Assembly: GCA_964632795.1 (NCBI GenBank)
Contig: CAZWEZ010000001.1
Location: 45,922 to 109,921 of the forward strand
Direction of reading: 5' to 3'
Origin: an uncultured Thalassospiraceae bacterium
GTDB taxonomy: Bacteria; Pseudomonadota; Alphaproteobacteria; Rhodospirillales; 2-02-FULL-58-16
Length of the DNA stretch: 64,000 nucleotides
Positions 1 to 64,000 of this stretch are shown here, one piece after another. The notes under the pieces are model-generated. The model had not been told where the DNA came from and made no database searches. It saw only the letters and a program-made list of their open reading frames with translations. The position numbers and the translations under genes were made by a program. Numbering within the stretch: position 1 is the first letter of the stretch; every line of letters begins with the position of its first letter.

Positions 1-134
1 CCCCCGGAAGCAAGAAGCTGGCCAGCATCCAGCATGCCTTCGACGTCGAGGAAGACATTGCCGATCTCGCCCGCAATATCTCGGCTTCCGTCGCCGAACG
101 AAAGGATAGTGAAAAAGTCCACTAATATTATGTG

Positions 135-449
135 CTATTGCGTTTCCCCGGCAATCCAGTCGAGGTATTCCCTGTTGCCCCCGGTAATCGGGAGCGAGAT
201 CACGCAGGGACAATCATAGCTGTGAAGCTGCTTGACCTTGGCGATCACCTGATCCACCAAGTCCTGCCGCGTCTTGAGGAGCAAAGCCACTTCGCCGTTC
301 TCTTGCACGGCACCCTCCCACCAGTACATTGAAGTAATGCCGGGCAGCACATTGGCACAGGCGGCGAGCCGGTCTTCGACCACGGCACGGCCGATTTTCG
401 ATGCCTCCTCCTTGGAACCCGTGGTTATGTAGATCATGGTCAGGGTCAT
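135..449 (-). CDS. cutA: Divalent-cation tolerance protein CutA
   Basis: ORF 135..512. Start moved to the internal ATG at 449 (MTLTMIYITTGSKEEASKIGRAVVEDRLAACANVLPGITSMYWWEG...). The ~104 aa length and the Y-x-W-x-G core are typical of CutA1. Confidence 0.85.
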   Translation of the reverse strand: MTLTMIYITTGSKEEASKIGRAVVEDRLAACANVLPGITSMYWWEGAVQENGEVALLLKTRQDLVDQVIAKVKQLHSYDCPCVISLPITGGNREYLDWIAGETQ

Positions 450-565
450 GGCTTGTCCTCTTATAACAAGCATCCGGAGCCGCCTTTCGGCCGGTTCTGG
501 CCCTGAAGGCAAAATTACAGTAGCATGAAGGATACACCATCACCCCAGGGTGAACCGGTAGAAAC

Positions 566-853
566 GTGGCGCGAAACAATCGAACCGAGGCCGTCGTCCC
601 AATCCGAGGCAGAGATGTATTGAAAGTGAAACCGACACAGTCGCAACTGCGGTGGTTGAAGCGAGGCCTCGAACAGGCGGGCGGCAAGCTTCCCCTGTTC
701 GACGACACCGGCCAACGGGTGAATGAGCGCACGGTACGCAGTTGCATAGAGAAAGGATGGGCCAAGCCGTGGTTCGCAAACCCGATCAAGCCGGACTGGC
801 TGGTCTGTAAGCTCACCGATTCCGGGCGTGATGCCATCTCTCGGATCATCTGA
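566..853 (+). CDS. Hypothetical small protein (95 aa, GTG start)
   Basis: Balanced protein-like composition (LRWLKRGLEQAGGKLPLFDD...CIEKGWAKPWF), unlike the Arg/Pro-rich antisense ORFs 214..951 and 515..859. No family recognised. Confidence 0.5.
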   Translation: MARNNRTEAVVPIRGRDVLKVKPTQSQLRWLKRGLEQAGGKLPLFDDTGQRVNERTVRSCIEKGWAKPWFANPIKPDWLVCKLTDSGRDAISRII

Positions 854-1053
854 CGACATGACCTACTCCCTCCTGCTTTGTTCCCGTCTGTTACTGCAAT
901 TGCAGTAGCAATGTTTCGTATACAAACCAATGCCGGGGATGGTGCGGTCATGGCGTTGTTTCACAACTGCCCGATCGAAGGCCCTTGCCCAATCGAGAGC
1001 ATTGTCGGGCATACTGGGAACCGCCCCGGTGACAATGGGAAAACCGCCGCGCC

Positions 1054-1386
1054 ATGAAGTTCCATCTCAAGGAGGAAAAGGATCGGCTGGTTGTCTCCTT
1101 CGAGGGTGAAATCGACCTCGAATCTTCCGGTGAGGCGAGGAAGGTCCTGCTGGACTGTGTTTCGCGGGGACGATCGATACTGGTCGACATGTCGGGCGTG
1201 ACCCTGATCGACAGTTCAGGCGTCGCAGTCCTTTTGGAAGCCTTTCAGGAAACCCGCAAGAAAGGTAAGGAATATGCCCTCGCCGGTGTCGGCGATTCGG
1301 TCCTGCGTGTGCTCAAGCTGGCCCATCTTGAGACGTTCTTCACCATCACCGACAACGCCGCCCAGGAACATTCTGAATCGGGTTGA
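1054..1386 (+). CDS. STAS-domain anti-sigma-factor antagonist (SpoIIAA-like)
   Basis: 110 aa. 'LVVSFEGEIDLESSGEARKVLLD...ILVDMSGVTLIDSSGVAVLLEAFQETRKKGKEYALAGV...VLRVLKLAHLETFF' matches the STAS layout, with the conserved DSSG phospho-Ser loop. Confidence 0.85.
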   Translation: MKFHLKEEKDRLVVSFEGEIDLESSGEARKVLLDCVSRGRSILVDMSGVTLIDSSGVAVLLEAFQETRKKGKEYALAGVGDSVLRVLKLAHLETFFTITDNAAQEHSESG

Positions 1387-1723
1387 AAAGCCGCAAATGC
1401 CTGTCACATTGGGCACTGAACCATTATTCCATGTTCCCCATGGTTCATCGTCTCACAATAAATGGGTGCCCAGGGGAAGGACGTCGTAGGGCCGCGAAAC
1501 CGCCTCCAGGACATCCGCCGTCAATCGTGAACGCAAGACGCGCCGGTTGGCCGATACCGTGGAAGGGAGGTTCGGGAATTGACGAGATTGAACGTTCACG
1601 GCCACGTCTCCCCTTCCCTGTCGTGATGGCGGACGTCGTCCCTGACATGACCCGTGGCCATTCCGGAAAGCCCTCCCCGTGATTTGGGGGAAATGCATCC
1701 GCTTCGATTACACACGGTCTCGT

Positions 1724-1801
1724 TGGTTGCAGGGGGGGGAATCGAAACCCCGTTGTACGGGTTATGAGCCCGCTGCTGGAGCCACTCCACCCTACCCTGC
1801 T
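1724..1801 (-). tRNA. tRNA-Met-like element (CAT anticodon), probably degenerate
   Basis: The reverse complement reads AGCAGGG-TA-GGGTGGAGTGGCTCCAGCA-GCGGG-CTCATAA-CCCGT-ACAAC-GGGGT-TTCGATT-CCCCC-CCCTGCA-A-CCA. The anticodon arm is good, with three G-C pairs next to the loop. The T-arm is recognisable and CCA is encoded. The D-arm collapses to GGAG-TGG-CTCC (3-nt loop), and positions 1:72 and 53:61 are mismatched. Confidence 0.4.
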
Positions 1802-1810
1802 GCAACATCG

Positions 1811-2068
1811 TTACTCCCCACCCCCGGCCAGCAACTGAAAGAGGAAAGGCGCGATGATCCACATTCCGGCACTGGCCAAGAGGAGAATCGCCAGTACCGG
1901 GATCACCCCTGCCCTCCGGCTCCCCCTCGGCCGATCGACGATTCTTTCCAGGCAACTACCAAGGGATCGACCGATGGCACCGCTGCCTTCGACCTTCCCC
2001 GAATCCGTCTCCAGAACCCGTCTCAGGGTTTCGATGACGTGGAAAAATGCTTGACAGGTGGTCGACAT
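1811..2068 (-). CDS. Hypothetical small membrane protein (85 aa)
   Basis: C-terminal hydrophobic helix GVIPVLAILLLASAGMWIIAPFLFQLLAGG. Divergent from the S24 repressor across a 93-bp AT-rich spacer. Only weak coding evidence. Confidence 0.35.
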   Translation of the reverse strand: MSTTCQAFFHVIETLRRVLETDSGKVEGSGAIGRSLGSCLERIVDRPRGSRRAGVIPVLAILLLASAGMWIIAPFLFQLLAGGGE

Positions 2069-2161
2069 GGTGCATACGATATCTCATAATCATGCGGTAG
2101 TCAAAGAAAATAACATGATCATACTATCGCATTTCGGTGTGAACTGTATCATTGTGTTTGC

Positions 2162-2929
2162 ATGGACAAGGCTCGGGATGCGGACAAGCGTAGGCAGGCG
2201 TTCCATGACTTCATGGACGCCTACGGGCTCAAGACTGCGCCTTGGGCGAAGAAGGCAGGCGTCAGCCCAAGCAGCATCTATAACTTCCTCAACGGCCGTT
2301 CCGATTCCCTCTCCCAACGCAATCTCGAGGCTCTCGCCGGGGCGTCGGGACACCCGGTTTCGGAGTTGACCGGGGAAACCTCCCTGGGCACCGGCTATGG
2401 TTTCGGCCTTTCCGAGGAGGGGGAACTGTTTATCGGAACGTCGAACGGCCGCGCCAAATACGATAGCGACATATTTTCGCCACAACCCCATGCCATGCCT
2501 ATGGAAAGGGTACCGTTACCTCCACAAGGTGGCCGGGACCTGTCGGTATTCGGTTACGCTGAAGGCGGTGGGGATAGGTTGTTTATCGATAACGGAAACA
2601 TCGTCGATCGCATCCAACGGCCGGATTATCTGTTGAATGTCCGTGAAGCCTACGGGGTTTATGTCGTCGGTGATTCGATGCTACCCCGCCTGAAGGTCGG
2701 ATGGCTGCTTTACGTGGATCCGGGAAGACCGCCGCGCCAAGGCGATGACGTTGTCGTCCAGTTCAAGGCTACCGAGGGGGAAGGCGGCAACCCGGCGATC
2801 GTCAAGGAATTCGTCAGCCGGGACAGCAAGAAACTCGTCCTGCTCCAGTTGAACCCCGACAAGGTGTTGACCCACAGAAACGAGGATATCCACGCCGTTC
2901 ATGTGGTTGTGGGGCTGAGGCGTTTGTGA
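2162..2929 (+). CDS. Phage CI/LexA-like repressor (XRE HTH plus S24 peptidase domain)
   Basis: N-terminal HTH (WAKKAGVSPSSIYNFLNGRSDSLSQRNLEALA). The C-terminal S24 catalytic region 'VVGDSMLPRLKVGWLLYVDP...QGDDVVVQF...IVKEF' carries the Ser nucleophile in GDSM and a downstream Lys. Confidence 0.85.
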   Translation: MDKARDADKRRQAFHDFMDAYGLKTAPWAKKAGVSPSSIYNFLNGRSDSLSQRNLEALAGASGHPVSELTGETSLGTGYGFGLSEEGELFIGTSNGRAKYDSDIFSPQPHAMPMERVPLPPQGGRDLSVFGYAEGGGDRLFIDNGNIVDRIQRPDYLLNVREAYGVYVVGDSMLPRLKVGWLLYVDPGRPPRQGDDVVVQFKATEGEGGNPAIVKEFVSRDSKKLVLLQLNPDKVLTHRNEDIHAVHVVVGLRRL

Positions 2930-3182
2930 GCCTCGGGCCCTATCCTCCCGGTTATCCCCGGCCTTTCCGCCGGGGTGTTGACCGTCGACATCAGCGATCC
3001 ACCTAACGCAATTTCCATTGTTCCCTTCCCGTTGCCCACCGGGAAGGGCCTTTGTCCGCCTTTCTCCTTCGATGGTGAATCGTTCGGAAATCACGTACTT
3101 ATGTGTTTTCCTCTTGATAAATAGCATGCTTATGCGATACTGTGTTTCCCATGCCCTCATTGGCGACGGGAACGAGGATGTA

Positions 3183-3788
3183 ATGGAGGACCGGGAACGA
3201 CAGAAAGAAGCCACATACCGGCATACGCCTGGACCTTGGAAGGCCGGCCCCCTGACCGAGGACGGATTGAGGCGGGACCGTCAACATGTCTATGTCGATG
3301 TATTCGGTGGCGGAAGAAAGATTGCCCGCATATCAGCCTACGGAAAAAGGGAAAACGGTCTCCTGTCCTGGGGACTGAAGGCGCGTGGCAAGACACCCCA
3401 CATTGTTTCCGAGACGGAGGTCAAGGCCAACGCCCGCCGCCTCGTCGCCACGGTCAATGCCCTCGAAGGCATATCCACGAGAACCCTCGAAAAGATCGCC
3501 GGATGCAACGGCAACGTGGAAGTCAGGAGTAAGGGGAAAATCAAACCCTTTCCCCTTCGCCGTCTCGTGGTCGCGCTTGGGGCGGTGGGGGGAATCCCGA
3601 CACTGGCCCTGGAAGACGGCGTCCTGACGGCCATCGTTCGTCTCGCCGCCATCGGCCTGCGCACACTGGAACACGGGCCTTCGGAGGATGTCACGCGGTT
3701 CTGCAGGGGTCGTGAAAATCGTGCCCTTAGCCAGGCAAGAACCTGCATCGCCCTCCATGGGAAGACGCAGGGTGGTGCCAATGCCTGA
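3183..3788 (+). CDS. Hypothetical phage-related protein
   Basis: ORF 3018..3788, start moved to ATG 3183 (MEDRERQKEATYRHTPGPWKAG...). Its stop overlaps the start of the next gene (ATGCCTGA). Confidence 0.5.
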   Translation: MEDRERQKEATYRHTPGPWKAGPLTEDGLRRDRQHVYVDVFGGGRKIARISAYGKRENGLLSWGLKARGKTPHIVSETEVKANARRLVATVNALEGISTRTLEKIAGCNGNVEVRSKGKIKPFPLRRLVVALGAVGGIPTLALEDGVLTAIVRLAAIGLRTLEHGPSEDVTRFCRGRENRALSQARTCIALHGKTQGGANA

Positions 3789-3978
3789 TACCGTTCCGCG
3801 ACACGTACAACGATCGGAAGCAACGGATATCGACACCCTCGATAAACAGGCTGTTGCCTATCTGGGCCGCCCGCTGAACGCGACCGAGCGATCCCTTCTC
3901 AAGGTTTATCTCAGGGGCGGATATCGGGATCGCTGGGAACTGTCGTGCGGCGCCCCGCATCCGGAGGACCTGTCATGA
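3781..3978 (+). CDS. Hypothetical small protein (65 aa)
   Basis: Internal ATG 3781 of ORF 3688..3978. Translationally coupled on both sides by overlapping stop/start codons. Confidence 0.4.
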   Translation: MPDTVPRHVQRSEATDIDTLDKQAVAYLGRPLNATERSLLKVYLRGGYRDRWELSCGAPHPEDLS

Positions 3979-4211
3979 CCCGCCTCCCGAAGCCGTGCGA
4001 AGGGCAGGCCCGCGAGTTCGAGATGCGTGCGACGTTCGATGGCGATGAAGGTCCGGTCGAAGTCCATATCGACGGCGACATGATCACCATCAGATGCGAC
4101 CTTGGCATCGCCCATTTGCATCTGAGTGAATTCGACCGGGTTTCCGACGAACTCGCCGCCTACCGCCGAGCCGTGGAGACCGTCGAAAACGGTGCCGCCA
4201 AGGTTGCTTAA
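3975..4211 (+). CDS. Hypothetical small protein (78 aa)
   Basis: Internal ATG 3975 (ATGA overlap with the upstream stop). Acidic, protein-like sequence MTRLPKPCEGQAREFEMRATFDGDEGPVEVHIDGD... Confidence 0.4.
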   Translation: MTRLPKPCEGQAREFEMRATFDGDEGPVEVHIDGDMITIRCDLGIAHLHLSEFDRVSDELAAYRRAVETVENGAAKVA

Positions 4212-4885
4212 TCGTCGTCCCCGACGTTCGCCCCATCGATCGAGGCTTGAAGGCTATCGCCATCGAAATCAATGAACCCCTTCGTCACTTCGGCGAATTC
4301 CCGATAGAAGGGTTCTTCGGCCATTTCAATGACCTTGTCGCAAAAGCGGGGGATCCATTGGGACAGGTGTTCGTCCAGGAAGCGCTTTTCGATTTTCAGG
4401 ATGTTGGTGGCGAACTCCTGGTTGGGTTCCGTCCAGGCCTCCGCTTCCTTCAACGCCAGTTGTTGCATGAATTCAAACTCGGCGCTGATGTGGTCGGGCA
4501 TCCCCGAGAATGAATCGTCGATCGCCAGCCCGGCCGCCTCCATGAATTTTTTGACCTTGACCGTCTCCGGCCCCCAGAACCCGGGTTCCTGTTTGGATTC
4601 CGTTTTGATATGAACGGACTCGTTCGGGGAAAGATGAGGACCCGGTCCGATGAACAGTCGCGTGAATTCGACGGCCAGGTCCTCAACGAGGTTATCGTTG
4701 GAGGTAACGAAGAACGACTCCCCCAGGGAGATCCCAAGAGCTTCCAGGACCCCGGAAAACTCCGGGGTCCTGAGTTGGGTCAGAAGCTCGCTGGAGGGCT
4801 CCGCCCGGAAAACGCCGGCCAACAGGCCATACACGTTGGAACGCGCGGTCGCCGTATCGGCCATGTCCTTCCGGGCGGATGCCAT
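4208..4885 (-). CDS. TorD/DmsD-family redox-enzyme maturation chaperone (module 1)
   Basis: 225 aa. 'SNVYGLLAGVFRAEP...LAVEFTRLFIGPGPHLSPNESVH...PDHISAEFEFMQQL' is the TorD-like signature. Lies directly downstream of the Mo subunit. Confidence 0.85.
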   Translation of the reverse strand: MASARKDMADTATARSNVYGLLAGVFRAEPSSELLTQLRTPEFSGVLEALGISLGESFFVTSNDNLVEDLAVEFTRLFIGPGPHLSPNESVHIKTESKQEPGFWGPETVKVKKFMEAAGLAIDDSFSGMPDHISAEFEFMQQLALKEAEAWTEPNQEFATNILKIEKRFLDEHLSQWIPRFCDKVIEMAEEPFYREFAEVTKGFIDFDGDSLQASIDGANVGDDD

Positions 4886-4911
4886 TGCTACGTACTCCTC
4901 GGTCTAGCGTT

Positions 4912-7440
4912 CTAGGCCTTGACGACCTTGACCACCGTATCCATCCACCTTTGCTGGCCGGTAATCGGATCCGACGAGTTGGGGATGACGTAATTGGGGT
5001 TAACGCCGTGACGATCCCAAGCCTTGTTCTTGAAATCGGGATCGTCCGCGACCACTCCCGGGAACGGATCCGCTTTTCCCGAACCGTAACGGCCGGAGAA
5101 CTCGCGACCCACGTGGAAGGAGATGGCGATGATCCCGGGGATGATCCCCTCGGTCACGCGGACAGTGGTGGTGACTTCGCCAGTGCCGCTCTTGACCTTG
5201 ATCTTGTCACCATCCTTGAGGCCCCGCTCCGTGGCGGTCTTGGTATTCATCCACCCCGGATTGTCGTGATAGATCTCCGACAACCACTTGCAGTGACTGG
5301 TCCGCGAGTGAGTATGCGCGGCGACCTTGAAGGTGGTGAGGATCAGATCGTCGGCGGCCATCGCCGCGTGCTCGGGGATCTTCTCGTAGGTCGGGAACGG
5401 ATTGAACTTCTTAACCTCCAGGAGATCGGAATAAATCTCCAGGAAGCCAGACTTATTGAGCTTGTCCGGTTTGAAGCCCTTATAGACCTCGCCATCGATC
5501 TCCTGACCGACATACCCCTTGACCGCGTTCTTGGTTTTCATGTAGCCGGTCTTGATGGCCTCTTCAGCGCTCTTGGCCTTGGACTTCTTCCATTTCCAGT
5601 ACACGCCCGTGGCTTCGTCGAGGATGACGCCGTCCGCCTTGTACTTGTCCGGCGAAACCTTCTTCTTGTAGCCGTAGAAGTCCGGCTTGGCGTTCTTATC
5701 GTACAGGACGCCGTGCTCCTTCATGTACGCGAAGCCACCGGCGGCCTTCACGGGCTTGGTCATTTCGCAGGACTGCTGGACGTAGTCCATCTTGCTGCTG
5801 TAGGCCAACTCGATTCCGAGCCGCTTCGCCAAGTCGGGCCAGACGTCGCCCAGATCCCTCGATTCGCCGAGAGGTTCCACGAAGGGCTGGCGCAGGTAGT
5901 GCTCCCCGATCTGGGTCGGCGAGACCATGTCCTCCCAGTCCCACCTCTCGAGATAGGTGGCGTCGGGGATGATGAGGTCGGCAAGCGCCGAAGACTCGTC
6001 GTAGACGATGTTCGAGGTCACCAGGTACGGCATGATGCTCTCGTCCATCATGGTCGCGCGGTTGCCGTTGGAATCGCCGTTGCAGTAGACCGGGTTGTAG
6101 CAATACCACATATAGACGTCGGGGCGACCTTGAGAGCCGTCCTTGATCACCGGCAGCACTTCCTGGCAGACCCCATGGCTCGGATAGGCGATCGTGCCTT
6201 TGAAGCCCTTGGTGATTTTCAGGGCCTTGGTCTTGACATGCTTCGACTTGGGTCCTTTCCACTTGGCGCCCACACCCTGGCAACGACCGCCGGGGCTGTT
6301 GATGTTGTCGGTGATCCCCGCCAGCAGCATCATTGACCGTTCACCGTCGCACCCGTTGAGGCCAGCGGCGACACCACGGTAGCTGACCACGACGCCCGAC
6401 TTCGCCTTGGCGAAGCCGCGCGCGAGGTCACGGATCTTGTCGGCGGGCACGCCGCTTTCCTTCGAGGCCACCTCGGGAGTGAACTTGGCCACTCTGGCCT
6501 TGACCGCGGCGATCTTCTCGTCCACCGAGGCATTGCGGTCGGCGGTGACCTTCATGAACTTGAAGAAGTCCTTCTTGTAGAGCCCCTCGTTCATGATGAC
6601 GTTGCACATCGCAAGGGCAACCAAGCCGTCCGTGCCGACATTGATGGGAAGCCACGCGTCGGCAAAGGCAGCGGTATTGGTCAAGCGCACGTCGAAGACA
6701 TACATCGGCACCTTCCGGTCCACATGGGCATCGATGAGCCTCTGGGAGGATGGAATGTGATTGGTATGGGTATTGGTCACGTTGCTGCCGAAGACCAGGA
6801 TATAGTCCGTGTTCTCGAAGTCCCAGTTGTCGTAGTGACCACCCCAGGTGAGTTCCTGAGTGGTCCACTTTCCGCCTTCGCAGATGGATGTGTGGCCAGC
6901 TATGGTCTTGGTCCCGAAAGCGCTCAGGAAGTCCTTGGTGACCTTGGACGAACTGGACTTCATGCGTCCGTAATGGAACATGAACTTCTCGGGCGTGCCG
7001 GCATCGAGCAGCGGCTTGATATGCGCCGCGATCTCGTCCAGGGCTTCGTCCCAGCCGATCCTCTTCCACTTGTGCTCGCCGCGCTTGCCGACTCGCTTGA
7101 GCGGATAAAGGATACGGTCCGGGAAATAGACCTGGTTGATGCCGCCATGGGCCCTGGCGCAGACCACGCCCTTGGTCCTGACGGAATCGGGATGCCCCTC
7201 GATCTTGACGAGGCGTCCGTCCTCCACGTAGCCGACGATCGAATCCCTGGTCACGCACTGCCAGCAAGCCGATGCGATCCGCTTTCTTTCCTTGCCGGTG
7301 GCAGGAGAGAAATCGCGTCCCCCAGCCGCCAGCTTGACGCTCCCGGCGAGGGCGGCTTTGCTTCCGATGGCCCCTGTCGCCAGGACAGCTCCGCTGGCCG
7401 TGGCCAGCTTCATGAAACTGCGTCGGTTCAAACTTTGCAT
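4912..7440 (-). CDS. Mo-bisPGD (DMSO-reductase family) oxidoreductase catalytic subunit, paralog 1 (Psr/Phs/Ttr/Arr-like)
   Basis: ORF 4912..7491, start moved to ATG 7440 behind AAGGAG. Tat signal NRRSFMKLATASGAVLATGA. N-terminal FS0 motif C-x2-C-x3-D-x27-C. 'GHTSICEGGK' is the putative Cys Mo-ligand region. About 842 aa. Confidence 0.9.
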   Translation of the reverse strand: MQSLNRRSFMKLATASGAVLATGAIGSKAALAGSVKLAAGGRDFSPATGKERKRIASACWQCVTRDSIVGYVEDGRLVKIEGHPDSVRTKGVVCARAHGGINQVYFPDRILYPLKRVGKRGEHKWKRIGWDEALDEIAAHIKPLLDAGTPEKFMFHYGRMKSSSSKVTKDFLSAFGTKTIAGHTSICEGGKWTTQELTWGGHYDNWDFENTDYILVFGSNVTNTHTNHIPSSQRLIDAHVDRKVPMYVFDVRLTNTAAFADAWLPINVGTDGLVALAMCNVIMNEGLYKKDFFKFMKVTADRNASVDEKIAAVKARVAKFTPEVASKESGVPADKIRDLARGFAKAKSGVVVSYRGVAAGLNGCDGERSMMLLAGITDNINSPGGRCQGVGAKWKGPKSKHVKTKALKITKGFKGTIAYPSHGVCQEVLPVIKDGSQGRPDVYMWYCYNPVYCNGDSNGNRATMMDESIMPYLVTSNIVYDESSALADLIIPDATYLERWDWEDMVSPTQIGEHYLRQPFVEPLGESRDLGDVWPDLAKRLGIELAYSSKMDYVQQSCEMTKPVKAAGGFAYMKEHGVLYDKNAKPDFYGYKKKVSPDKYKADGVILDEATGVYWKWKKSKAKSAEEAIKTGYMKTKNAVKGYVGQEIDGEVYKGFKPDKLNKSGFLEIYSDLLEVKKFNPFPTYEKIPEHAAMAADDLILTTFKVAAHTHSRTSHCKWLSEIYHDNPGWMNTKTATERGLKDGDKIKVKSGTGEVTTTVRVTEGIIPGIIAISFHVGREFSGRYGSGKADPFPGVVADDPDFKNKAWDRHGVNPNYVIPNSSDPITGQQRWMDTVVKVVKA

Positions 7441-7471
7441 TATCACGTTCTCCTTCGCCCTGTCGGGCCTA

Positions 7472-8314
7472 TCAATCCACCATTTCCACATAGTGATCCA
7501 ACTTGCCCTTGGTCCGCTTGGTGTAGGCGGCCTTCAGGACGTTGTTCGGATCGATGTAGTACACTTGCGGATAGGTGCCTTCCTCGGAAAGCAACACGTT
7601 GTCGGCAAGATTGTGCTCCTTGACCAACTGGGACACCTTGCTGTTCGGATCGTTGAGATCGCCGAAGATCCTCGCCTTACCCTGACAGGTGTTGACGCAA
7701 GCCGGCTCGACGCCGTTATCGAGTCTGTGCACGCACATGTCGCACTTCTCGACGCCTTGCAACTCGGGCTTCATGCCCGCTTTGACGAAGGGATGGAAGG
7801 AGCGGACACCGTACGGACACTCGTCGATGCACTTGCCGCAGCCGATGCACTGGGTATTGTCGACAAGGATCAGGCCGTCGGGCCGCTTGTAGGTGGCGCC
7901 ATCCCGATAACGGATCTTCTTGCCGTCGGGGCCCTTGAAGGACCTGCGCTTACCCGGGTACTGCGGGCAAATCTTGACGCAGATCGGAATCTTGTCCTTC
8001 TCGTTGCCTTCGCAGTGGTTGCACATCAGCGGCAGGTTGACCTTCGTCACGTCGGGGAAGGTCCCCATCATCTTGCGCTGAACGACGGTCCTGAAGCGGC
8101 CGAGGGCAACCCCGTTCTCCGCCTTGCAGGCGACCGTGCAGGCGCTGCATCCGACACACCGGCGCAGGTCCATGACCATCGCCCATCGCGGCGCATCCCG
8201 CTTCGGGGCCTGCGCGGCGACAGCCTCGCTCACGGTCACGGCGGCGACGACGGCCAAACCGGCGCCTTTCAGGACTTCCCGCCGTCCGACCTTGGTTCTT
8301 TCCATGGTACTCAT
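7472..8314 (-). CDS. Four-cluster [4Fe-4S] electron-transfer subunit with its own Tat signal (module 1)
   Basis: 280 aa. Tat signal GRREVLKGAGLAVVAA. Four Cys groups: CVGCSACTVAC, CNHC..C..IC, CIGCGKCIDEC, CDMC..C..TC. Confidence 0.9.
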   Translation of the reverse strand: MSTMERTKVGRREVLKGAGLAVVAAVTVSEAVAAQAPKRDAPRWAMVMDLRRCVGCSACTVACKAENGVALGRFRTVVQRKMMGTFPDVTKVNLPLMCNHCEGNEKDKIPICVKICPQYPGKRRSFKGPDGKKIRYRDGATYKRPDGLILVDNTQCIGCGKCIDECPYGVRSFHPFVKAGMKPELQGVEKCDMCVHRLDNGVEPACVNTCQGKARIFGDLNDPNSKVSQLVKEHNLADNVLLSEEGTYPQVYYIDPNNVLKAAYTKRTKGKLDHYVEMVD

Positions 8315-8414
8315 TTTACACCTCTCCTTTGCATCTTACGTTCCTTCCTTGCACTAATTGCGACGCGAGTTTTGAGAGTCTCCCACCTCCGAATTCTTTC
8401 TCCTCATCCCTGGA

Positions 8415-9884
8415 TCATTGCGCGCTTACAATCAGATCGAGGGCTTCCTCGAAATTGGCGAACGCCTCGTCCAACAACGTGATGGCGTACTTCTTGTTGT
8501 GGACGCCGTTGCCGATCGCCACGACGTTGAGAATCCTGCGTCCCTCGGTGATCAGGCGCTTGGCTTCCTGAAGCCTGTCCTCCGGCACCTCGCCCAGGGC
8601 ATCCTCCAAGACCAGGAGCGCCTCTTCCTCGATTTCCTTGACGGCCTGTACCTCGCGGCCCAGGAAATCCTTCCAATCCTGGAGCATCTTGGAATGCTCC
8701 TTGGTGTGGCAGTCGACACAAGCCTGTCCCGTACCGGTCTTCACCACCTGGCCCTTGTTGTGGGCGATCCTGATATGACAGCCTGTGCAGTTGGTCTTGA
8801 CGGCATCCATAAAGCCGGGCGCCCCCGAAACGCCTTCAACCACGGTCTCGCCGGCCAGCAACAACTTTTGGAACTTGTGGTGGTCGGGATGGCATAGCGT
8901 GCAATTGAGGCGAACGTCATCCATGTAGTTCTTCTTCTCGCCGTGCTGAATGACGTCGTGACAGTCGAAGCAGCCGGCCTTTTGGGATTCGACGTGTTTG
9001 TCGTGCATCAGCTTCTTGTCGCTCACCTTGGCGACCAGATCCGCCGTCACATTGTGGCAAGTCAGACATCCACCCGCATTGATCTTGCCCAAAACGACCT
9101 TGCCCGTGCCCTTGACGACATGGATGTGGCAGCTTTCACAGGACACACCGGCCTTCTGTAACGTCTGGTGGGTGATCGGCTGCTGGCTTGTGTCTTCTTC
9201 CGATGTCTGCTTTTGCAGCGACTTGGTCGGGATCTTGTGGCACATATCACACTTGGCCAGTCCCTGATTGAACTTGACCGTTTCAAACTTGACCTCCACG
9301 GCGTCCGGGTCATCGCCGTTAATCTTCTTGGGCTTGAGGTGACATAGGGAGCATAACTCCTTGGGCACCTCGAAGTGCTTCTCGACCGTATATTTAAAAT
9401 GGCAGGTGGTGCAGTTCAGGTTCACGCCTTCGAGGCCTTTCTCGAAGTGGATCTTGTGCTTGAACGTGGTCGAATTGATGTACTTGATCTCCTTGTCCTG
9501 GAACTTTTCCTTGGAGTGACAGCCCGAAGTCAGACAGGATCCGTCCCTCAACTTGGCGCGTATCGGCAAAGGGGCGTAGGGATCGAAAAAATACGCCGCG
9601 GCGTGTCGCAGGCCTTTGAATTTTGCGGTTAACGTCCTCTTCTCGCCGGGAAGAAAATGGCAAACCACGCACTCCGCCTGTTCGCCCTTTTCGTTATTCG
9701 CGGCGTAGTGCTTGGAAGACTTCCAGGCGTTATACGGCTCGGCCATGATATGGCAGCCCAAGCCGCAGAACGTGGACCGCGAGGTGGCATATTCCATACC
9801 CATCAGGCCACCAACCACAGAAATGACGAGAGCGGCGATGCCGATAACGACTGTTTTCCAGCCGAAGGAGAACCTCACATTCAA
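8415..9884 (-). CDS. Membrane-anchored dodecaheme c-type cytochrome with NapC/NrfH-like N-terminus (module 1)
   Basis: 489 aa. N-terminal TM helix followed by FCGLGCHIMAEPYNAWKSSKH. 10 CXXCH sites plus one CX3CH and one CX4CH (CLTSGCH). Heme-free helical C-terminal tail. Confidence 0.9.
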   Translation of the reverse strand: MNVRFSFGWKTVVIGIAALVISVVGGLMGMEYATSRSTFCGLGCHIMAEPYNAWKSSKHYAANNEKGEQAECVVCHFLPGEKRTLTAKFKGLRHAAAYFFDPYAPLPIRAKLRDGSCLTSGCHSKEKFQDKEIKYINSTTFKHKIHFEKGLEGVNLNCTTCHFKYTVEKHFEVPKELCSLCHLKPKKINGDDPDAVEVKFETVKFNQGLAKCDMCHKIPTKSLQKQTSEEDTSQQPITHQTLQKAGVSCESCHIHVVKGTGKVVLGKINAGGCLTCHNVTADLVAKVSDKKLMHDKHVESQKAGCFDCHDVIQHGEKKNYMDDVRLNCTLCHPDHHKFQKLLLAGETVVEGVSGAPGFMDAVKTNCTGCHIRIAHNKGQVVKTGTGQACVDCHTKEHSKMLQDWKDFLGREVQAVKEIEEEALLVLEDALGEVPEDRLQEAKRLITEGRRILNVVAIGNGVHNKKYAITLLDEAFANFEEALDLIVSAQ

Positions 9885-10564
9885 AGTTTATTTCCCTCTG
9901 GACGAGTCAGGATTGGCCTTGATTCCCCCCGGCGACTTAGGCCCTGATTCCCTCTCTTTTACTAAGTCTCTTGGGTCACTCTCATCCGGTTCCATCTTCC
10001 CTCGACGGGACTATGATCGTCCAATGATTCCAAGGGACTCGGATTATATTAGCTTCGAATAATATTTCAACAAGGATTCTCGAAATTCGACGCCGACGCC
10101 GGCCTGCATCGGGAGATGAAGGTGCCCATTCCGGGACATTGGCTAATGACCGGCAACCCCGCCTTCGGACCACATCAACAGCGATGTCCGGATACGCGCG
10201 AGCTTGATTCATCTCAGAAGCGCCGATGCCATGAAGGCGGATTCCCTCGCCGGCCATCTCTAGGGCATCACCGTCGTTGACACGGGCCTGGCCGGTGACA
10301 TCCTCTGCCTGGAGAGGACTCTCAGACTATATGAGCCGAGTTAATGCCCTTGAAACCATCATGAAGGAAGCATAACCTGTCCAATAAACTATGCATTCCT
10401 CGCGATTTTCAACAGGCATAGAGACATTCCCATTGTCTCAAGCCGATTCGCTGAAAACGTAATGGGGCTGCGGTCTCACAGCCAAAGAGGGAGGTGTTCA
10501 TATCATCAGGTCAGGTGAAGGAACGATCTACGCTGACGATTCAGGCAACGGCGTTCAGCCGCCG

Positions 10565-11440
10565 TTGGGGTACGGCTGCATCAGCCGTCGAACCTTCGTG
10601 GGGGCCTGCGCGGCTACGCTTGTAACCCGCGGTGCCATGGCGGCGTCCTCCGGCACGGTCAGGTTCGGGCTGACACCGGTCTTTCTGGATACCGACATCC
10701 AGCTTCTGGCCGCGCTGGAGCGTTATTTGAGTGACCGCCTCGGCCGGCCGGTCGAACTGATCAAGCGGCGCACTTATCAGGAAATAACGTTGATGTTGCT
10801 GTCCGGGTGGCTCGACGCGGCGTGGATTTGCGGTTACCCTTACGTCCGCTACCGCGACCAGCTGTACCTTCTCGCCGTGCCCGTCTACCTGGGCAAGCCC
10901 CTCTATCAGTCCTATCTGATCGTCAATGCCGACAGCCCCGTCGAGACGGTCGCCGGTTTACGGGGGCGGGTCCACGCGTTCTCCGATCCCGACAGCAACT
11001 CGGGCTTTCTGGTGACCCAGCACCTTCTCGCCACCATGGGCGAATCACCGGATACCTTCTTCAGCCGTTATTTCTTCACCTACGGCCACCGCAACGTGGT
11101 GCGCGCCGTTTCCTCCAGCCTTGCCGAGTCTGGCAGCGTCGACGGCTACGTATGGGAGGTCATAAAACACAATGGAAGCAGACTTGTCGAAGGCACCCGG
11201 GTGATCCGCAAATCCGAGTGGCTCGGCTTCCCCCCGGTGGTCTGCAACCGCAACGCCCGCGACGTTGATGCCATCAAGGGCATTGCCGAAGCCTTGATTT
11301 CGATGAACGAGGATGACCTCGGCCAGGAAATACTGGCGGCCCTGCACCTGGACGGTTTCATCCGTGGCAGCCCCCCCCTGTTCGACGGGATCGAGGAGAA
11401 GTACAAATTCGTCCGCAACGTGTTTCGTGACAAGACATGA
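10565..11440 (+). CDS. Periplasmic PhnD-like (phosphonate/oxyanion-binding family) substrate-binding protein, AioX/ArxX-like sensor partner
   Basis: 291 aa. Tat-like leader SRRTFVGACAATLV. 'VRFGLTPVFLD...YQEITLMLLSGWLDAAWICGYPY...DPDSNSGFLV' matches the PhnD-type SBP fold pattern. Overlaps the histidine kinase start. Confidence 0.75.
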   Translation: MGYGCISRRTFVGACAATLVTRGAMAASSGTVRFGLTPVFLDTDIQLLAALERYLSDRLGRPVELIKRRTYQEITLMLLSGWLDAAWICGYPYVRYRDQLYLLAVPVYLGKPLYQSYLIVNADSPVETVAGLRGRVHAFSDPDSNSGFLVTQHLLATMGESPDTFFSRYFFTYGHRNVVRAVSSSLAESGSVDGYVWEVIKHNGSRLVEGTRVIRKSEWLGFPPVVCNRNARDVDAIKGIAEALISMNEDDLGQEILAALHLDGFIRGSPPLFDGIEEKYKFVRNVFRDKT

Positions 11441-12897
11441 AGGCGCCCGCCATCAACCCCGCTGCTTGGCCGCTGACGTTGAAGGTGCCTCTGCTGGTCG
11501 CCGTCTTGATCGTCTCGGCCACCGCGATCGCCTCGAACATTGTTCTGATGCGCATATCGGAGACTCAGAAAACGAACCTGCAACAGCTTACCGGCTCCTA
11601 TCTCGACGGCCTTTCCACCGCGCTCATGCCACACGTCATCCGCAAGGATATCTGGGAGACTTTCGATACGCTGGATCGCACCCGGGAGCAGTATGAGGGC
11701 GTCCACGTCCTAAATAACATCGTCGCGCTGAACGATGGGTCCGTCCTCGCCGCCTCCGATCCCCGAGCCTTCCCCGTTCTTTCACCGGTCCCCGAGAAAC
11801 TCACCGAACGGTTCCCGAACGGGGAAGAGTTGGTGATCGACGATGTCGACGGCCGGGCCTGGACGCGGCGGACTTTGAAGGAAGGGAACGTCCCGGTCGG
11901 CAGCATCTTCGTCGAGATCGACATCTCGGATCTGCTGCGAGAGCGCCACGAGGTCCTGGTCACGCTGATCGTCGTCAACAGCTTGTTGACGCTGATCTTC
12001 GTCGCCTTTGGATATGTCATGGCACGGCGCATGGTGCGGCCGCTGTCGGTACTGACCGCCTATGTCGAGCACGTTCGCGAGGGCAAGATGGAGCTGATCC
12101 CTCCGCGATACATGCCGGCCCCGGGTACTGAATTCGGCGACCTGTTCCGGCGGTTCAACGCCATGGCGCAGGCCCTGAACGAACGGGAAGCGCTGGCTGC
12201 CCGCCTCGCCGAGGAGGAAAAAATGGCTCAGCTCGGCCGGCTTGCCTCGGGCATGGCGCATGAGGTCAACAATCCGCTGGGCGGCATGATGAACGCCGTG
12301 GACACCCTTCAAAAGCACGGTGACGAGCCGGAGGTGCGGACAACCTCGCTCGACCTCCTGAGGCGCGGGCTGACCGGAATCCGCAACGTGGTGCGGGCGG
12401 CCCTCGTCACCTACAAGGGCGTTCCCGACCCACACCACTTGGGCCGCCGCGATCTCGACGATCTCAGGTTTTTGGTCCAGCATGAAATCCGCCGCCGCCG
12501 CCTTCGCCTGCTCTGGCTCAATGACCTGCCCGACGAGGTTTCGGTGGATGGCGAGGCGACCCGGCAGGCCGCCTTGAATTTGATTCTCAACGCCTGTGCC
12601 GCCTCGCCCACCGGCGGCATGGTCAGGGTCGAGGCGCGCCGCGAGGACGGCGCCCTCCATATCACCATCGCCGACGACGGTCCCGGACTTCCCGAAACGG
12701 TGGCCGCGCTATTCGAAGAGGCCAGCACCGACGTCCCGCCACCGAAAGGAATCACGGGTCTCGGGACGTGGACGGCGGCCCACCTGGTGGCCCGCATGAA
12801 CGGCCGCTTCCAGGTGGCCACCGCGGCACAAGGGGGGACCCGGCTGACCATGGTCATTCCGCTGCGGCGAGAGGAGAAGCTCGTTGCCGCCGCTTGA
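11437..12897 (+). CDS. Sensor histidine kinase
   Basis: 486 aa. Two TM segments flank a periplasmic region. H-box SGMAHEVNNPLGG. ATPase boxes LNLILNACAAS, DDGPGLP, GITGLG. Confidence 0.9.
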   Translation: MKAPAINPAAWPLTLKVPLLVAVLIVSATAIASNIVLMRISETQKTNLQQLTGSYLDGLSTALMPHVIRKDIWETFDTLDRTREQYEGVHVLNNIVALNDGSVLAASDPRAFPVLSPVPEKLTERFPNGEELVIDDVDGRAWTRRTLKEGNVPVGSIFVEIDISDLLRERHEVLVTLIVVNSLLTLIFVAFGYVMARRMVRPLSVLTAYVEHVREGKMELIPPRYMPAPGTEFGDLFRRFNAMAQALNEREALAARLAEEEKMAQLGRLASGMAHEVNNPLGGMMNAVDTLQKHGDEPEVRTTSLDLLRRGLTGIRNVVRAALVTYKGVPDPHHLGRRDLDDLRFLVQHEIRRRRLRLLWLNDLPDEVSVDGEATRQAALNLILNACAASPTGGMVRVEARREDGALHITIADDGPGLPETVAALFEEASTDVPPPKGITGLGTWTAAHLVARMNGRFQVATAAQGGTRLTMVIPLRREEKLVAAA

Positions 12898-14218
12898 CCG
12901 CCCCTGCGTGGCGATCGTCGAAGACGACCCTGTGATGGGCGGATCGCTGGTCCAGCGGCTTGATCTCGAAGGCTACCAAACCCGGTGGTGGCAGACCGGG
13001 GCGGAAGCGCTGGACGAACTTCGCGGCTTTCGGCCGGATGTGTTGGTCTGCGACATCCGTCTTCCGGACATGAATGGCGAGGAATTGTTCCAGAAGGGGG
13101 CGCCTCACCTGGGAACCACCCCCGTTCTGTTCATCACCGCCTTCGCCGAAATCGAACAGGCCGTAAGGCTGATCCGAAAAGGGGCCGACGACTACCTCTC
13201 CAAGCCCTTCGACATGAAGGACTTTCTTGCCCGAATCGATTACTTGGTAAATCGACACAGTCTGCCGGCCGGCTTGGCCCCGACAACCCTCGGTGTTTCC
13301 GAATCCATGCAGAGGCTCGAGGAACTCCTGCGAAGGATCGCCGACATCGAGAGCACCATCCTGTTGACCGGCGAGAGCGGCGTCGGCAAGGAGGTCGCGG
13401 CGCGCCTTCTCCACCGGATTTCGCCGCTGGCGAAGGCCCCCTTCATCGCCGTCAACTGCGCCGCCATCCCACGCGATCTGATGGAGAGCGAACTGTTCGG
13501 GCACGAACGTGGCGCGTTCACCGGCGCCCATGCCCGCCATGAAGGGTATGCCGAGCGCGCCGGCGGCGGGATACTGTTTCTCGACGAGGTCGGGGACTTG
13601 CCGCTGTCGCTCCAGGCCAAGCTTCTCCGACTGCTTCAGGAGAGAGTCTTCACGCGGGTCGGCGGCGAGAGCACCATCGAGTTCAGTGCCCGTTTGATCT
13701 GCTCGTCGAACAGCGACCTGGAGGCGCTGGTCGCCGCCGGCCGCTTCCGCCAGGATCTCTACTACCGGATCCACGTCATTCCCATCGTCGTTCCTCCCTT
13801 GCGCGACCATCCCGAGGATATCCTACCGTTGATCCACGGCTTTATCGCGCAGTTCGCGGAAATCTTCCGACGACCGGCCCGCGGCTTGACCGAGACCGCC
13901 GAGGAAACCGCGATCGCCTACGATTGGCCCGGCAACGTCCGCGAGCTGCGCAACCGCGTGGAGCATGCTGTAGCGCTTGCCGACGAGCCGCGGCTGGGCG
14001 CTCAGGACCTTTTTCCGGACGCCGGCCATGCCAGTGATTCCAACGAAATGCCCACTCTGAACGAAATTCGCGATCTGGCCGAGCACCGGCACATCCACAA
14101 GGCGCTGGAACGCACCGGCGGCCAGATTATCAAGACGGCGGAACTGCTGGGCATTTCCCGCACCACCCTGTGGACGAAAATGAACCGATTGGGCCTCAGC
14201 TCCAACGACGAGGATTGA
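12884..14218 (+). CDS. Sigma54-dependent response regulator (NtrC family)
   Basis: Receiver domain (VAIVEDDP...DVLVCDIRLPDMNG). AAA+ domain with GESGVGKEV and the GAFTGA loop. C-terminal Fis-type HTH AELLGISRTTLWTKMNRLG. Confidence 0.92.
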   Translation: MPPLDRPCVAIVEDDPVMGGSLVQRLDLEGYQTRWWQTGAEALDELRGFRPDVLVCDIRLPDMNGEELFQKGAPHLGTTPVLFITAFAEIEQAVRLIRKGADDYLSKPFDMKDFLARIDYLVNRHSLPAGLAPTTLGVSESMQRLEELLRRIADIESTILLTGESGVGKEVAARLLHRISPLAKAPFIAVNCAAIPRDLMESELFGHERGAFTGAHARHEGYAERAGGGILFLDEVGDLPLSLQAKLLRLLQERVFTRVGGESTIEFSARLICSSNSDLEALVAAGRFRQDLYYRIHVIPIVVPPLRDHPEDILPLIHGFIAQFAEIFRRPARGLTETAEETAIAYDWPGNVRELRNRVEHAVALADEPRLGAQDLFPDAGHASDSNEMPTLNEIRDLAEHRHIHKALERTGGQIIKTAELLGISRTTLWTKMNRLGLSSNDED

Positions 14219-14252
14219 CCGGGTTCGGTTTTCCGTACGCCGGGCCGGTGCG

Positions 14253-14288
14253 TGTTCTGATTTCCGAACAGAGCGCGGCATGCCGCGC
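14253..14288. promoter_or_regulatory. Two palindromes: candidate enhancer (UAS) sites or terminator of the regulator gene
   Basis: TGTTC-N8-GAACA at 14253..14270. Perfect 16-bp palindrome GCGCGGCATGCCGCGC at 14273..14288. The block ends 35 bp (begins 70 bp) upstream of the sigma54-like promoter. Confidence 0.35.
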
Positions 14289-14322
14289 CGCGGAATTCCT
14301 TGATTCTCTGCCTTTTCACCTC

Positions 14323-14338
14323 CGGCATGATTCTTGCT
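14323..14338 (+). promoter_or_regulatory. Candidate sigma54 (-24/-12) promoter for module 2
   Basis: CGGCATG-ATTC-TTGCT against consensus TGGCACG-N4-TTGCW. The GG and GC dinucleotides have the exact spacing. Lies 265 nt upstream of the FeS gene start at 14603. Confidence 0.5.
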
Positions 14339-14602
14339 CCTTCTGCCATCAATTAAACGATCATGACTGGGAGGAGTTCATAAAACATTGTCCGGCGATG
14401 GTCATTGCCGGCCGTTCCAATCTAATCATTTAGCAGCCGGAGGGCCGATTGGCTCCCTGGCGTTAATTCCGTGGCCAGCCGTAGGAAACGTCTCGCCCAT
14501 GGCAAGAATGGAATTGCCGTCCGGCTGGGAACGAAATCAGGTAGACGCGAAATGGCAAGAAGCCGATTGGGAGGAACAAAAAATGATGTGGAGTGACTTG
14601 AA

Positions 14603-15472
14603 ATGAGAAATCCATCCACCGAAAGGATCACCCGGCGTGAGGCCCTTGGCACCGCCGGCGCGGCGATGGCCGGAGCGGCTGTCGTCGCCGCCGTGACCGT
14701 AAGCGAGGCTGTCGCCGCGCAGGCCCCGAAGCGGGACGCGCCGCGATGGGTGATGGTCGTCGACCTGCGCAGGTGTATCGGCTGCAGGGCATGCACCATT
14801 TCCTGCAAGACCGAGAACGCGGTGCCGATCGGCAACTGGCGGACCGTCGTCCAGGAGAAAATGCACGGCACGTTCCCCAACACCACGAAGACCTTCGTGC
14901 CGGTGCTATGCAACAACTGCGAAGGCAACGAAAAGGACAAGATCCCGCCCTGCGTGAAGGAATGTCCCGAGTACCCGGCCGACCGGCAGGTCTACGTCAC
15001 CCCGGACGGGAAGAAGATCCGCTACCGGGACGGCGCCACCTACAAGCGGCCGGACGGGTTGATCCTGCTCGACAACTCCAAGTGCATCGGCTGCGGCAAG
15101 TGCATCGATGCCTGCCCGTATGGTGTCCGTTCCTTCAACCCGCTGGTCAAGGCGGGCAAGAAGCCCGAGGAGAACGGCATCACCAAGTGCGACTTCTGCC
15201 GGCACCGGGTCGACAACGGCGTCGAACCGTCCTGCGTCAACACCTGCCAGGGCCGGGCAAGGATTTTCGGCGACATCAACGATCCCGACAGCGAGGTTTC
15301 CAATCTGGCCAAGGAACATGGCCTCCTGGACAACCGGGACAAGTCGAACCTTCTACCCGAGGAAGGCACCTATCCGCACGTGTTCTACATCGATCCGGAC
15401 AACATCCTGAAGACCGGCTACACGAAGCGGCAACCGAAGAAGCTGGACCACTTCCGGGACGAGATCACCTAG
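14603..15472 (+). CDS. Four-cluster [4Fe-4S] subunit with Tat signal (module 2; paralog of 7472..8314)
   Basis: 289 aa. Tat signal TRREALGTAGAAMAGAA. Same four Cys groups and the same insertion in group 2 as the module 1 subunit. Confidence 0.9.
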   Translation: MRNPSTERITRREALGTAGAAMAGAAVVAAVTVSEAVAAQAPKRDAPRWVMVVDLRRCIGCRACTISCKTENAVPIGNWRTVVQEKMHGTFPNTTKTFVPVLCNNCEGNEKDKIPPCVKECPEYPADRQVYVTPDGKKIRYRDGATYKRPDGLILLDNSKCIGCGKCIDACPYGVRSFNPLVKAGKKPEENGITKCDFCRHRVDNGVEPSCVNTCQGRARIFGDINDPDSEVSNLAKEHGLLDNRDKSNLLPEEGTYPHVFYIDPDNILKTGYTKRQPKKLDHFRDEIT

Positions 15473-15502
15473 GCCCCGCCGGATACAGGAGGACAACAGA
15501 AA

Positions 15503-17962
15503 ATGTACAGCCTAAACCGTCGAAATTTCATGAAACTGGCCGCCCTCAGCGGCGCGGTCGTGGCGGCGGGGGCGGTCGACAGCCGTCCGGCGCTGGCCGG
15601 CACGATCAAACTCGAGAAAGGCGGCCGCGACTTCTCGCCGGCCACCGACAAGGAAAGGAAGGCGATCCCGTCAGCCTGCTGGCAGTGTGTCACCCGCGAC
15701 TCCATTATCGGCTACGTGGAGGACGGCCGGCTGGTGAAGATCGAGGGCCACCCCAAGTCGATCCGCACCCTCGGCAAGCTGTGCGCCAAGGGCCAGGCCG
15801 GCATGGATCAGGCCTACTTCCCGGACCGCATCCTCTATCCGCTGCAGCGCGTCGGCAAGCGCGGCGAGCACAAGTGGAAGAGGATTTCCTGGGACGCGGC
15901 GCTCGATCTTCTCGCCTCGAAGCTGAAACCGCTTCGCGACGCGGGGACGCCCGAGTTGTTCATGTACCAGTACGGCCGCCACAAGGCCAGCCAGGAAGCC
16001 ACCATGAAGGACTTCATGGGCGCTTATGGCAGCGGCACCATCGGCAACCACACCTCGATCTGCGAATCCGCCAAGTGGACCGCCATGGAGATGACCTGGG
16101 GCGGCGGCTACGACAACTGGGACTTCGACCGCACCGACTTCGTGATCAACTTCGGCTCCAACGTCTTCGAGTGCCACACCAACCACCTCCCGACATCGCA
16201 AAGGCTTATCAGGGCGATGGTCGACCGCGGGGTGCCGCTCTATACCTTCGACGTGCGTCTTTCCAACACCGCCGCCAAGTCGACCGAGTGGATCCCGATC
16301 AAGGTCAACACCGACGGCGCCGTTCAGTTGGCGATGACCAACCACATCATGAACAACAATCTGTATCACAAGGACTTCATCAAGTTCATGAAGGTGTCGG
16401 CGAAGTACGACCAAACCGACGCTGAAAAGATCGCCGAGATCAAGAAGCGGGTCGCCAAGTACACTCCCGAGTGGGCGGAAGGCGTCAGCGACGTTCCGGC
16501 GTCGAAGATCAAGCAAATCGCCACCGATTTCGCCAAGGCCAAGTCGGGGGTGGTGATCACCTATCGCGGCAACCTCATGCACTTCGACGGCGCCGAAAAC
16601 GAGCGGGCGTCGATGCTGCTTATGGCCGTCACCAACAACCTCAACAAGCCGGGCGGTCGTTGTAAGGCTGCTGGTGGAAGCTGGAAAGCTCCCTCGACGC
16701 CGAAGGCCAAGGTGCACAAGAAGTTGGATATCCTGGATGGCTTCCCGGGCAAACCTAGCGACACTTCCTATGCCTATCCGACGCACCACGCCAGCCACCA
16801 GGTCATCCCGATGATCATCGACGGCAGCTGGGGTCGGCCCAAGGTCTACTGGTGGAGCGCCTACATTCCGACCTACTCCAACGGCAACAACAACGAGGCC
16901 CGGAAGCTCTTCCTGGACGAGAAATTGATGCCGTTCCTGGTCTGTACGACCATCGGCTACGAGGAATCGTCGCAGTACGCCGATCTCATCCTTCCCGACG
17001 TCTCCTACCTCGAGCGGTGGGACTGGGAAGACATGCCGTCGGCCAACCAGATCGGCGAATGGTACTTCCGCCAGCCGCTGGTCAAGCCGCTGGGCGAGGC
17101 AAGATGCCAGGGCGACGTCTTCCCCGAGTTGGCGAAGAGGCTCGGCTTCGAGCTCACCTGGAGCAGCAAGGAGGACTATGTCAAGCAGTCCTGCAATATG
17201 ACTCCGGGCGTCAAGGAGGCTGGCGGCTTCGAGTACATGAAGAAGCATGGCGTGTGGGTTCCCCCCGGCGCCAAGCCGTTCTTCGGCAACCACGACCAGG
17301 AGGTCGACGTCTCCGGCGCCGACCTCGACGAGAAGACCGGCGTCTACTCGAAGGGCGGAAAATATGTCGGCCAGAAGATCGGCGACAAGGCCTACGCCGG
17401 TTTCGGAGGGGGAATGATCAGATCCGGCATGTGCGAATTCTATCAGGAGGCCATGGTCGAGAAGGGGCTTCCCGCGTTCCCCGGCTATACGCCAACGCCG
17501 GAGCATGTGGCGATGGAAGCCGACGACCTGATCCTGACCACCTTCAAGATCGCCTGCCACACCCACTCGCGGACCGCGGTCTCAAAGTTGCTGTCCGAGA
17601 TGTACCACGACAATCCCGGCTGGATGAACCCGAAGACGGCGGCCGAGCGCGGGATCAAGAACGGCGATGCGATCAAGGTCAAGAGCGAGATTGGCGAAAT
17701 CACTACCCACGTCAAGGTGACCGAGGGCATCATCCCCGGGGTCATCGCCATCTCCCACCATGTCGGACGGGAACACTCCGGGCGCTGGGGATCGGGCATG
17801 AAGTCCCCGGTTCCGGGCGTCCACGACGACGATCCGGACCTCAAGCTCAAATGGTGGGACAAGAACGGCGTACATCCCAACGTCCTCATCCCCAACAAGG
17901 GAGATCGTGTCAGCGGCACGATGCGCTGGATGGACACCGTGGTGAAGGTCACCAAGGCCTGA
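15503..17962 (+). CDS. Mo-bisPGD oxidoreductase catalytic subunit, paralog 2
   Basis: 819 aa. Tat signal NRRNFMKLAALSGA. Same C-x2-C-x3-D-x27-C motif, 'NHTSICESAK', and long colinear identity with paralog 1. Confidence 0.92.
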   Translation: MYSLNRRNFMKLAALSGAVVAAGAVDSRPALAGTIKLEKGGRDFSPATDKERKAIPSACWQCVTRDSIIGYVEDGRLVKIEGHPKSIRTLGKLCAKGQAGMDQAYFPDRILYPLQRVGKRGEHKWKRISWDAALDLLASKLKPLRDAGTPELFMYQYGRHKASQEATMKDFMGAYGSGTIGNHTSICESAKWTAMEMTWGGGYDNWDFDRTDFVINFGSNVFECHTNHLPTSQRLIRAMVDRGVPLYTFDVRLSNTAAKSTEWIPIKVNTDGAVQLAMTNHIMNNNLYHKDFIKFMKVSAKYDQTDAEKIAEIKKRVAKYTPEWAEGVSDVPASKIKQIATDFAKAKSGVVITYRGNLMHFDGAENERASMLLMAVTNNLNKPGGRCKAAGGSWKAPSTPKAKVHKKLDILDGFPGKPSDTSYAYPTHHASHQVIPMIIDGSWGRPKVYWWSAYIPTYSNGNNNEARKLFLDEKLMPFLVCTTIGYEESSQYADLILPDVSYLERWDWEDMPSANQIGEWYFRQPLVKPLGEARCQGDVFPELAKRLGFELTWSSKEDYVKQSCNMTPGVKEAGGFEYMKKHGVWVPPGAKPFFGNHDQEVDVSGADLDEKTGVYSKGGKYVGQKIGDKAYAGFGGGMIRSGMCEFYQEAMVEKGLPAFPGYTPTPEHVAMEADDLILTTFKIACHTHSRTAVSKLLSEMYHDNPGWMNPKTAAERGIKNGDAIKVKSEIGEITTHVKVTEGIIPGVIAISHHVGREHSGRWGSGMKSPVPGVHDDDPDLKLKWWDKNGVHPNVLIPNKGDRVSGTMRWMDTVVKVTKA

Positions 17963-17994
17963 GCCTGGCGCCTGGGTGGATGAAAGGAGAATTG

Positions 17995-18630
17995 ATGGGG
18001 ACCGCCAGAAAGAAAAAGGCCGACACCGCCATGGCGCGAAGTCACGTCTACGGTCTGTTGGCCACCATCTTCCGGGCGGAACCCACCGCGGCCCTCCTCA
18101 AGGAACTGAAAGACCCCCGGTTTTCGGGGGTCTTTTCCGACCTTGGGCTCGACCTGGGGGACGAATTCCATCAAAAACCCGAAGCCGAACTGGTCGAGGA
18201 ACTGGCCGTCGAATACACCCGGTTGTTCATCGGGCCGGGCCCCCATGTTTCACCCCACGAGTCCGTGCACAAAGAGGTGGACGGCGGAGGCCGGGGCTCC
18301 CTCTGGGGGGAAGATACGGTCCGGGTCAAGAAGTTCATCGAGACGGCGGGGCTCGAGTACGAGCCGGACTACACCGGCATCCCCGATCACGTCAGCGTCG
18401 AACTGGAGTTCCTTCAGAAGCTCGCCGATCGGGAATCGACCGCCTGGAGCGAAGGGGACACCGAGGGCGCCCTCTATTGCCGGAAGATCGAGAAGATGTT
18501 TCTCGAGGATCACCTGAGCAAATGGGTTCCCCGGTTTTGCGACAAGGTCATGGCCCAAGCGGAGCTGCCTTTTTTCGGGAAGATGGCCAAGCTCACCAAG
18601 GGGTTTATCCTGAATCCTGCATTCCGGTGA
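17995..18630 (+). CDS. TorD/DmsD-family chaperone (module 2)
   Basis: Last 211 codons of track ORF 16852..18630. ATG 17995 follows AAAGGAGA. 'SHVYGLLATIFRAEP...EYTRLFIGPGPHVSPHESVH...PDHVSVELEFLQKL' parallels 4208..4885. Confidence 0.85.
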   Translation: MGTARKKKADTAMARSHVYGLLATIFRAEPTAALLKELKDPRFSGVFSDLGLDLGDEFHQKPEAELVEELAVEYTRLFIGPGPHVSPHESVHKEVDGGGRGSLWGEDTVRVKKFIETAGLEYEPDYTGIPDHVSVELEFLQKLADRESTAWSEGDTEGALYCRKIEKMFLEDHLSKWVPRFCDKVMAQAELPFFGKMAKLTKGFILNPAFR

Positions 18631-18722
18631 CCAGGTATGACGCCACGAGTCGTCCTGACCCAACCCATGCGGATGTTCGATATTCTTCGTCCCGGTTGGG
18701 ATGAAACAAAGAGAAAGCGGCG

Positions 18723-19202
18723 ATGAGCGGACCGTCACCCAAGTCCCATCTCTACCGGTTGGGGATCATTCTGGTCGTCGGCTTTGTTGCTTTTTCCGTG
18801 TTCATGGCAATTGCGGTGCCGGCAAATTGGAATTACCAGGGTTGGTATCGCCTCGACGCCCTTGAGGAATTGAAGGAACCACCGCTGGTCTATGGCGGTA
18901 ACGAATCCTGCGCCGCCTGCCACGACGCGATAATCAATGAAGTAAAGAAATTCAAACACCGTGCGTTGTCCTGCGAGTCCTGCCACGGACCGCTGGCCCA
19001 CCATGTCAAGGGCAAGCAGAAAATCGCCGACGCCTATATCGATGACAAGGGCCGTTGGCAGTGCTTGAACTGCCACAAGAAACTGGTCAGCAAGAGTTTG
19101 GAATTTCCTGTTTTCAGCCGGGAACGGCCCCGAGAACACACCTCGATCAAGCCGGGTACGCCCTGCAAAAGCTGCCACAAGCCCCATCACCCGACACCAT
19201 AG
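18723..19202 (+). CDS. Membrane-anchored tetraheme cytochrome c (c3-like)
   Basis: 159 aa. N-terminal TM helix. Heme sites CAACH, CESCH, CLNCH, CKSCH. Confidence 0.8.
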   Translation: MSGPSPKSHLYRLGIILVVGFVAFSVFMAIAVPANWNYQGWYRLDALEELKEPPLVYGGNESCAACHDAIINEVKKFKHRALSCESCHGPLAHHVKGKQKIADAYIDDKGRWQCLNCHKKLVSKSLEFPVFSRERPREHTSIKPGTPCKSCHKPHHPTP

Positions 19203-19231
19203 GCATTCCCCGGAAACCCGGAATTATTTTC

Positions 19232-20044
19232 ATGCCGAAATCACACGAGGAAAGGGAATCGATTGAACCGGCAGCGGATTCCCGCCGGGAGTTCCTGATC
19301 CACCTGCTGACGGGAACCGCCTCCGCCACAGTATTGCTGGTCTACGGAGCGGGCGCGTTCAGCGGGGCCCAGGCGCGCCAAGAAGGGTACTCCGAGCACG
19401 CCAGGGACGGCGAGCCGGACCATGATTACGCCTATGTGGTCGACGTCGCCAAGTGCATCGGTTGCGGCAACTGCGTGCGTGCCTGCAAATTGGAAAACAG
19501 TGTGCCTGATAAGCTGTTCCGGACCTGGGTGGAAAGGTATGTGCTGACCAATGTCGGCATCCACATCGATTCCCCCGACGGTGCGATCAAAGGGTTCGAG
19601 GAGCTCAATGCGGAGATCCGCAACAATAGCCGGCGCTCGCACACCGTTCCCAAGATGTGCAACCACTGCCGGACGCCGCCCTGTGTCCAGGTGTGCCCGG
19701 TGGGAGCCACCTTCCAATCCCCCGAAGGTTTCGTGCTGATCGATTACAACCACTGCATCGGCTGCGGCTATTGCGTTCAGGCATGCCCCTACGGTGCCCG
19801 CTTCATCAATCCCGACAAGCACATGGCCGACAAATGCACCTGGTGCTACCACCGGGTGAAGAGGGGCAAGCTTCCTGCCTGCGTCACGGTCTGTCCGACC
19901 CGCACCCGCCTGTTCGGGGATCTGAACGATCCAGAGAGCGAGGTGGCCAAGATTTTCGACGCCGACAAATGGATGATCCTCAGACCGGAGATGGACACCG
20001 AACCTTTCTGTTTCTACGTCGGGCTGCCGAGGGAGGCACGCTGA
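19232..20044 (+). CDS. NrfC/DmsB/PsrB-like four-cluster FeS protein with Tat signal
   Basis: Internal ATG 19232 of ORF 19055..20044. Tat signal SRREFLIHLL. Cys groups CIGCGNCVRAC, CNHCRTPPCVQVC, CIGCGYCVQAC, CTWC..C..VC. Confidence 0.88.
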   Translation: MPKSHEERESIEPAADSRREFLIHLLTGTASATVLLVYGAGAFSGAQARQEGYSEHARDGEPDHDYAYVVDVAKCIGCGNCVRACKLENSVPDKLFRTWVERYVLTNVGIHIDSPDGAIKGFEELNAEIRNNSRRSHTVPKMCNHCRTPPCVQVCPVGATFQSPEGFVLIDYNHCIGCGYCVQACPYGARFINPDKHMADKCTWCYHRVKRGKLPACVTVCPTRTRLFGDLNDPESEVAKIFDADKWMILRPEMDTEPFCFYVGLPREAR

Positions 20045-20046
20045 CC

Positions 20047-21255
20047 ATGATCCTGCCGAACGAAGCAATGGTTAATTACGTCTTCCCCAACAACTTCCAG
20101 GTGGTGTGGTCGTTGATGATCGTCATCTATCCCTTCATCACCGGTCTGATCGCCGGCGCCTTCGCGGTTTCGGCCCTTTATCACGTGTTCAAGATGAAGG
20201 AATTCAAGCCGATCGCCAATTTCTCCCTGATCATGGCGTTTTGTTTCGGGCTTTTCGCCGGGCTTCCGCTGCTGGTCCACCTGGGCCAACCCCAGCGAGC
20301 CTTCTTGATCTACTTGACCCCCCATTTGAGTTCGGCGATGAGCGTGTTCGGATACGTCTACGGCGGTTACATGGTCCTGCTGACGATCGAAATCTGGCTG
20401 ATCTACCGCTCCTACTTCATCCACCAGGTCAACCGGACCAAAGGTCCCATGTGGCTGGTGTGGTATGTGTTGACCCTGGGGGTGACCACCTATAATCCCG
20501 ATTCCGCCCGGATAGATCAAAAATTGTCCAACATCCTGTCCGGAATCGGAATCCCTTGGGCCTTCTTTCTCCACGGCTACGTTGGCTTCATCTTCGGATC
20601 GGTCAAGGCCATCCCCTGGTGGGCGGCGGAGTTGATGCCCGTCATCTTCCTGACTTCGGCCATGGTCAGCGGAATGGCGATGATCCTGGTGGTTTACATC
20701 TTTCTCGCCTGGCGCCGGAACGAGCCTTACGACTATATCTTGATCAAGAAGTTCAGCGGCTTCCTGTGGGGCATCTTTCTTCTCGATTGGGCTCTCGAAA
20801 TACTCGAACTGTTCCATGTCTCGTATTTGAGGGGTTATGAGTGGGCGGAAATCAAACCGCTCCTCGCCGGACCGCTGTTCGGAAGCTTCGTGGTCGGCCA
20901 GATTTTGGTTTTTTCCGTCGTCCCGGCCCTCCTGTTGGGCGTGGTGACGGTTACCCGCATCGACGGCCGGAAGATGCTGTATCTGGCCAGCATCGGAAGC
21001 ATCGGCCTGATCCTGCAGGTCCTGTTCATGCGTTTCAACGTGGTGATCGGCGGCCAGCTCATTTCCAAATCCGGGCGAGGCTTCGTCGAATTTCATTGGG
21101 AATTTTTCGGCAAGGAGGGAATCCTGTCCGCGCTCGCCATCCTGGCGGCGCCGTTCGTCGTCTACTACGTGATCAGCCGCTTCATCCCGATCATGGGCGA
21201 CTTGGTGATTCCGGAGGAATCGGAGGATCGTCCCATGGGACAGCCCGAGGCCTGA
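20047..21255 (+). CDS. NrfD/PsrC-like polytopic quinone-interacting membrane subunit
   Basis: ATG 20047 lies inside track ORF 19657..21255. 402 aa, with roughly 10 hydrophobic helices by eye. Immediately follows the NrfC-like gene. Confidence 0.8.
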   Translation: MILPNEAMVNYVFPNNFQVVWSLMIVIYPFITGLIAGAFAVSALYHVFKMKEFKPIANFSLIMAFCFGLFAGLPLLVHLGQPQRAFLIYLTPHLSSAMSVFGYVYGGYMVLLTIEIWLIYRSYFIHQVNRTKGPMWLVWYVLTLGVTTYNPDSARIDQKLSNILSGIGIPWAFFLHGYVGFIFGSVKAIPWWAAELMPVIFLTSAMVSGMAMILVVYIFLAWRRNEPYDYILIKKFSGFLWGIFLLDWALEILELFHVSYLRGYEWAEIKPLLAGPLFGSFVVGQILVFSVVPALLLGVVTVTRIDGRKMLYLASIGSIGLILQVLFMRFNVVIGGQLISKSGRGFVEFHWEFFGKEGILSALAILAAPFVVYYVISRFIPIMGDLVIPEESEDRPMGQPEA

Positions 21256-21307
21256 AAACGACGAGTTTGGAGTAATAATTCATGCGATTGACCAGGAAAC
21301 TCCTGAT

Positions 21308-22711
21308 ATGAGAATAAATCTATCATTTGGCTGGAAAACAGGCGTCGTTGTCCTGGCTTTGCTTGTAATCCTGGTTGGATCGCTGGCGGGAGGCGCCGAG
21401 TATTATTCCCGCCAGTCGGAATTCTGCGGTGGCACCTGCCACATGATGACCGAGCCGTACGACACCTGGGTGGACTCCAAGCACAACACCAAGGAGGTCA
21501 CGATCGGCTGTGTCGATTGCCATTATCCGCCGGTTGTGGATTCCTCGTCAGGAACGAATTTTATCGGGCTGAGACAGCTTTCTTCATATCTCGCGGACCC
21601 GGAGGCTCCGCCCAGGAAACGCGCCAAGGTTGGCGATCTGACATGCGGGGCATCGGGCTGTCACTCGGGGGACGCGTTTCTCGACAAGGAACTAAAATTC
21701 AAGGAAAAGGTCTCCTTCAAGCACAAGACCCACGGTCAAAAACTGAACTGCAATACCTGCCATTTCAAATATTCGTCGGACAAGCATTTCGAGGTGCCCA
21801 AGGAAGTCTGTTTCCTGTGCCATTCCCGGAATACGAAAATCAACGATGGCAGGAACCAATGCGCCCTGTGTCACGTGATTCCCACCAAGTCGCTGCAAAA
21901 GCAGATATCAGAAGACGACAAAAGCAAGCAGCCGATTACCCACCAGACGCTGATCGCGGCGAAGGTAGACTGCAAAGGCTGTCACCAACAGTTGTTCGCC
22001 GATCGCGGAATGGTAAAGAAGGACGTTTGCCGCGATTGCCATAGGAAACCGGAATCGGAATTGTTGGCGAATCCTGACGATAAATTGCTGGGTGGCGGGG
22101 ACAAGAGGAAATTGTTGCATGACAAGCACGTGGTTTCCCTGCAAGCCAACTGTTTCGATTGCCATCAGGCTGTCGAGCACAAGCAGAAGGCCGATTTCCT
22201 GGAGCCCGTCCGCGCCGACTGCGCGTTGTGTCATCCCGATCATCACCGTTTCCAGAAGCTTCTTCTCGAAGGCGCGGAGCGGGACGGCGTCGCCAGTACC
22301 CCAAGCCTCATGGCCGGGGTGAATACCAATTGCACGGGCTGCCACATCAGCAAGGAGCACAAGAAAGGCCAGCCGGTCCTGATCGGTTCGGCGAAGGCAT
22401 GCGTCAATTGCCATACCAAAGAGCAGGCAAAATTGGTCAAGGATTGGAAGGATGCCCTGTCCAAGGAAGTCAAGTATGCCAAGGAGCTGGAACAAGAAGC
22501 TCGGCAAGCGATGGCGATTGCCGCTGCCCGGGGCAAGGTGCCCGAGGAAAAGCTAAACCAAGCCCAGGCAATGCTCGAAGAGGGGCTGCAGAATCTGCAC
22601 ATCGTCGAGTACGGTAACGGTATCCATAACAAGAAATACGCTATCATGCTGCTGGACACGGCAATGACCAGTTTCGAAGACCTGATCGATTCCCTCGCCG
22701 AAGGCGGATGA
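21308..22711 (+). CDS. Membrane-anchored dodecaheme cytochrome (module 2; paralog of 8415..9884)
   Basis: 467 aa. FCGGTCHMMTEPYDTWVDSKH (CX3CH), CGASGCH (CX4CH) and 10 CXXCH sites. Conserved C-terminal helical tail (NGIHNKKYAIMLLD). Confidence 0.9.
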   Translation: MRINLSFGWKTGVVVLALLVILVGSLAGGAEYYSRQSEFCGGTCHMMTEPYDTWVDSKHNTKEVTIGCVDCHYPPVVDSSSGTNFIGLRQLSSYLADPEAPPRKRAKVGDLTCGASGCHSGDAFLDKELKFKEKVSFKHKTHGQKLNCNTCHFKYSSDKHFEVPKEVCFLCHSRNTKINDGRNQCALCHVIPTKSLQKQISEDDKSKQPITHQTLIAAKVDCKGCHQQLFADRGMVKKDVCRDCHRKPESELLANPDDKLLGGGDKRKLLHDKHVVSLQANCFDCHQAVEHKQKADFLEPVRADCALCHPDHHRFQKLLLEGAERDGVASTPSLMAGVNTNCTGCHISKEHKKGQPVLIGSAKACVNCHTKEQAKLVKDWKDALSKEVKYAKELEQEARQAMAIAAARGKVPEEKLNQAQAMLEEGLQNLHIVEYGNGIHNKKYAIMLLDTAMTSFEDLIDSLAEGG

Positions 22712-22840
22712 TTTCATGTGCGGGGAACGTCTGACGGCAACAGACCGGGACATCCGGCCTGGCGAGCCAAGTGAATGCGTCCAATCAGCGTCGTTTCAGT
22801 GGCGACTGGGAAATAACGGTTTGAATAATTGGAGTGACCG

Positions 22841-23485
22841 ATGAAACCCTTAGCATGGTTTGTATGGCTTGTATCACTGTTCTCGGTGATGACGTTGACC
22901 ATAGACACCTACGCGAGTGATGAGCCCACCCCCACGAAAGGAAGCCATCTATATCGCTCTTTCTGCTTTATCTGCCATGGAACGGGCGGCAAAAGCAAAG
23001 GTCCCCTTGCCATTAAGTTGAACCTCGAACCGGCTGATCTTTCCTCGGAGAAATACCAGACGTTAAAAGTGGAGGAATTGGCCGACATCATCGGGGGCTA
23101 CTGGAAAAAGCGGGACACGATAATGCCCAACTGGGGTAAGGTGTTACCCAAGACAGACCTGCTCGATATTGCGTCGTACATTCCCAATCTATCCCGGAAA
23201 GACCTTAGGTTCATTGGGGATACACGCCGTGGCAGGGTTACTTATAGAAGAGCCTGTGCGGCATGCCATGGTCAATTTGGAACGGGAAGAGGTCCTCTTG
23301 CGGATCTGATGAAAATTCCCATGGTCGATTTCACAAATTCAATAAAGATGGAGAAGATAACAGACGAAAAGCTGATTAATTATATCCGGGAGGGCGAAGG
23401 AAAATTCATGCCATCGTGGAAAGGGAGTCTTTACGACGACGAAATCATCGATGTAGCCGCCTATGTCCGCATGCTGGGGAGATAG
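22841..23485 (+). CDS. Periplasmic diheme class-I cytochrome c (c4-like)
   Basis: 214 aa. Signal peptide. Two CxxCHG sites (CFICHG, CAACHG), each followed by a distal Met-containing segment (IMPNW, FMPSW). Confidence 0.85.
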   Translation: MKPLAWFVWLVSLFSVMTLTIDTYASDEPTPTKGSHLYRSFCFICHGTGGKSKGPLAIKLNLEPADLSSEKYQTLKVEELADIIGGYWKKRDTIMPNWGKVLPKTDLLDIASYIPNLSRKDLRFIGDTRRGRVTYRRACAACHGQFGTGRGPLADLMKIPMVDFTNSIKMEKITDEKLINYIREGEGKFMPSWKGSLYDDEIIDVAAYVRMLGR

Positions 23486-23616
23486 GCAACCCTTCGATGA
23501 TTTTCAGGTCGCCAGCGCCTTCATGAAATAACCGAGCTAAAGAAGACCTCCGAGAGATGGCCGCGATGTATGCTTCCTTGCATTCCTACCGCGGCAATTA
23601 TGGATTCCGGCCAGGA

Positions 23617-26148
23617 TCAGGCCTTGGCTACCGTAACCACCGTATCCATCCAACGCTGCTGACCGCTGATCGGTTCGGGCGAGTTGGGAATGATCCAGTT
23701 GGGGTGGGTTCCGTTGACTTCCCACCATTTCAACTCCTCGCGCGGAGAAACGCTCACCCCCCTCGGGGACCACTTGTTGGCGGCGTATCTCCCATACTCC
23801 CAACGGCCGCAATGGGTGGAGATGGCGATGGTCCCCGGAATGATCGTATGTGTCACCTTCGCCGTGGCTTCCACCTCGCCAATGTTGGACTTGACCTTGA
23901 TCCTGTCCCCGTTCTCGATGCCCCGGGCCTCTGCCGAGACTGGATGAATCAAGGCCGGATTGTCATGGTAAAGCTCTGTCAGCCACCTGCAGTTCTGAGT
24001 GCGTGACAGGGTTTGGAGGTTTACCTTGTAGGTGATCAGGATCATTTCATCGGGCTTCAACGACTGATGCTCCGGTATGGGGACGTAGGCCGGCAGCGGC
24101 GAAAAGCCCTTTTCCCCCAGGATCGACGAATAGATCTCGAAGTACCCCGACTTGTTGAGAACGCCGGGACGGAAGCCGGCATAGACCTCCTCGCCGATCT
24201 TCTGGCCGACATAGCCCTTGTAGGCTCCGGCGGTTTCGCTGTATCCCTTGTCCCAGGCCTCCTTTTCGCTTCCCAGGCCGGCCGCCGCCCAGTTCCAGTA
24301 GACGCCCGTCTTGAGGTCCTTCAACACCCCCTTCTGCCAGTAGACCTCGGGAGGAACGATCTTCTTATAGGCGTTGAACCGCGGCTTGGCCTCGGGGTCG
24401 TGGTACACGCCGTGCTTCTTCATGTATTCGAAACCACCCGCTTTTTTCACGACGGCCGTTTTCTCACAGGTTAACTCCACGAATTCCTCGTGGGTTTCGA
24501 AGTCCAGGGGAAAGCCCATCCGCTCGGCGAGTTCGCAGCAGACGTCGCCGAAATCCCGGCTGTAGTCCAGCGGGTCCACCAAGGGCTGGCGAATATAGTA
24601 CTCCGGCACCTGGGTGGGAGAGAATGCGTCCTCGAAGTCGTACTTTTCCAGGTAGGTCGTATCGGGAAGGATGAGGTCGGCGAACGCCGCGGATTCGTCG
24701 TAGAACGGCGTCACGCAGACCGTATAGGGGATCAGGGATTCGTCCTTGAGGACATCGATGTTTTCCTGCACCTCGCCATTGGCGTACACCGGGTTGTAGC
24801 AGTACCACATATAGACGTCGGGGCGGCCGGCACCGCCATCCTTGATCGCCTTGAATACCTGGTGGCCGACGCCGTTCGTCGGCAAGGCGACGTCGCCATT
24901 CATGCCGTCAAGGATGTCGAGCCGGCGCGGCTTGGGATAGCCCTTGGGGTTCGAGGGGAATTCCCATTCGGGCTTGACGCTCATGACCCTGCCGCCGGGA
25001 TTGTCGATGTTGCCGGTAATCGCCGCAAGCATCTGTATGGCGCGCTCGGTCTCGACTCCGTTGTAGTGCGCCGTCGCCCCCCTGGAGTTGATGACGCACG
25101 CCGGTTTGGTGGTCGCGAACTCGACGGCGACGTCCCTGATGACCTGCGCCTTGACGCCGCTGATCTTTTCCGCCCATTCGGGGGTATAGGGAGACAGGTG
25201 TTCCTTCAACGCCGTGATCTTGTCGGCTACCGGCGCCTCGTGGGACTCCGTAACCTTGCAGAACTCGAGAAACGCCTCCCCTTCGCCACGATAAAGGTCC
25301 TCGCTCATCACGACGTGGCACATGGCCAGGATGACGGCCAAGTCGGTTCCCGGCTTGATCGGAATCCACTTCTGGGACTTGGAGGCGGTATTGGAAAGCC
25401 GGACGTCGAACGTCACCATCCGTACCCTCCGGTCGACCAGGGAGGCGGCCAGCCGACGGACCATGGCGACGTGGTTGATGTGGGCCTCGACGATGTTGCT
25501 GCCGAAGTTGAGGATGAACCCGGTGTTGTCGAAGTCCCAGTTGTCATCAGGTTCGCCCCAGGTCAGTTCGTGGGCGGTACGCCGGGCGCCCTGGCCGAGG
25601 CAGGTATGATTGGCGTGGGTGGCGGTGCCAAAGGCGGGGAGGAATATCTCGCCGATTAGCTTTTCCATGCTCGCCGAGATCCACCCGTGATGGAACATGA
25701 ATTTCTCCGGGTGGCCCGAATCACGGAGCGGCTTGAGGCGCCCGGCCAACTCATCGAGCGCGTCGCTCCAGTGCAACTGGGTCCATTTCCCCTCGCCCCG
25801 CTTGCCGACGCGCTTGAGGGGATAGAGAATCCTGTCCGGGTCGTAAATCTGCTCGAAACCGGCCTGGCCCCTGGCGCAAACCTTTCCCATGGTCCTGATC
25901 GATTGGGGGTGGCCTTCGATCTTGACGACCCGCCCCATCTCCACATAGCCGAGGGCGGGACACCGGCTGACACAGAGCGCGCAGGCGGTGGGAATGCTCT
26001 TGCGGGCTACCCCGCTCAGATGGGAAAAGTCCAACCCTCCCTTGGCCAAATCACCCTTATGACTGGCAAGCGCCTTGCGCCCCGTGAACGTAGCCGCGGC
26101 TCCAGCGACGGCGGCGCCGAGTTGCAGAACTTTCCGACGGGTGAACAT
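23617..26148 (-). CDS. Mo-bisPGD oxidoreductase catalytic subunit, paralog 3 (more divergent)
   Basis: 843 aa. Tat signal TRRKVLQLGAAVAGAA. Canonical FS0 motif CALCVSRC-x27-C. 'NHTCLGQGARR' occupies the position of HTSIC in paralogs 1 and 2. Confidence 0.9.
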   Translation of the reverse strand: MFTRRKVLQLGAAVAGAAATFTGRKALASHKGDLAKGGLDFSHLSGVARKSIPTACALCVSRCPALGYVEMGRVVKIEGHPQSIRTMGKVCARGQAGFEQIYDPDRILYPLKRVGKRGEGKWTQLHWSDALDELAGRLKPLRDSGHPEKFMFHHGWISASMEKLIGEIFLPAFGTATHANHTCLGQGARRTAHELTWGEPDDNWDFDNTGFILNFGSNIVEAHINHVAMVRRLAASLVDRRVRMVTFDVRLSNTASKSQKWIPIKPGTDLAVILAMCHVVMSEDLYRGEGEAFLEFCKVTESHEAPVADKITALKEHLSPYTPEWAEKISGVKAQVIRDVAVEFATTKPACVINSRGATAHYNGVETERAIQMLAAITGNIDNPGGRVMSVKPEWEFPSNPKGYPKPRRLDILDGMNGDVALPTNGVGHQVFKAIKDGGAGRPDVYMWYCYNPVYANGEVQENIDVLKDESLIPYTVCVTPFYDESAAFADLILPDTTYLEKYDFEDAFSPTQVPEYYIRQPLVDPLDYSRDFGDVCCELAERMGFPLDFETHEEFVELTCEKTAVVKKAGGFEYMKKHGVYHDPEAKPRFNAYKKIVPPEVYWQKGVLKDLKTGVYWNWAAAGLGSEKEAWDKGYSETAGAYKGYVGQKIGEEVYAGFRPGVLNKSGYFEIYSSILGEKGFSPLPAYVPIPEHQSLKPDEMILITYKVNLQTLSRTQNCRWLTELYHDNPALIHPVSAEARGIENGDRIKVKSNIGEVEATAKVTHTIIPGTIAISTHCGRWEYGRYAANKWSPRGVSVSPREELKWWEVNGTHPNWIIPNSPEPISGQQRWMDTVVTVAKA

Positions 26149-26166
26149 GGCGTTCTCCTAACCTCG

Positions 26167-27120
26167 CTATAACCCCACCGGGCCTGTGATCTGGCCGGCG
26201 ATGACGACGACATAACGCAGCATGAACCCGCCAATCATGACGGCGATCGAAAGCGAGATCTCGACCACTCTCGGCGCCGCGTATTCGCGGTGGTAGACAA
26301 GCTTGGGCACGACGTAGACAAATTCGACGAGAGCCGGAATAAGAAGACCGATCAATACCACCCACAGCCAGAAAGCCATTCCAAGCTCGCCGCCCGGCAG
26401 GATCACCGATACCGCAGCCTTGACACTGCCGATGGTCAGCTGAGCGAACATCACGAACAGGAAAATCGTCAACAATTCGAAGCCGATCAGAACGATGTCG
26501 GTGGCCGCAAGCAGGTAGCTGCTCTGATGGAAAAGTTTTAACGCCTCGGGATTATCGGGGGGATTCCGGTAGAAAAGCGCCTGCGCCAGGATGATCACGG
26601 CGATGCCGGTGGACAGGGAGGAAATAAAGAACAGCAGGGCGAGGATGGGCGAATTCCAGAACGGCCGCGCCGGCATCGCGCCGAGCATGATTCCGGTGTA
26701 CAGGGCGACCGCGATCCCCATCGGCATGCAGATCCAAGCCAGTCCCTTTCGCACGCGATGCAGCCGGTCCCAAATGAACGGCGGCCACGGCAGGAACGTC
26801 AGGGCATATATCACGCTGATGAGGATGAACACGGACAGCAACCACGTGCCGATGGACATCGGAGAAAGGTTGATCAGCTTGAACAGGTTCAACGCCCTTA
26901 ACGGCGCGCCCAGTTCGAAAACGATCATTCCGGTACCGATCATGGTTATGATCGGGCCGATGAACGCGCCGTAAGCGGCGATGGCGAAGTGGCGCCCGCC
27001 GAACCCACCGGCGCCACCGCGCAGCAGCACCGAGCTACTGATCGTGACGGCGCCGGCGCCCATGCCGGCCAGAAACAGGTAGCCTATGACAGGTAAGCCC
27101 CAGTCCAAATGCGCACCCAT
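26167..27120 (-). CDS. NrfD/PsrC/TtrC-like membrane subunit (module 3)
   Basis: ATG 27120 lies inside track ORF 26167..27483. 317 aa, with about 8 hydrophobic helices by eye. Starts 2 nt after the FeS gene stop. Confidence 0.8.
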   Translation of the reverse strand: MGAHLDWGLPVIGYLFLAGMGAGAVTISSSVLLRGGAGGFGGRHFAIAAYGAFIGPIITMIGTGMIVFELGAPLRALNLFKLINLSPMSIGTWLLSVFILISVIYALTFLPWPPFIWDRLHRVRKGLAWICMPMGIAVALYTGIMLGAMPARPFWNSPILALLFFISSLSTGIAVIILAQALFYRNPPDNPEALKLFHQSSYLLAATDIVLIGFELLTIFLFVMFAQLTIGSVKAAVSVILPGGELGMAFWLWVVLIGLLIPALVEFVYVVPKLVYHREYAAPRVVEISLSIAVMIGGFMLRYVVVIAGQITGPVGL

Positions 27121-27122
27121 TC

Positions 27123-27896
27123 CTATCTCCTCTTCTTCTTCCTGCGATGCGTGATCACATGGACCTCCCGCACCTCGGGCCGGTTGGCGTCGCTCTCGTC
27201 GGTATGATCGGCACCGATGTAGTAGACGTTGGGCACCGTGCCGATCCCTCCCCTGAGCACGGAGACCGATTCGCTGGCGATGAGTTGCGAAATCTCGCTT
27301 TCCGGATCGCTCACCTCGCCGAAGAAGCGCGCCCCTCCGATGCAGGTGTTGACGCAGGACGGAACCACGCCTTTCGTGAGGCGATGCAGACAGAAATCGC
27401 ACTTGTCGGCAAACCCGGTGACCGGATTGAGGAACCGGGAGTCGTAGGGGCAGGCATGAATGCAATACTTGCAGCCGATGCAAAGCCCGGAATCGACGAC
27501 CACGACGCCGTCCATCTCACGCTTGTAGGTGGCGTCGGTGGGGCAGACGATGACGCAGGGCGGCACCGAGCAGTGATTGCACAGCCGGGGCAGGAAGCTT
27601 CTCCCGACATAGGGATATACACCCTTTTCGATGTACTCGACCCATGATCTTTCGACCCCCAGCGGAACGTCGAACTCGGCCTTGCAGGCGATGGAACAGG
27701 AGTGGCAACCGATGCATCGCCGCACGTCGATGAGCATCCCGTAGCGGATGGTCTTCTTTTTTACTTCTTCTTCTTTGTCATCCGCCTCGGTGGGCTCGGG
27801 GGCCGCCACGACGGCGGCGGCGGCCAACGCCACCCCGCCGGCGATCATTTTGACGGCATCCCTTCGACCGGTGAGCTTGTCGTTATCATTGGTCAT
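27123..27896 (-). CDS. Four-cluster FeS subunit with Tat signal (module 3)
   Basis: 257 aa. Tat signal GRRDAVKMIAGGVALAAA. Cys groups CIGCHSCSIAC, CNHCSVPPCVIVC, CIGCKYCIHAC, CDFC..C..TC. Confidence 0.9.
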   Translation of the reverse strand: MTNDNDKLTGRRDAVKMIAGGVALAAAAVVAAPEPTEADDKEEEVKKKTIRYGMLIDVRRCIGCHSCSIACKAEFDVPLGVERSWVEYIEKGVYPYVGRSFLPRLCNHCSVPPCVIVCPTDATYKREMDGVVVVDSGLCIGCKYCIHACPYDSRFLNPVTGFADKCDFCLHRLTKGVVPSCVNTCIGGARFFGEVSDPESEISQLIASESVSVLRGGIGTVPNVYYIGADHTDESDANRPEVREVHVITHRRKKKRR

Positions 27897-27965
27897 TACG
27901 AATTCCTAAGCGAAGTGCCCGAAGATAACGGTAGAGAACCGTTCATGTTGCTTCCCGGACGGCTG

Positions 27966-28547
27966 TCAAGCCGGCGGCACCTTTTTGATCGGACCGTCTT
28001 CGCGCAGATCGACTTCGCGGTGGATCAAGTTGTAGTGACACTCGATGCACGTTTTCTTTTCCTCCAGAGCCAACTTGTGAGCTTCCCGCCCTTTGATTCG
28101 CCGGAGCTTGATCTCGGCCTCGATATGACAACTCCGGCAGGTGACGCTGTCGTTTTCCATAAACCGGTCGCGCACCCGGTAGGCCATTGCCGCCCGCGGG
28201 GGGATCCATTCGCCCGCGCGCTCGGCGTCGCGATCCCGGAAATGGCCGAACAAATCCGATACCTGGGCGAAATGGGCGTAGGCAAAGGTCGCCTTCCAGA
28301 AACCCTTGGGCAGATGGCAATCGACGCATTTCCCCTGCACAGGCGAAGAAGGATGGATCTTGGACGCCGACAGCCGGGCCAAGCCATCGTACTCCCATGG
28401 AAAATGGCAATAGACGCATACGATGTCTTGGGCGAAGAAGTTGCGGGTCACCGGCTCGAAGGCGAACAGCCCGCCGATCACGGCCGCAACGATCGATGCG
28501 ACAAGGAGTCTTGTGACGCGGGGTGAGAACATCTTGAAGAGAAACAC
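27966..28547 (-). CDS. NapC/NirT-family membrane-anchored tetraheme cytochrome
   Basis: 193 aa. N-terminal TM helix. Heme sites CVYCH, CVDCH, CRSCH, CIECH. Confidence 0.85.
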   Translation of the reverse strand: MFLFKMFSPRVTRLLVASIVAAVIGGLFAFEPVTRNFFAQDIVCVYCHFPWEYDGLARLSASKIHPSSPVQGKCVDCHLPKGFWKATFAYAHFAQVSDLFGHFRDRDAERAGEWIPPRAAMAYRVRDRFMENDSVTCRSCHIEAEIKLRRIKGREAHKLALEEKKTCIECHYNLIHREVDLREDGPIKKVPPA

Positions 28548-28714
28548 GGTTTTTCCCTTGCAATCAAAAAAGCTTGTGAGGCATGGCTGTCAGCCTGGAT
28601 ATGTCATGAAGGCGCTGGCGAACGGAAAGCCATGACGCGTTTCCAAAGTGTCGAGCCGGTTCCCATGGATTCCCCCATGAATATCCGGGTTGGTTATCGG
28701 GGGTCGACTTCCAC

Positions 28715-30130
28715 TCACCCCCCGCTATCAAGCAGATCGATGGAATCCTCGAAGTTGGCGAACGCCTCATCGAGGATCATGATCGAGTATTTCTTGTTGT
28801 GGACAGCGTTGCCGATGCGGACGATATCCAGGAATTCCTGTCCCTTGACGATCATTTTCCTGGCCTCGGCGATCTTCTCGCCGCTGACATTGCCCTCGGC
28901 CGCGGACAGCGCCTGCAGGGCCTCTTTTTCGGCCTCGATAATGAACTCGAGTTCCTTATCGGTCACCTTCTTCCAGTCGTCGAGCATCTTGTCGTGCTCG
29001 GGCGTGTGACATCCAACGCAGGCCTTGCCGTCGCTGGTCTGCACCGTACGGCCCTTGCTGTGCTTGGTCTTGAGGTGGCAGCCCATGCAATTGGTGTTGA
29101 CCGCGGCCATGAGGTTGGGAGTCGCCGCAACGTTCTCGCCGACCGCCTCGCCGGCAAGCAGCTGTTTTTGCTGTTTGTGCTCATCCAGGTGGCACAGCGC
29201 GCAGTTGGCCCGCGCCAGTTCGAGATGGTCGGGCTGGTTCTTGTGCTCGATAACGTCGTGGCAGTCGAAGCAGAGCGCCTTGCGGGTGGCGACGTGCTTC
29301 TCGTGCATCAGTTTCTTCTTTTGCCATTTGGCCAGGTCAGCGGGGTCGTTGTGGCAATCTCCGCAGTTTTCCTGCCTGACCTGGCCCTCGCCCTTGATCT
29401 CCTGGAGATGACAGCTCTCGCAGGGAACCTTCGCCTCCTGGAGGGTTTGATGGGTGATGGGTTTGGCGTTGGGATCGTCGGTCTTCATCTGGCTCTGCAG
29501 GGATTTTGTCGGAATGGTGTGGCAGAGCGCGCACTTGCCGCGTTCCTTGTTGAAACCGACCTTCTTGAAGTGGCACAGATAACAGGTCTCCTTGGGCACC
29601 TCGAAATGCTTCTTGGGCGAGGCCTTGACGTGGCAGGTCCCGCAACGGAGTTCTTGGCCCTCGATCACAAGGGCCATGGGCGATTTTGCGAAATGGCCCT
29701 TGTGGTTGAAGACCACCTTCTTGGTGTACTCGATTTTCTTGTCCTCGAACCTCTCCTTGATGTGGCAGTCCGAACGCAGGCATGACTCGTCGCTGACATT
29801 GGCGCGATTGCTCAAGGGCGCATCGGGTTCGGCGAGATAGGTGAAGATTTCCGAGAGAAGGGTGTACTTGGCTTTCCAGGAGGACTCCTCGCCCGGGGCG
29901 AAGTGGCAGGCGACGCATTCGGCTTGCTTGTGCTTGAGGTTGTTCTTTGAATTGTGTTTGGAGGCCTTCCAGGCGTCGTATTGCTCGGTCATGATGTGGC
30001 AGCTGCCGCCACAAAAGGATGATTGCGTGTAGTAGTAGTCGGCGCCGATGACGGCAGCAGCCCCCAGGGAAATCACGGCGAATATAGCTACGAAGATAAT
30101 TTTCCATCCGAAAGAAAAATTGAGTGCCAT
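28715..30130 (-). CDS. Membrane-anchored dodecaheme cytochrome (module 3)
   Basis: 471 aa. FCGGSCHIMTEQYDAWKASKH (CX3CH), CLRSDCH (CX4CH) and 10 CXXCH sites. Same C-terminal tail (NAVHNKKYSIMILDEAFANFED). Confidence 0.9.
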   Translation of the reverse strand: MALNFSFGWKIIFVAIFAVISLGAAAVIGADYYYTQSSFCGGSCHIMTEQYDAWKASKHNSKNNLKHKQAECVACHFAPGEESSWKAKYTLLSEIFTYLAEPDAPLSNRANVSDESCLRSDCHIKERFEDKKIEYTKKVVFNHKGHFAKSPMALVIEGQELRCGTCHVKASPKKHFEVPKETCYLCHFKKVGFNKERGKCALCHTIPTKSLQSQMKTDDPNAKPITHQTLQEAKVPCESCHLQEIKGEGQVRQENCGDCHNDPADLAKWQKKKLMHEKHVATRKALCFDCHDVIEHKNQPDHLELARANCALCHLDEHKQQKQLLAGEAVGENVAATPNLMAAVNTNCMGCHLKTKHSKGRTVQTSDGKACVGCHTPEHDKMLDDWKKVTDKELEFIIEAEKEALQALSAAEGNVSGEKIAEARKMIVKGQEFLDIVRIGNAVHNKKYSIMILDEAFANFEDSIDLLDSGG

Positions 30131-30491
30131 ATTATCATCCTCTCTGGATAACCGCGCACGATTGCCGTTATCTTTACATCCGAGTTATTTAGAGGGTTTG
30201 AATTCTGGGTGTATGCGGCGGGGCAACAGCAGTCCACGGAATCGGCCGTGAATCGGGCTGGAGGGAATTTCGCGTCACCTTTACTCCCTCACGACTGAGC
30301 ATGCGCCCTACGTACCACGGCTTTTTTTATTATGCAATGCCAAAACGACGGCCCGGCCTCGACAGAAAGCCGGCTTGTCCCGTCGTACCGACAATTATTG
30401 TTCGATTACTACTCACCATGGTCTGCAGGGAATATTACCTTCGGAAATTATGTTAATTTCAAGTATTGCGGAGAGATCGTTTCGGACAAGG

Positions 30492-31142
30492 TTAATTCGA
30501 TAGCATGCGGATATAGGCGGCCACATCGATAATTTCCGAGTCGCTGAATATCCCCTCCCACGGCGGCATGAATGTTTTTTGACCTTTCCGGATCGCTTTA
30601 ATGATGTCTTCGTCGCTTATCCCCTTCATGTCCTCTTTATTTGTGTAATCGATCACGGTAATTTGTATCAGGTGAGAAAGGAGGCCCTTTCCCTTGCCCC
30701 TTTTTCCATGGCATGACTTACAGGCACTATTATAGATAGCCCTGCCTCGGCGTGTGTCTCCCCTGAACTTGAGATCTTTCTTGTTCAAATTCTTAATGTG
30801 CGACGCGACATCGATCAATTCCTTCTTGGACAGCACCATGCCCCAGCTCGGCATTTTCGTAACATCGATCTGCCGGTAGTCCCCAATGGTGACGGCTAGA
30901 TCGTAAATGTTTTTTTCCTGATATTTCTTTGAAGCAAGATCCGAGGGTTCAATCTTAAGTTTTACTGCGACAGGCCCCTTGCTCTTGCCGTCCATCCCAT
31001 GGCAAACAAAGCAGTATCCGCGATAAAGATTGGCGCCCAGTAAAGGATTTGGTTCTTCTTGCGCGTATGTGACCATGGACAGTGTCACTGCCGAGATGAA
31101 TGCTGCAAACCACATCACTGATTTCATCTTAACATTTCCCAA
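30492..31142 (-). CDS. Periplasmic diheme cytochrome c (paralog of 22841..23485)
   Basis: 216 aa. Signal peptide. CFVCHG and CKSCHG sites. Colinear with the module 2 diheme protein. Confidence 0.85.
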   Translation of the reverse strand: MGNVKMKSVMWFAAFISAVTLSMVTYAQEEPNPLLGANLYRGYCFVCHGMDGKSKGPVAVKLKIEPSDLASKKYQEKNIYDLAVTIGDYRQIDVTKMPSWGMVLSKKELIDVASHIKNLNKKDLKFRGDTRRGRAIYNSACKSCHGKRGKGKGLLSHLIQITVIDYTNKEDMKGISDEDIIKAIRKGQKTFMPPWEGIFSDSEIIDVAAYIRMLSN

Positions 31143-31837
31143 GTTTCACGCGTTTAACTCCAGTTCTTGGAACAAACTTCTCCCGAGTGTGTCGCTCTCG
31201 GTCCTTGAACACAAGATTGCATCATGCGACGAGTCTGAGCGACTTTGCCGCGTTTCACTGCTTTGGGGCCAGTTCACGGTTCAACGACCAACGCCATCAG
31301 GATTCGGCGAACCATGCAACAGCCTCTGGCACATGGTAAACGGGGACGAGCCTCGCTTGCCCCATATGGCTCCCGGCCCCTCGACAGCAACCTCCCATGT
31401 ATAATATTAGATTTCAGTAATGTCCAGAATCTTCTGCAAATTGGTTCGCTCATGGTGCCGGTAATTCCCCGAGTATGGACGCTCTGAAGACATTGGCGAC
31501 CATGGCGTCATAGGTGGGCCTACAAATAGGAACGCCCGCATGATGGACTCGCCAACGGACCGCCAACCAATCGGCCGGCTGAGGCGGATGAACCGCACGG
31601 TCAATAGGCTCACGTTTCCCGAAAGAACATCCGCCTTGCGGCCGGCAAGCCATTGGGAACCACAGAGGATATCGTTGATTGTCCAACCGGATGCCATGAG
31701 GGGAGTGGTGCGGTCTGCGTGACCGTCGAGGAGATCAAACAGCATCCGTATTTCGCCCACCGGACGGGCGGATGGAGCGCCTTTACGACGAGGCCCTCCG
31801 GTATTATCGGCGCCAGGACGCCGCCCCCTTGAAATGA

Positions 31838-31884
31838 TTGGTCGGAGCGGCCGGATTCGAACCGGCGACCCCTACACCCCCAGT
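31838..31884. repeat. att direct repeat (displaced 3' part of tRNA-Pro)
   Basis: 47 bp TTGGTCGGAGCGGCCGGATTCGAACCGGCGACCCCTACACCCCCAGT, identical to 44698..44744. Confidence 0.9.
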
Positions 31885-32059
31885 ATATTTACCCCCTCCC
31901 CTAACCCCTTGAAAAGTATAGTGATCCAGGCCTGAAAACACCTTTGTTCTCAAGGGTTTATTTTTTGGTTTACGATTTGGTCAACTTCGAGGTAAAATAG
32001 GTTTACCTGATAATTTACCGGGAAATTTTACTCAAATTTTACCCGAGAGGGAGATCGAG

Positions 32060-33370
32060 ATGCCAAAGAAGGGGTACCAGAAGCGACGGCGGACACTCAC
32101 GCCAGCCTTCGTCATGAACTGTAAGAAGCCGAAACAGGGGGCGGTGTACTGGACCGATGAGGGGCACGTACCCGGCCTGACCTTCCACGTCGATCACGTC
32201 GGCAAGAGGACCTTCCGCTTCATGTACCGGGTCCTGGTGGGGAAGGAACGGGGGCCAACTCGAAAGTTGACCCTGGGCACTTATCCACAGATGACGCTTG
32301 CCGATGCCCGTTCCGAAGCGGCGAAGTATCACGATATGGCGAAGGACGGCATCGACCCCAAGGTGCAGCGCGACGAGGCGACGCTGGCGGTACAGCGGGA
32401 GGCCAGCAAGACCTTCAAGTCATACGCCGAGGACTACGCCGAGGCGGCGCTGGCCAGCAAGAAGGTCCGTCGATCAAAGGGCGGACCCGGGACCATCAGC
32501 CTGGAGGCGGCGAAGACCAGGGCCAGGGACCTCCGGGACGTCGTGATACCAGCCCTTGGTCATCGTCCGATCGCGGACATAACCAGGGCTGAGATCGCCG
32601 CCTTCCTGGACATGGTAGAGAAGGAGAAGAAGGCCCAAACTCGCGTCGATCGGATGTTGATCGCCATCAAGGCCGTCTTCAACTTCGCCGTCATGCGCGG
32701 CTACGTCGATGAGAGCCCGGCGCGCTCCATCGACACCAGGGCCGTCTTGAAGAAGCGCGACCACTCCCTAAACGACGACGAGATCAAGCCCGTATGGGAC
32801 GCCGCTGGCGCCGTCGGGGGGTCATTTGGGGCGGTGATCCGGATGCTCATGCTCACCGGCCAGCGGCTGGGGGAAATGGCAAAGGCAAGGTGGAGCGCCG
32901 TTGACTTCGACGAGGCCACGATGATGTTCCCCGGCGGGACCACCAAGCCTGGGCGAGACCACCTGATCCCCCTCTCCCGCCCGGCCATCGACGTGCTCTT
33001 ATCCCTACCCCGTGGTGGTGACAACGACCTCATATTCGGGCCGACTCTCATAACAGATAATTGGAAAAGGTTGATGCCGAAGCTCTACAAGGCAACGAGG
33101 GGCGAGGTCCGCCACTGGACCGCACACGATCTTCGGAGAACGGTGGCAGAGGGTTTGTCAAAACTGGACTACCACGACATGATTGTCGCCCTGATCCTCA
33201 ATCATGCGCCCGGCAAGGGAATGCAAACGACCCGCGATTATGTCCGAAAAGATCCAGTGAACTTGAAAGAGAAGCCGCTGAAAGATTGGGCCAAACACGT
33301 CATGAAAATCGTCAATCCGCCGCCGGACGGCGAGGTCGTCGATTTTCCGAGTAGGAGGAAGACGGCATGA
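32060..33370 (+). CDS. P4-type tyrosine integrase
   Basis: 436 aa. N-terminal arm-binding region (GLTFHVDHVGKRTFRFMYR). Catalytic region WTAHDLRRTVAEGL...NHAPGKGMQTTRDYVR (R..HxxR..Y). Confidence 0.92.
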   Translation: MPKKGYQKRRRTLTPAFVMNCKKPKQGAVYWTDEGHVPGLTFHVDHVGKRTFRFMYRVLVGKERGPTRKLTLGTYPQMTLADARSEAAKYHDMAKDGIDPKVQRDEATLAVQREASKTFKSYAEDYAEAALASKKVRRSKGGPGTISLEAAKTRARDLRDVVIPALGHRPIADITRAEIAAFLDMVEKEKKAQTRVDRMLIAIKAVFNFAVMRGYVDESPARSIDTRAVLKKRDHSLNDDEIKPVWDAAGAVGGSFGAVIRMLMLTGQRLGEMAKARWSAVDFDEATMMFPGGTTKPGRDHLIPLSRPAIDVLLSLPRGGDNDLIFGPTLITDNWKRLMPKLYKATRGEVRHWTAHDLRRTVAEGLSKLDYHDMIVALILNHAPGKGMQTTRDYVRKDPVNLKEKPLKDWAKHVMKIVNPPPDGEVVDFPSRRKTA

Positions 33371-33723
33371 CCACGAAGAAGCAACGAGTCCGCGCCCGGG
33401 CCGTCCTGAGCGACGTGTTCGAGCTCACGGGAAAGCTGGACGAAGGCGCGTCCCCCGAGGCAATGGCCTCGACGGCCATCGACAGGATCGAGCGGGAGCG
33501 GGCTGAGGCCAAGAACCGGCTCGACGAGACGGGAGACCGCCTCGTCAAGATGAGTGACCTGAGGGACCTGATCGGGCTCTCCCGGCAGGCGATCTACAAG
33601 AGGATAAGGCGCGGCACCTTCCCCAAGCCCATAGACCTGGGCGGTGAGGGTCCGGGGCACCGGGTGGCCTGGAAGATGTCGGAGATCACGGCCTGGCTCC
33701 AGGAGCGGGCGGCGGCGCGATGA
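33367..33723 (+). CDS. AlpA-family phage transcriptional regulator / excisionase-like protein
   Basis: ATGA overlap with the integrase stop. 'LIGLSRQAIYKRIRRGTFPKPIDLG...RVAWKMSEITAWL' is the AlpA HTH pattern. Confidence 0.8.
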   Translation: MTTKKQRVRARAVLSDVFELTGKLDEGASPEAMASTAIDRIERERAEAKNRLDETGDRLVKMSDLRDLIGLSRQAIYKRIRRGTFPKPIDLGGEGPGHRVAWKMSEITAWLQERAAAR

Positions 33724-33847
33724 GGCCGTAGCGTCTTCACCGGAGGCTGACGGCGGGGGGTGGCTGAACGGCCGCCCCTTCGCATGGGGGTTTATCCACC
33801 TAGCCCCGCAAGGTATACTAAATATTCCTTGTCATGGAGGAAGACCG

Positions 33848-34015
33848 ATGTCCGACACTGTGTTCACCTTCAAGGGTGGTCCCGAGCTCGAAGAGCTGAT
33901 CCAGCGGGAGCAAGAACGGCTCGCCCAACCCGGCGTGCGCGTCTCCCGCTCGGACGCCATCCGGTCCCTGGTGATGCGGGGAAGCGCGGCCGTCGATCGA
34001 CCGGAGGAAGATTGA
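33848..34015 (+). CDS. Small ribbon-helix-helix-like protein (55 aa)
   Basis: Internal ATG 33848 of ORF 33644..34015. 'TFKGGPELEELIQREQERL...VSRSDAIRSLVMRG' looks like a CopG/RHH beta-alpha-alpha unit. Confidence 0.5.
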   Translation: MSDTVFTFKGGPELEELIQREQERLAQPGVRVSRSDAIRSLVMRGSAAVDRPEED

Positions 34016-34092
34016 CGACAAGGAAACGCCCACCGGGGGTACCGGCGGGCGCTGTATTCGGTTGAAACGACCCCTGTGGAAAGGAAGCTTCG

Positions 34093-36714
34093 ATGTCCAA
34101 ACTACCCCAAAAACCCGCTGACGTAAACCCGATCGACTTCCTGCGGCGGTGGGAGCCCGAGGGGCCGTGGCTGCTGACGGCCATCGTGCCGGACGGGCGA
34201 GTCGATACCCGGTCCTTCGGCGCGGGGGACGAAAAGGCCCTCACCTCATGGCTCGACGGCGAGCGTAACCACTACTTCTCGGTCAACCGCCCCCGGGACG
34301 GCGTCACCGGCAAGGCGTCGAAGCCGGACATAGGGTACGCCCTGGCTCTACACGTGGACGTCGATCCCCGGATCAACGAGGACTTCGACGAGGAGCGGGC
34401 GAGAATCATGGCGCGGATCGAGGCCTTCGAGCCCCGACCGTCGGTGGTGATCGACTCCGGGGGCGGGTACCAGGCCTTCTGGCTGCTCCGCGAACCCGCG
34501 CCGGTCGAGGACGGTGGGGCCGAGGTCGAGGGGTACAACAGGCGGCTCGAGGCGCTCCTCGAGGGCGACCACTGCCACGACGTGAGCCGGATAATGCGGC
34601 TGCCGGGGACGACCAACAACCCCACGGAGAAGAAACGGGCCGCGGGCCGGATCCCGGCGCCGACCGCCCTCGTCCGGGCCGACTGGGACCTGCGGTACGA
34701 CCTGGAGGACTTCGAGACCGCCGGCGCAGGTCCCACGGCCTCGGACGTAGAGGTAGACGTGGACATACCCGCCGATGCCGGCGCCAAGATGTCGGACCTG
34801 GGCGGCCTGCCCGACGACCTCCGGCGCCTGATCGAGGACCCCCGGGCCGTCGATGACTACAAGGGCGACCGCTCCCGCCTCGTGTATGCCGTGGCCACTG
34901 GGTTGGTCCGGCTGAAATGGAGCAACGCCGATATTGCCGACGTGCTGCTCTTTAAGGATGACGGGCCAATATCGAAGCATGTCCACAAGCAAGGGAAAGG
35001 GCGAGAATACGCCAAGCGCCAGATTGCCCGGGCAAGGGCGGCGACCAGGAAGCCGACCGAGGCCGAGGTCCGCGAGTTTGCCGAAGAGGGCGACGCCTCG
35101 AACCCCGGAAGCTACGCCTCGGCGCTGGTCTCAAAGTGCATCGCCGCAGGCCTGAGCATCGTCAAGGTCGGGCCGATCTTCAAGATCGCCGCCCGGCACC
35201 TGGACGTGAACACCACCGAACTCAAGGCGCTCTGGCGGGAACGCTCCAAGGATGACGACGACGAAGCGCCAACCCAGGGGGCAATCCTCCTGGGCATCCT
35301 CGACGAGGCCGACCTCTGGCACGACCAGGACAAAGTCGGCTTCGCCACCTTCAAGCGCGACGGCCACCGCGAGAGCGTGCGGTTGAAAAGTAAGCGATTC
35401 AAGGAGTGGCTCAATTGGCGCTTCCACACCGAGACCGGCAAGGCACCGGCACGGGAGGCCATCAAGGGAGTGATCGCCAACGCCGAGGCGCGGGCCTTCT
35501 ACGACGGCACGGAACACCGCTCCTGGATCAGAGTCGCCGAACACGAAGGCCGCATCTATCTCGACCTGGGCGACGACGCCTGGACGATCATCGAGATAGA
35601 CGAGACCGGGTGGCGCGTCGTGAAAGACCCATCCGTCCGTTTCCGCCGAGGCGGTGGCCAGGCCCTCCCGATGCCGGTCCCAGGTGGCAAGGTCGAGGAG
35701 ATCTGGGAATTTATCAACGTGACCGACGAAGGCGACCGCAAGCTAATCCTCGGCTGGGCCGTCTGTAACTACCGGCCACGTCGTCCATTTACGATCCTCG
35801 ACTATTGGGGGGAGTCTGGCTCGGCGAAGACGACCGCGATGAGAGTCTCACGTAAATTCATCGACCCCTGTACCGCCGAGGCGAAGGGGATGCCAAAGAC
35901 AGAAGACGACCTGATGGTGGCGGCGGCGAACAATTGGGTATTCTCCGCCGACAACGTATCGAAGCTCACCTCGGATATGGGCGACGCCCTATGCCGCCTA
36001 TCCACCGGCGGCGGGCTCAGCAAGCGTGAGCTGTTCACGGACGGCGACGAGTTCACCCTCGACGCCCTACGCCCGATCATCATGACCGGGCTCTCGCTGA
36101 TCTCGGGGCAACAGGACCTCCTGAACCGGACGCTGCTGGTACGGCTCCCGAACCTCGCCGAAGCGGACATGGAGGATGAGGCCAAGTTCTGGCCAAGATT
36201 CGAGGAGGCCCACCCACGTATCCTCGGCGCGCTGCTCGACGCCGTTTCAACGGCGATCCGAAGACTCCCCGACGTGAAGCTCGACTCGATGCCGCGTATG
36301 GCCGATTTCGCCAAATGGAGTGAGGCCGCTGGGGAGGCCTTCGGTTGGCAACCGGGGGAGTTTGTCAAGGCGTATCAGGCGGCGCGCCAAGACCTCTTCA
36401 AGAACGTCGCCGAGACCGACCTCCTCACGAAAGTCATCGTGGAATACCTGGGCTCTACCGAGGGCGGTGAACTCAAGGGCACGGCGACCGAGTTGTTGGA
36501 AACACTTGATTCATGGTTGGACGACAAGGACCCGCGGAAACATGCGAAGGGATGGCCGACGAACGGCGTCTGGATGTCGCGGCGACTCAATGAAATTCCG
36601 CTCGGCCTCCGTGCCGCCGGCGTCACATTCGAGGCGGGCAAGGACCAGGGGCTCAACGTCTATACACTCACGCTGATGGACAAGGGAAGCCCGGACACTG
36701 AAATACCGTTCTAG
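34093..36714 (+). CDS. Replication protein: AEP-type primase domain fused to a P-loop NTPase (primase/helicase-like)
   Basis: 873 aa. AEP motifs LALHVDVD, VIDSGGGYQAFWLL and HDVSRIMRLPGTTN. Walker A GESGSAKTT lies in the C-terminal half. Confidence 0.8.
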   Translation: MSKLPQKPADVNPIDFLRRWEPEGPWLLTAIVPDGRVDTRSFGAGDEKALTSWLDGERNHYFSVNRPRDGVTGKASKPDIGYALALHVDVDPRINEDFDEERARIMARIEAFEPRPSVVIDSGGGYQAFWLLREPAPVEDGGAEVEGYNRRLEALLEGDHCHDVSRIMRLPGTTNNPTEKKRAAGRIPAPTALVRADWDLRYDLEDFETAGAGPTASDVEVDVDIPADAGAKMSDLGGLPDDLRRLIEDPRAVDDYKGDRSRLVYAVATGLVRLKWSNADIADVLLFKDDGPISKHVHKQGKGREYAKRQIARARAATRKPTEAEVREFAEEGDASNPGSYASALVSKCIAAGLSIVKVGPIFKIAARHLDVNTTELKALWRERSKDDDDEAPTQGAILLGILDEADLWHDQDKVGFATFKRDGHRESVRLKSKRFKEWLNWRFHTETGKAPAREAIKGVIANAEARAFYDGTEHRSWIRVAEHEGRIYLDLGDDAWTIIEIDETGWRVVKDPSVRFRRGGGQALPMPVPGGKVEEIWEFINVTDEGDRKLILGWAVCNYRPRRPFTILDYWGESGSAKTTAMRVSRKFIDPCTAEAKGMPKTEDDLMVAAANNWVFSADNVSKLTSDMGDALCRLSTGGGLSKRELFTDGDEFTLDALRPIIMTGLSLISGQQDLLNRTLLVRLPNLAEADMEDEAKFWPRFEEAHPRILGALLDAVSTAIRRLPDVKLDSMPRMADFAKWSEAAGEAFGWQPGEFVKAYQAARQDLFKNVAETDLLTKVIVEYLGSTEGGELKGTATELLETLDSWLDDKDPRKHAKGWPTNGVWMSRRLNEIPLGLRAAGVTFEAGKDQGLNVYTLTLMDKGSPDTEIPF

Positions 36715-36720
36715 GCTCCG

Positions 36721-36840
36721 GGCGGTAAAACGGTAAAAGCGGTATTTTTCTCACCTTAATAGGGACCTAAAAAACACACCTTATTCTTTTTCACCTACCT
36801 ATTAAGATCGGGAAAATACCGCTTTTACCGCTTTACCGCC
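36721..36840. repeat. Nested inverted repeat with iteron-like GGTAAAA units (ori-like)
   Basis: Outer arms are GGCGGTAAAACGGTAAAAGCGGTATTTTT (36721..36749) and GAAAATACCGCTTTTACCGCTTTACCGCC (36812..36840), 27/29 complementary. An inner CCTTAATAGG/CCTATTAAG pair and an AT-rich centre lie between them. Confidence 0.8.
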
Positions 36841-37213
36841 CCGGGATGGCCCTCCTGAGTGGGCAAAAACGCGACGGGACGCCCACGCCGCTGCCCCGAG
36901 AAAAACACGCCCTCCCCGACCCCTCCGAAACGGCGAGCACTATAGTAGAGGTGTAAGGGTCAAATAACCCGTAATCCTTTGTGGATAAGGGTTTGACCGC
37001 CAACCCACCAGTGGGGGGTTTACGCTCGATCAAATTTAGGTTAAATTTCCGTCCATAGATCGCCCCCGAACCGTTGGCCAATGGCCACCCCTTCACCGGC
37101 CGATCGCAGCCGCTTCGGCAGTGCCGGACGGTCCCGTCAATGGCGGGTTCCCAGCGACAGTGTCGCATCCGTTTCACCGTCCCCCGCTTGGGGCACAACG
37201 GCAGGATTCCGTG

Positions 37214-37606
37214 ATGAGCAAGGACACGAACGCCAGCAAGGTCTCCAACGGCTCGTGCCTGTGGGTCGAGCCCACCGACGGCCGCCGCGCCCCGGCCCGT
37301 CGCTACCGGGACCTCTACAACGACCTCCTGATCGAGATCGGGGGTCCGGGGCCGAAGATCACCGAGCCCCAACGCCAGCTATGCCGCCGCGCCGCCGGCC
37401 TGATGATCCTGGCCGAGCGCAGCGAGTGCGCGATGGCCAACGGTGAGGTGGTCGATCCGGGTGCCTACGTGAAGATATGCGGCTCCCTGTCGCGGGTCCT
37501 CGTCGCCTTGGGCATCGAGCCCGCCCCTCCGGGCCAGGAGGAGGCAACCCCGACCCTGGCCTCCTACTTCGCCCCCCATGGTGGCGACGCGCCGGGCAAT
37601 GATTGA
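37214..37606 (+). CDS. Putative small terminase subunit / hypothetical phage protein
   Basis: Internal ATG 37214 of ORF 37121..37606. Immediately precedes and overlaps the large terminase. No motif recognised, so the call is positional. Confidence 0.4.
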   Translation: MSKDTNASKVSNGSCLWVEPTDGRRAPARRYRDLYNDLLIEIGGPGPKITEPQRQLCRRAAGLMILAERSECAMANGEVVDPGAYVKICGSLSRVLVALGIEPAPPGQEEATPTLASYFAPHGGDAPGND

Positions 37607-39053
37607 TGACCCCTTCCCCGACCATCGACGACGGCACCCTACGGGGGACCGCTCCTTGACCCGACCCGACGCCCCGAGCCCCCTGGACTTCTTCGGCCAC
37701 CTCCGGTGGATCGACGGTCGCCCCCTGCCCGCCGTGATCGAGCCCTACCGCGCCCGCATCCTGGAGGACGTGCTTTGGTCGTTCGACGCCGACGGCCGCC
37801 CGAAGTTCAATCTCGCCCTCCTGGGCCGAGCGAAGAAGAACTGGAAAACGACCGACCTGGTCCTGGCCGCGTTTTACAAGTTCTTTATCTGGCCCTCCCC
37901 TGCGGGGAACGACGGCTTCATCCTGGCCAACGACGAGGGCCAGGCCGACGACGACCTGTCCCTGGCCAAGAAGCTGATCGAGGCGAATCCCGCCCTCGCC
38001 AACGAGGTCGAGGTCTTCAAGAAGGAGATTCGCCGGACCGATGGCCGAGGCTCCCTAGAAATCCTCCCCGCCAAGAACGTCGCCGGACAACACGGCAAGA
38101 CCTACCTGTTCGTTGGCTTCGACGAGATCCACGCGTACCGGAACCACGACCTGTTCGAGGCCCTGGCCCCGGACCCGACGCGCCCCGACGCGCTGACCTG
38201 GGTCACGTCCTACGCGAGCCTCTACAACAACGTCGGCGCCCCCCTCCACGACATGGTGAAGAAGGGCCAGGCCGGTGACGACCCCCGGATGCTCTTCTCC
38301 TGGTACTCCGGCGACCTCTGCACCGACCCCGCCTTCGCCGACCTCGACACGCCCGAGGCCCGCGCCAACCCGAGCGTGTCCACCTGGGAGGACGACGGCT
38401 ACCTCGCCCAGCAGCGCCGTCGCCTGCCCTCGAACAAGTTTCGCCGCTTGCACTTGAACCTCCCGGGTGCCCCCGACGGTGCGTTCCTCGACGCGGCCAA
38501 AGTCCAAGGTTGCATCGTCGAGGGCCGCCGCCAGCTTCCGCCGTGCGAGGGTGTCAGTTACGTGGGCTTCGTGGACATGTCGGGTGGCTCCAACGACGAT
38601 GCGACCCTGGCGATTTCCCATCGCGGCGAGGAGGACCGGGCCATCCTGGACTTCGTTGACTGCCAGGCCGGCCGGCCACCGTTCGACCCCCGGGCGGCGG
38701 TGCGGAAGTTCGCCGGGATCTTGAAGGAATACGGCTGCGCCCGCGTCGTGGGCGACGCCTACGCCGGGGAGACCTTCCGCCGCGACTTCGAGGCCGAGGG
38801 CATCATCTACCGCAAGTCGCCCCTCACGAAGTCGGCGATCTACGAGGCCTTCGAGCCGGTCGTCAATGCCGGCGACGTGGAGCTCCTCGATCACGCGACC
38901 TTGGAGGCCCAGCTTCTCACCCTCGTCCAGCGCGGGGCTCGCGTAGATCACCAAAGTGGCGACCACGATGATTTTTCCAACGCCGCGGCCGGCGCCGTCT
39001 ACCTCGCCGCCGCCCCCGTCGAGGTCCGCCGTACCCTCGCCCTTCGCATGTAG
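37578..39053 (+). CDS. Phage terminase large subunit
   Basis: 491 aa. ATPase-like segments LLGRAKKNWKTTD and TYLFVGFDEIHAY. C-terminal nuclease-like segment YVGFVDMSGGSNDDATLAISH...DHQSGDHDDFSNA. Confidence 0.8.
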   Translation: MVATRRAMIDDPFPDHRRRHPTGDRSLTRPDAPSPLDFFGHLRWIDGRPLPAVIEPYRARILEDVLWSFDADGRPKFNLALLGRAKKNWKTTDLVLAAFYKFFIWPSPAGNDGFILANDEGQADDDLSLAKKLIEANPALANEVEVFKKEIRRTDGRGSLEILPAKNVAGQHGKTYLFVGFDEIHAYRNHDLFEALAPDPTRPDALTWVTSYASLYNNVGAPLHDMVKKGQAGDDPRMLFSWYSGDLCTDPAFADLDTPEARANPSVSTWEDDGYLAQQRRRLPSNKFRRLHLNLPGAPDGAFLDAAKVQGCIVEGRRQLPPCEGVSYVGFVDMSGGSNDDATLAISHRGEEDRAILDFVDCQAGRPPFDPRAAVRKFAGILKEYGCARVVGDAYAGETFRRDFEAEGIIYRKSPLTKSAIYEAFEPVVNAGDVELLDHATLEAQLLTLVQRGARVDHQSGDHDDFSNAAAGAVYLAAAPVEVRRTLALRM

Positions 39054-39065
39054 GAGGCACATCAA

Positions 39066-40505
39066 ATGCCCGTAAACACCCCCCACGCTCAATTCATGTC
39101 CCGCTCCGCTCAGTGGGAACGGGTCCGCGACGCCCTCGCTGGCCAGGATCGAGTCCGGTCCAAGGCCTTGACCTACCTCCGCAAGCCGGCGGCGATGGAC
39201 CTGGAATCATTCAACAGCTACGCCCGGGCCGCGACGTGGTTCCCGGCCACCGCCCGGACCCTGGCCGGCCTCACGGGCGCGATCTTCCGCCGCCCGCCGA
39301 TGATCCAGGTGCCGGACTCCGACCTCCTGGGGGATGTCGATCGGCTGGGGACCCCCTTCGACGTGCTCGCCAAGCGCGTCGTCGAGGAGGTGATCGCCGT
39401 CGGCCGTCACGGGGTGCTGGTCGATGCCCCGTCGGCCGAGATCGAAAGTGGCTCGCCCTACTTGGCCACGTTCCCGGCCGAGAGCATCGTCAACTGGCGC
39501 ACCGCCAACGTGGGCGGCGGGCCGAAGCTGACGCTGGTCGTCTTGAGGGACGACACTACGAGGCCCAAGGAAGAAGACCGCTTCGCCGTCGCGGCCATCG
39601 AGCGGTATCGGGTCCTCGAGCTCAGCAACGTAGATGGACGCCGCGATCCGGTCTACACGATTTCTCTGTTCGAGCGGCGGAACACCCCCCACATGGGTGA
39701 AGACCTGACCCTGGTCGAGGGGCCGATCATCGCGCTGAGGCGTGGTGAGCCGCTGACCTTCATCCCGTTCCAATTTTTCGGACCCACCACCCTGGAACCC
39801 GCCATCGAAATGCCGCCGCTCCTGGGCCTAGCCGACCTGAACTTCTCGCATTTCCGTACCACCGGCGAGTATGAAAACAGCTTGTGGCACTGCGGATTTC
39901 CGATCTTTGCGATCAGCGGTCAACTCAGCGGTCCCGAGGCCGAGGGGGCCACTGAACTCCGGGCCGGATCGTCGGTCATCTGGCAGCTCGAACAGGGGGC
40001 GAAGGCCGAGGTCTTGCAGGGCAGCGCCGACAACGTCGGAGCCCTCAAGGAGGCCCTGGAGCGCAAGGAGCAGGCACTTGCGGCCATCGGGGCCAGGATG
40101 CTGGAACCCCAGCAGAGCGGGAATCCTGAGCATCATTCAACTGTCGCCTTGCGCCACCGGGGCGAGGACGCGATTCTTTCCGTGATCGCATCGACCTCCG
40201 GACGTGGGTTCACCCGCGTCCTGGACGTGCTGACGTGGTGGTCCGGCCAGGCGGATGAGCCGACCGGCGCGACCAGTGTCGAGCTCAATAGCGACTTCAT
40301 GCCTCAGGGTATGACCGGCGCCGAGGTCGTGCGGTGGGTTTCCGCATGGCAAGCGAACGGAATCGGGTTGTCCGTACTTCACCACAATCTCAAAAAGGGT
40401 GAGGCTTTGCCCGAGGGGATGGAGCTGGACGATCTCGCGGCCGACATCGAGAATCGCGGCCCCCAGGCCGCCTTCATGGGCGACCTTACAGACGAGGAGG
40501 AATGA
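39066..40505 (+). CDS. Phage portal protein (DUF4055-type, by pattern memory)
   Basis: 479 aa. Follows terL. The N-terminal 'SAQWERVRDALAGQDRVRSKALTYLRKP' and the size fit this portal family. Confidence 0.65.
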   Translation: MPVNTPHAQFMSRSAQWERVRDALAGQDRVRSKALTYLRKPAAMDLESFNSYARAATWFPATARTLAGLTGAIFRRPPMIQVPDSDLLGDVDRLGTPFDVLAKRVVEEVIAVGRHGVLVDAPSAEIESGSPYLATFPAESIVNWRTANVGGGPKLTLVVLRDDTTRPKEEDRFAVAAIERYRVLELSNVDGRRDPVYTISLFERRNTPHMGEDLTLVEGPIIALRRGEPLTFIPFQFFGPTTLEPAIEMPPLLGLADLNFSHFRTTGEYENSLWHCGFPIFAISGQLSGPEAEGATELRAGSSVIWQLEQGAKAEVLQGSADNVGALKEALERKEQALAAIGARMLEPQQSGNPEHHSTVALRHRGEDAILSVIASTSGRGFTRVLDVLTWWSGQADEPTGATSVELNSDFMPQGMTGAEVVRWVSAWQANGIGLSVLHHNLKKGEALPEGMELDDLAADIENRGPQAAFMGDLTDEEE

Positions 40506-40509
40506 CGAC

Positions 40510-40716
40510 ATGCTCACAGAAACTAACATCGCGGCCGAAAGCCTGTTGAAGACGAAACGCGCCCGGCTGAAGGACGTGATCGCCGAGCTCGACGACCACG
40601 GCGCCGAAGGGGTGGCGAAGGCGGCGTGGAGGCGGGACCCTTTGGGCGCCATTTGCCACATCTGCAAACTGCCCCTGGAACGGGTGAAACAACTACAGCA
40701 AATCGCAGGAGTTTGA
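40510..40716 (+). CDS. Hypothetical phage protein (68 aa)
   Basis: Internal ATG 40510 of ORF 40399..40716, 2 nt after the portal stop codon (TGA at 40503..40505). Confidence 0.4.
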   Translation: MLTETNIAAESLLKTKRARLKDVIAELDDHGAEGVAKAAWRRDPLGAICHICKLPLERVKQLQQIAGV

Positions 40717-40719
40717 CCA

Positions 40720-41433
40720 ATGGACAACATCCAACGCACCGCACTTTTCGGAAGCGCACCCGAGACCCTGGCGACCGCCGACACCTCTGCCGGGGCCTCG
40801 GCTGGGCGACCGCTGGCGGCCGCGGCATGGTTCCGCGCCGTCGGCATCGTGGACGAGCTCGAGGCCACCCGGGAGCTGATCGAGGGCGACGTGGAATTGA
40901 GCCGCAGCGGCAAGGACAAGAAGTTGTCCCGAGCCTGCCGCGACGCCCAGGCGGCATTGGGCAAGATCGCCGAGCACCGGGACACCCTGGCCGCCGAACT
41001 GGAGGGCGCCCGGAAGCGATGCCGACCCGAGGGCGAGCCCGACCCGACGGTCAACGCGGCGATCTGGCCGAAGCTGCCCGACGAGGAAATCAGCATGGCC
41101 ACGACCTACCGTGACGCGGTGGAGCGGCAGGACTGGGCGACCTGCGACGCGATCGAAACGTTACCTTCGGTCTTCGACGGGTCCCTCACGCCCGATGAAG
41201 TGGCGGCCTTGGTGCGCGACCGGATGGCGGTCCAGTCTCCCGACGCGCTCAAGGCCGCCGACCTCGCCGCGGAGATCCACGGCGCGGTTGATGTCGCCCT
41301 GGGCCACGCCATCGGCTTCGTCGAGGACATGGCCCGGCCACTGCCGGACCCCGCCGACGGCGGCGAGGCCCAGGTCGGGGACGACGGGCTCCGCATCCTG
41401 TCGGCCTCGCAGTTCGCCGAGGCGACCGGATGA
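40720..41433 (+). CDS. Hypothetical phage protein (237 aa)
   Basis: High-GC ORF tightly packed after 40716. Acidic, helical-looking. No motif recognised. Confidence 0.55.
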   Translation: MDNIQRTALFGSAPETLATADTSAGASAGRPLAAAAWFRAVGIVDELEATRELIEGDVELSRSGKDKKLSRACRDAQAALGKIAEHRDTLAAELEGARKRCRPEGEPDPTVNAAIWPKLPDEEISMATTYRDAVERQDWATCDAIETLPSVFDGSLTPDEVAALVRDRMAVQSPDALKAADLAAEIHGAVDVALGHAIGFVEDMARPLPDPADGGEAQVGDDGLRILSASQFAEATG

Positions 41434-41681
41434 CGACTGCCTACAGGTGGTGGAAAGACGCGCCGCCGGAACAGCGAGCCGAGGCCGAACGTCGGCGCCG
41501 CGCGGGCCTGCGCCGCTACCGGGCGAAGGTCGAGGCGGAACGCCTGGCCACGACCACTGAGCGGCTGTGTCTCAATTGCCGGGAGCCCTTCCCCAGCGAG
41601 GGTCGGGGCAACTGGCTTTGCGACAACTGCCGTGGGCTAGACGCCGGGATGTTCGACAACGTGGACGCGGGGCTGAGTTAA
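41430..41681 (+). CDS. Hypothetical zinc-ribbon protein (83 aa)
   Basis: ATGA overlap with the upstream gene. CLNC-x17-CDNC four-Cys knuckle. Confidence 0.5.
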   Translation: MTTAYRWWKDAPPEQRAEAERRRRAGLRRYRAKVEAERLATTTERLCLNCREPFPSEGRGNWLCDNCRGLDAGMFDNVDAGLS

Positions 41682-41723
41682 TAAGGGCTCTTCGCGTGGC
41701 AACCAGAAAAGTGGTCCTCATTA

Positions 41724-41753
41724 TTGGTTTTATTGTGAGCGAACCTGTGTAAT
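41724..41753 (+). promoter_or_regulatory. Candidate sigma70 promoter of the low-GC operon
   Basis: TTGGTT (41724..41729), an 18-nt spacer, then TGTAAT (41748..41753). Confidence 0.35.
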
Positions 41754-41786
41754 ATGGCTGCGGGTGATCTTAAGGGTAGGGCGTAT

Positions 41787-42446
41787 ATGGTATTCTGGAT
41801 ATTTAAAGCTTCAGTCGTGGTACAGGCTGAATCTCATAACCCAACCATCTTGCATCCCGCCTTTTTAAATACTGAAGGCATTGTAGGCGATGATTGGGAA
41901 GTGAAGGGAGATCCAATAGTTACGCCTGTATTTTCACAGGTAGTATATTCGAACGGTATTAGTTTCCTGGCTGAACCAAACAAGTTCCAAGTGAGTGACG
42001 GCCGGCCGCCAAAGGACGCAGGTAGATCTCTAGCCCCAGATTTGGCAGCTAAATACATCAAGCGGCTCCCCCACACACCCTATACGGCGATCGGACTGAA
42101 TCTGGCAGCGTGCCTCATCACACCATCCCCGCAGGAAAGCCTAGTTCAACTATTATTAAAAGAAGGGCCTTGGAACGAAGGCAAGTTATCGTTGCAGGCA
42201 GCGGGTTTTCAGTTTAGGTATGCTGCTCCATCGGCACAGCTAAATTTGTCTTGTAAGGCTGGAAAGATAGCAAAGAAACCTGGGGACGAACCCTCTCCAG
42301 CCATTATCATCGAGGCGAATTACCACACTGTTTTGCCCCAGGATAAGAAGGCTGTTGGCCCTGCCACTCGCGCAATTACGAAATATAGCAAGCGGTGCAA
42401 CCACTTGATGAAGACATTGGACACCATTTTTGAGTTAGGAGAATAG
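41787..42446 (+). CDS. Orphan protein A of the low-GC three-gene operon (219 aa; alternative start 41754)
   Basis: ATG 41787 follows AAGGGTAGGG. No TM helix or signal peptide. 'ESHNPTILHPAFLNTEGIVGDDWEV...'. No family recognised. Confidence 0.7.
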   Translation: MVFWIFKASVVVQAESHNPTILHPAFLNTEGIVGDDWEVKGDPIVTPVFSQVVYSNGISFLAEPNKFQVSDGRPPKDAGRSLAPDLAAKYIKRLPHTPYTAIGLNLAACLITPSPQESLVQLLLKEGPWNEGKLSLQAAGFQFRYAAPSAQLNLSCKAGKIAKKPGDEPSPAIIIEANYHTVLPQDKKAVGPATRAITKYSKRCNHLMKTLDTIFELGE

Positions 42447-42449
42447 TCG

Positions 42450-42860
42450 ATGACGGCTCCGTTCGATGGTGCGACCACCCGTGGGACTGAACCTACGCTG
42501 CTTACCTCAAGGCTGGGGGCGCGGGTCATGGAACTGATTCCAGGCATGATGGAACTGATTCCAGACATGTCAGAGGCTGACGTCGATCCGAACCTTTCGA
42601 ATCAGGAAATGAGGTTTTCCACTGAACAAAGGGTGGCTCTCAATAAGCTGTGGTCTGTCTGCAAGATTCCGGATGGGGGGGAGGTATATTTTTTATCCAC
42701 AGGGCTGCAAGAGGCCGCCAAGGTGCAACCTGATGATGAGCTTGACTGGGGTTTTTCAGTTGAGGTACCTCCTGCCCGACGCAGTCGAAAGATCAAGATT
42801 AAGTTGCTCAGAAAGGGGCGTGGCAAGCCTGCGCTTAATCTTTCGGCTGATGAAGGTTGA
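42450..42860 (+). CDS. Orphan protein B (136 aa)
   Basis: ATG 42450 follows AGGAGAA, 3 nt after the gene A stop. Tandem MELIPGM/MELIPDM, an acidic centre and a basic tail RRSRKIKIKLLRKGRGKP. Confidence 0.7.
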   Translation: MTAPFDGATTRGTEPTLLTSRLGARVMELIPGMMELIPDMSEADVDPNLSNQEMRFSTEQRVALNKLWSVCKIPDGGEVYFLSTGLQEAAKVQPDDELDWGFSVEVPPARRSRKIKIKLLRKGRGKPALNLSADEG

Positions 42861-43390
42861 CGGGGGATATCGTGGCTGACGGAAAATATCCGTGGTTCAA
42901 AGTTGTTACTGGAACCAATCTGGAGCAAGGGGACATTCTCGAAACTTCTCCTGTTCTCCTCACTCCCCCGGATGTACTCATCAAGGATGAGTTGGAGGTT
43001 GAGGTCGAGGAGCGTGATGTAATTGTAATGTCTCAAACATGCGACCTCATGAACAATAAGATTCCAGACGTTCTTTTGACCGCAGTATGGGAGCTTTCGG
43101 AAGTAAAAAACGATCTAGGTCACACTAAGGAGCAAGAAAAAGCGAGGCAAGGACATTTCCCTTCTCTCCACATGCTGAATAAGTGTTCTCTCAAAGGGTA
43201 TGAAAGGGAAGTTCGAATTGTAGATTTTCGTAGTGTCTACACTCTTCCGGTTAACGTGGCTTGCGAACATGCCAAAAATCTTAAAGAACGCATCAGGCTT
43301 CTGCCCCCCTACCGCGAACATCTTTCCCAAGCCTTTGCGCGGTACTTCATGCGCGTAGGGTTGCCAAATGATATTCCGAGATTTCGCTAA
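42857..43390 (+). CDS. Orphan protein C (177 aa; alternative GTG start 42872)
   Basis: Overlaps the gene B stop by 4 nt. 'GDILETSPVLL...DVIVMSQTCDLMNNK...LPPYREHLSQAFARYFMRVGLPNDIP'. No family recognised. Confidence 0.7.
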   Translation: MTGDIVADGKYPWFKVVTGTNLEQGDILETSPVLLTPPDVLIKDELEVEVEERDVIVMSQTCDLMNNKIPDVLLTAVWELSEVKNDLGHTKEQEKARQGHFPSLHMLNKCSLKGYEREVRIVDFRSVYTLPVNVACEHAKNLKERIRLLPPYREHLSQAFARYFMRVGLPNDIPRFR

Positions 43391-43513
43391 TATTGGAGTT
43401 CAGTTGATATGGCGGGCATATGGGATTAGTAACCCCAAAATCCTGGCTGGCGTCCGCTCCTGAAGGCCTGCCTGCCCGCATAACGGAACGTCTCCATTGG
43501 GTCACAATCGGCC

Positions 43514-43690
43514 CTAACCCCCCGCCTCCAACGTAGTCGGCTTTGCCTGTAGCAGCGGCCTCCACTCGCGGAGCGCCGTCGCGCAATCGCCCCGTTTATA
43601 GGCTGCCAAGCCCTCATCGAACCCCGCCTGGGCAGGAGCGGCGAGGCACACCACCAACCCGACCAGCGCCGCCGCGACTGATCTTCTCAT
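43514..43690 (-). pseudogene. Truncated Sel1/TPR-like secreted protein fragment (58 codons)
   Basis: Not in the track because it is under 60 aa. 'MRRSVAAALVGLVVCLAAPAQAGFDEGLAAYKRGDCATALREWRPLLQ...' is a signal peptide plus the start of a first Sel1-like repeat, followed by an early stop. Host-like GC. Confidence 0.4.
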
Positions 43691-43831
43691 TGTCCGCCTC
43701 CCCGTCCACGCGAACTATAGCGCATCCCAGCGTCGCGATGGTAGGGTGAGATGCAGGTTGGCGACGACGCCGAAAACCAGAGGATATCTGTCCCAGGCGC
43801 CGGAGCAACACTGAGAAAGGGAGTGACTATC

Positions 43832-44347
43832 ATGAATATCGATCAAGGAGAGCAGCCTACGACATTTGCCGACGCTGGTTACGGGAGCATTCTCGAAACG
43901 ACGATCGAAAATACGCGATTGGTCCGGGTTATGAAGGCACACTCGCCTATTGATGAAGGGGAAAAATTCGTGACGCTTGGACCGTTCCACAATGACGACA
44001 ACTCTCTTCCGAGCATCCATTACCCGAGAGAGTTAACAGCGAGCCCCGTCTTTGACGTTACCGAACACTGCCAGTTCATCCCATCCTTGTCTCCTGTGGA
44101 TCTTCTTGCTGCCCCACCGGGGGGGCGGGACAACACCGGAAAAGTGTTTGTTTCACCTGATCACATCGTCTTGGGAGTTTTTTCACATGCAGACAATATG
44201 GTGTACTATTTAAACCTCCGTTCTGGCGCGATATCGATTGATCTCGTTCTTGACCAATTTTATACCACCTCCCGCTGGACCATCAAAAGCACGGTGGAAA
44301 AGAAAAATATGGATGTCCTGGTCAACTTCCCGGGTGATGTTGGATAG
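43832..44347 (+). CDS. Orphan low-GC protein D (171 aa)
   Basis: Internal ATG 43832 of ORF 43751..44347, behind GAAAGGGAG. No motif recognised. Confidence 0.6.
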   Translation: MNIDQGEQPTTFADAGYGSILETTIENTRLVRVMKAHSPIDEGEKFVTLGPFHNDDNSLPSIHYPRELTASPVFDVTEHCQFIPSLSPVDLLAAPPGGRDNTGKVFVSPDHIVLGVFSHADNMVYYLNLRSGAISIDLVLDQFYTTSRWTIKSTVEKKNMDVLVNFPGDVG

Positions 44348-44355
44348 TACCCTCG

Positions 44356-44691
44356 GGCTTCGCCGCATGGGCCGAGCGGCGGCTGGGGGAGCTGATCCGG
44401 GCACAGAAGGAGACCGTGGGGCTCCATGAAGGAGGCCGTCCTCCTAAAACCGGTTCCCCGACGGCACCGGTTTCCAAGCCCCCCACCCTCGCCGAGGCCG
44501 GGATCGACAGGAAACTATTCAGCCGGGCCTCTTCTCCCCGTGGGCTGTTCAACTCAACCGCTCGACGTTCGCGCCGACGCCCAGGGTCGAGCCGGGGAGC
44601 CGCTGGTGGTAGGGCAAAATTTTACCCACATTTTTACCCAAACAAGAAAGAGGGCCGCCGAAGCGACCCTCATTATCTGCTAGGCCCTTGA
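44356..44691 (+). pseudogene. 5'-truncated remnant of a prophage-associated gene
   Basis: The frame reads '..AAWAERRLGELIRAQKETVGLHEGGRPPKTGSPTAPVSKPPTLAEAGIDRK..' with no start upstream. By memory this pattern recurs in alphaproteobacterial prophage regulatory proteins. Confidence 0.3.
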
Positions 44692-44697
44692 TTTTGT

Positions 44698-44744
44698 TTG
44701 GTCGGAGCGGCCGGATTCGAACCGGCGACCCCTACACCCCCAGT
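44698..44744. repeat. att direct repeat (inside the intact tRNA-Pro)
   Basis: Identical to 31838..31884. Confidence 0.9.
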
Positions 44745-44775
44745 GTAGTGCGCTACCAGACTGCGCCACGCTCCG
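44699..44775 (-). tRNA. tRNA-Pro (anticodon GGG)
   Basis: The reverse complement is CGGAGCGTGGCGCAGTCTGGTAGCGCACTACACTGGGGGTGTAGGGGTCGCCGGTTCGAATCCGGCCGCTCCGACCA, 77 nt. All four stems pair. Anticodon loop CTGGGGG. Confidence 0.92.
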
Positions 44776-44857
44776 ACATCGGGTGCCCCGAAAGGAATTC
44801 GATGCCCCGGGCGCACTATACAGCGCTCCAGCCGTATCGCGCAACGCCGGGAAAGGG

Positions 44858-45286
44858 TCAATCGGAAGACGCGCGCAACAGGTCGCGAAGCTCTTCCAAT
44901 TCATCGACCACCGACTTCAAGGCGTCCCGTTTGCGCCTGTCCAGTTCGGGTCCGGGAGCCGGTGTCTCCGTCGGCGGGTCTTTGTTTTCCAGGGCCACGA
45001 CCTTGGCGCCGTTTTGGCGAAGCAGCTTCTGTACGCCTTTGATGGTATAGCCGTCGTTGTAGAGGAGATCGCGGATGCGGCGCAGGAGCACCAGATCCTC
45101 GGGACGGTAATAGCGCCGCCCACCGCCACGCTTCAGCGGGCGGATCAGCGGGAACTTGGTTTCCCAAAACCGCAATACGTGCTGGGGAAGATCGAGTTCC
45201 AAGGCGACCTCGCTGATAGTCCGGAAAGCCGCCGCGGATTTCCCGCCACGCCGCAACGAGGATTTGCTTTCGGGCGCTTGCACCAT
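44858..45286 (-). CDS. MerR-family transcriptional regulator
   Basis: 142 aa. '[63 protein letters not shown]'. Conserved partner downstream of ihfA in alphaproteobacteria. Confidence 0.88.
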
Positions 45287-45288
45287 GT

Positions 45289-45603
45289 TCAGAACGCCGT
45301 CCCGGGCCGCCTTTTCTCATTGATGCGGTTCTTGAGTACCTGGGAGGGGCGGAAAACAAGCACCTTGCGAGGGAGGATGGGAACCTCTTCGCCGGTCTTG
45401 GGGTTGCGTCCGATCCTTTGGCCCTTCTGGCGGACCGAGAAACTGCCAAAGGATGAGATCTTGACGGTCTCGCCTTTCGCCAGGGCGTCGGAAACATGGT
45501 TCAAGACCGCTTCCAGCAATTCAGCCGATTCGTTCCTCGACAAGCCGACTTCCTGATACACCGCCTCGTTGAGTTGGGCGCGTGTGATGGTTCTTCCAGC
45601 CAT
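45289..45603 (-). CDS. ihfA: Integration host factor subunit alpha
   Basis: Internal ATG 45603. '[72 protein letters not shown]'. Confidence 0.92.
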
Positions 45604-45729
45604 GCTGTACCGCCTTGATCCGATGAAGGAGAACAAAGCGTATCGTTACGGGATAAATCCGTCAATATCAAAGGGATGACGGAAATGCTTCATACAGGAC
45701 CGTGGTTCGGCCACGGCCACGTCGCGCGA

Positions 45730-46692
45730 TTACCAGCGGACCATGCAGGCGCCCCAGGTCAGTCCGCCGCCCATCGCCTCCATCAGGATCAGATGGCCGG
45801 GCTGGATACGCCGGTCGCGAACCGCCTCATCGAGGGCAAGCGGTATCGAGGCGGCCGAGGTGTTGGCATGCCTGTCCACCGTGACGACCATGCGTTCCTC
45901 GGGCAGACCGAGCTTGCGAAGCGTACTGTCAAGAATGCGTTTGTTCGCCTGGTGGGGCACCATCCAGTCGATATCGTCCCGGGTCAGTCCATTGGCCTCC
46001 AGCGCCTCGTCGGCCACCGCGGCCAAATTGACGACGGCATGGCGGAAGATCTCCCGCCCCACCATTTGAACGTGACCGACGGTCTGGGTCGACGAGGGGC
46101 CGCCATCCACGTAGAGCAGATCGCCGAGGTCTCCGTCGGAGTGCAAATGGGTCGACAGGATTCCCCGGGCCGTGGATTCCGTGGCGCGGAGGACCACGGC
46201 TCCGGCCCCGTCCCCGAACAGCACGCAGGTGGCCCGGTCACGCCAATCGAGGATACGGGAAAACGTCTCGGCGCCGATCACCAGGACCGTACGCGCCTGA
46301 CCGGCCTTGATGAAATTGTCGGCGACCGACAGTCCAAAGATAAACCCCGAACAGACGGCCTGGACGTCGAAGGCGGCGCCTCCCTTTTGGCCCAACATGG
46401 CTTGAACCTTGGTCGCCGTGGAGGGGAAGGTATTGTCCGGCGTGGTCGTTGCGACGATGATCAGATCAAGGTCTTGGACGGAGACTCCGGATTGTTCCAG
46501 GGCCTTGGTCGCCGCCCTGAAGGCGAGATCCGAAGTCAATTCCCCTTCGGCGGCGATATGGCGCTGGTGGATTCCCGTTCGCGCGACGATCCATTCGTGC
46601 GACGTATCAAGCGTGGCAGAGAGTTCATGGTTGGTAAGGATTCGCTTCGGCAGATAGGAGCCGCATCCGATGATGAGGGATCGTGATGTCAT
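45730..46692 (-). CDS. fabH: 3-oxoacyl-ACP synthase III
   Basis: Internal ATG 46692 (ATGA overlap with the plsX stop). '[18 protein letters not shown]...[13 protein letters not shown]', active-site 'AVCSGF', C-terminal 'GGGLTWGA'. Confidence 0.92.
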
Positions 46693-47732
46693 CGTCCGGC
46701 GGTAGCATGCCGATCGTTGGTGTGGATGTGCGTGAAGTCCTTCTCGATTCCCTCGTTGAAACCGCGTTTGATCAGGTCCGCGGCGACGACGATGGCGTTG
46801 GAGAAACCAAAGGCATCGGTTCCGCCGTGGCTTTTCACGCAAATACCATTGAGGCCGACCAGCATGGCCCCGTTATAACGCCGGGGGTCGACGTACGTCC
46901 GGAAGGTGTTGAGCGCTGGCTTGGCCAGGAATGCCCCGATCCGGGCCCATGGAGAACTGGACAGGGCCCGCTTCAAAAAGTAGCCGTAGAGCTGGGCCGT
47001 GCCTTCGGCGGTCTTGAGTGCGATGTTCCCCGTGAAGCCGTCGGTGACGATCACATCGACGGTGCCGGCGCCGATGTCGTCGCCTTCCACGAAGCCGTAG
47101 AATTTAATCGGCAGGTTGGTCTCCTGGAGGATGGTGGCGGCCGTCTTGACGGCCTCGTTGCCCTTCAGGCCTTCGGCCCCCACGTTCAGGATGCCGATGG
47201 AAGGCTGTTCGAGCCCCAGGACACGCCGGGCGTAGACCTCTCCCATGACCGCGAACTGGACCAGGTTGTCGGCATCGCACTCGACGTTGGCGCCGAGATC
47301 CAGCATCACGCTTTCGCCACGCATGGTGGGGAAACAGGTAGCGATGGCCGGCCGGTCGATGCCGGGCAAGGTCTTGAGCACGAACTTGGCCATCGCCATC
47401 AGGGCTCCGGTGTTGCCCGAAGAGATCACCCCACCGGCGTCGCCCGCGCCGACGGCATTTATGGCCAGGCGCATGCTCGAATTGCGCCCGCTGCGTAACG
47501 CCGTTCCCGGTTTTTCCTCGTTGGTGACCACGTCCTCGGTGTGGAAGACCCGAGAGACGTTCTTGACCCGTGGGAAACGGTCCAGGAGCGGGGTCAGCTG
47601 ACCTTCGTCGCCGAACAACAGGAAGTTGGCCTCGGGGAGTCGCTCGAGTGCAATCCCGATCCCTTCCACGACGACTCGCGGGGCGCTGTCCCCGCCCATG
47701 GCGTCCAGCGAAAGCGTCAAACGCGTAGACAA
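46689..47732 (-). CDS. plsX: Phosphate acyltransferase PlsX
   Basis: Track ORF 46689..47822 overlaps rpmF. A likely TTG start at 47732 gives (M)[17 protein letters not shown], the canonical PlsX N-terminus. Confidence 0.88.
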
Positions 47733-47757
47733 ATGGTTCGCGTCCTCGTTGCCGGCG

Positions 47758-47943
47758 TCAGGCGGCCTCGCCCGTTTCCTTGACTTGGCGGCCTTTGTAA
47801 TGGCCGCAGGAAAGGCAAACATGGTGCGGCCGCTTCAGTTCGCCGCAGTTGGGGCATTCTTCATAAACCGACGGCGGAAGCGAATCATGTCCACGCCGCA
47901 TGCCTCGTCGAGACGTGGATATTTTTTTCTTCGGAACGGCCAT
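47758..47943 (-). CDS. rpmF: 50S ribosomal protein L32
   Basis: [20 protein letters not shown]...[16 protein letters not shown]. Confidence 0.95.
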
Positions 47944-48028
47944 GTTGCGATACCTTCGGTTCGAGCCCCTTCAGAGAGCGGGAGACTACTTAAACAAATA
48001 TAGCTGAAGGGGCAAGTCGCTTACACCC

Positions 48029-48595
48029 CTATTCGGATTTTCCCTTGATCCCGGCCAGCGTGGCGAAGGGGCCGGACTGTGCGGCGGCCTCTTCGGGGTC
48101 CGTCGAACCGACTGTAAACCCTTGGAATGCAGCGCTTTTCTTCCTCGGGAACGGATCGAGTTCCAGGGCATACTGCTCGGCCACGGCTTCGCCCAAGTCG
48201 ACGACACCCCCGGTGGCGGGTTCGGGAGGATCCTCGCTATCCAGGGTCAGGGCGAGTTCCCCGTCGGTGACGTTCAAGGTGGCGCCGTCATCCTCGGTTC
48301 CGACATGATACAACCGCTCGAAAGAAGCCTCGACCTGGGATTCGACGGGTTCGAGGGTAACCACGCACGATTGGGTGGCATGCCCCAGCAGATCGCCCCG
48401 CAACCGGATCACCGCCCCACCATCCTCGGCAACCAGACGAACCTTAGCCTGCAGGCTGTCCAGGGTCACCAGCTCGAACCGCTTGGCCAGGGCTTGGCGT
48501 TCCTTGGCGTTGGCCTCGATCTCGTAACATGCCTCGTCCTTGCCCAGGCTTGTCAGATCGACGGGGCGGGAAAATTCGGGTGGGGGCCGATTCAT
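48029..48595 (-). CDS. yceD: DUF177 / YceD-family protein
   Basis: 188 aa acidic protein immediately upstream of rpmF, the conserved position for this family. Confidence 0.75.
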   Translation of the reverse strand: MNRPPPEFSRPVDLTSLGKDEACYEIEANAKERQALAKRFELVTLDSLQAKVRLVAEDGGAVIRLRGDLLGHATQSCVVTLEPVESQVEASFERLYHVGTEDDGATLNVTDGELALTLDSEDPPEPATGGVVDLGEAVAEQYALELDPFPRKKSAAFQGFTVGSTDPEEAAAQSGPFATLAGIKGKSE

Positions 48596-49185
48596 CAGGA
48601 CACCTCCTCCCCCTTTTCCTTTCCCGTGTCGGGGGGAATGTATTGGCCGGGGCCGGGAGGCGACCCGAACCCCACTTCGCCCGCCAGCAGCCGTTCGAAC
48701 GCCATGGCGTCGAGACCGGCGGTTTCACGCCGCATGTATCGGACCAGGCTGGCCACGTTTTCCGGGGCCGGCGTCGTCTTGCGGAACAGGTTGCGCCCCA
48801 AGGCGTCGGCCAGGACTCCGTCATCGCCGTCCAGGCCGGCCTCGTAAGCCGCCACACGGCCGTAAAAGGCATCGGCCATGGTCTTGATCCGCTTGCCCAC
48901 GCCCAGATCGCCGACCCCCATCTCACGCAGGTTTTGATCCATGTCCGCGAACATAATATCGAACAGGGCCTGAGCCAAATCCGTCGAATCCTCCTGGCCG
49001 CGTTTGAGCCTGCGTAAGACAAGGAACACATGCAGAACGACCATGTCGAAACGCCCATCCACGGTGTCGGGCACGCCGCACTCGAGGTAGAATCCAGGCA
49101 TCCGCGCCTGCTCCACCAGAGTGACGTAAAGCTTGGCGGCGGGTTCTTTCATCGAAGACCCGCCGAAAAGTGAGAACAACCTCAT
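48595..49185 (-). CDS. Ubiquinol-cytochrome c chaperone (Cbp3-like) family protein
   Basis: 196 aa. 'LYVTLVEQARMPGFY...VPDTVDGRFDMVVLHVFLVLRRL...LFDIMFADMDQNLREMGVGDLGVGKRIK'. Confidence 0.7.
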   Translation of the reverse strand: MRLFSLFGGSSMKEPAAKLYVTLVEQARMPGFYLECGVPDTVDGRFDMVVLHVFLVLRRLKRGQEDSTDLAQALFDIMFADMDQNLREMGVGDLGVGKRIKTMADAFYGRVAAYEAGLDGDDGVLADALGRNLFRKTTPAPENVASLVRYMRRETAGLDAMAFERLLAGEVGFGSPPGPGQYIPPDTGKEKGEEVS

Positions 49186-49288
49186 GGGCCATCTCCAAAG
49201 ATTGACAACGAACCTCGACTGGTGCGATTCTTCAGGCCATCCATTTTTCGCTCTCTCGGTTCACGAGCGTGTTCAGTCATTTCCCGAC

Positions 49289-49753
49289 ATGAAGCTTGGA
49301 ATCATGCCCAGGATCGATCGCTCAAGCCAACTGTTTCGCTATCTCGTTGCCTTCGTTGTGGTTCTCGTCGGCGCGGCCTGTGAAAGCCGTCTGGATACCC
49401 GGGGGAATCTTCCCGATCCGGAACGGCTGGCCGAGATCCGGGCCGGGCAACATACCCGCGAGGAGGTCTCCGAAATCCTGGGCTCACCGTCCAGCGTCGC
49501 CGTCTTCGACCAGGAAACCTGGTATTACATCAGCAAACGTACTGAAACCGTTGCCTTTTTCGAACCCGAAGTGAACCAACGTCAGGTCATCATCCTAAGA
49601 TTCGACGACCAGGGCGTGGTAACGGAGGTCACGTCCCTGGGGTTGGAGGATGGGCACGTCATCGAACCGGTCGACCGGGTGACCCCCACCGCGGGCAACG
49701 AGTTGACCTTGATCGAACAGCTGGTCGGCAACCTCGGGCGCTTCAACAAATAG
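49289..49753 (+). CDS. bamE: Outer-membrane assembly lipoprotein BamE (SmpA/OmlA)
   Basis: Internal ATG 49289. Lipobox LVGAAC. 'GQHTREEVSEILGSPSSVAVFDQETWYYISK'. Confidence 0.8.
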   Translation: MKLGIMPRIDRSSQLFRYLVAFVVVLVGAACESRLDTRGNLPDPERLAEIRAGQHTREEVSEILGSPSSVAVFDQETWYYISKRTETVAFFEPEVNQRQVIILRFDDQGVVTEVTSLGLEDGHVIEPVDRVTPTAGNELTLIEQLVGNLGRFNK

Positions 49754-49788
49754 CCCTTCCCTCGTTGATGTGCGCCGCTTTCGGGTGG

Positions 49789-51885
49789 TCAGGCCAGGAT
49801 GGCCAGCATCAACAGGGCGACGACGTTGATGATCTTGATCATCGGGTTGATGGCGGGTCCGGCGGTGTCCTTGTAGGGGTCGCCCACGGTATCGCCGGTA
49901 ATCGCGGCCTTGTGGGCCTCGGACCCCTTGCCGCCGTGGTTGCCGTCCTCGATGAACTTCTTGGCGTTGTCCCAGGCGCCGCCGCCCGAGGTCATGGAGA
50001 TGGCGACGAACAGGCCGGTGACGATGGTCCCGAGTAGCGTCGCGCCGACGGTGACGAAGGCCGCCGCCTGGCCGGCGATCGGATAGATGGCCGCGTAGAT
50101 CGCCCACGGCGCCAGCACCGGCAGCAGGGCCGGTACGATCATTTCCTTGATCGCCGTCTTGGTCAGCATGTCGACGCAGGTCCCGTACTCGGGCTTGCCG
50201 GTGCCTTCCATGATGCCTGGGATCTCCTTGAACTGGCGGCGCACCTCGATGACCACCTTGCCCCCGGCCCGGCCCACCGCCTGCATGCCCAGGGCGCCGA
50301 ACAGGAACGGCAGCAGACCGCCGATGAACAGGCCGACGACCACGAAGGGGTCCTGAAGGTCGAAGGTGATGCCCTTGAGGTCCGGGAAGTAATGCCCCAG
50401 GTCCTCGGTGTAGGCGGCGAACAGGACCAACGCGGCGAGACCCGCCGAACCGATGGCATAGCCCTTGGTGACCGCCTTGGTGGTGTTGCCCACGGCGTCG
50501 AGGGCGTCGGTGATCTTGCGGACGTCCTCGGGCAGGTTGGCCATTTCGGCGATGCCGCCCGCGTTGTCGGTCACCGGACCGTAGGCGTCGAGCGCGATGA
50601 CGATGCCGGCCAGGGCCAGCATGGTGGTGGCGGCGACGGCGATGCCGAACAGGCCGGCGTTCAGGAAGGCAACCAGGATACCGCCGCAGATCACCAGCAC
50701 CGGCAACGCGGTCGCTTCCATGGACACCGCCAGCCCCTGGATGACGTTGGTTCCATGGCCGGTGGTCGAGGCCTCGGCGATGGTCCTCACCGGGCGGTGG
50801 TCGGTTCCGGTGTAGTACTCGGTGATCCACACGATGAGGCCGGTCACCGCCAGACCGGCGAGGGCGCAGACATACAACTGGCTGCCGCTGACGGTCCGCG
50901 ATCTCATTTCGAAGGAGCCGTCGAAACCCAACAACCAGGCGATGACGAGCGCGATCAGCATGGCGGCGATCACCGCGCTGGCGATGAAGCCCTTGTAGAG
51001 CGCCCCCATGATGTTCTTGCTGGCGCCGAGTTTGACGAAGAAGGTGGCGGCCACCGAGGCGATGATGCACACCGCGCCGATCACCAGCGGCAACATCATC
51101 ATGGTCTCCCGGGCCTCGCCGGTGAAGAAGATGGCCGCCAGCAGCATGGTGGCGACCAGGGTGACGGCGTAGGTCTCGAACAGGTCGGCGGCCATTCCGG
51201 CGCAGTCGCCCACGTTGTCGCCCACGTTGTCGGCGATCACCGCCGGGTTGCGGGGGTCGTCCTCGGGGATGCCTGCCTCGATCTTGCCCACCAGATCGGC
51301 GCCGACGTCGGCGCCCTTGGTGAAGATACCGCCGCCGAGACGGGCGAAGATGGAGATCAGCGAGGCGCCGAAGCCAAGGGCGATCAGGGCCTCGAGGACA
51401 TGGCGCAGGCCTTCGGCGGTGCTGGTATCGGTGGTCGCGTTGAGGAACATGTAGTAGCCGGCGAGTCCCAACAGGGCCAGACCGACGACCAGCATGCCGG
51501 TGATCGCGCCGGACTTGAAGGCGATGCCCAAGGCCGACTCGAGGCCGCTTGAGCGGGCGGCTTCGGCGGTACGGACGTTGGCGCGAACCGAAACGTTCAT
51601 GCCGATGTAGCCGGTGGCCGCCGACAGGATGGCGCCGATGAAATATCCGATGGCCACCTTGATGCCGAGGGTAATCCCCAGCAACACGCCGATGACCACG
51701 CCGACCATGGCGACGGTCGCATACTGACGGTTCAGGTAGGCGCGTGCCCCTTCCTGAATGGCTCTTGCGATCTCCTGCATGCGTTCGGTCCCCGCCGGAG
51801 CCGACAGGACCGAGCGGCTTGCATATCCACCGTAAACCAGCGCCAGGACGCCACAGGCGAGAATCAACAGGAATTCATTCGACAT
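49789..51885 (-). CDS. hppA: Membrane-bound H+-translocating pyrophosphatase
   Basis: 698 aa polytopic protein. '[21 protein letters not shown]', 'GGAWDNAKK', '[15 protein letters not shown]'. Confidence 0.95.
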
Positions 51886-52032
51886 GATGAAAGCTCTCTT
51901 ATGCTGTTGGAACGGTCCACGGATGACTGGAGACCACCGGGAATCGAGGTCAGGAATTTGGCCGAACCGCTACACGGCTGGAAAACCGGGGGGAAAATGC
52001 CAGAACCGCCCGGATAAAGCAACAGGCGTCTA

Positions 52033-52193
52033 ATACCAAGGGGCACTGATAATGACCCATAGAGACGGCTTTCCAAGGCTTTCGCCCTTGAGCGTGGTCC
52101 GCCGTGATGGCGGACCATCACAAGGGCCGCGCGACGCTGTCCGAAAGCCTTGGAAAGCCGTCTCTATGGGTCATTATCAGTGCCCCTTGGTAT
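52033..52193. repeat. MITE-like palindromic element, copy 1 (161 bp)
   Basis: Perfect 52-nt terminal inverted arms (52033..52084 and 52142..52193) flank a 57-nt core that carries a GGTCCGCC/GGCGGACC hairpin. Confidence 0.9.
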
Positions 52194-52212
52194 AATGCAG
52201 TGCAACACCCTG

Positions 52213-53382
52213 TCAGCGGGCGCCGTCCGGTCCCTCGAGTTGGGCCAGGCGTTCCTTCATGATCTGGGTCAAGGGTTCGCGAAGTTCGGGGGTGGAGTCG
52301 AGCAGGCGGTGGAAATCGCCGACTTCCAGGGTCAGAAGTTGGCATTCGGTGACGGCGATGACGGTCGCGGTGCGCTCGGAAACCGTGAGCAGGGCGATCT
52401 CGCCGAAGAAATCTCCGGTCGTCAGCCGCTGGGGGATCGGTGGCACCTTCACCTCGACCTCGCCGGAGACGATGAAATACAAGGATCTGGCGGGTTCGCC
52501 CCGCTTGACGATGATGTATCCCGGGGGCACCATCTTGGGTTGCAGAAGACCGGCGATCTCGGAGATGCGCAGGGCGTCGAGGTTGGCGAACAAGGGGGTC
52601 CCGGCGACCAGCCGCCAGGTGACCACGAACTCCCGCTTGCGAATCTCGCGGGCGAACCCGGTGGCCAGGATGCCGGTGGGCAACGCGAACATGCCGATGC
52701 CGAGGATCATGACCAGGGCGCCGAACAGCTTACCCATGGCGGTCACGGGCGTTACGTCGCCGTAGCCGACCGTGGTCAGGGTCGCCAGGGCCCACCACAT
52801 GGAGTGCGGGATGCTGGCGAAGACTTCGGGTTGGGTCTCCTTCTCCAGGAAGAACACCACGCTGGAGGCGAACACCAGCAGGATCAGGATGATCATCAAG
52901 GCCGCCCCCAGGGTCCGGCGTTCGCTCTTGATGACGGCGCCGAAGGTTTCCAGGGCCGGCGAATAACGGGTCAGCTTGAGCAGCCTGAGCAGCCGGAAGA
53001 TCCGCATGAACCGCAGGTCGATGGTCAGGAACATGCCCAGGTAGAACGGCAGGAAGGCGATCAGGTCGATCACCGCCAGGGGCGACATCGCGTATTTGAG
53101 CCGGGTCTTGACGGGATGGCGGTCGACTTCCGGCAGGCTTTCGGTGCACACCCATAGGCGCATGGCGTATTCCACCGTGAACACGATCACCGAAAAAACC
53201 TCGAAGCCGTAGAAAAAAGCGCCGTGCGCCGCCGCCAGTTCCTCCACCGTCTCCAGGGTCACCGCCCCGACGTTGGCCAGGATCAGGATCATGATGAAAC
53301 GGTCGAACCAGCGGCCCCGCCAGTCCCCGGGAGCCGAGGAATCGATGATCTCGAAAACCCGTGTTCTCAGCGGCCTCGTCAT
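52213..53382 (-). CDS. Cyclic-nucleotide-gated potassium channel
   Basis: 389 aa. Voltage-sensor-like helices with RFMRIFRLLRLLKLTR. Selectivity filter TTVGYGD. C-terminal cNMP-binding domain (FFGEIALL...RTATV). Confidence 0.88.
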   Translation of the reverse strand: MTRPLRTRVFEIIDSSAPGDWRGRWFDRFIMILILANVGAVTLETVEELAAAHGAFFYGFEVFSVIVFTVEYAMRLWVCTESLPEVDRHPVKTRLKYAMSPLAVIDLIAFLPFYLGMFLTIDLRFMRIFRLLRLLKLTRYSPALETFGAVIKSERRTLGAALMIILILLVFASSVVFFLEKETQPEVFASIPHSMWWALATLTTVGYGDVTPVTAMGKLFGALVMILGIGMFALPTGILATGFAREIRKREFVVTWRLVAGTPLFANLDALRISEIAGLLQPKMVPPGYIIVKRGEPARSLYFIVSGEVEVKVPPIPQRLTTGDFFGEIALLTVSERTATVIAVTECQLLTLEVGDFHRLLDSTPELREPLTQIMKERLAQLEGPDGAR

Positions 53383-53398
53383 CGGCGACGTTCCCCCG

Positions 53399-53503
53399 TC
53401 AATACCCCTTGGCGCGATGGATGTGCAGCAGCATGCCGTTGTCGCGGCACCAGTTGGCCAGCGAGGTGTTGGCGGTGAAGCCGGCGCTGTAGGTTTTGTC
53501 CAT
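53399..53503 (-). pseudogene. Relic of a form-I RuBisCO large-subunit gene (34 codons)
   Basis: [34 protein letters not shown]. The core matches the highly conserved RbcL/CbbL segment ..GFTANT(T/S)L..(W/Y)CRDNG(M/L)LLHIHRAMHAV.. Confidence 0.7.
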
Positions 53504-53517
53504 GCTCGTTCGCCTCC

Positions 53518-55623
53518 TTAAATGGCGTGCTGGCCGAGGGCCTCCAATAGCGGCCCCAAATGCCGTTCGAAACGCTTCCAACGCCCCATCGCGTCCTTGT
53601 AGAGCGGCTGGCGGACCTGGACGTTGCTGGCCGTCAACACCGGGCGCGCGGACCTGTGGAAGCGCAGGCAGTTGTCCTCCCACGCGAGGCCACAGTCGTC
53701 GAGAAGCCGCCGGGTCTCCCCCTCCTGGTCGGTTACCACGTCCTCGTAGCGGATATCGAGGACGCGTCCCGGCAGAACGGTATGCCAGTGGTTCATCAGC
53801 CGCTCGTAGAGCCGATAATAACGTCCCAGTTCCCCTTGGTCGTAGGCAAATTTTTGCTGTCCGGTGAAGAGGATCCGGTAGCAGGAGAAACAGGTGTCCG
53901 CGGCATCCCGGATGCAGTGGACGATGCGGGCCTTGGGCAGGATCAGATGGATGAGGCCGATATAGAGGAAATTCGCCGGCATCTTGTCGGTGAACCGCCG
54001 TCCTTCGGATGCTCGCCCGCGCGCCGATTCGAGATAGGACCGTCCCAGTCCCTCCAGCGCTTCCGGGCCGAGGTCGGCCGCCGCCTCCGGGAACTCCCGG
54101 CCGCCGTCGGTTTGCCGCTTCAGGGCGCCCGCCAAACGTCCTAGGTCATCGAGCTCTCCGGCGCCGTGGACATCGGAGTGGCTGGCCAGGATCTGTTCGA
54201 CCAGGGTGGTCCCGGAGCGCGGCATGCCGAGGACGAAGATCGGTTCATCGGACTGGCACCCGTGCCCGGAGCGCCCGGCCAACAGGTCCGCATCGAAGGT
54301 GGCGATGATGCGTTCGATCCTGTCCTCGTCCTCATCGATGGTGTAGCGGATGGCCGCTCGTTTGAGCCGGTTGGCTTTTTCCAGGAACTCGAACGCTGTG
54401 TCGTTATTGCCCAGGTCCTCGTGGGCCTTGGCCATGGCAAAGTTCAAATATATCGCCTGATCGTCGGGCAAAGATGAATCGGACAGCAGGTTTTCGATGG
54501 CCGAAAGGTCATCGTCTCTTGTCGAATAGGTCTTGAGGTCGGTCAGGTTCTTGTAGGCTTCCGGGTAGCCGGGCTTGGCCTCGATGGCTTGTCGGTAGGC
54601 GGCCTCGGCCTCGTCGAAGCGGCCAAGTTCCGTATACACGACGCCGAGGTTGTTGTTGGCTATCGCGTAGCCGGGCCTGACCTCGAGGGCGCGGCGATAG
54701 GCGGCCACGGAGTCATCATAGCGGCCATGCGCTTTGAGAGCCTTGCCCAGGTTGTAGTGCCCTTCGGCGAAATCGGGGGCGATCGTCAGGACCCGCCGGT
54801 GGTATTCGATGGCCTCGTCCACCGCCCCTTGTTCGACCAGGGCCGTTCCGAGGTTGTTGAGGACCACGGTGTCATCGGGTTGCAGGGAATGGGCCATGCG
54901 GTAGCAATCGACGGCCTCGTGCAGCCTTCCCATCTTCCTGAGGGTGTTGCCCATGTTGTAGTGGGCGGCGGCGTGGGAGGCGTCCAAGGCCAGGGCCTCG
55001 CGGTAGCAGGACAGGGCCTCTTCGAGATCGCCGCTTTCCTTGAGGGCATTGCCCAGGTTGGTTCGGGCCACCGGGTTCGACGGCGCCAGGGCCGCCGCCT
55101 TGCGAAGGTTGGTCACGGCTTCCCTGTTCTCGCCGAGTCCCAGCAATGCCAGACCCAGGTTCATCAGGGTATCGGGGTGGTTCGGCTGGCGGCGCTTGGC
55201 CTTTTTCAGACTCGCCGCTGCGCCATCGGCGTCGCCTTCCCCGAGAAGGGACAGGCCGATATTGTAGTGGGCCATGGCGTGACGGGGGTTCAGGGCAACG
55301 GTCCGGCGGAAACTGGAAAGCCCCTCCTCCTTGCGGCCCATGAGCATCAGGGCCACGCCAAGGTTGGAATGATACTCGGCATTGCCGCCGTCCAACGAGA
55401 TGGCTTGGCCGATGAGCTCGACGGCGGGGGCCGGGTGGCCCATCTGCAGGGCGACGACGCCGAGCGCGTGCAAGGCCTCGGAGTTGGCCGGATCGAGGTC
55501 GAGGGTTTGCCGCAAGACGGCCTCGGCCTGCCCCAGGCGGCCGGCCTGCAGATGTTGGACGGCCGTGGCGAGGTCGGTGCCCGGCGGCCTTTTCCACATC
55601 CGAGGATCCCCCTTGCGGCCCAT
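53518..55623 (-). CDS. TPR-repeat protein with C-terminal sulfotransferase domain
   Basis: Start moved to ATG 55623 (alternative 55599). About 11 TPR units (AHYNLG.., AYKNL..). '[21 protein letters not shown]' is a PAPS-binding P-loop. Confidence 0.85.
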
Positions 55624-55658
55624 GCTTCCCCCCGGCTTTCCGGTTCTGATTATTTGGT

Positions 55659-56156
55659 TCAGCGGCGCTTCGACAGGCGCTCGCTGAGGGACCTCAGGTA
55701 CTTGCGGTCCCTTTCTTCGAACTCGCCCTCGGCAATGTCTTCCTTGTAGCCGCGCAATTCCTCGCGCATATCTCCGGAAAGGTCGGATCTGGCGAGCAGC
55801 TTTTCGATCAGCGACAAGGATTCGGCATTCATTTTCTTCCTTTCGGCGTGAGACATGGAGTCTTCGTCCTCCAGATCCCGGTGGTCGTCGCCGTCTTCGT
55901 CCTCCAGATCCCGGTGGTCGTCGCCGTCTTCGTCCTCCAGATCCCGGTGGTCGTCGCCGTCTTCGTCCTCCGGATCCCGGTGGTCGTCGCCGTCTTTGTC
56001 CGCTTGGTCCGGCATCAGCAACTCGTTCCAGGCGACGCCGGCGGCCGTGATCCGTTCGTGGACCTCGCGTGCCGCCTCCAGGGCCTCCTCGTCGCGTTCG
56101 CTTCCCAGCCGTTCCAACAGTCCGATTATTTCTTCCCGCACCAGAGCTTCGGTCAT
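55659..56156 (-). CDS. Acidic repeat protein (165 aa)
   Basis: Helical ends flank four tandem copies of an 11-aa (33-bp) acidic unit, EDEDGDDHRDL (first copy KDGDDHRDPED). Confidence 0.65.
   Translation of the reverse strand: MTEALVREEIIGLLERLGSERDEEALEAAREVHERITAAGVAWNELLMPDQADKDGDDHRDPEDEDGDDHRDLEDEDGDDHRDLEDEDGDDHRDLEDEDSMSHAERKKMNAESLSLIEKLLARSDLSGDMREELRGYKEDIAEGEFEERDRKYLRSLSERLSKRR
55862..55999. repeat. 33-bp tandem repeat, about 4.2 copies, coding
   Basis: The unit CTTCGTCCTCCAGATCCCGGTGGTCGTCGCCGT repeats head to tail. The fourth copy has one substitution. Confidence 0.9.
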
Positions 56157-56432
56157 TATCAGCCTCGTTCAAGGTTGCCTTCGCCGCATACTCGAAGGCG
56201 GCGAAAAAATGGAGAGAGCCTAGGATGGCCGGGGGACCACCCCTTCGTCAATGCGGGCGCGGCCATCGTAGCGAAACCGCTCGGCGACGATGTCGAGCCC
56301 GGGACGGGCTGGAATCACGCCCGATTCGGCATTCATAGCCGCCACCCCGGTCAATTGGAACAGCCGTCATCCCAAACATTGCACCAAGCCGGGACAGGAT
56401 GGGATAGTAGTAGGCAGGTTTCCAGGTTATCG

Positions 56433-57404
56433 GTGAAGCGCGTGATTGACCAAGCCCTACTGCGGCTCCTGAGATGTCCGGCCAGCGGCCAGAAGTTGCG
56501 GCTGGAAGGCGGTGTCCTCATCAACGAGGACCAAAGCCGAAGCTACCGGATAAGCGAATCCGGGGTCCCGCTGTTCGCGGAGGACCAGTGTTCGGAAGAT
56601 GCCCGTATCCAGCAACAACATTACGACACCATCTCCAGCAAGTTCCTGGAGAACCTGACCTATCCCCATACTCAAGTGTATGGGGCCTACCTGGACGAGG
56701 CCCTGTTGGAGGCAGCCTCGCCAGCCGTGCTGGACGATGTCGTGGAAGTGTGTTGCGGCCGTGGCGAGATGTTCCATATCTTGGCCGGCAGGGTAAAGCG
56801 GGGCATCGGGGTCGATGTCTCGCTCAACATGCTCGAGGCCGCCCGTGCTGGTCTCGACGCCAAACACTTCTTGGCGGTTCAAGGCGATGCCACCCGGCTG
56901 CCCCTGAGCGAGTGCGGTTTCGACAGTGTTTTCATGCTGGGAGGTATTCACCACGTCAACGACCGCCTCGCCCTGTTCAGCGAAATCCGGCGGATCCTAC
57001 GCCCCGGAGGTCATTTCGTGTGGCGTGAACCGGTCAGTGATTTCTTCTTGTGGCGCCTGCTGCGAGCAGTGGTCTATCGGCTGTCGCCAATCTTGGACGA
57101 CCAAACCGAAAGTCCCCTGCGCTACCGGGAGACGGTGAAGGCGCTGGAACAGGCCGGTTTGGAACTCGAAACATGGCGCACCCTGGGCTTTTTCGGGTAT
57201 TGCCTGTTCATGAATTCGGACGTGTTGGCGTTCAACCGGCTGTTCCGCTTCATCCCCGGCATACGTTTGTTGGCCCGCTTGGCTGCGGTGATCGACGAGG
57301 GAACGATCCGTTTGCCTGGGCTGAGCAAGGCCGGCCTGCAGGTCGTCGGTGTCGCCCGCAGACCACCTGTCCCGGCACCAGAGCCTCATACCAATGTGCA
57401 CTGA
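56433..57404 (+). CDS. Class I SAM-dependent methyltransferase with Trm112-like N-terminus
   Basis: GTG 56433 lies inside track ORF 55848..57404. 'LLRCPASGQKL' is a Zn-ribbon-like lead. 'VVEVCCGRGE' is SAM motif I. 'LRPGGHFVW'. Confidence 0.75.
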   Translation: MKRVIDQALLRLLRCPASGQKLRLEGGVLINEDQSRSYRISESGVPLFAEDQCSEDARIQQQHYDTISSKFLENLTYPHTQVYGAYLDEALLEAASPAVLDDVVEVCCGRGEMFHILAGRVKRGIGVDVSLNMLEAARAGLDAKHFLAVQGDATRLPLSECGFDSVFMLGGIHHVNDRLALFSEIRRILRPGGHFVWREPVSDFFLWRLLRAVVYRLSPILDDQTESPLRYRETVKALEQAGLELETWRTLGFFGYCLFMNSDVLAFNRLFRFIPGIRLLARLAAVIDEGTIRLPGLSKAGLQVVGVARRPPVPAPEPHTNVH

Positions 57405-57652
57405 TAATGACCCATAGAGACGGCTTTCCAAGGCTTTCGCCCTTGAGCGTGGCCCGCCGTGATGGCGGCCCATCACAAGGGCCGCGCGACGCTGTCCGAA
57501 AGCCTTGGAAAGCCGCCGTTCCGGTCGCCTCGGCGTGCCGCCGGAGGGCGTCGAAAAGCCTAGACGATGGCACCGCATCGCCGGCGGCTTTCCTCCTACC
57601 CAGCGGAACGCCGAGGCGATCTCTATGGGTCATTATCAGTGCACCTTGGTAT
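57388..57652. repeat. MITE-like palindromic element, copy 2 (265 bp, interrupted)
   Basis: Same arms and core as copy 1, with a few substitutions. The right arm is split after GGAAAGCCG by an insert of about 104 bp (about 57516..57619). Confidence 0.85.
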
Positions 57653-57674
57653 CAGTCATTATCGGCCTCGATCA

Positions 57675-58487
57675 ATGTTCCGGGCAGATAACAACGACGC
57701 CCCGGACCCCAAGAGTGGCTCGCCGGAGCGTTTCGGCTACTCCTGGGATCGCTTCTCCGAGCTCACCCCGGAACAGGAAACGCAGTTCCGGCAATGGACC
57801 TGCCATCTCGACCCGGAGACCGGCTGGCGCGGCAAGACCTTCCTCGACGCCGGCTGCGGGGCCGGGCGCAACAGTTACTGGCCAATGACCTACGGCGCCG
57901 CGGGAGGGCTGGCCATCGACGTCGACGAACGCTCGCTGGCCGTCGCCCGGCGCAACCTGGCCGCTTTCCGGTCCATGGAGGTCAGGTTTCTCAGCATCTT
58001 CGACCTCGACGTCGAAGACGGCTTCGACATCGCCTTCTCGATCGGCGTCATCCACCATCTCGACGATCCGGAGCTGGCGGTGAGGAAGATGGCGCGGGCG
58101 GTGAAGCCCGGTGGGAAGGTTCTGATCTGGGTCTACGGCTACGAGAACCTGGAACTGTACGTCAACGTCCTGGCCCCGCTCAGGAAACTGCTGTTGGGCT
58201 GGCTTCCCATCGGACTGGTTCGCGTCCTGGCGTACTTTCCGGCGGTTCTGTTGTGGGCAGTTGTGCGCACCGGGTTGTTCAAGATCGAATACCTGCGGAT
58301 GCTGCGCAGGTTCCCCTTCCACCACCTCCACCACATCGTCTTCGACCAGATGCTTCCCAGGACCGCCCATTACTGGCGGCGCGCGGAGGTCGAGGCCCTG
58401 ATGCACCAAGCGGGACTGGAAGGAATCGACCTGACCTGGGTCAACCAGTTGTCGTGGTCGGCGATCGGCACCAAACCCGGCCGCTAG
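57675..58487 (+). CDS. Class I SAM-dependent methyltransferase
   Basis: Internal ATG 57675 of ORF 57567..58487. 'FLDAGCGAGRNS' is SAM motif I. 'VKPGGKVLIWVYG'. Confidence 0.8.
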   Translation: MFRADNNDAPDPKSGSPERFGYSWDRFSELTPEQETQFRQWTCHLDPETGWRGKTFLDAGCGAGRNSYWPMTYGAAGGLAIDVDERSLAVARRNLAAFRSMEVRFLSIFDLDVEDGFDIAFSIGVIHHLDDPELAVRKMARAVKPGGKVLIWVYGYENLELYVNVLAPLRKLLLGWLPIGLVRVLAYFPAVLLWAVVRTGLFKIEYLRMLRRFPFHHLHHIVFDQMLPRTAHYWRRAEVEALMHQAGLEGIDLTWVNQLSWSAIGTKPGR

Positions 58488-59593
58488 TGGATAGGATCAT
58501 CCGGCACCGCCTTGTCCTTCAACGACGGGTGGGCGGGTTCGTATTGCCGGGGGTAGGCGGCGACCTCGCCCAGCTCCCTGGCCGCGTGCCAGGGCCAGCG
58601 CGGGTTGTAGAGCATGCCCCGGCCCAGCGCCACGATGTCGGCCTGGCCCGTGCGGACGATGGTTTCGGCCTGCCGCGCGTCGTCGATGCCCCCGACCGCG
58701 ATCACCGCCATGCCGGTCGCCGCCTTGACCTGGGCGGCCAGTTCCACCTGGTAGCCGGGGCCGGGAACCAATTTCTGTTTCATCGACAGCCCGCCGCTGG
58801 AAACGTGGATGAAGTCGCAGCCCAGGCCTTCCAGGGCCTTGGCCAGGGATATGGTCTGGGCGACGTCCCATCCGCCGGCGATCCAATCGTCGCCGGAAAC
58901 CCGGATTCCCAACGGCTTGCCGGCGGGCCAGGCCTTGCGCACCGCGGCGAAGACCTCGAGGGGAAACCGCATCCGGTTGTCGAGGGAACCGCCGTAGCCG
59001 TCGCTGCGCCGGTTGCTCAGCGGGGACAGGAACTGGTGCAGCAGGTAGCCGTGGGCGGAGTGGACCTCGATCAGATCGAACCCGGCGTCATCGGCCCGCC
59101 CGGCGGCCTCGGCGAACGACGCCTTGATTCGTTCCATGCCTGCCGGGTCCAGGGCCTCGGGCGTCGGCCAGCCGTCGTCGAAGGGGATGGCGGAGGGGGC
59201 CACCGTCGGCAGCCCACCCTCCTCCGGCGGCGCCGGGGTGCCCCCCCGCCAGGGGGCGCGGGCCGAAGCCTTGCGCCCGGCGTGGGCCAACTGCACGCCG
59301 AGGGCGACGTTGCCGTAGTCCTTGCAGAATCCGACCACGCGGGCCAGCGCGTCGCGGTTGTCATCCCCATAGAGCCCCAGGCAATGGGGCGTGATGCGGC
59401 CTTCGGGGACGACCGCCGTGGCCTCGACGATCAACAGTCCGCTTCCCGACACCGCGAGGTGGCCGTAATGCATCAGGTGCCAGTCGCCGGCGTTGCCCTC
59501 GAGAGCGCTGTACTGGCACATGGGGGCGATGGCGATGCGGTTGGCAAGGGTCAGTTGGCGCATCTCGATCGGCGAAAACAGCATGGTGTCCAT
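58484..59593 (-). CDS. NADH:flavin oxidoreductase (Old Yellow Enzyme family)
   Basis: 369 aa. 'LANRIAIAPMCQYSA...GDWHLMHYGHLA', 'HSAHGYLLHQFLSPLSNRRSDGYGGS'. Confidence 0.9.
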   Translation of the reverse strand: MDTMLFSPIEMRQLTLANRIAIAPMCQYSALEGNAGDWHLMHYGHLAVSGSGLLIVEATAVVPEGRITPHCLGLYGDDNRDALARVVGFCKDYGNVALGVQLAHAGRKASARAPWRGGTPAPPEEGGLPTVAPSAIPFDDGWPTPEALDPAGMERIKASFAEAAGRADDAGFDLIEVHSAHGYLLHQFLSPLSNRRSDGYGGSLDNRMRFPLEVFAAVRKAWPAGKPLGIRVSGDDWIAGGWDVAQTISLAKALEGLGCDFIHVSSGGLSMKQKLVPGPGYQVELAAQVKAATGMAVIAVGGIDDARQAETIVRTGQADIVALGRGMLYNPRWPWHAARELGEVAAYPRQYEPAHPSLKDKAVPDDPIH

Positions 59594-59775
59594 GGGTTGT
59601 TTCTCGGTATCGTCAAGGGTTTCAGGGCCGGGCCGGCGGCCATCCTATCCGAGCCGGGTCGGCCCGTCTTCTTCGAATGATCGCGAAACCTTGACGCAAT
59701 GGTACTCGCTGACGACACTATGCCCATGCAAGGGGACCGACGGCGGCCGTGAGATGCCGATTTCGGCGGGGTGAC

Positions 59776-60336
59776 ATGAGCGACCTTCAAGCGAAAACCC
59801 AGGACATGGACGACGAGCTGTACCAGGCCCAGACCGAAAACCGCCAACTGAAGGACACGATCAACGCCCTGCGGAGCGAGTTGGAGAACACCCGCTTCGA
59901 GCACGAGACAAACGTCCAGAAGGCGGTCGCCGAGGCCAACGACGAGATGGTCCAAATCAAGGCCACCGCCCAGGCCCTGCGCGACGGGTTGGAGAACCTG
60001 CGTTTCGAGAAGGAGGAGAGCGTCCAGAAGGCGGTCGCCGAGGGCAACGACGAGATGCTCCAAATCAAGGCCACCGCCCAGGCCCTGCGCGACGAGTTGG
60101 AGAACCTGCGTTTCGAGAAGGAGGAAAGCGTCCAGAAGGCGGTCGCCGAGGGCAACGACGAGAGCCGCCAACTCAAGGCCACCGCCCAGGCGTTGCGTGA
60201 CGAATTGGACAGAACCACGGCAACCTACGAGCAGAAAATCCAGGATTTGGAACGCGCCGCGCGTGACGACAAGGACTACCTGCAGAAGACGATCGGGGTT
60301 CTCAGGGAGGAATTAGAGGAACGACATGGCACCTAA
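59776..60336 (+). CDS. Coiled-coil repeat protein (186 aa)
   Basis: Internal ATG 59776. Three 36-aa repeats of LENLRFEKEESVQKAVAEGNDEMLQIKATAQALRDE. The 3' end overlaps the cyclase start. Confidence 0.7.
   Translation: MSDLQAKTQDMDDELYQAQTENRQLKDTINALRSELENTRFEHETNVQKAVAEANDEMVQIKATAQALRDGLENLRFEKEESVQKAVAEGNDEMLQIKATAQALRDELENLRFEKEESVQKAVAEGNDESRQLKATAQALRDELDRTTATYEQKIQDLERAARDDKDYLQKTIGVLREELEERHGT
59881..60204. repeat. 108-bp tandem repeat, 3 copies, coding
   Basis: Copies 2 and 3 are nearly identical at the nucleotide level. Copy 1 is more diverged. Confidence 0.85.
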
Positions 60337-62626
60337 CAATCAGTCCCCAACGGCCGGCGCGCGAAAGAACGGCGGTTCGGCCTCCAGCGAAAGCATGAAG
60401 CTGCGCCAGGCCCAGATGCTGCTCAGCGTCTCGCGAACGGTGGCGGCGCTCGAGACGGTGGACGAGGTGATCGAAACCATGGTCACGATCGCCACCCGGG
60501 AGACCGGCGCCGAACGCGGGACCCTGTTCCTCAACGACGATCAGACCGGGGAATTGTACTCGCGCGTCGCCCAGGGGACCGTCCAACGCGAGTTAAGGTT
60601 GTTGAACAACACCGGCATCGCCGGGCACGTGTTCACCACCGGCCAGGGGATGATCATTCACGACGCCTACAAGGACAAACGGTTCAACCGCACCATCGAC
60701 CAGCAGACCGGCTTCGTCACCAAGAGCATCCTTTGCGCCCCGGTGAGAACCGTCAAGGGCGAGATCATCGGCGTCGCCCAGTCCCTCAACAAGCTGAAGG
60801 GCCGGTTCACCAAGGGCGACCTGGCGATGCTCGAGGCGATGACCACCCAGGCCGCGGTCGCCCTCCAGAGCACCCAGTTCGTCGAACGGATGAAGAAGAC
60901 CCGGACCCAGGAGATGGAATTCCTCGACGTGGTCTCCGACGTCACCGCCGAGATCGACCTCGGGGCGCTGCTGGCCAAGGTCATGAGCGAGGCGACGCGG
61001 ATGCTCAAGGCCGACCGCTCGACGCTGTTCCTCAACGACGAGAAGACCAACGAGCTGTTCTCCCGCGTCGCCCAGGGCGATTCGGTGGGCGAGATCCGCC
61101 TTCCCAACCACCTGGGGATCGCCGGCACCGTGTTCACCTCGGGGGTATCGGTCAACATCCCGTATTGCTATGCCGACCTCAGGTTCAACCCGGCCTTCGA
61201 CAAGAAGACCGGCTATTTCACCCGCTCCATGCTGTGCGTGCCGGTGATCAACAAGAACGGCAAGACCATCGGCGTCACCCAGGTCCTGAACAGACGAGGC
61301 GGCCCCTTCACCGCCGAGGACGAGCAGCGCCTCAAGGCCTTCACCGCCCAGGTCGCCATCGCGCTGGAGAACGCCAAGCTGTTCGACGACGTCCAGAACA
61401 TGAAGAACTACAACGAGAGCATGCTCGAAAGCATGTCCAACGGCGTCATCACCATGGACGAGGACGGCAATATCGTCACCTGCAACGCCGCCGGCCTTCG
61501 CATCCTCAAGGTTTCGCCCGACGACATCATCGAGAAGCAGGCCAAGGAGTTCTTCACCAACTCCAACGCCTGGATCATGGAGAAGCTTCGCAAGGTCGAG
61601 GAAACCCAGGAATCAGACGTCTACATGGACGCCGAGATGGAGGTCGAAGAAGAGAAGCTGTCGGTCAACCTGACGTTCCTTCCCCTGCTCAGCGCCGAGC
61701 AGAAGAAACTCGGCTCGATGATCATGATCGAGGACATCAGCACCGAAAAGCGCATGAAATCGACCATGTCGCGTTACATGGACCCGGCGATCGCGGACCA
61801 GATGCTGGCGGGCGGCGGCGAGGACGCGCTGGGAGGCGTCAGCGCCGTCACCACGGTGCTGTTCTCGGATGTGCGCGGCTTCACCACCCTGACCGAGGAA
61901 CTGGGCGCCCAGGGTACGGTGACCCTGCTCAACGAGTACTTCACCATCATGGTCGAGTGCATCACCCGCGAAGGCGGGATGCTGGACAAGTTCATCGGCG
62001 ACGCCATCATGGCCGCCTTCGGCCTGCCCATCGCCCACGACGACGACGAGGACCGGGGCGTGCGGGCCGCCATTTCCATGCTCACCGACCTCGAGGCGTG
62101 GAACGTGGAGCGCATCTCCAATGGCCAGAAGCCGGTGTATATGGGCATCGGACTGAACACCGACACGGTGGTTTCGGGGAACATCGGCTCGCCCAAGCGG
62201 ATGGACTACACGCTGATCGGCGACGGGGTCAACCTAGCCGCCCGCCTGGAAAGCGCCTGCAAGCAGTATTCGGCCAAGCTGCTGATCAGCAAGAACACTT
62301 ACGACAAGCTGAAGGGGACCTATCGCATCCGCGACATCGACGACGTGGTGGTCAAGGGCAAGACCGAGCCGGTCCGGGTCTACGAAGTCCTCGACTACCA
62401 TACCGACGAGTCGTTTCCCAACCTGATGGAGGTGGTCAACCACTTCAAGGAGGGACGCGACCACTACCGCAAGGGGGCGTGGGACAAGGCCGTCAAGTCG
62501 TTCAAGGAGTGCCTCAAGCTCCACCCCGAGGACAAGCTGTCTCAGATCTATATCGAATGGTGCGGCGCATATAAGAAGCACCCGCCCAAGGACTGGAAGG
62601 GAATCCGGGTGGCGACATCCAAGTGA
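60326..62626 (+). CDS. GAF-GAF-PAS class III adenylate/guanylate cyclase
   Basis: 766 aa. Two GAF-like blocks (ERGTLFLNDDQTGELYSRVAQG / DRSTLFLNDEKTNELFSRVAQG). Cyclase core VLFSDVRGFTTLTE...KFIGDAIMAAFG...GDGVNLAARLES. Confidence 0.9.
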   Translation: MAPNNQSPTAGARKNGGSASSESMKLRQAQMLLSVSRTVAALETVDEVIETMVTIATRETGAERGTLFLNDDQTGELYSRVAQGTVQRELRLLNNTGIAGHVFTTGQGMIIHDAYKDKRFNRTIDQQTGFVTKSILCAPVRTVKGEIIGVAQSLNKLKGRFTKGDLAMLEAMTTQAAVALQSTQFVERMKKTRTQEMEFLDVVSDVTAEIDLGALLAKVMSEATRMLKADRSTLFLNDEKTNELFSRVAQGDSVGEIRLPNHLGIAGTVFTSGVSVNIPYCYADLRFNPAFDKKTGYFTRSMLCVPVINKNGKTIGVTQVLNRRGGPFTAEDEQRLKAFTAQVAIALENAKLFDDVQNMKNYNESMLESMSNGVITMDEDGNIVTCNAAGLRILKVSPDDIIEKQAKEFFTNSNAWIMEKLRKVEETQESDVYMDAEMEVEEEKLSVNLTFLPLLSAEQKKLGSMIMIEDISTEKRMKSTMSRYMDPAIADQMLAGGGEDALGGVSAVTTVLFSDVRGFTTLTEELGAQGTVTLLNEYFTIMVECITREGGMLDKFIGDAIMAAFGLPIAHDDDEDRGVRAAISMLTDLEAWNVERISNGQKPVYMGIGLNTDTVVSGNIGSPKRMDYTLIGDGVNLAARLESACKQYSAKLLISKNTYDKLKGTYRIRDIDDVVVKGKTEPVRVYEVLDYHTDESFPNLMEVVNHFKEGRDHYRKGAWDKAVKSFKECLKLHPEDKLSQIYIEWCGAYKKHPPKDWKGIRVATSK

Positions 62627-62642
62627 GGAGAAGGAAAAGCCG

Positions 62643-63008
62643 TTGAAGCTCTTCATTGTCGACGACGACGCGGACATCATCGAGGTGATGACCGCGCTGC
62701 TGGAGGCGGCCGGTCATTCGGTCTCCTCGAGCACCGCCGGCACCGACGCCCTGCCCCGGATCGCCGCCAAACGGCCGGACTGCGTGCTGAGCGACCTGAT
62801 GATGGCCGAGCTGGACGGGCTGGAACTGTGCCGGGAGTTGCGCCGCCGGACCGACCTGGGCGGCCTCAAGGTGGTCATGGTGTCGGCCAGGACCAACGAT
62901 TATTGGAAGAGCCGGGCCCGCGATGCCGGCGCCGACGGCTATATCACCAAGCCGCTGGACCCCGACACGTTCGCCGGCTTGGTGATGGATATCGTCGAAG
63001 GGGGATGA
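62643..63008 (+). CDS. CheY-like single-domain response regulator
   Basis: 121 aa, TTG start. 'LFIVDDDADI...DCVLSDLMMAELDG...VVMVSA...GADGYITKP'. Confidence 0.85.
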   Translation: MKLFIVDDDADIIEVMTALLEAAGHSVSSSTAGTDALPRIAAKRPDCVLSDLMMAELDGLELCRELRRRTDLGGLKVVMVSARTNDYWKSRARDAGADGYITKPLDPDTFAGLVMDIVEGG

Positions 63009-63027
63009 TACCAAGGGTCCCGGGCGC

Positions 63028-64000
63028 CTACTTGGTGGTGGCGATGAAGACGCCGTCCCAGTCGGGAGGCGGCGGGTTGACCTCGTATTCGGTGACTCGC
63101 TCCTCGTAGAGGTCGTAGAGGCCGGCGATCCTGTACTCGTTGACCAGACCCCGGCACTTGGCGATCAGCTCGCGGGCCTTCGACCATTCCTGGGCGCGGT
63201 AGGTGACGATCATCTCCTCGTTGGCCTGCTTGAGGTTCTGGAAGTCCTCACTGGCCGCCACCTCCTCGTCGCCCATCAGGGCATGGATGTGGACGCCCTC
63301 TGTCTTGCCCTTGACCTGGATGAAGTCGAGCTCGACGGTCGCCAGCTCGGGGACCGCCGCACAGGTGTTGGGGCCGAGGACGATGTCGACGCCGTAGTTC
63401 TTGGACTGGCCTTCCAGGCGCGCGGCCAGGTTCACGGTGTCGCCCAGCACCGAGTAGTCGAAACGCTGGTCCGACCCCATGTTGCCGACCACGCACTCGC
63501 CCGAATTGAGCCCGAGGCCGACCTTGAGCGGGATGTGCTTGCGGCCCTCATCCTTGGCTTCCTGCTCCAGCCTGACGTTGAGGGGGGCCATCTCGGCCAG
63601 CATTTTCAGCGCCGAGATACAGCCGTTGAGTTGGTGCCGGTCGTCGTCCAGGGGGGCGTTCCAGAAGGCCATGATGCAGTCGCCCATGTACTTGTCGACG
63701 GTGCCCTGGTTGTCGAGGATGACGTTGGTCAGCGGGGTCAGCAGCTTGTTGATGAGGCTGGTCAGGCCGACGGCGTCGAACTGCTCGGAGATGGTGGTGA
63801 AGCCGCGCACGTCGCAGAACAGCAGGGTCAAATCCCGCTTGTCGCCGCCCAGCTTGAGCTGGCTCGGGTCTCCGGCCACCTTCTCGACCATCGCCGGGGA
63901 CAGGTACTTGGAAAAGGCGTCCCGGGTCTGGCGGCGCTGGGCCTCTTCCTTGACGTAGCTCCACCCGGTCAGCAGGATGTAGAGGACCAGGATCGAGAGG
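63028..64000 (-). CDS. Class III adenylate/guanylate cyclase, 5' end beyond the window
   Basis: The frame stays open to the window edge (..LSILVLYILLTGWSYVKEEAQRRQTRDAFSKYLSPAMVEKV..). Cyclase core LLFCDVRGFTTISE...KYMGDCIMAFWN...GDTVNLAARLEG. Confidence 0.88.
   Translation of the reverse strand, partial: LSILVLYILLTGWSYVKEEAQRRQTRDAFSKYLSPAMVEKVAGDPSQLKLGGDKRDLTLLFCDVRGFTTISEQFDAVGLTSLINKLLTPLTNVILDNQGTVDKYMGDCIMAFWNAPLDDDRHQLNGCISALKMLAEMAPLNVRLEQEAKDEGRKHIPLKVGLGLNSGECVVGNMGSDQRFDYSVLGDTVNLAARLEGQSKNYGVDIVLGPNTCAAVPELATVELDFIQVKGKTEGVHIHALMGDEEVAASEDFQNLKQANEEMIVTYRAQEWSKARELIAKCRGLVNEYRIAGLYDLYEERVTEYEVNPPPPDWDGVFIATTK

Follow-up and report, generated by a model that had tools for sequence, protein, structure and literature searches.

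Comparison with Described Systems

The Arx system (arxXSR with arxB2ABCD, for example on pSCD of Sulfuricella denitrificans) contains a divergent X-S-R sensor with a sigma-54 regulator, a Tat-exported Cys-type molybdenum (Mo) subunit, a four-cluster FeS subunit, and a TorD chaperone (PMC6683785). All of these are also found in the island described here. The gene order differs, with Arx arranged as B2-A-B-C-D and the operon described here as H12-B-A-D (dodecaheme cytochrome, FeS subunit, Mo subunit, and TorD), with no ArxB2. The Mo subunit is 28–29% identical to ArxA and falls outside the Arr/Arx clade, and where Arx has the NrfD-type ArxC as its membrane partner, modules 1 and 2 have an NrfH-like cytochrome with 12 hemes.

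Arr of Shewanella sp. ANA-3 is a periplasmic A-B heterodimer linked to quinol by CymA, a membrane cytochrome of the NapC/NirT family (PMC2762525), and a similar arrangement is encoded here. Identity to ArrA is 26–27%, the position of ArrA Y166 is occupied by Met or His, and the FS0 motif has an Asp replacing the third Cys. The cytochrome also differs in carrying 12 hemes and in being encoded within the operon.

The Aio system (aioXSR-aioBA) has in common with the island the sensor clade, the operator palindrome, sigma-54 dependence, and an accompanying c-type cytochrome gene. The catalytic subunits, however, are unrelated at the family level (21% identity to AioA; TIGR02693 35 bits against a cutoff of 359), and there is no Rieske subunit here.

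Psr/Phs and Ttr are the nearest HMM and PDB relatives, at 27–30% identity. Their B-NrfD-A order and PsrC/TtrC-like anchor are also found in module 3 and in some relatives, whereas in modules 1 and 2 the anchor is a cytochrome, and a TorD gene and a sensor of the arsenite type are present.

Gene Content of the Island

The window, the whole stretch of 64,000 nucleotides that was analyzed, contains an island of 18 structural genes in three modules, all present at or near the predicted positions. Three regulator genes, X, S, and R, lie inside the island between modules 1 and 2 (10565–14218) and had been overlooked in the original prediction. The modules together hold three Mo subunits, four FeS subunits, two NrfD subunits, and 48 heme motifs (36+4+4+2+2), the same counts as originally given. 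The paralogy is far above chance, with pairwise identities of 49–59% for the Mo subunits, 46–49% for the dodecaheme cytochromes, 40–70% for the FeS subunits, 52% for the c4 cytochromes, and 56% for the TorD-like proteins. The modules are thus paralogous as predicted. They are not equivalent, since the catalytic subunits are of three conserved active-site subtypes (T1, T2, and T3) and the subfamily of module 3 is found elsewhere with neither sensor nor TorD.

Module 1 is on the minus strand. Its dodecaheme cytochrome (H12; 8415..9884) is membrane-anchored with an NrfH/NapC-like N-terminus (Pfam Cytochrom_NNT, 67.5 bits) and takes the first position of the conserved H12-B-A-D operon. The FeS subunit B (7472..8314) has a Tat-type signal, a Fer4_11 domain, and 16 Cys for four [4Fe-4S] clusters; the TtrB, DsrO, and ArrB models each score under their own cutoff. 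The molybdopterin catalytic subunit A (4912..7440) is of subtype T1 (YGRMK / HTSICEGGKW), contains the Pfam Molybdopterin, Molydop_binding, and Fe4S4 domains and a TAT signal, and has the FS0 cluster motif CxxCxxxD. Its start was placed at the Tat RR, and the longest ORF extends to 7491. The TorD-like maturation chaperone D (4208..4885; Nitrate_red_del, 1.9e-26) is the last gene. A sigma-70-like promoter, TTGAAA-16-TATAAT, matches 11 of 12 consensus positions upstream of the module (10043..10070, minus strand). A scan of this upstream region for sigma-54 and AioR-type sites found neither, which counts against an arsenic function.

Module 2 is on the plus strand and begins with an FeS subunit (14603..15472; 16 Cys, Fer4_11) that is 70% identical to the module 1 copy. 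The Mo subunit (15503..17962), assigned by its domains and family scores, is of subtype T2 (YGRHK / HTSICESAKW). It is followed by the TorD-like chaperone (17995..18630; Nitrate_red_del, 3.6e-26), where the longest ORF sits in another frame. Next are a tetraheme c3/c7-type cytochrome anchored by an N-terminal transmembrane segment (18723..19202; 4 CxxCH), an NrfC/DsrO-like FeS protein with a Tat-like SRREFL signal (19232..20044; Fer4_11, 2.7e-25), and a 402-residue NrfD-family membrane subunit (20047..21255; NrfD, 9.8e-35). The H12 copy (21308..22711; 12 heme motifs) is 46–47% identical to the other two, and a diheme c4-type cytochrome with two Cytochrome_CBB3 domains (22841..23485) ends the module.

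Module 3 is on the minus strand. It contains a diheme c4-type cytochrome (30492..31142; two Cytochrome_CBB3 domains), an H12 with 12 heme motifs (28715..30130), a NapC/NirT tetraheme cytochrome (27966..28547; Cytochrom_NNT 2.5e-24, 4 CxxCH), and an FeS subunit (27123..27896; Fer4_11 2.4e-28; TtrB 225 bits against a cutoff of 416). These are followed by a 317-residue NrfD/PsrC-type membrane anchor (26167..27120; NrfD, 9e-42) and a Mo subunit of subtype T3 (23617..26148; HGWIS / HTCLGQGARR). A sigma-54-like site matching 9 of 12 positions lies approximately 170–200 nucleotides upstream of the module 3 H12.

Catalytic Subunits

The Mo subunits are Tat-exported and of the Cys type. The original placement in the Cys-ligated Psr/Phs/Arr branch is upheld by the best HMM (PhsA) and the best PDB matches (PsrA and ArrA). 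All NCBIfam equivalog scores fall far under their cutoffs: PhsA 303–345 bits against 694 (304 for module 1, its top model), ArrA 153–201 against 1600 (153 for module 1), and TtrA 87–108 against 1750. In a neighbor-joining tree, the three subunits form a clade of their own, at 26–30% identity to ArrA, ArxA, PhsA, and DmsA. They are therefore not nested in a characterized family, in agreement with the earlier description of the system as possibly uncharacterized.

Residues aligned to ArrA R165, H189, S190, C193, and K198, whose roles were reportedly assigned by Glasser et al. in 2018, are retained in subtypes T1 and T2. Subtype T3 has a remodelled active site in which the Arg and Lys of T1 and T2 are absent and the Cys is displaced by two residues. 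At least 53 of the best 120 homologs share the T3 motif set, whose context elsewhere is EB_dh-NapC-B-NrfD-A without TorD or X-S-R. As judged from sequence, module 3 is a member of a sister subfamily (NapC-B-NrfD-A) with no sensor link elsewhere.

Dodecaheme Cytochrome

Each of the three H12 copies has ten CxxCH motifs, one Cx3CH, and one Cx4CH. Across 42 H12 homologs, none of the 12 motifs varies, and the CH-x-M signature of heme 1 is likewise invariant. The C-terminal part may bear a faint likeness, at low confidence, to the helical domain of NrfA/ONR/OcwA/MccA. TorCA/DorCA provide a parallel, in which an operon-encoded, membrane-anchored NapC/NirT-family cytochrome with additional hemes is dedicated to one periplasmic Mo enzyme (PMC11727998). 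TorC, however, has 5 hemes and serves the monomeric TorA, which lacks an FeS subunit, whereas H12 has 12 hemes and an A-B heterodimer as its partner.

Sensor and Regulatory Sites

The original prediction held that no substrate-diagnostic accessory gene exists in the window. This proved incorrect, as an AioXSR-type arsenite sensor lies between modules 1 and 2 on the plus strand, with AioR-operator-like and sigma-54 sites ahead of module 2. X (10565..11440) is a predicted periplasmic AioX-type arsenic-oxyanion binding protein (PDB AioX 6esv, E=5.9e-87; ArrX, 1.5e-32). S (11437..12897) is a HAMP-HisKA-HATPase sensor kinase, syntenic with X and R in 49 loci. R (12884..14218) is a sigma-54-dependent response regulator of the AioR type (Response_reg, Sigma54_activat, and HTH_8).

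X retains the pocket residues Y88, C106, Y131, S161, S163, H192, and D210 as defined for AioX (Badilla 2018, PMC5908839), and the V-F-L loop. The seven pocket residues are kept in 50–51 of the 51 X proteins adjoining H12-B-A-D, with the S163 position being Ser in 44 and Thr in 7. The hydrophobic loop marks the AioX/ArxX (arsenite) type and is missing from ArrX. On plasmids, the nearest homologs of X are genuine aioX genes belonging to aioXSR-aioBA arsenic islands, and X is interspersed among aioBA-linked AioX proteins in a neighbor-joining tree. Counting against an arsenic function is that a conserved pocket by itself is insufficient to set oxyanion selectivity (Badilla 2018, PMC5908839).

Two candidate AioR-operator-like palindromes, GTTCGGTTTTCCGTAC and GTTCTGATTTCCGAAC, lie ahead of module 2 (14223..14269, plus strand). 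The first (14223–14238) begins 5 nucleotides past R and fits the relaxed AioR motif from the literature, GTNCGN6CGNAC (PMC3673622), which is matched exactly nowhere else in the window; the second has one mismatch. In Acuticoccus and Paracoccus, aioB has this palindrome ahead of it, as does H12 in three other loci. A sigma-54 -24/-12-like element, CGGCATGATTCTTGCT, matches 10 of 12 consensus positions at 14323..14338 (plus strand).

Distribution of the Operon

The order H12-B-A-D was found in approximately 65 of 82 fetched loci, mostly adjoining X-S-R. Carriers include Thiodiazotropha, Sedimenticola, Rhodospirillales, Desulfobacterota, and Nitrospirota. X-S-R is syntenic with the operon in about 50 loci from several phyla, and the link was recovered again with H12 homologs as the starting point. 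For subtype T2, X is at most 9 kb away in 40 of 45 loci. Sigma-54 -24/-12 sites (at least 10 of 12 positions) precede 30 of 66 H12 genes, compared with 0.3% of shuffled sequences. NrfC-NrfD pairs also accompany H12-B-A-D in 14 loci of Desulfobacterota and Nitrospirota, and a c4 gene adjoins it in eight loci. The architecture had been called unfamiliar. The pairing of a Mo enzyme with an NrfH-like dodecaheme cytochrome is real, and a literature search for it found no describing paper, but it is not peculiar to this window, being a conserved operon in many phyla.

A relative in Azoarcus sp. KH32C (37% identical; R-S-X / B-NrfD-A-D) abuts a complete ars island, arsR-arsC-arsD-arsA-acr3, and ars genes lie within 10 kb in four of the fetched loci. 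Such genes occur in just four to five of about 80 flanks, which weighs against an arsenic substrate.

Proposed Function

The enzymes of modules 1 and 2 fall into an unnamed but widespread clade of periplasmic Mo-bisPGD enzymes whose conserved operon is predicted to be under AioXSR-type arsenite-sensing control. They would act as an arsenic oxidoreductase of a kind different from Aio, Arx, and Arr and, in this host, mainly as an arsenite oxidase. The probability of this reading is put at about one half. Read from the sequence, the substrate, direction, and electron path in this ubiquinone/cytochrome-c type host would be as follows. The Mo of A would oxidize As(III). Electrons would move from there to FS0, also in A, then along the four [4Fe-4S] clusters in B, and so reach the 12 hemes carried by membrane-anchored H12. 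Their exit would be either the quinone site of NrfH type or the diheme c4 cytochromes, which would hand them on to a terminal oxidase or to denitrification enzymes. In module 2, the additional tetraheme/NrfC/NrfD unit may form a second quinone-coupled route.

The oxidative direction is suggested by the AioX/ArxX-type sensor with its hydrophobic loop, the adjacent c4 cytochromes, and the hosts, which are mostly sulfur-oxidizing, ubiquinone-type Proteobacteria. Two points weigh against an arsenite oxidase. Passing electrons from As(III) on to ubiquinone is close to thermoneutral, and cytochromes of the NrfH/NapC/CymA type are classical quinol dehydrogenases feeding reductases, which favors the reductive direction.

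The enzyme could instead be mainly a respiratory arsenate reductase, in which the NrfH-like site of H12 would oxidize quinol and B would relay the electrons to Mo for the reduction of As(V), by analogy with CymA and ArrAB. This is unlikely, although arsenate respiration through ArrAB requires CymA (PMC2762525), the heme 1 signature of H12 is invariant, and the Arg, His, Ser/Thr, and Lys aligned to the arsenate-binding residues of ArrA are kept. The operon also occurs in menaquinone-type anaerobes (Desulfobacterales, Syntrophobacterales, and Nitrospirota) with additional NrfCD and multiheme genes. Against this, the sensor is of the arsenite and not the arsenate (ArrX) type and groups with sensors driving arsenite oxidase genes, the majority of carriers are sulfur-oxidizing Proteobacteria, and the adjoining c4-type cytochromes are typical oxidase donors.

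A reductase or oxidase of sulfur compounds (polysulfide, thiosulfate, tetrathionate, or thioarsenate), with a PhnD-like sensor detecting sulfur or thio-arsenic species in place of arsenite, is less probable again. The best family HMM is that of thiosulfate reductase, above ArrA, the top PDB match is PsrA, B resembles TtrB and DsrO, and module 3 has the ttrBCA order. Sulfur-cycle bacteria (Thiodiazotropha, Sedimenticola, Desulfocapsa, and Desulfobacterales) predominate among the carriers, which is also in keeping with a sulfur substrate, and one flank contains rhodanese and TauE genes. The HMM scores, however, are far under the PhsA and TtrA cutoffs, with only 27–30% identity to PhsA. The pocket of X, including Cys106, is that of the arsenic-binding AioX/ArxX/ArrX, the AioR-operator-like sites are identical to those ahead of aioB, and one relative sits within an ars island.

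That the AioX-like protein serves an enzyme that oxidizes or reduces a different metalloid, such as Sb(III)/Sb(V), selenite, or tellurite, is the least probable reading: pocket conservation does not determine selectivity, three active-site subtypes in one genome suggest different substrates, and MerR, cation-efflux, and ArsP-type genes adjoin the Magnetovibrio operon, but nothing specific to another element was seen, ars genes are the sole accessory genes observed, and arsenite oxidase operons have matching regulatory elements.

With a conserved operon wired to an arsenite-type sensor, an arsenic-converting respiratory enzyme is probable, and the clade probably represents a third, undescribed kind of such enzyme. 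In Desulfobacterota and Nitrospirota, which are menaquinone-based, this enzyme may work in the opposite direction and serve to respire arsenate.

Gene Content of the Island

Every gene listed in the original prediction was borne out by ORF listing, translation, and domain scans, and its figure of 48 heme motifs also holds. Its inventory missed three regulator genes that lie between modules 1 and 2.

Module 1 is on the minus strand and is composed of a TorD-like chaperone gene (D, 4208-4885), the molybdenum (Mo) catalytic subunit (A, 4912-7440), the four-cluster FeS subunit (B, 7472-8314), and the dodecaheme cytochrome (H12, 8415-9884). The regulator genes are X, an AioX-type Phosphonate-bd periplasmic protein (10565-11440), S, a HAMP histidine kinase (11437-12897), and R, a sigma-54 response regulator with a Sigma54_activat domain (12884-14218).

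Module 2 is on the plus strand and contains the FeS subunit (14603-15472), the Mo subunit (15503-17962), a TorD-like protein (17995-18630), an anchored tetraheme cytochrome (18723-19202), an NrfC-like protein (19232-20044), an NrfD-like protein (20047-21255), the dodecaheme H12 (21308-22711), and a diheme c4 cytochrome (22841-23485).

Module 3 is on the minus strand and contains the Mo subunit (23617-26148), NrfD (26167-27120), the FeS subunit (27123-27896), NapC/NirT (27966-28547), the dodecaheme H12 (28715-30130), and a diheme cytochrome (30492-31142).

The Mo paralogs of the window are 49-59% identical to each other and the H12 paralogs 46-49%. Paralogous stretches found among the modules are mostly 70-81% identical at the DNA level, with a few short segments of up to 91%, and recent duplication or gene conversion between modules was rejected on this basis. 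The paralogs are old.

The island is not supported as a mobile element; the integrase on its right side is part of a distinct 12.9-kb element with tRNA-Pro att repeats. This integrated element (31835-44775) lies directly right of the island, apart from the molybdoenzyme genes, and is bordered by 53-nucleotide direct repeats at 31835-31887 and 44695-44747. The latter repeat is the 3’ half of a tRNA-Pro gene (44699-44775, minus strand). The cargo includes a tyrosine integrase (32060-33370) and a portal-like DUF4055 gene (39066-40505).

Distribution of the H12-B-A-D Operon

Homologs of the Mo subunit number more than 1400, and none of them is informatively named. When one genome was scanned for each GTDB species, 531 relatives were recovered, a figure that is an upper limit on the size of the clade. 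Of these 531, the 80 best are nearly all MAGs, and they come from Kiloniellales/Rhodospirillales, Ca. Thiodiazotropha, Sedimenticola, Desulfobacterales, Syntrophobacterales, Nitrospirota, Nitrospinota, and Mariprofundaceae. The nearest relatives of the window are Kiloniellales and Rhodospirillales MAGs.

The co-occurrence of the dodecaheme family with this Mo clade, which the original prediction had proposed to survey, was followed by tblastn and ORF clustering across 82 loci. The core arrangement is H12-B-A-D, with A present in 79 loci, B and D in 73 each, and H12 in 65. The sensor genes are also frequent (X in 51 loci, S and R in 49 each). A search begun from two H12 homologs instead recovered the same arrangement, R-S-X / H12-B-A-D.

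No published description of the operon was found in a full-text literature search, and Wells 2020 is silent on any clade of this kind. The “alternative arsenite oxidation” candidate of Thioalkalivibrio is a cytoplasmic Soe-like enzyme and was rejected as an example of this system.

A gene for a secreted protein with a PTPase fold and no catalytic CX5R motif adjoins the TorD gene in 21 of the 82 loci (Thiodiazotropha, Sedimenticola, Magnetovibrio, and others). Examples are L030:13316-13969 (minus strand) and L001:13277-13906 (plus strand), in addition to 19 other loci; it does not occur in the window. The N-terminal ACGWWGDGE is invariant. This protein could be an oxyanion-binding pseudo-phosphatase.

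Arsenite-Type Sensor

The X protein matches the crystallised arsenite-binding AioX of Rhizobium sp. NT-26 with an E-value of 5.9e-87, versus only 1.5e-32 for the arsenate-binding ArrX. The pocket of AioX, ArxX, and ArrX is formed by Y88, C106, Y131, S161, S163, H192, and D210, while PhnD lacks C106 (Badilla et al. 2018, PMC5908839). All seven residues are kept in the window X, together with the V-F-L loop that closes on arsenite. Of the 51 operon-linked X proteins, 50-51 retain the pocket, with position S163 being Ser in 44 and Thr in seven. By its pocket residues the window X fits the arsenic-oxyanion binding proteins AioX/ArxX/ArrX, and binding is predicted.

The closest plasmid-borne homologs of X, at 48-53% identity, are genuine aioX genes within the aioXSR-aioBA arsenic islands of Acuticoccus, Paracoccus seriniphilus, NT-26, and Sinorhizobium M14. 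In a neighbor-joining (NJ) tree the window X is mixed in among the aioX proteins of these aioBA-linked islands. The earlier statement that the window holds no substrate-diagnostic accessory gene is contradicted by this AioX-type sensor, a clear clue pointing to arsenic.

Variants of the sensor genes were seen at other loci. At L034:4203-6410 and in six further Desulfobacterota loci, the gene after X encodes one 735-aa membrane protein with HAMP and sigma-54 activator domains, which stands in for a kinase and response regulator encoded separately. In 10 loci, six of which carry this fusion, H12 is preceded by a small receiver-only protein.

Promoters and Operators

An AioXSR-type regulon is recognized here by a sigma-54 enhancer-binding regulator, a -24/-12 promoter, and the operator GT[CT]CGN6CG[GA]AC upstream of the target. 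The relaxed form of the AioR operator motif is GTNCGN6CGNAC (Andres 2013, PMC3673622). The only exact match to the relaxed motif in the window is at 14223-14238, five bases 3’ of R, and a second copy with one mismatch is at 14254-14269. A sigma-54 element with 10 of 12 consensus positions lies ahead of module 2 at 14323-14338. Module 2 thus has all three features: the Sigma54_activat domain in R, the -24/-12 element, and the relaxed-motif operator.

Module 1 has a near-consensus sigma-70-like promoter, TTGAAA-16-TATAAT, at 10070-10043 on the minus strand. No sigma-54 or AioR sites were found upstream of module 1, which lies outside the AioXSR-type regulon as recognized here. Because of the sigma-70-like promoter of the one versus the two AioR-like operators and sigma-54 element of the other, modules 1 and 2, both sensor-adjacent, appear to be differently regulated.

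The same AioR-operator-like palindrome, GTTCGGAAATCCGAAC, is also found upstream of aioB in Acuticoccus and Paracoccus, and upstream of H12 in three loci (L013, L059, and L070). Elsewhere, 30 of 66 H12 genes are preceded by a sigma-54 -24/-12 element with at least 10 of 12 positions, versus 0.3% in shuffled controls. A third near-match to the AioR palindrome in the window, GTTCGGGGATCTGAAC, has one mismatch and is located at 19912-19927, inside the module 2 NrfC-like gene and upstream of the NrfD and H12 genes of that module.

Family Placement of the Mo Subunits

All three A subunits contain Pfam domains PF00384, PF01568, and PF04879, as well as PF10518 and RR motifs. By their domains, FS0 motif, and Tat signal they are assigned to the DMSO-reductase (Mo-bisPGD) family, CISM type.

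The top NCBIfam model for all three is PhsA (NF012032), with 304, 332, and 345 bits against a cutoff of 694. The ArrA model (NF041714) gives 153, 160, and 201 bits (cutoff 1600), the TtrA model (NF011567) 87-108 bits (cutoff 1750), and the AioA model (TIGR02693) 30-35 bits (cutoff 359). The ttrBCA-like order that had been proposed for module 3 is present, and only there, though the TtrA score is below cutoff. No Rieske gene (AioB) was found within the island. The best PDB sequence matches of A are PsrA (1e-40) and ArrA (1e-39).

An NJ tree was constructed with ANA-3 ArrA, Sulfuricella ArxA (encoded in an arxXSR/arxB2ABCD cluster of canonical type), plasmid PhsA, E. coli DmsA, and Acuticoccus AioA as references. 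In this crude tree, which is without PsrA, TtrA, SrrA, SrdA, and SreA, the window A subunits group with their relatives in a single clade, to which the Azoarcus sp. KH32C enzyme is sister. The phylogeny of the three catalytic subunits, put forward earlier as a check, places them outside ArrA and ArxA. The clade is 26-30% identical to each reference; A is 26-27% identical to ANA-3 ArrA, 28-29% to Sulfuricella ArxA, and 27-30% to plasmid PhsA, the PhsA/PsrA comparison being without Wolinella PsrA, SrrA, SrdA, or SreA references. On the HMM scores below cutoff and the crude NJ tree, the A subunits were rejected as members of Arr, Arx, Aio, Phs, or Ttr. Arx is defined by the order arxB2-A-B-C-D and an ArxA-clade catalytic subunit, whereas the gene order of the window differs and its A subunits have only the low ArxA identity noted.

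Active-Site Subtypes

The A subunits can be sorted into three subtypes (T1, T2, and T3), represented by modules 1, 2, and 3. The roles of the ArrA active-site residues used for this comparison were reportedly described by Glasser et al. in 2018.

T1 has the motifs YGRMK and HTSICEGGKW, and keeps the equivalents of ArrA R165, H189, S190, C193, and K198. T2 has YGRHK and HTS(V/I)CE(A/S)AKW; it keeps the same five equivalents and is unlike T1 at the position of ArrA Y166. T2 is the subtype most tightly tied to X (40 of 45 loci).

T3 has HGWIS and (D/N)N(S/T)CLGQ(S/G)AR. The Arg is lost, the Lys is replaced by Arg, and the Cys is two residues earlier (CLGQ), whereas modules 1 and 2 have the Cys of their HTSIC motif at the ArrA C193 position; Mo ligation is predicted only. 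The His is lost in most T3 homologs, while the window copy (ANHTC) retains it. Of the top 120 homologs, at least 53 share the T3 motifs, and a degenerate or pseudogene active site in module 3 was therefore rejected. By these motifs, T3 is a conserved subfamily.

Elsewhere, T3 occurs in the order EB_dh heme protein, NapC (NirT tetraheme), B, NrfD, and A, without TorD and without X-S-R. Examples of the T3-type operon (HGWIS / CLGQSAR) are L086:5223-11538 and a JGI 3300072015 contig. The presence of NapC and NrfD together within one operon is unusual.

The FS0 motif is CxxCxxxD-Xn-C in modules 1 and 2 and CxxCxxxC in module 3. The form with Asp for the third Cys (module 1 Mo gene, 7260-7275 region; module 2 Mo gene, 15670-15700; KH32C, L083:8986-11625) is found in H12-linked A subunits and in the KH32C enzyme. 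NrfD-anchored T1 and T3 A subunits have the usual third Cys.

Dodecaheme Cytochrome

Each window H12 contains 10 CxxCH motifs, one Cx3CH, and one Cx4CH, and all 12 heme motifs are invariant among 42 H12 homologs. The protein has an N-terminal transmembrane helix and an NrfH/NapC-like first domain. The heme-1 CH-x-M signature is invariant, with a Cx3CH heme-1 motif versus the family signature CxxCHxM. The module 1 H12 matches PF03264 with 67.5 bits; those of modules 2 and 3 match only the NrfH model TIGR03153, with 45-59 bits, below the cutoff of 134.

AlphaFold2 modelled H12 poorly (pLDDT 61). In Foldseek, the C-terminal three-helix region, which is confident, weakly matches the NrfA, octaheme nitrite reductase (ONR), OcwA, and MccA family (E about 2e-3), a hint only of resemblance.

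CymA-ArrAB (PMC2762525) and TorC-TorA (PMC11727998) are analogues in which a membrane cytochrome is linked to a Mo enzyme. By this analogy, H12 is the predicted dedicated membrane/quinone link of A-B, in place of an NrfD-type anchor. H12 has an NrfC-NrfD pair alongside it in module 2, as it does at Desulfobacterota and Nitrospirota loci, and in module 2 the pair is preceded by the small tetraheme cytochrome gene. This arrangement suggests a second, Nrf/Dsr/Cbc-like quinone module.

Independent Arsenic Context

Plasmid pAZKH of Azoarcus sp. KH32C carries a relative that is 37% identical, in the order R-S-X / B-NrfD-A-TorD with R-S-X divergent. It sits directly after arsR-arsC-arsD-arsA-acr3. 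This relative is PhsA-like and not ArrA-like.

The pAZKH arsenic island (NC_020548.1, about 50-68 kb; L083/L084) contains a SAM methyltransferase gene, the ars genes, R-S-X, and B-NrfD-A-TorD, along with five more small genes, one of which encodes a 368-aa FeS protein. No paper on this island was found in a literature search. KH32C, which carries the sister clade, is in culture and tractable.

Genes for arsenic resistance also lie within 10 kb of H12-B-A-D at L056 (arsR-acr3-arsD-arsA-arsC), L037 (arsR and acr3), L054 (acr3), and, in Magnetovibrio sp. PR-2, L001 (an ArsR-type regulator, an ArsP permease, and a thioredoxin-like gene). These flanking ars genes, present at 4-5 of about 80 loci, are a modest enrichment.

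Function and Significance

The system is assigned as a CISM molybdoenzyme with an undescribed dodecaheme partner, and we infer its function from sequence. In the best-supported reading, the products of modules 1 and 2 are arsenic oxidoreductases of a new clade, controlled by an arsenite sensor. In the window host, the enzymes of modules 1 and 2 would probably oxidize arsenite. This direction is favored because the sensor is of the AioX/ArxX type, because c4 cytochromes lie alongside, and because the carriers are mostly sulfur-oxidizing, ubiquinone-type Proteobacteria.

The NrfH-type anchor, along with the menaquinone-type anaerobes among the carriers, speaks for arsenate reduction, at least in those lineages. 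The substrate may also be a sulfur compound, to which the PhsA/PsrA likeness of A and the sulfur-cycle hosts point. Another metalloid may serve because the pocket alone does not set selectivity (Badilla et al., PMC5908839).

Under the arsenic oxidoreductase reading, H12-B-A-D would be a third, phylogenetically independent respiratory arsenic oxidoreductase family beside Aio and Arr/Arx, using the same arsenite sensor family and an H12 membrane conduit. It would extend across hundreds of species, among them the Ca. Thiodiazotropha symbionts of lucinid clams, Sedimenticola, Nitrospirota, sulfate reducers, and Rhodospirillales from marine settings. We hold this tentatively, with a probability of roughly 0.4. 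At least two carriers are cultured (Magnetovibrio sp. PR-2 and Azoarcus sp. KH32C), so the hypothesis is directly testable.

The three co-resident subtypes are a natural system for the evolution of substrate specificity in the DMSO-reductase family. If the reading is true, a 12-heme NrfH-like cytochrome, in place of an NrfD anchor, would connect a Mo/FeS enzyme with the membrane in a new way, and the system would account for arsenite oxidation in organisms without aio and arx. Arsenic redox cycling is now tracked by three marker genes, aioA, arxA, and arrA. Part of marine and sediment arsenic cycling would then be invisible to surveys of these genes, with the widest gap in sulfidic marine sediments, chemosynthetic symbioses, and oxygen-deficient waters.

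Follow-up and report, generated by a model that had tools for sequence, protein, structure and literature searches.

The window analysed here, a 64,000-nucleotide stretch of DNA from an uncultured Thalassospiraceae bacterium, contains an att-bounded unit of 12.9 kb that is probably an integrated member of a rare and modular family of phage satellites, with a core formed by a terS-like gene, the large terminase (TerL), a portal and a protein here called o2, and without capsid, protease, connector, tail or lysis genes (Table 1). We infer its satellite nature from comparison with related elements, and the element would most likely spread by borrowing the shell of a helper phage, in a manner so far undescribed for phage satellites. 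The original prediction had left open whether the unit is a satellite or a prophage that had its morphogenesis module replaced; the comparative data favour the former and speak against the latter.

Table 1. Features of the element and its attachment sites (window coordinates).
Feature	Coordinates	Strand	Basis
attL, displaced copy of the 3′ 47 nt of tRNA-Pro(GGG)	31838..31884	.	Exact repeat
attL-proximal arm: conserved block CCTAACCCCTTGAAAAGTATAGTGATCCAG, TTTTACC/GGTAAAA cluster, promoter-like site	31885..32059	+	
Tyrosine integrase, N-terminal arm-binding domain, P4-type architecture	32060..33370	+	Pfam
AlpA-family HTH regulator or excisionase	33367..33723	+	Pfam Phage_AlpA 1.2e-11
56-aa ORF, possibly RHH-type regulator (putative)	33845..34015	+	Translation
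873-aa replication protein: N-terminal AEP-type primase, C-terminal putative P-loop NTPase	34093..36714	+	
Origin-like palindrome, AT-rich centre between 55-nt arms bearing GGTAAAA repeats	36720..36841	.	
terS-like small protein, 130 aa from an internal ATG, overlapping the TerL start	37214..37606	+	
Large terminase TerL, apparently intact	37578..39053	+	phrog_9 2e-26; TerL_ATPase 2e-4
Portal, DUF4055/phrog_145 type, full length	39066..40505	+	
o1, 68-aa ORF between portal and o2, coding status uncertain	40510..40716	+	
o2, 237-aa all-helical coiled-coil-rich protein, family hallmark	40720..41433	+	
o3, 83-aa protein with two CxxC pairs, zinc-ribbon-like	41430..41681	+	
Low-GC cargo operon, three genes (230, 136 and 177 aa)	41754..43390	+	
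Fourth low-GC cargo ORF, 198 aa	43751..44347	+	
attR-proximal arm: two TTTTACC (44620-44638), terminator-like hairpin (44650-44671, minus strand)	44616..44671	.	
attR repeat (44698-44744) within the intact tRNA-Pro(GGG) gene (44699-44775)	44698..44775	-	ARAGORN, repeat

The repeats bounding the unit, which had been said to duplicate the 3′ part of the tRNA gene, are indeed exact over 47 bp at both ends. Their 32-nt core is present in two copies in the window, where shuffled sequences lead one to expect none, and these are the only two across the whole 3.78-Mb assembly, in which no extra att junction was found. The element is not fixed in its lineage: the window portal was not found in any of 14 genomes from its bacterial family, all of which have the tRNA-Pro and the right flank. 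In the attL-proximal arm GGTAAAA occurs at 31991 and 32037, the promoter-like site (31969-31998) lies upstream of the integrase gene, and the TTTTACC/GGTAAAA cluster offers candidate integrase arm sites; in the attR-proximal arm the hairpin lies directly downstream of the tRNA 3′ end. A related metagenomic element, the 14,184-bp contig L048, sits in a different tRNA and yet shares attL-arm sequence with the window element, about two-thirds of the aligned columns being identical (the tool score of 83% is a two-row figure with a floor of 50%, and corresponds to this real identity). The arm motif co-varies, from TTTTACC in the window element to TTGTACYC in L048, and at the opposite arm both the TTTTACC motifs and the hairpin align with the equivalent L048 end.

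The ori-like structure proposed originally is likewise real, its arms being 84% complementary and carrying three copies of GGTAAAA, and an equivalent arrangement, GGTACC repeats on either side of an AT-rich centre, lies directly behind the helicase gene of L048; the palindrome is a putative replication origin. The conservation of the non-coding att arms and of the origin architecture between the two elements, with co-varying motifs, suggests working recombination and replication sites.

Profiles from Pfam and PHROG, together with sequence motifs, bear out the integrase, AlpA and AEP primase. The integrase matches Arm-DNA-bind_3 (3e-19), Phage_int_M (6e-12) and Phage_integrase (9e-12) in Pfam and is 57% identical to that of L048, and AlpA is 71% identical to its L048 homologue. 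The 873-aa protein matches the DNA primase phrog_1829 (5e-15) and, below the cut-off of that profile, RepB_primase (5e-5); inspection of its sequence reveals the AEP motifs HVDVD, GGGYQAFW and RLPGTTN and a deviant Walker A, GESGSAKT, and over its first 300 aa the protein shares 37% identity with the RepB_primase gene of L048. The RHH identity suggested for the 56-aa ORF found no profile support, NCBIfam, the sole library scanned for it, giving no match; an ORF of the same length, 56 aa, occupies the corresponding position in L048.

As regards packaging, TerL and the portal hold as claimed, through phrog_9 for the former and, for the latter, phrog_145 (1e-95, profile positions 8-474 of 493), with DUF4055 at 1.5e-27 and the solved portal 8xb5 at 2.8e-43. 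The Walker B residues of TerL (D182, E183) and the acidic residues of its nuclease half (D333, D393, D464, D465) are invariant across six members of the family. The two proteins have differing phage affinities, and we assume that TerL cooperates with the element's own portal. The terS-like claim stood as to position, directly before TerL, and lacked profile support: the protein has no match in Pfam, PHROG, NCBIfam or the PDB, and its AF2 model (pLDDT 73, three helices) no fold match. Its homologues in L048, L053, L052 and L057 (32-47% identity) are always immediately 5′ of TerL, and L050 has at this position a 123-aa ORF only 18% identical to that of the window; by position, then, the product could be a TerS.

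The first ORF after the portal, o1, is specific to the window element and, in the libraries scanned for it (PHROGs and PADLOC), matched nothing; in the relatives o2 directly follows the portal (L048, L050, L052, L053 and L062). In a set of 1.84 billion representative proteins o2 makes up 62 clusters, and it was found in none of 50,697 phage records and in none of 400 other genomes of the phylum; its sequence has no match in Pfam, PHROG or the PDB, and its AF2 model (pLDDT 93.9, all alpha) no fold match in the PDB or BFVD. Because the predicted structure is all-helical at a confident fold, o2 is, according to the model, not an HK97-fold capsid protein, and its position is consistent with the role of a scaffold, or of a capsid-size or portal-incorporation factor. 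Distant relatives exist outside the portal context, between RecT and a terminase (L060) and beside a portal stub (L061). The next protein, o3, matches phrog_13335, of unknown function (3e-9), and its C-terminal motif is partly kept in L048 (44% over 36 aa).

The ORFs scanned were all those of at least 80 aa taken as genes. No element ORF tested matches capsid, protease or tail families; by Pfam and PHROG, no head maturation protease, head-tail adaptor or connector is found among the ORFs of 40510-44691; the capsid, tail and lysis modules of a complete temperate prophage were not found among the scanned ORFs of the unit; and the only capsid-sized ORF is o2. The claimed absence of capsid and tail genes stood up to a check of the ORFs of 40510-41681, which held neither, and in the relatives the conserved core leaves no room for protease, adaptor and connector genes. 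It could be imagined that o2, conserved, helical, directly after the portal and with no known fold match, or some other orphan protein, forms a non-HK97 shell, the element then being a minimal autonomous virus or a GTA-like producer. However, a coiled-coil bundle of 237 aa is typical of a scaffold and not of a shell, tail, lysis and other structural genes are absent, conservation between elements does not extend to the other ORFs, and to our knowledge every portal/terminase system packages into HK97-fold shells, so that such a producer is highly improbable.

The satellite reading draws on the recurrence of the layout. The core of terS-like, TerL, portal and an o2 of about 235 aa is shared by at least five further elements, which come from unrelated metagenomes; their portals are 46-56% identical to that of the window, and three show a unit of 13-14 kb. 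L048 and L053 (a 13,514-bp contig) each carry at both ends a repeat of about 45 bp that resembles a tRNA 3′ end and differs from that of the window and from each other's; a 12,909-bp JGI contig has the same layout as the window element; L050/L051 and L052 are chromosomal insertions with the same core; and of L062 there is only a 4.7-kb contig, which starts within the TerL gene and goes on to portal and o2. Around this core the integrases vary (P4-type or Phage_int_SAM_3), as do the replication modules (RepB_primase+D5_N, AEP-TOTE+D5_N, AAA_25, Dam+D5_N), the cargo and the insertion sites, and capsid, protease and tail genes were found in none. The packaging proteins are intact at 45-59% amino-acid identity across the family, with invariant catalytic residues. 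In the portal tree the o2-linked portals, that of the window among them, form one supported clade (97/96) adjoining true phages. The window element, having the core order in a small integrative unit without capsid genes, falls within the family so defined.

At about 41.7 kb the GC content falls from 0.62-0.73 to 0.45-0.52, as the idea of a low-GC cargo required, and none of the four cargo ORFs matches Pfam or PADLOC. If low-GC foreign DNA had replaced the head, tail and lysis genes of a prophage, leaving an inert remnant, it would be understandable that this break sits exactly where structural genes would follow, that gene fragments were noted near attR on first reading of the sequence, that the metagenome-assembled genome (MAG) yields no helper, and that decay is seen in the family, where the portal of L057 is truncated and precedes an unrelated integrase, and L061 is left with nothing but the portal stub and o2. 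Nevertheless, a single deletion in the window genome is inadequate, because the layout recurs with differing integrases, replication genes and cargo: the same reduced gene set is found in at least five independent elements, at differing sites, the related elements keep intact packaging genes and units of 13-14 kb, and o2, absent from the phage genomes searched, replaces the scaffold/capsid block throughout the family. Independent decay to one end point is very unlikely, and a decayed prophage is accordingly an unlikely explanation.

In the relatives, the slot that the cargo occupies holds HEPN_Swt1, ThsB_TIR and Abi_alpha genes; the position after o2/o3 would be a variable cargo site, filled with defence-type genes there and with low-GC orphans here. 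Such genes, the frequency with which satellites and islands interfere with helper assembly, and the lack of a helper in the genome are also what would be expected of a defence or interference island, whose portal and terminase would serve mainly as decoys that poison the assembly or packaging of an invader, with no travel in particles and rare movement by other means. Against this, a TerL that appears catalytically intact, a terS-like gene, a replication module with its origin and a narrow size of 13-14 kb are the needs of a packaged element and not of a decoy, and interference and transfer can coexist in known satellites; a mainly defensive island seems quite unlikely.

If the element is a satellite, its helper may be sought among the phages with related portals. 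Among phages with enough flanking sequence, those with portals 42-47% identical have, 3′ of the portal, genes for a scaffold, a MuF-type minor head protein and/or a major capsid protein. The metagenomic phages compared (L054, L056, L065 and L063), whose portals lie in this range and group with that of the element in the tree, differ from it in the genes that come after the portal (MptE-like, MuF-like, scaffold, phrog_283 capsid) and in having a TerL of Terminase_6C type, unrelated to the element's; in cultured phages such as the phiCbK-like Caulobacter phages and Dinoroseobacter phage R5C, the portals are about 31-34% identical. The element's portal probably came from tailed phages with DUF4055/phrog_145 portals, and the helper is probably of this type too. 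It is likely to combine a phrog_145 portal with a Phage_scaffold protein and a phrog_283 capsid protein, the set carried by the phages compared here whose portals are 42-44% identical. The 96%-complete MAG yielded no candidate helper prophage; the element's portal is the only one found in it, and a search of the whole MAG gave no match for Phage_capsid, phrog_283, Phage_portal, TerL_ATPase, Terminase_6N/6C or the L054 capsid protein.

The cycle of such a satellite could have the following steps: (i) on infection or induction of the helper, Int and AlpA would excise a 12.9-kb circle at the 47-bp att core; (ii) the AEP primase/P-loop protein would replicate the circle from the palindromic origin; (iii) the element's portal would enter procapsids made of helper major capsid and scaffold proteins, with o2 aiding portal incorporation or setting a smaller shell size; (iv) the private terminase (terS-like and TerL) would recognize the element's DNA and dock on its own portal; (v) and finally, helper completion and tail proteins would finish the particle. 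It is known that the portal nucleates capsid assembly (10.1101/2025.02.15.638363), and that satellites with genomes of 11-18 kb have small capsids (PMC13669383, PMC12772148). As a tentative proposal, the element may represent a new class of satellite that hijacks at the portal vertex with its own portal, its own terminase and the helical assembly factor o2, the helper capsid polymerizing around a satellite portal usable only by the satellite motor. No experimental precedent for a satellite supplying a portal without a capsid protein was found in the literature.

Were this so, the family would be a natural system for asking how a capsid protein and its scaffold accept a foreign portal, it would explain exclusive packaging without the making of a capsid, it would give a role to o2, a family without known fold or function, and the slot after o2 would be a likely place for new anti-phage genes. 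Since their models either rule out a portal or require a capsid gene, current satellite detectors would overlook elements of this kind.

Among known systems, the capsid-forming PICIs (cf-PICI), reportedly described by Alqurainy and colleagues in 2023 as building their own heads, share with the element an integrative unit of about 10-15 kb, int, alpA, a primase-replicase, terS, terL and portal, packaging genes derived from phages and a reliance, presumed in the case of the element, on a helper for the other parts of the virion. They differ in that the element would need the helper for the shell itself, and in that it has o2 and a DUF4055/phrog_145 portal of scaffold-type, not protease-type, phage ancestry. 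From the SatelliteFinder cf-PICI list it has the integrase, AlpA and primase-replicase front end, terL and portal, and lacks the major capsid protein, maturation protease, head-tail adaptor and connector, four core components in a model that requires at least 9 of 11 (PMC10085698). The PICI model lists portal and head-tail connector as forbidden (PMC10085698), and the element has a full-length portal. It is therefore outside cf-PICI for want of capsid, protease and connectors, and outside PICI because of its portal.

With PICI, SaPI and P4 it shares the int-alpA-primase front end, tRNA or site-specific integration, a size of about 11-15 kb, a variable cargo or defence hotspot (PMC9122126) and a small helical protein with a possible part in redirecting the assembly of helper capsids (cf. 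P4 Sid and SaPI CpmB), and with P4-like satellites, in particular, the Arm-DNA-bind_3 integrase architecture and AlpA. In contrast, those satellites use the helper's portal and TerL while the element encodes its own, its primase is of AEP type, and whole-library scans of the main ORFs (Pfam, PHROGs, NCBIfam) named no Sid, Psu, Delta, CpmA/B or Ppi and no alpha-type primase. The marine VEIMEs, PICI-like tycheposons and PICMIs resemble it in being small, integrative, often tRNA-associated, mostly metagenomic and from uncultured hosts, with int, AlpA and primase and without capsid genes; their texts give terS or a capsid gene among the packaging genes (10.1101/2022.07.26.501625, 10.1101/2020.12.28.424599, PMC10803314), and name neither portal nor large terminase; TerL plus portal is reported for none of the three.

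In summary, P4, PICI, PLE and PICMI take the finished head of a helper, using its portal and TerL, and cf-PICI builds its entire head. An element that brings only a portal and a packaging motor would stand between the head-stealing and the head-building satellites, as a third strategy beside the redirection of capsid size (P4, SaPI, PLE) and the self-built capsid (cf-PICI), and would imply that the unique portal vertex can itself be the point of parasitism.

The original prediction of exact 47-bp direct repeats that duplicate the 3′ part of tRNA-Pro(GGG) was borne out: the gene is the sole tRNA in the window, and the 32-nt core of the repeat has two copies in the window, against none expected by chance, and two in the entire assembly (3.78 Mb, 184 contigs). 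An assembly join does not account for the insertion, since the window is part of a 128-kb contig and is flanked on either side by host genes. The integrase, AlpA, primase, TerL and portal genes claimed at the outset were all recovered intact between the repeats, through profiles or sequence motifs, together with a palindrome 3′ of the primase gene (55-nt arms, 84% complementary), and they make up an att-bounded integrative unit. Two members of the claimed list, however, are left without profile support: the “RHH” ORF, which matched no profile, and the terS-like ORF 5′ of TerL, for which Pfam, PHROG, NCBIfam and PDB gave nothing and whose model (pLDDT 73) had no fold match. In its motif pattern the latter may resemble the P27-family small terminases. 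The primase used as a query found no match among viral contigs. At about 41.7 kb the GC content passes from 0.62-0.73 to 0.45-0.52, and the low-GC cargo has no PADLOC or Pfam match.

Features of the window element (window coordinates) and of related loci (coordinates of each contig)
Locus	Feature	Position	Evidence or content
Window	47-bp repeat, attL	31838-31884	exact copy of the 3′ 47 nt of tRNA-Pro
Window	47-bp repeat, attR	44698-44744	3′ 47 nt of tRNA-Pro
Window	tRNA-Pro(GGG), minus strand	44699-44775	ARAGORN
Window	integrase with arm-binding domain	32060-33370	profile searches
Window	AlpA	33367-33723	profile searches
Window	primase	34093-36714	phrog_1829 5e-15; AEP motifs and deviant Walker A visible in sequence
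Window	TerL	37578-39053	phrog_9 2e-26
Window	portal, full-length	39066-40505	phrog_145 1e-95; DUF4055 1.5e-27; solved portal 8xb5 2.8e-43
Window	ORFs o1, o2, o3	40510-41681	
Window	cargo slot	41754-44347	
Window	GGTAAAA cluster, attL arm upstream of int	31991-32043	
Window	GGTAAAA cluster, palindrome after primase gene	36724-36829	
Window	GGTAAAA cluster, attR arm	44620-44638	
Window	terminator-like hairpin and T-run, minus strand	44650-44671	immediately after the 3′ end of tRNA-Pro
L048	gene order		int, AlpA, small ORFs, RepB_primase, D5_N/DUF5906 helicase, 141-aa ORF, TerL, portal, 235-aa ORF; HEPN_Swt1 and DUF6994 cargo on opposite strand
L048	TerL	6926-8344	
L048	TTGTACYC / GGTACC motif	184-212, 6160-6290, 6478-6485, 14063-14082	
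L048	cargo slot	10750-13900	
L053	gene order		int, AEP-TOTE/D5_N primase-helicase, 130-aa ORF, TerL, portal, 232-aa ORF, YfbU, ThsB_TIR, 8xMP
L053	TerL	6101-7537	
L053	cargo slot	11166-13357	
JGI contig, 12,909 bp	gene order		int, AlpA, primase-helicase, 126 aa, TerL, portal, 236 aa, 69 aa
L050/L051	gene order		AAA_25 replication protein, 123 aa, TerL, portal, 275 aa, 79 aa; different integrase (Phage_int_SAM_3) at far end
L050	TerL	8586-9986	
L052	gene order		adjoins tRNA-Pro(TGG) and tRNA-Arg; Dam, D5_N helicase, 137 aa, TerL, portal, 266 aa, 73 aa, ParA-like gene, Abi_alpha
L052	TerL	8584-9987	
L052	cargo slot	12676-17812	
L062	TerL	1-1299	contig begins inside TerL; terS-like position not covered

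A region fixed and syntenic across the genus had been named as contrary to the original prediction, but the element is not fixed: the portal is found in none of 14 same-family genomes, all of which retain tRNA-Pro and the right flank, and in one of 46 additional genomes from the order (32% identity), and a sample of 400 other genomes of the phylum yielded no o2, the second of the ORFs 3′ of the portal. Among 185,579 species genomes only four portal relatives were detected, two of them in Rhodospirillales MAGs, one being a true prophage and the other a truncated portal. Such a sparse distribution indicates a recent and rare acquisition. The proposed comparison with an empty site succeeded only on the right, as the left flank consists of multihaem cytochrome genes that are not syntenic with tRNA-Pro in relatives, and so the exact empty site cannot be reconstructed. 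Within that flank, low GC (0.445-0.48) is also seen left of attL (window 30400-31200), in non-syntenic DNA with a gene for a dihaem cytochrome c (Cytochrome_CBB3, 8e-24), which may have been acquired at this site earlier, as foreign DNA. Among relatives from the bacterial family, contigs break at tRNA-Pro(GGG) in four of nine loci (ends of L006, L008, L009 and L012), and in one genome part of the tRNA is repeated 1.1 kb away from the gene (L004, 134-182 and 1256-1332), which hints at a recurrent integration hotspot.

Relatives of the portal in metagenome assemblies (45-56% identity) lie in strikingly uniform contexts. The ORF 3′ of the portal is o2 in five relatives (L048, L050, L052, L053 and L062; tblastn), and the place 5′ of TerL is taken by the terS-like protein in L048, L052, L053 and L057; in L050 the 123-aa ORF in that position is only 18% identical to that of the window. 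From the identities of int (57%), AlpA (71%), the primase N-terminus (37%), terS-like (47%), portal (55%) and o2 (43%), L048 is, as judged by sequence, a true homologue of the whole element. The contigs L048 (14,184 bp) and L053 (13,514 bp) each carry one tRNA-3′-end-like sequence of ~45 bp at both ends, different in each and different from the repeat of the window, and ARAGORN found no whole tRNA at these ends; the identical ends mark both as complete att-bounded units in the same size class as the 12.9 kb of the window element. No capsid, protease, connector, tail or lysis gene was found in L048, L053, the JGI contig, L050/L051 or L052. It is with high confidence that the element can be placed in a conserved family of capsid-less terS/TerL/portal/o2 elements. 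The L051 element is flanked by direct repeats of about 1 kb, 100% identical (2070-3069, 20495-21286), which duplicate part of a 344-aa gene and stand in place of a tRNA fragment, and L050 is a near-identical copy that has gained IS elements (DDE_Tnp_1) and lost the integrase end. Two other loci look like decayed members: L057, from a Rhodospirillales MAG (10001-12605), where the portal is truncated at about 352 aa and followed by an unrelated integrase, and L061 (2490-3366), where a portal stub of ~50 aa and an intact o2 adjoin a PIN/PhdYeFM pair.

The slot after o2/o3 is a site of variable cargo, occupied in the relatives by HEPN_Swt1 and DUF6994 (L048), ThsB_TIR, 8xMP and YfbU (L053), or Abi_alpha and a ParA-like ATPase (L052). 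By analogy of position, the low-GC orphan genes that fill this slot in the window may constitute an undescribed defence system.

The non-coding DNA is conserved as well. GGTAAAA has seven copies in the 64-kb window, all of them within the element and grouped in three clusters, and in L048 a different motif stands at the same three places, so that the arm motifs co-vary (TTTTACC in the window, TTGTACYC in L048, the latter with 7 copies vs 0.8 expected). Despite their different tRNAs, the att-proximal arms of both elements have roughly 55-65% of columns identical (the 78-83% given by the tool for two-row alignments is a figure that cannot fall below 50%), and a 30-nt block just inside attL is common to both. 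Right after the helicase gene of L048 there is an origin-like structure, of the same architecture as in the window, with GGTACC repeats around an AT-rich centre. This sharing of a motif points to att arms and origin-like palindrome being bound by a single protein or by proteins of related specificity. The terminator-like hairpin is supplied by the element and conserved in L048, whereby the element seems to replace the terminator of tRNA-Pro upon integration. The conserved arms, the origin architecture and the co-varying motifs can be taken, on sequence grounds, as signs of functional recombination and replication sites.

As for the ancestry of the packaging genes, three phage-type loci whose portals are 42-44% identical (L054, L056 and L065) have MptE-like, Phage_scaffold and phrog_283 major head proteins (4e-67 and 2e-73) downstream of the portal. 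L056 is a prophage in a Rhodospirillaceae MAG, with an S24 repressor, and L054 additionally carries a MuF-like minor head protein (13591-15633, 680 aa) that contains an intein (Pfam Intein_splicing). In a fourth such locus, L063 (portal 47%), a scaffold-like protein and one that looks MuF-like by eye follow the portal. The portal phylogeny suggested with the original prediction, computed by maximum likelihood, unites the six o2-linked portals and L063 in one clade (support 97/96), nested in a 99/99 clade with L054, L056 and L065. This places the ancestry of the window portal among scaffold-type tailed phages; a single origin of the o2-linked portals is possible, if not proven. The family TerL has no relative in these phages, and is only about 25% identical to the TerL of cultured phages. 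It comes in two versions, with unrelated-looking N-terminal ATPases (Walker A GRAKKNWK[TS] vs GRR[SG]GKS) joined to a nuclease half that is conserved in both; its acidic residues are invariant, as is the Walker B DE. L062 is nearest to the window in the portal tree (57% identity), yet has the other TerL type, which implies that TerL domains have been swapped within the family.

The original prediction had left two alternatives, a satellite or a prophage whose morphogenesis module was replaced by the cargo. A decayed prophage would hardly keep a chimeric packaging module intact across such deep divergence, which is a signature of function and not of decay, nor would it explain why the capsid-less core recurs in other att-bounded elements (L048, L053) with differing integrases, replication genes and cargo. 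On these comparative grounds of sequence the replaced-module prophage appears less favoured, and the satellite reading is the one favoured.

That capsid or tail genes were hidden among the ORFs o1, o2 and o3 was the other outcome named beforehand as contrary to the prediction, and none was found. Only o2 (237 aa) was of sufficient size to be considered as a capsid protein, and its AlphaFold2 model (48-sequence alignment; pLDDT 93.9, pTM 0.84) is all alpha-helical, with two long helices, an architecture that fits neither the HK97 capsid fold nor a protease; o1 and o3 have just 68 and 83 aa. When 1.84 billion representative proteins were searched exhaustively with HMMER, 62 clusters of o2 relatives emerged, nearly all of 220-270 aa, and a word-indexed protein search with the o2 alignment gave few matches. 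Foldseek returned nothing significant (best E 0.35 in PDB, 0.73 in BFVD), profiles from Pfam, PHROGs, PADLOC, NCBIfam and PDB sequences gave nothing or coiled-coil noise, and tblastn against 50,697 phage genomes no match. As o2 is a long helical bundle in the slot where scaffold-type phages carry their scaffold, its position and architecture allow it to be proposed as a scaffold-like factor; its descent from a diverged phage scaffold is unsupported (hhalign against the L054 and L056 scaffolds, probability <1%). The TARA contig L060 has a distant o2 relative (2101-2772; E 1e-44 against the profile of the family) whose neighbours are RecT and a terminase gene, with no portal before it, and therefore the fold may have a role untied to the portal.

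The satellite would depend on a helper phage, and that the window element is such a helper-dependent satellite is held to be fairly probable. Six hallmark families and one capsid protein, searched in its own genome (a MAG), were all negative, so the helper would be a non-resident phage. The element would be excised by Int and AlpA and replicated from the palindrome, its DNA would be recognized by the terS-like protein, its portal would be built into procapsids made by the helper, and its TerL would dock on that portal, with o2, in a role that homology does not support, aiding portal incorporation or setting a small shell. Capsid assembly starts from the portal, and portal and capsid protein evolve together (10.1101/2025.02.15.638363); together with the 42-47% identity to the phage clade this makes a satellite portal a plausible means of taking over the shells of that clade. 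Portal substitution as the way of working is put forward tentatively. A genome of 13-14 kb fits heads of the T=4 class, which P4 and SaPI1 have (PMC13669383).

Among the known satellites, cf-PICIs are marked by terL, head-tail adaptor and connector, carry capsid genes and require 9 to 11 of 11 core components, and the PICI models of SatelliteFinder forbid a portal (PMC10085698). The window element, in contrast, has int, alpA, primase, terS-like, terL and portal, with no capsid, protease, adaptor or connector, and thus falls outside both definitions. A preprint describes most VEIMEs as lacking capsid-like structural genes, counts small terminase subunits as part of their packaging set and makes no mention of a portal, whereas the window element has TerL and portal too; PICI-like tycheposons have terS or a capsid gene, and EPIPs terS, connectors, scaffold and a tape-measure protein. 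A literature search of partial journal coverage, in which a prior description may have escaped, gave no satellite with TerL and portal but without a capsid gene. In summary, compared with these systems, the window element is classed as a phage satellite whose gene complement is undescribed and whose hallmark protein, o2, is of unknown fold family.
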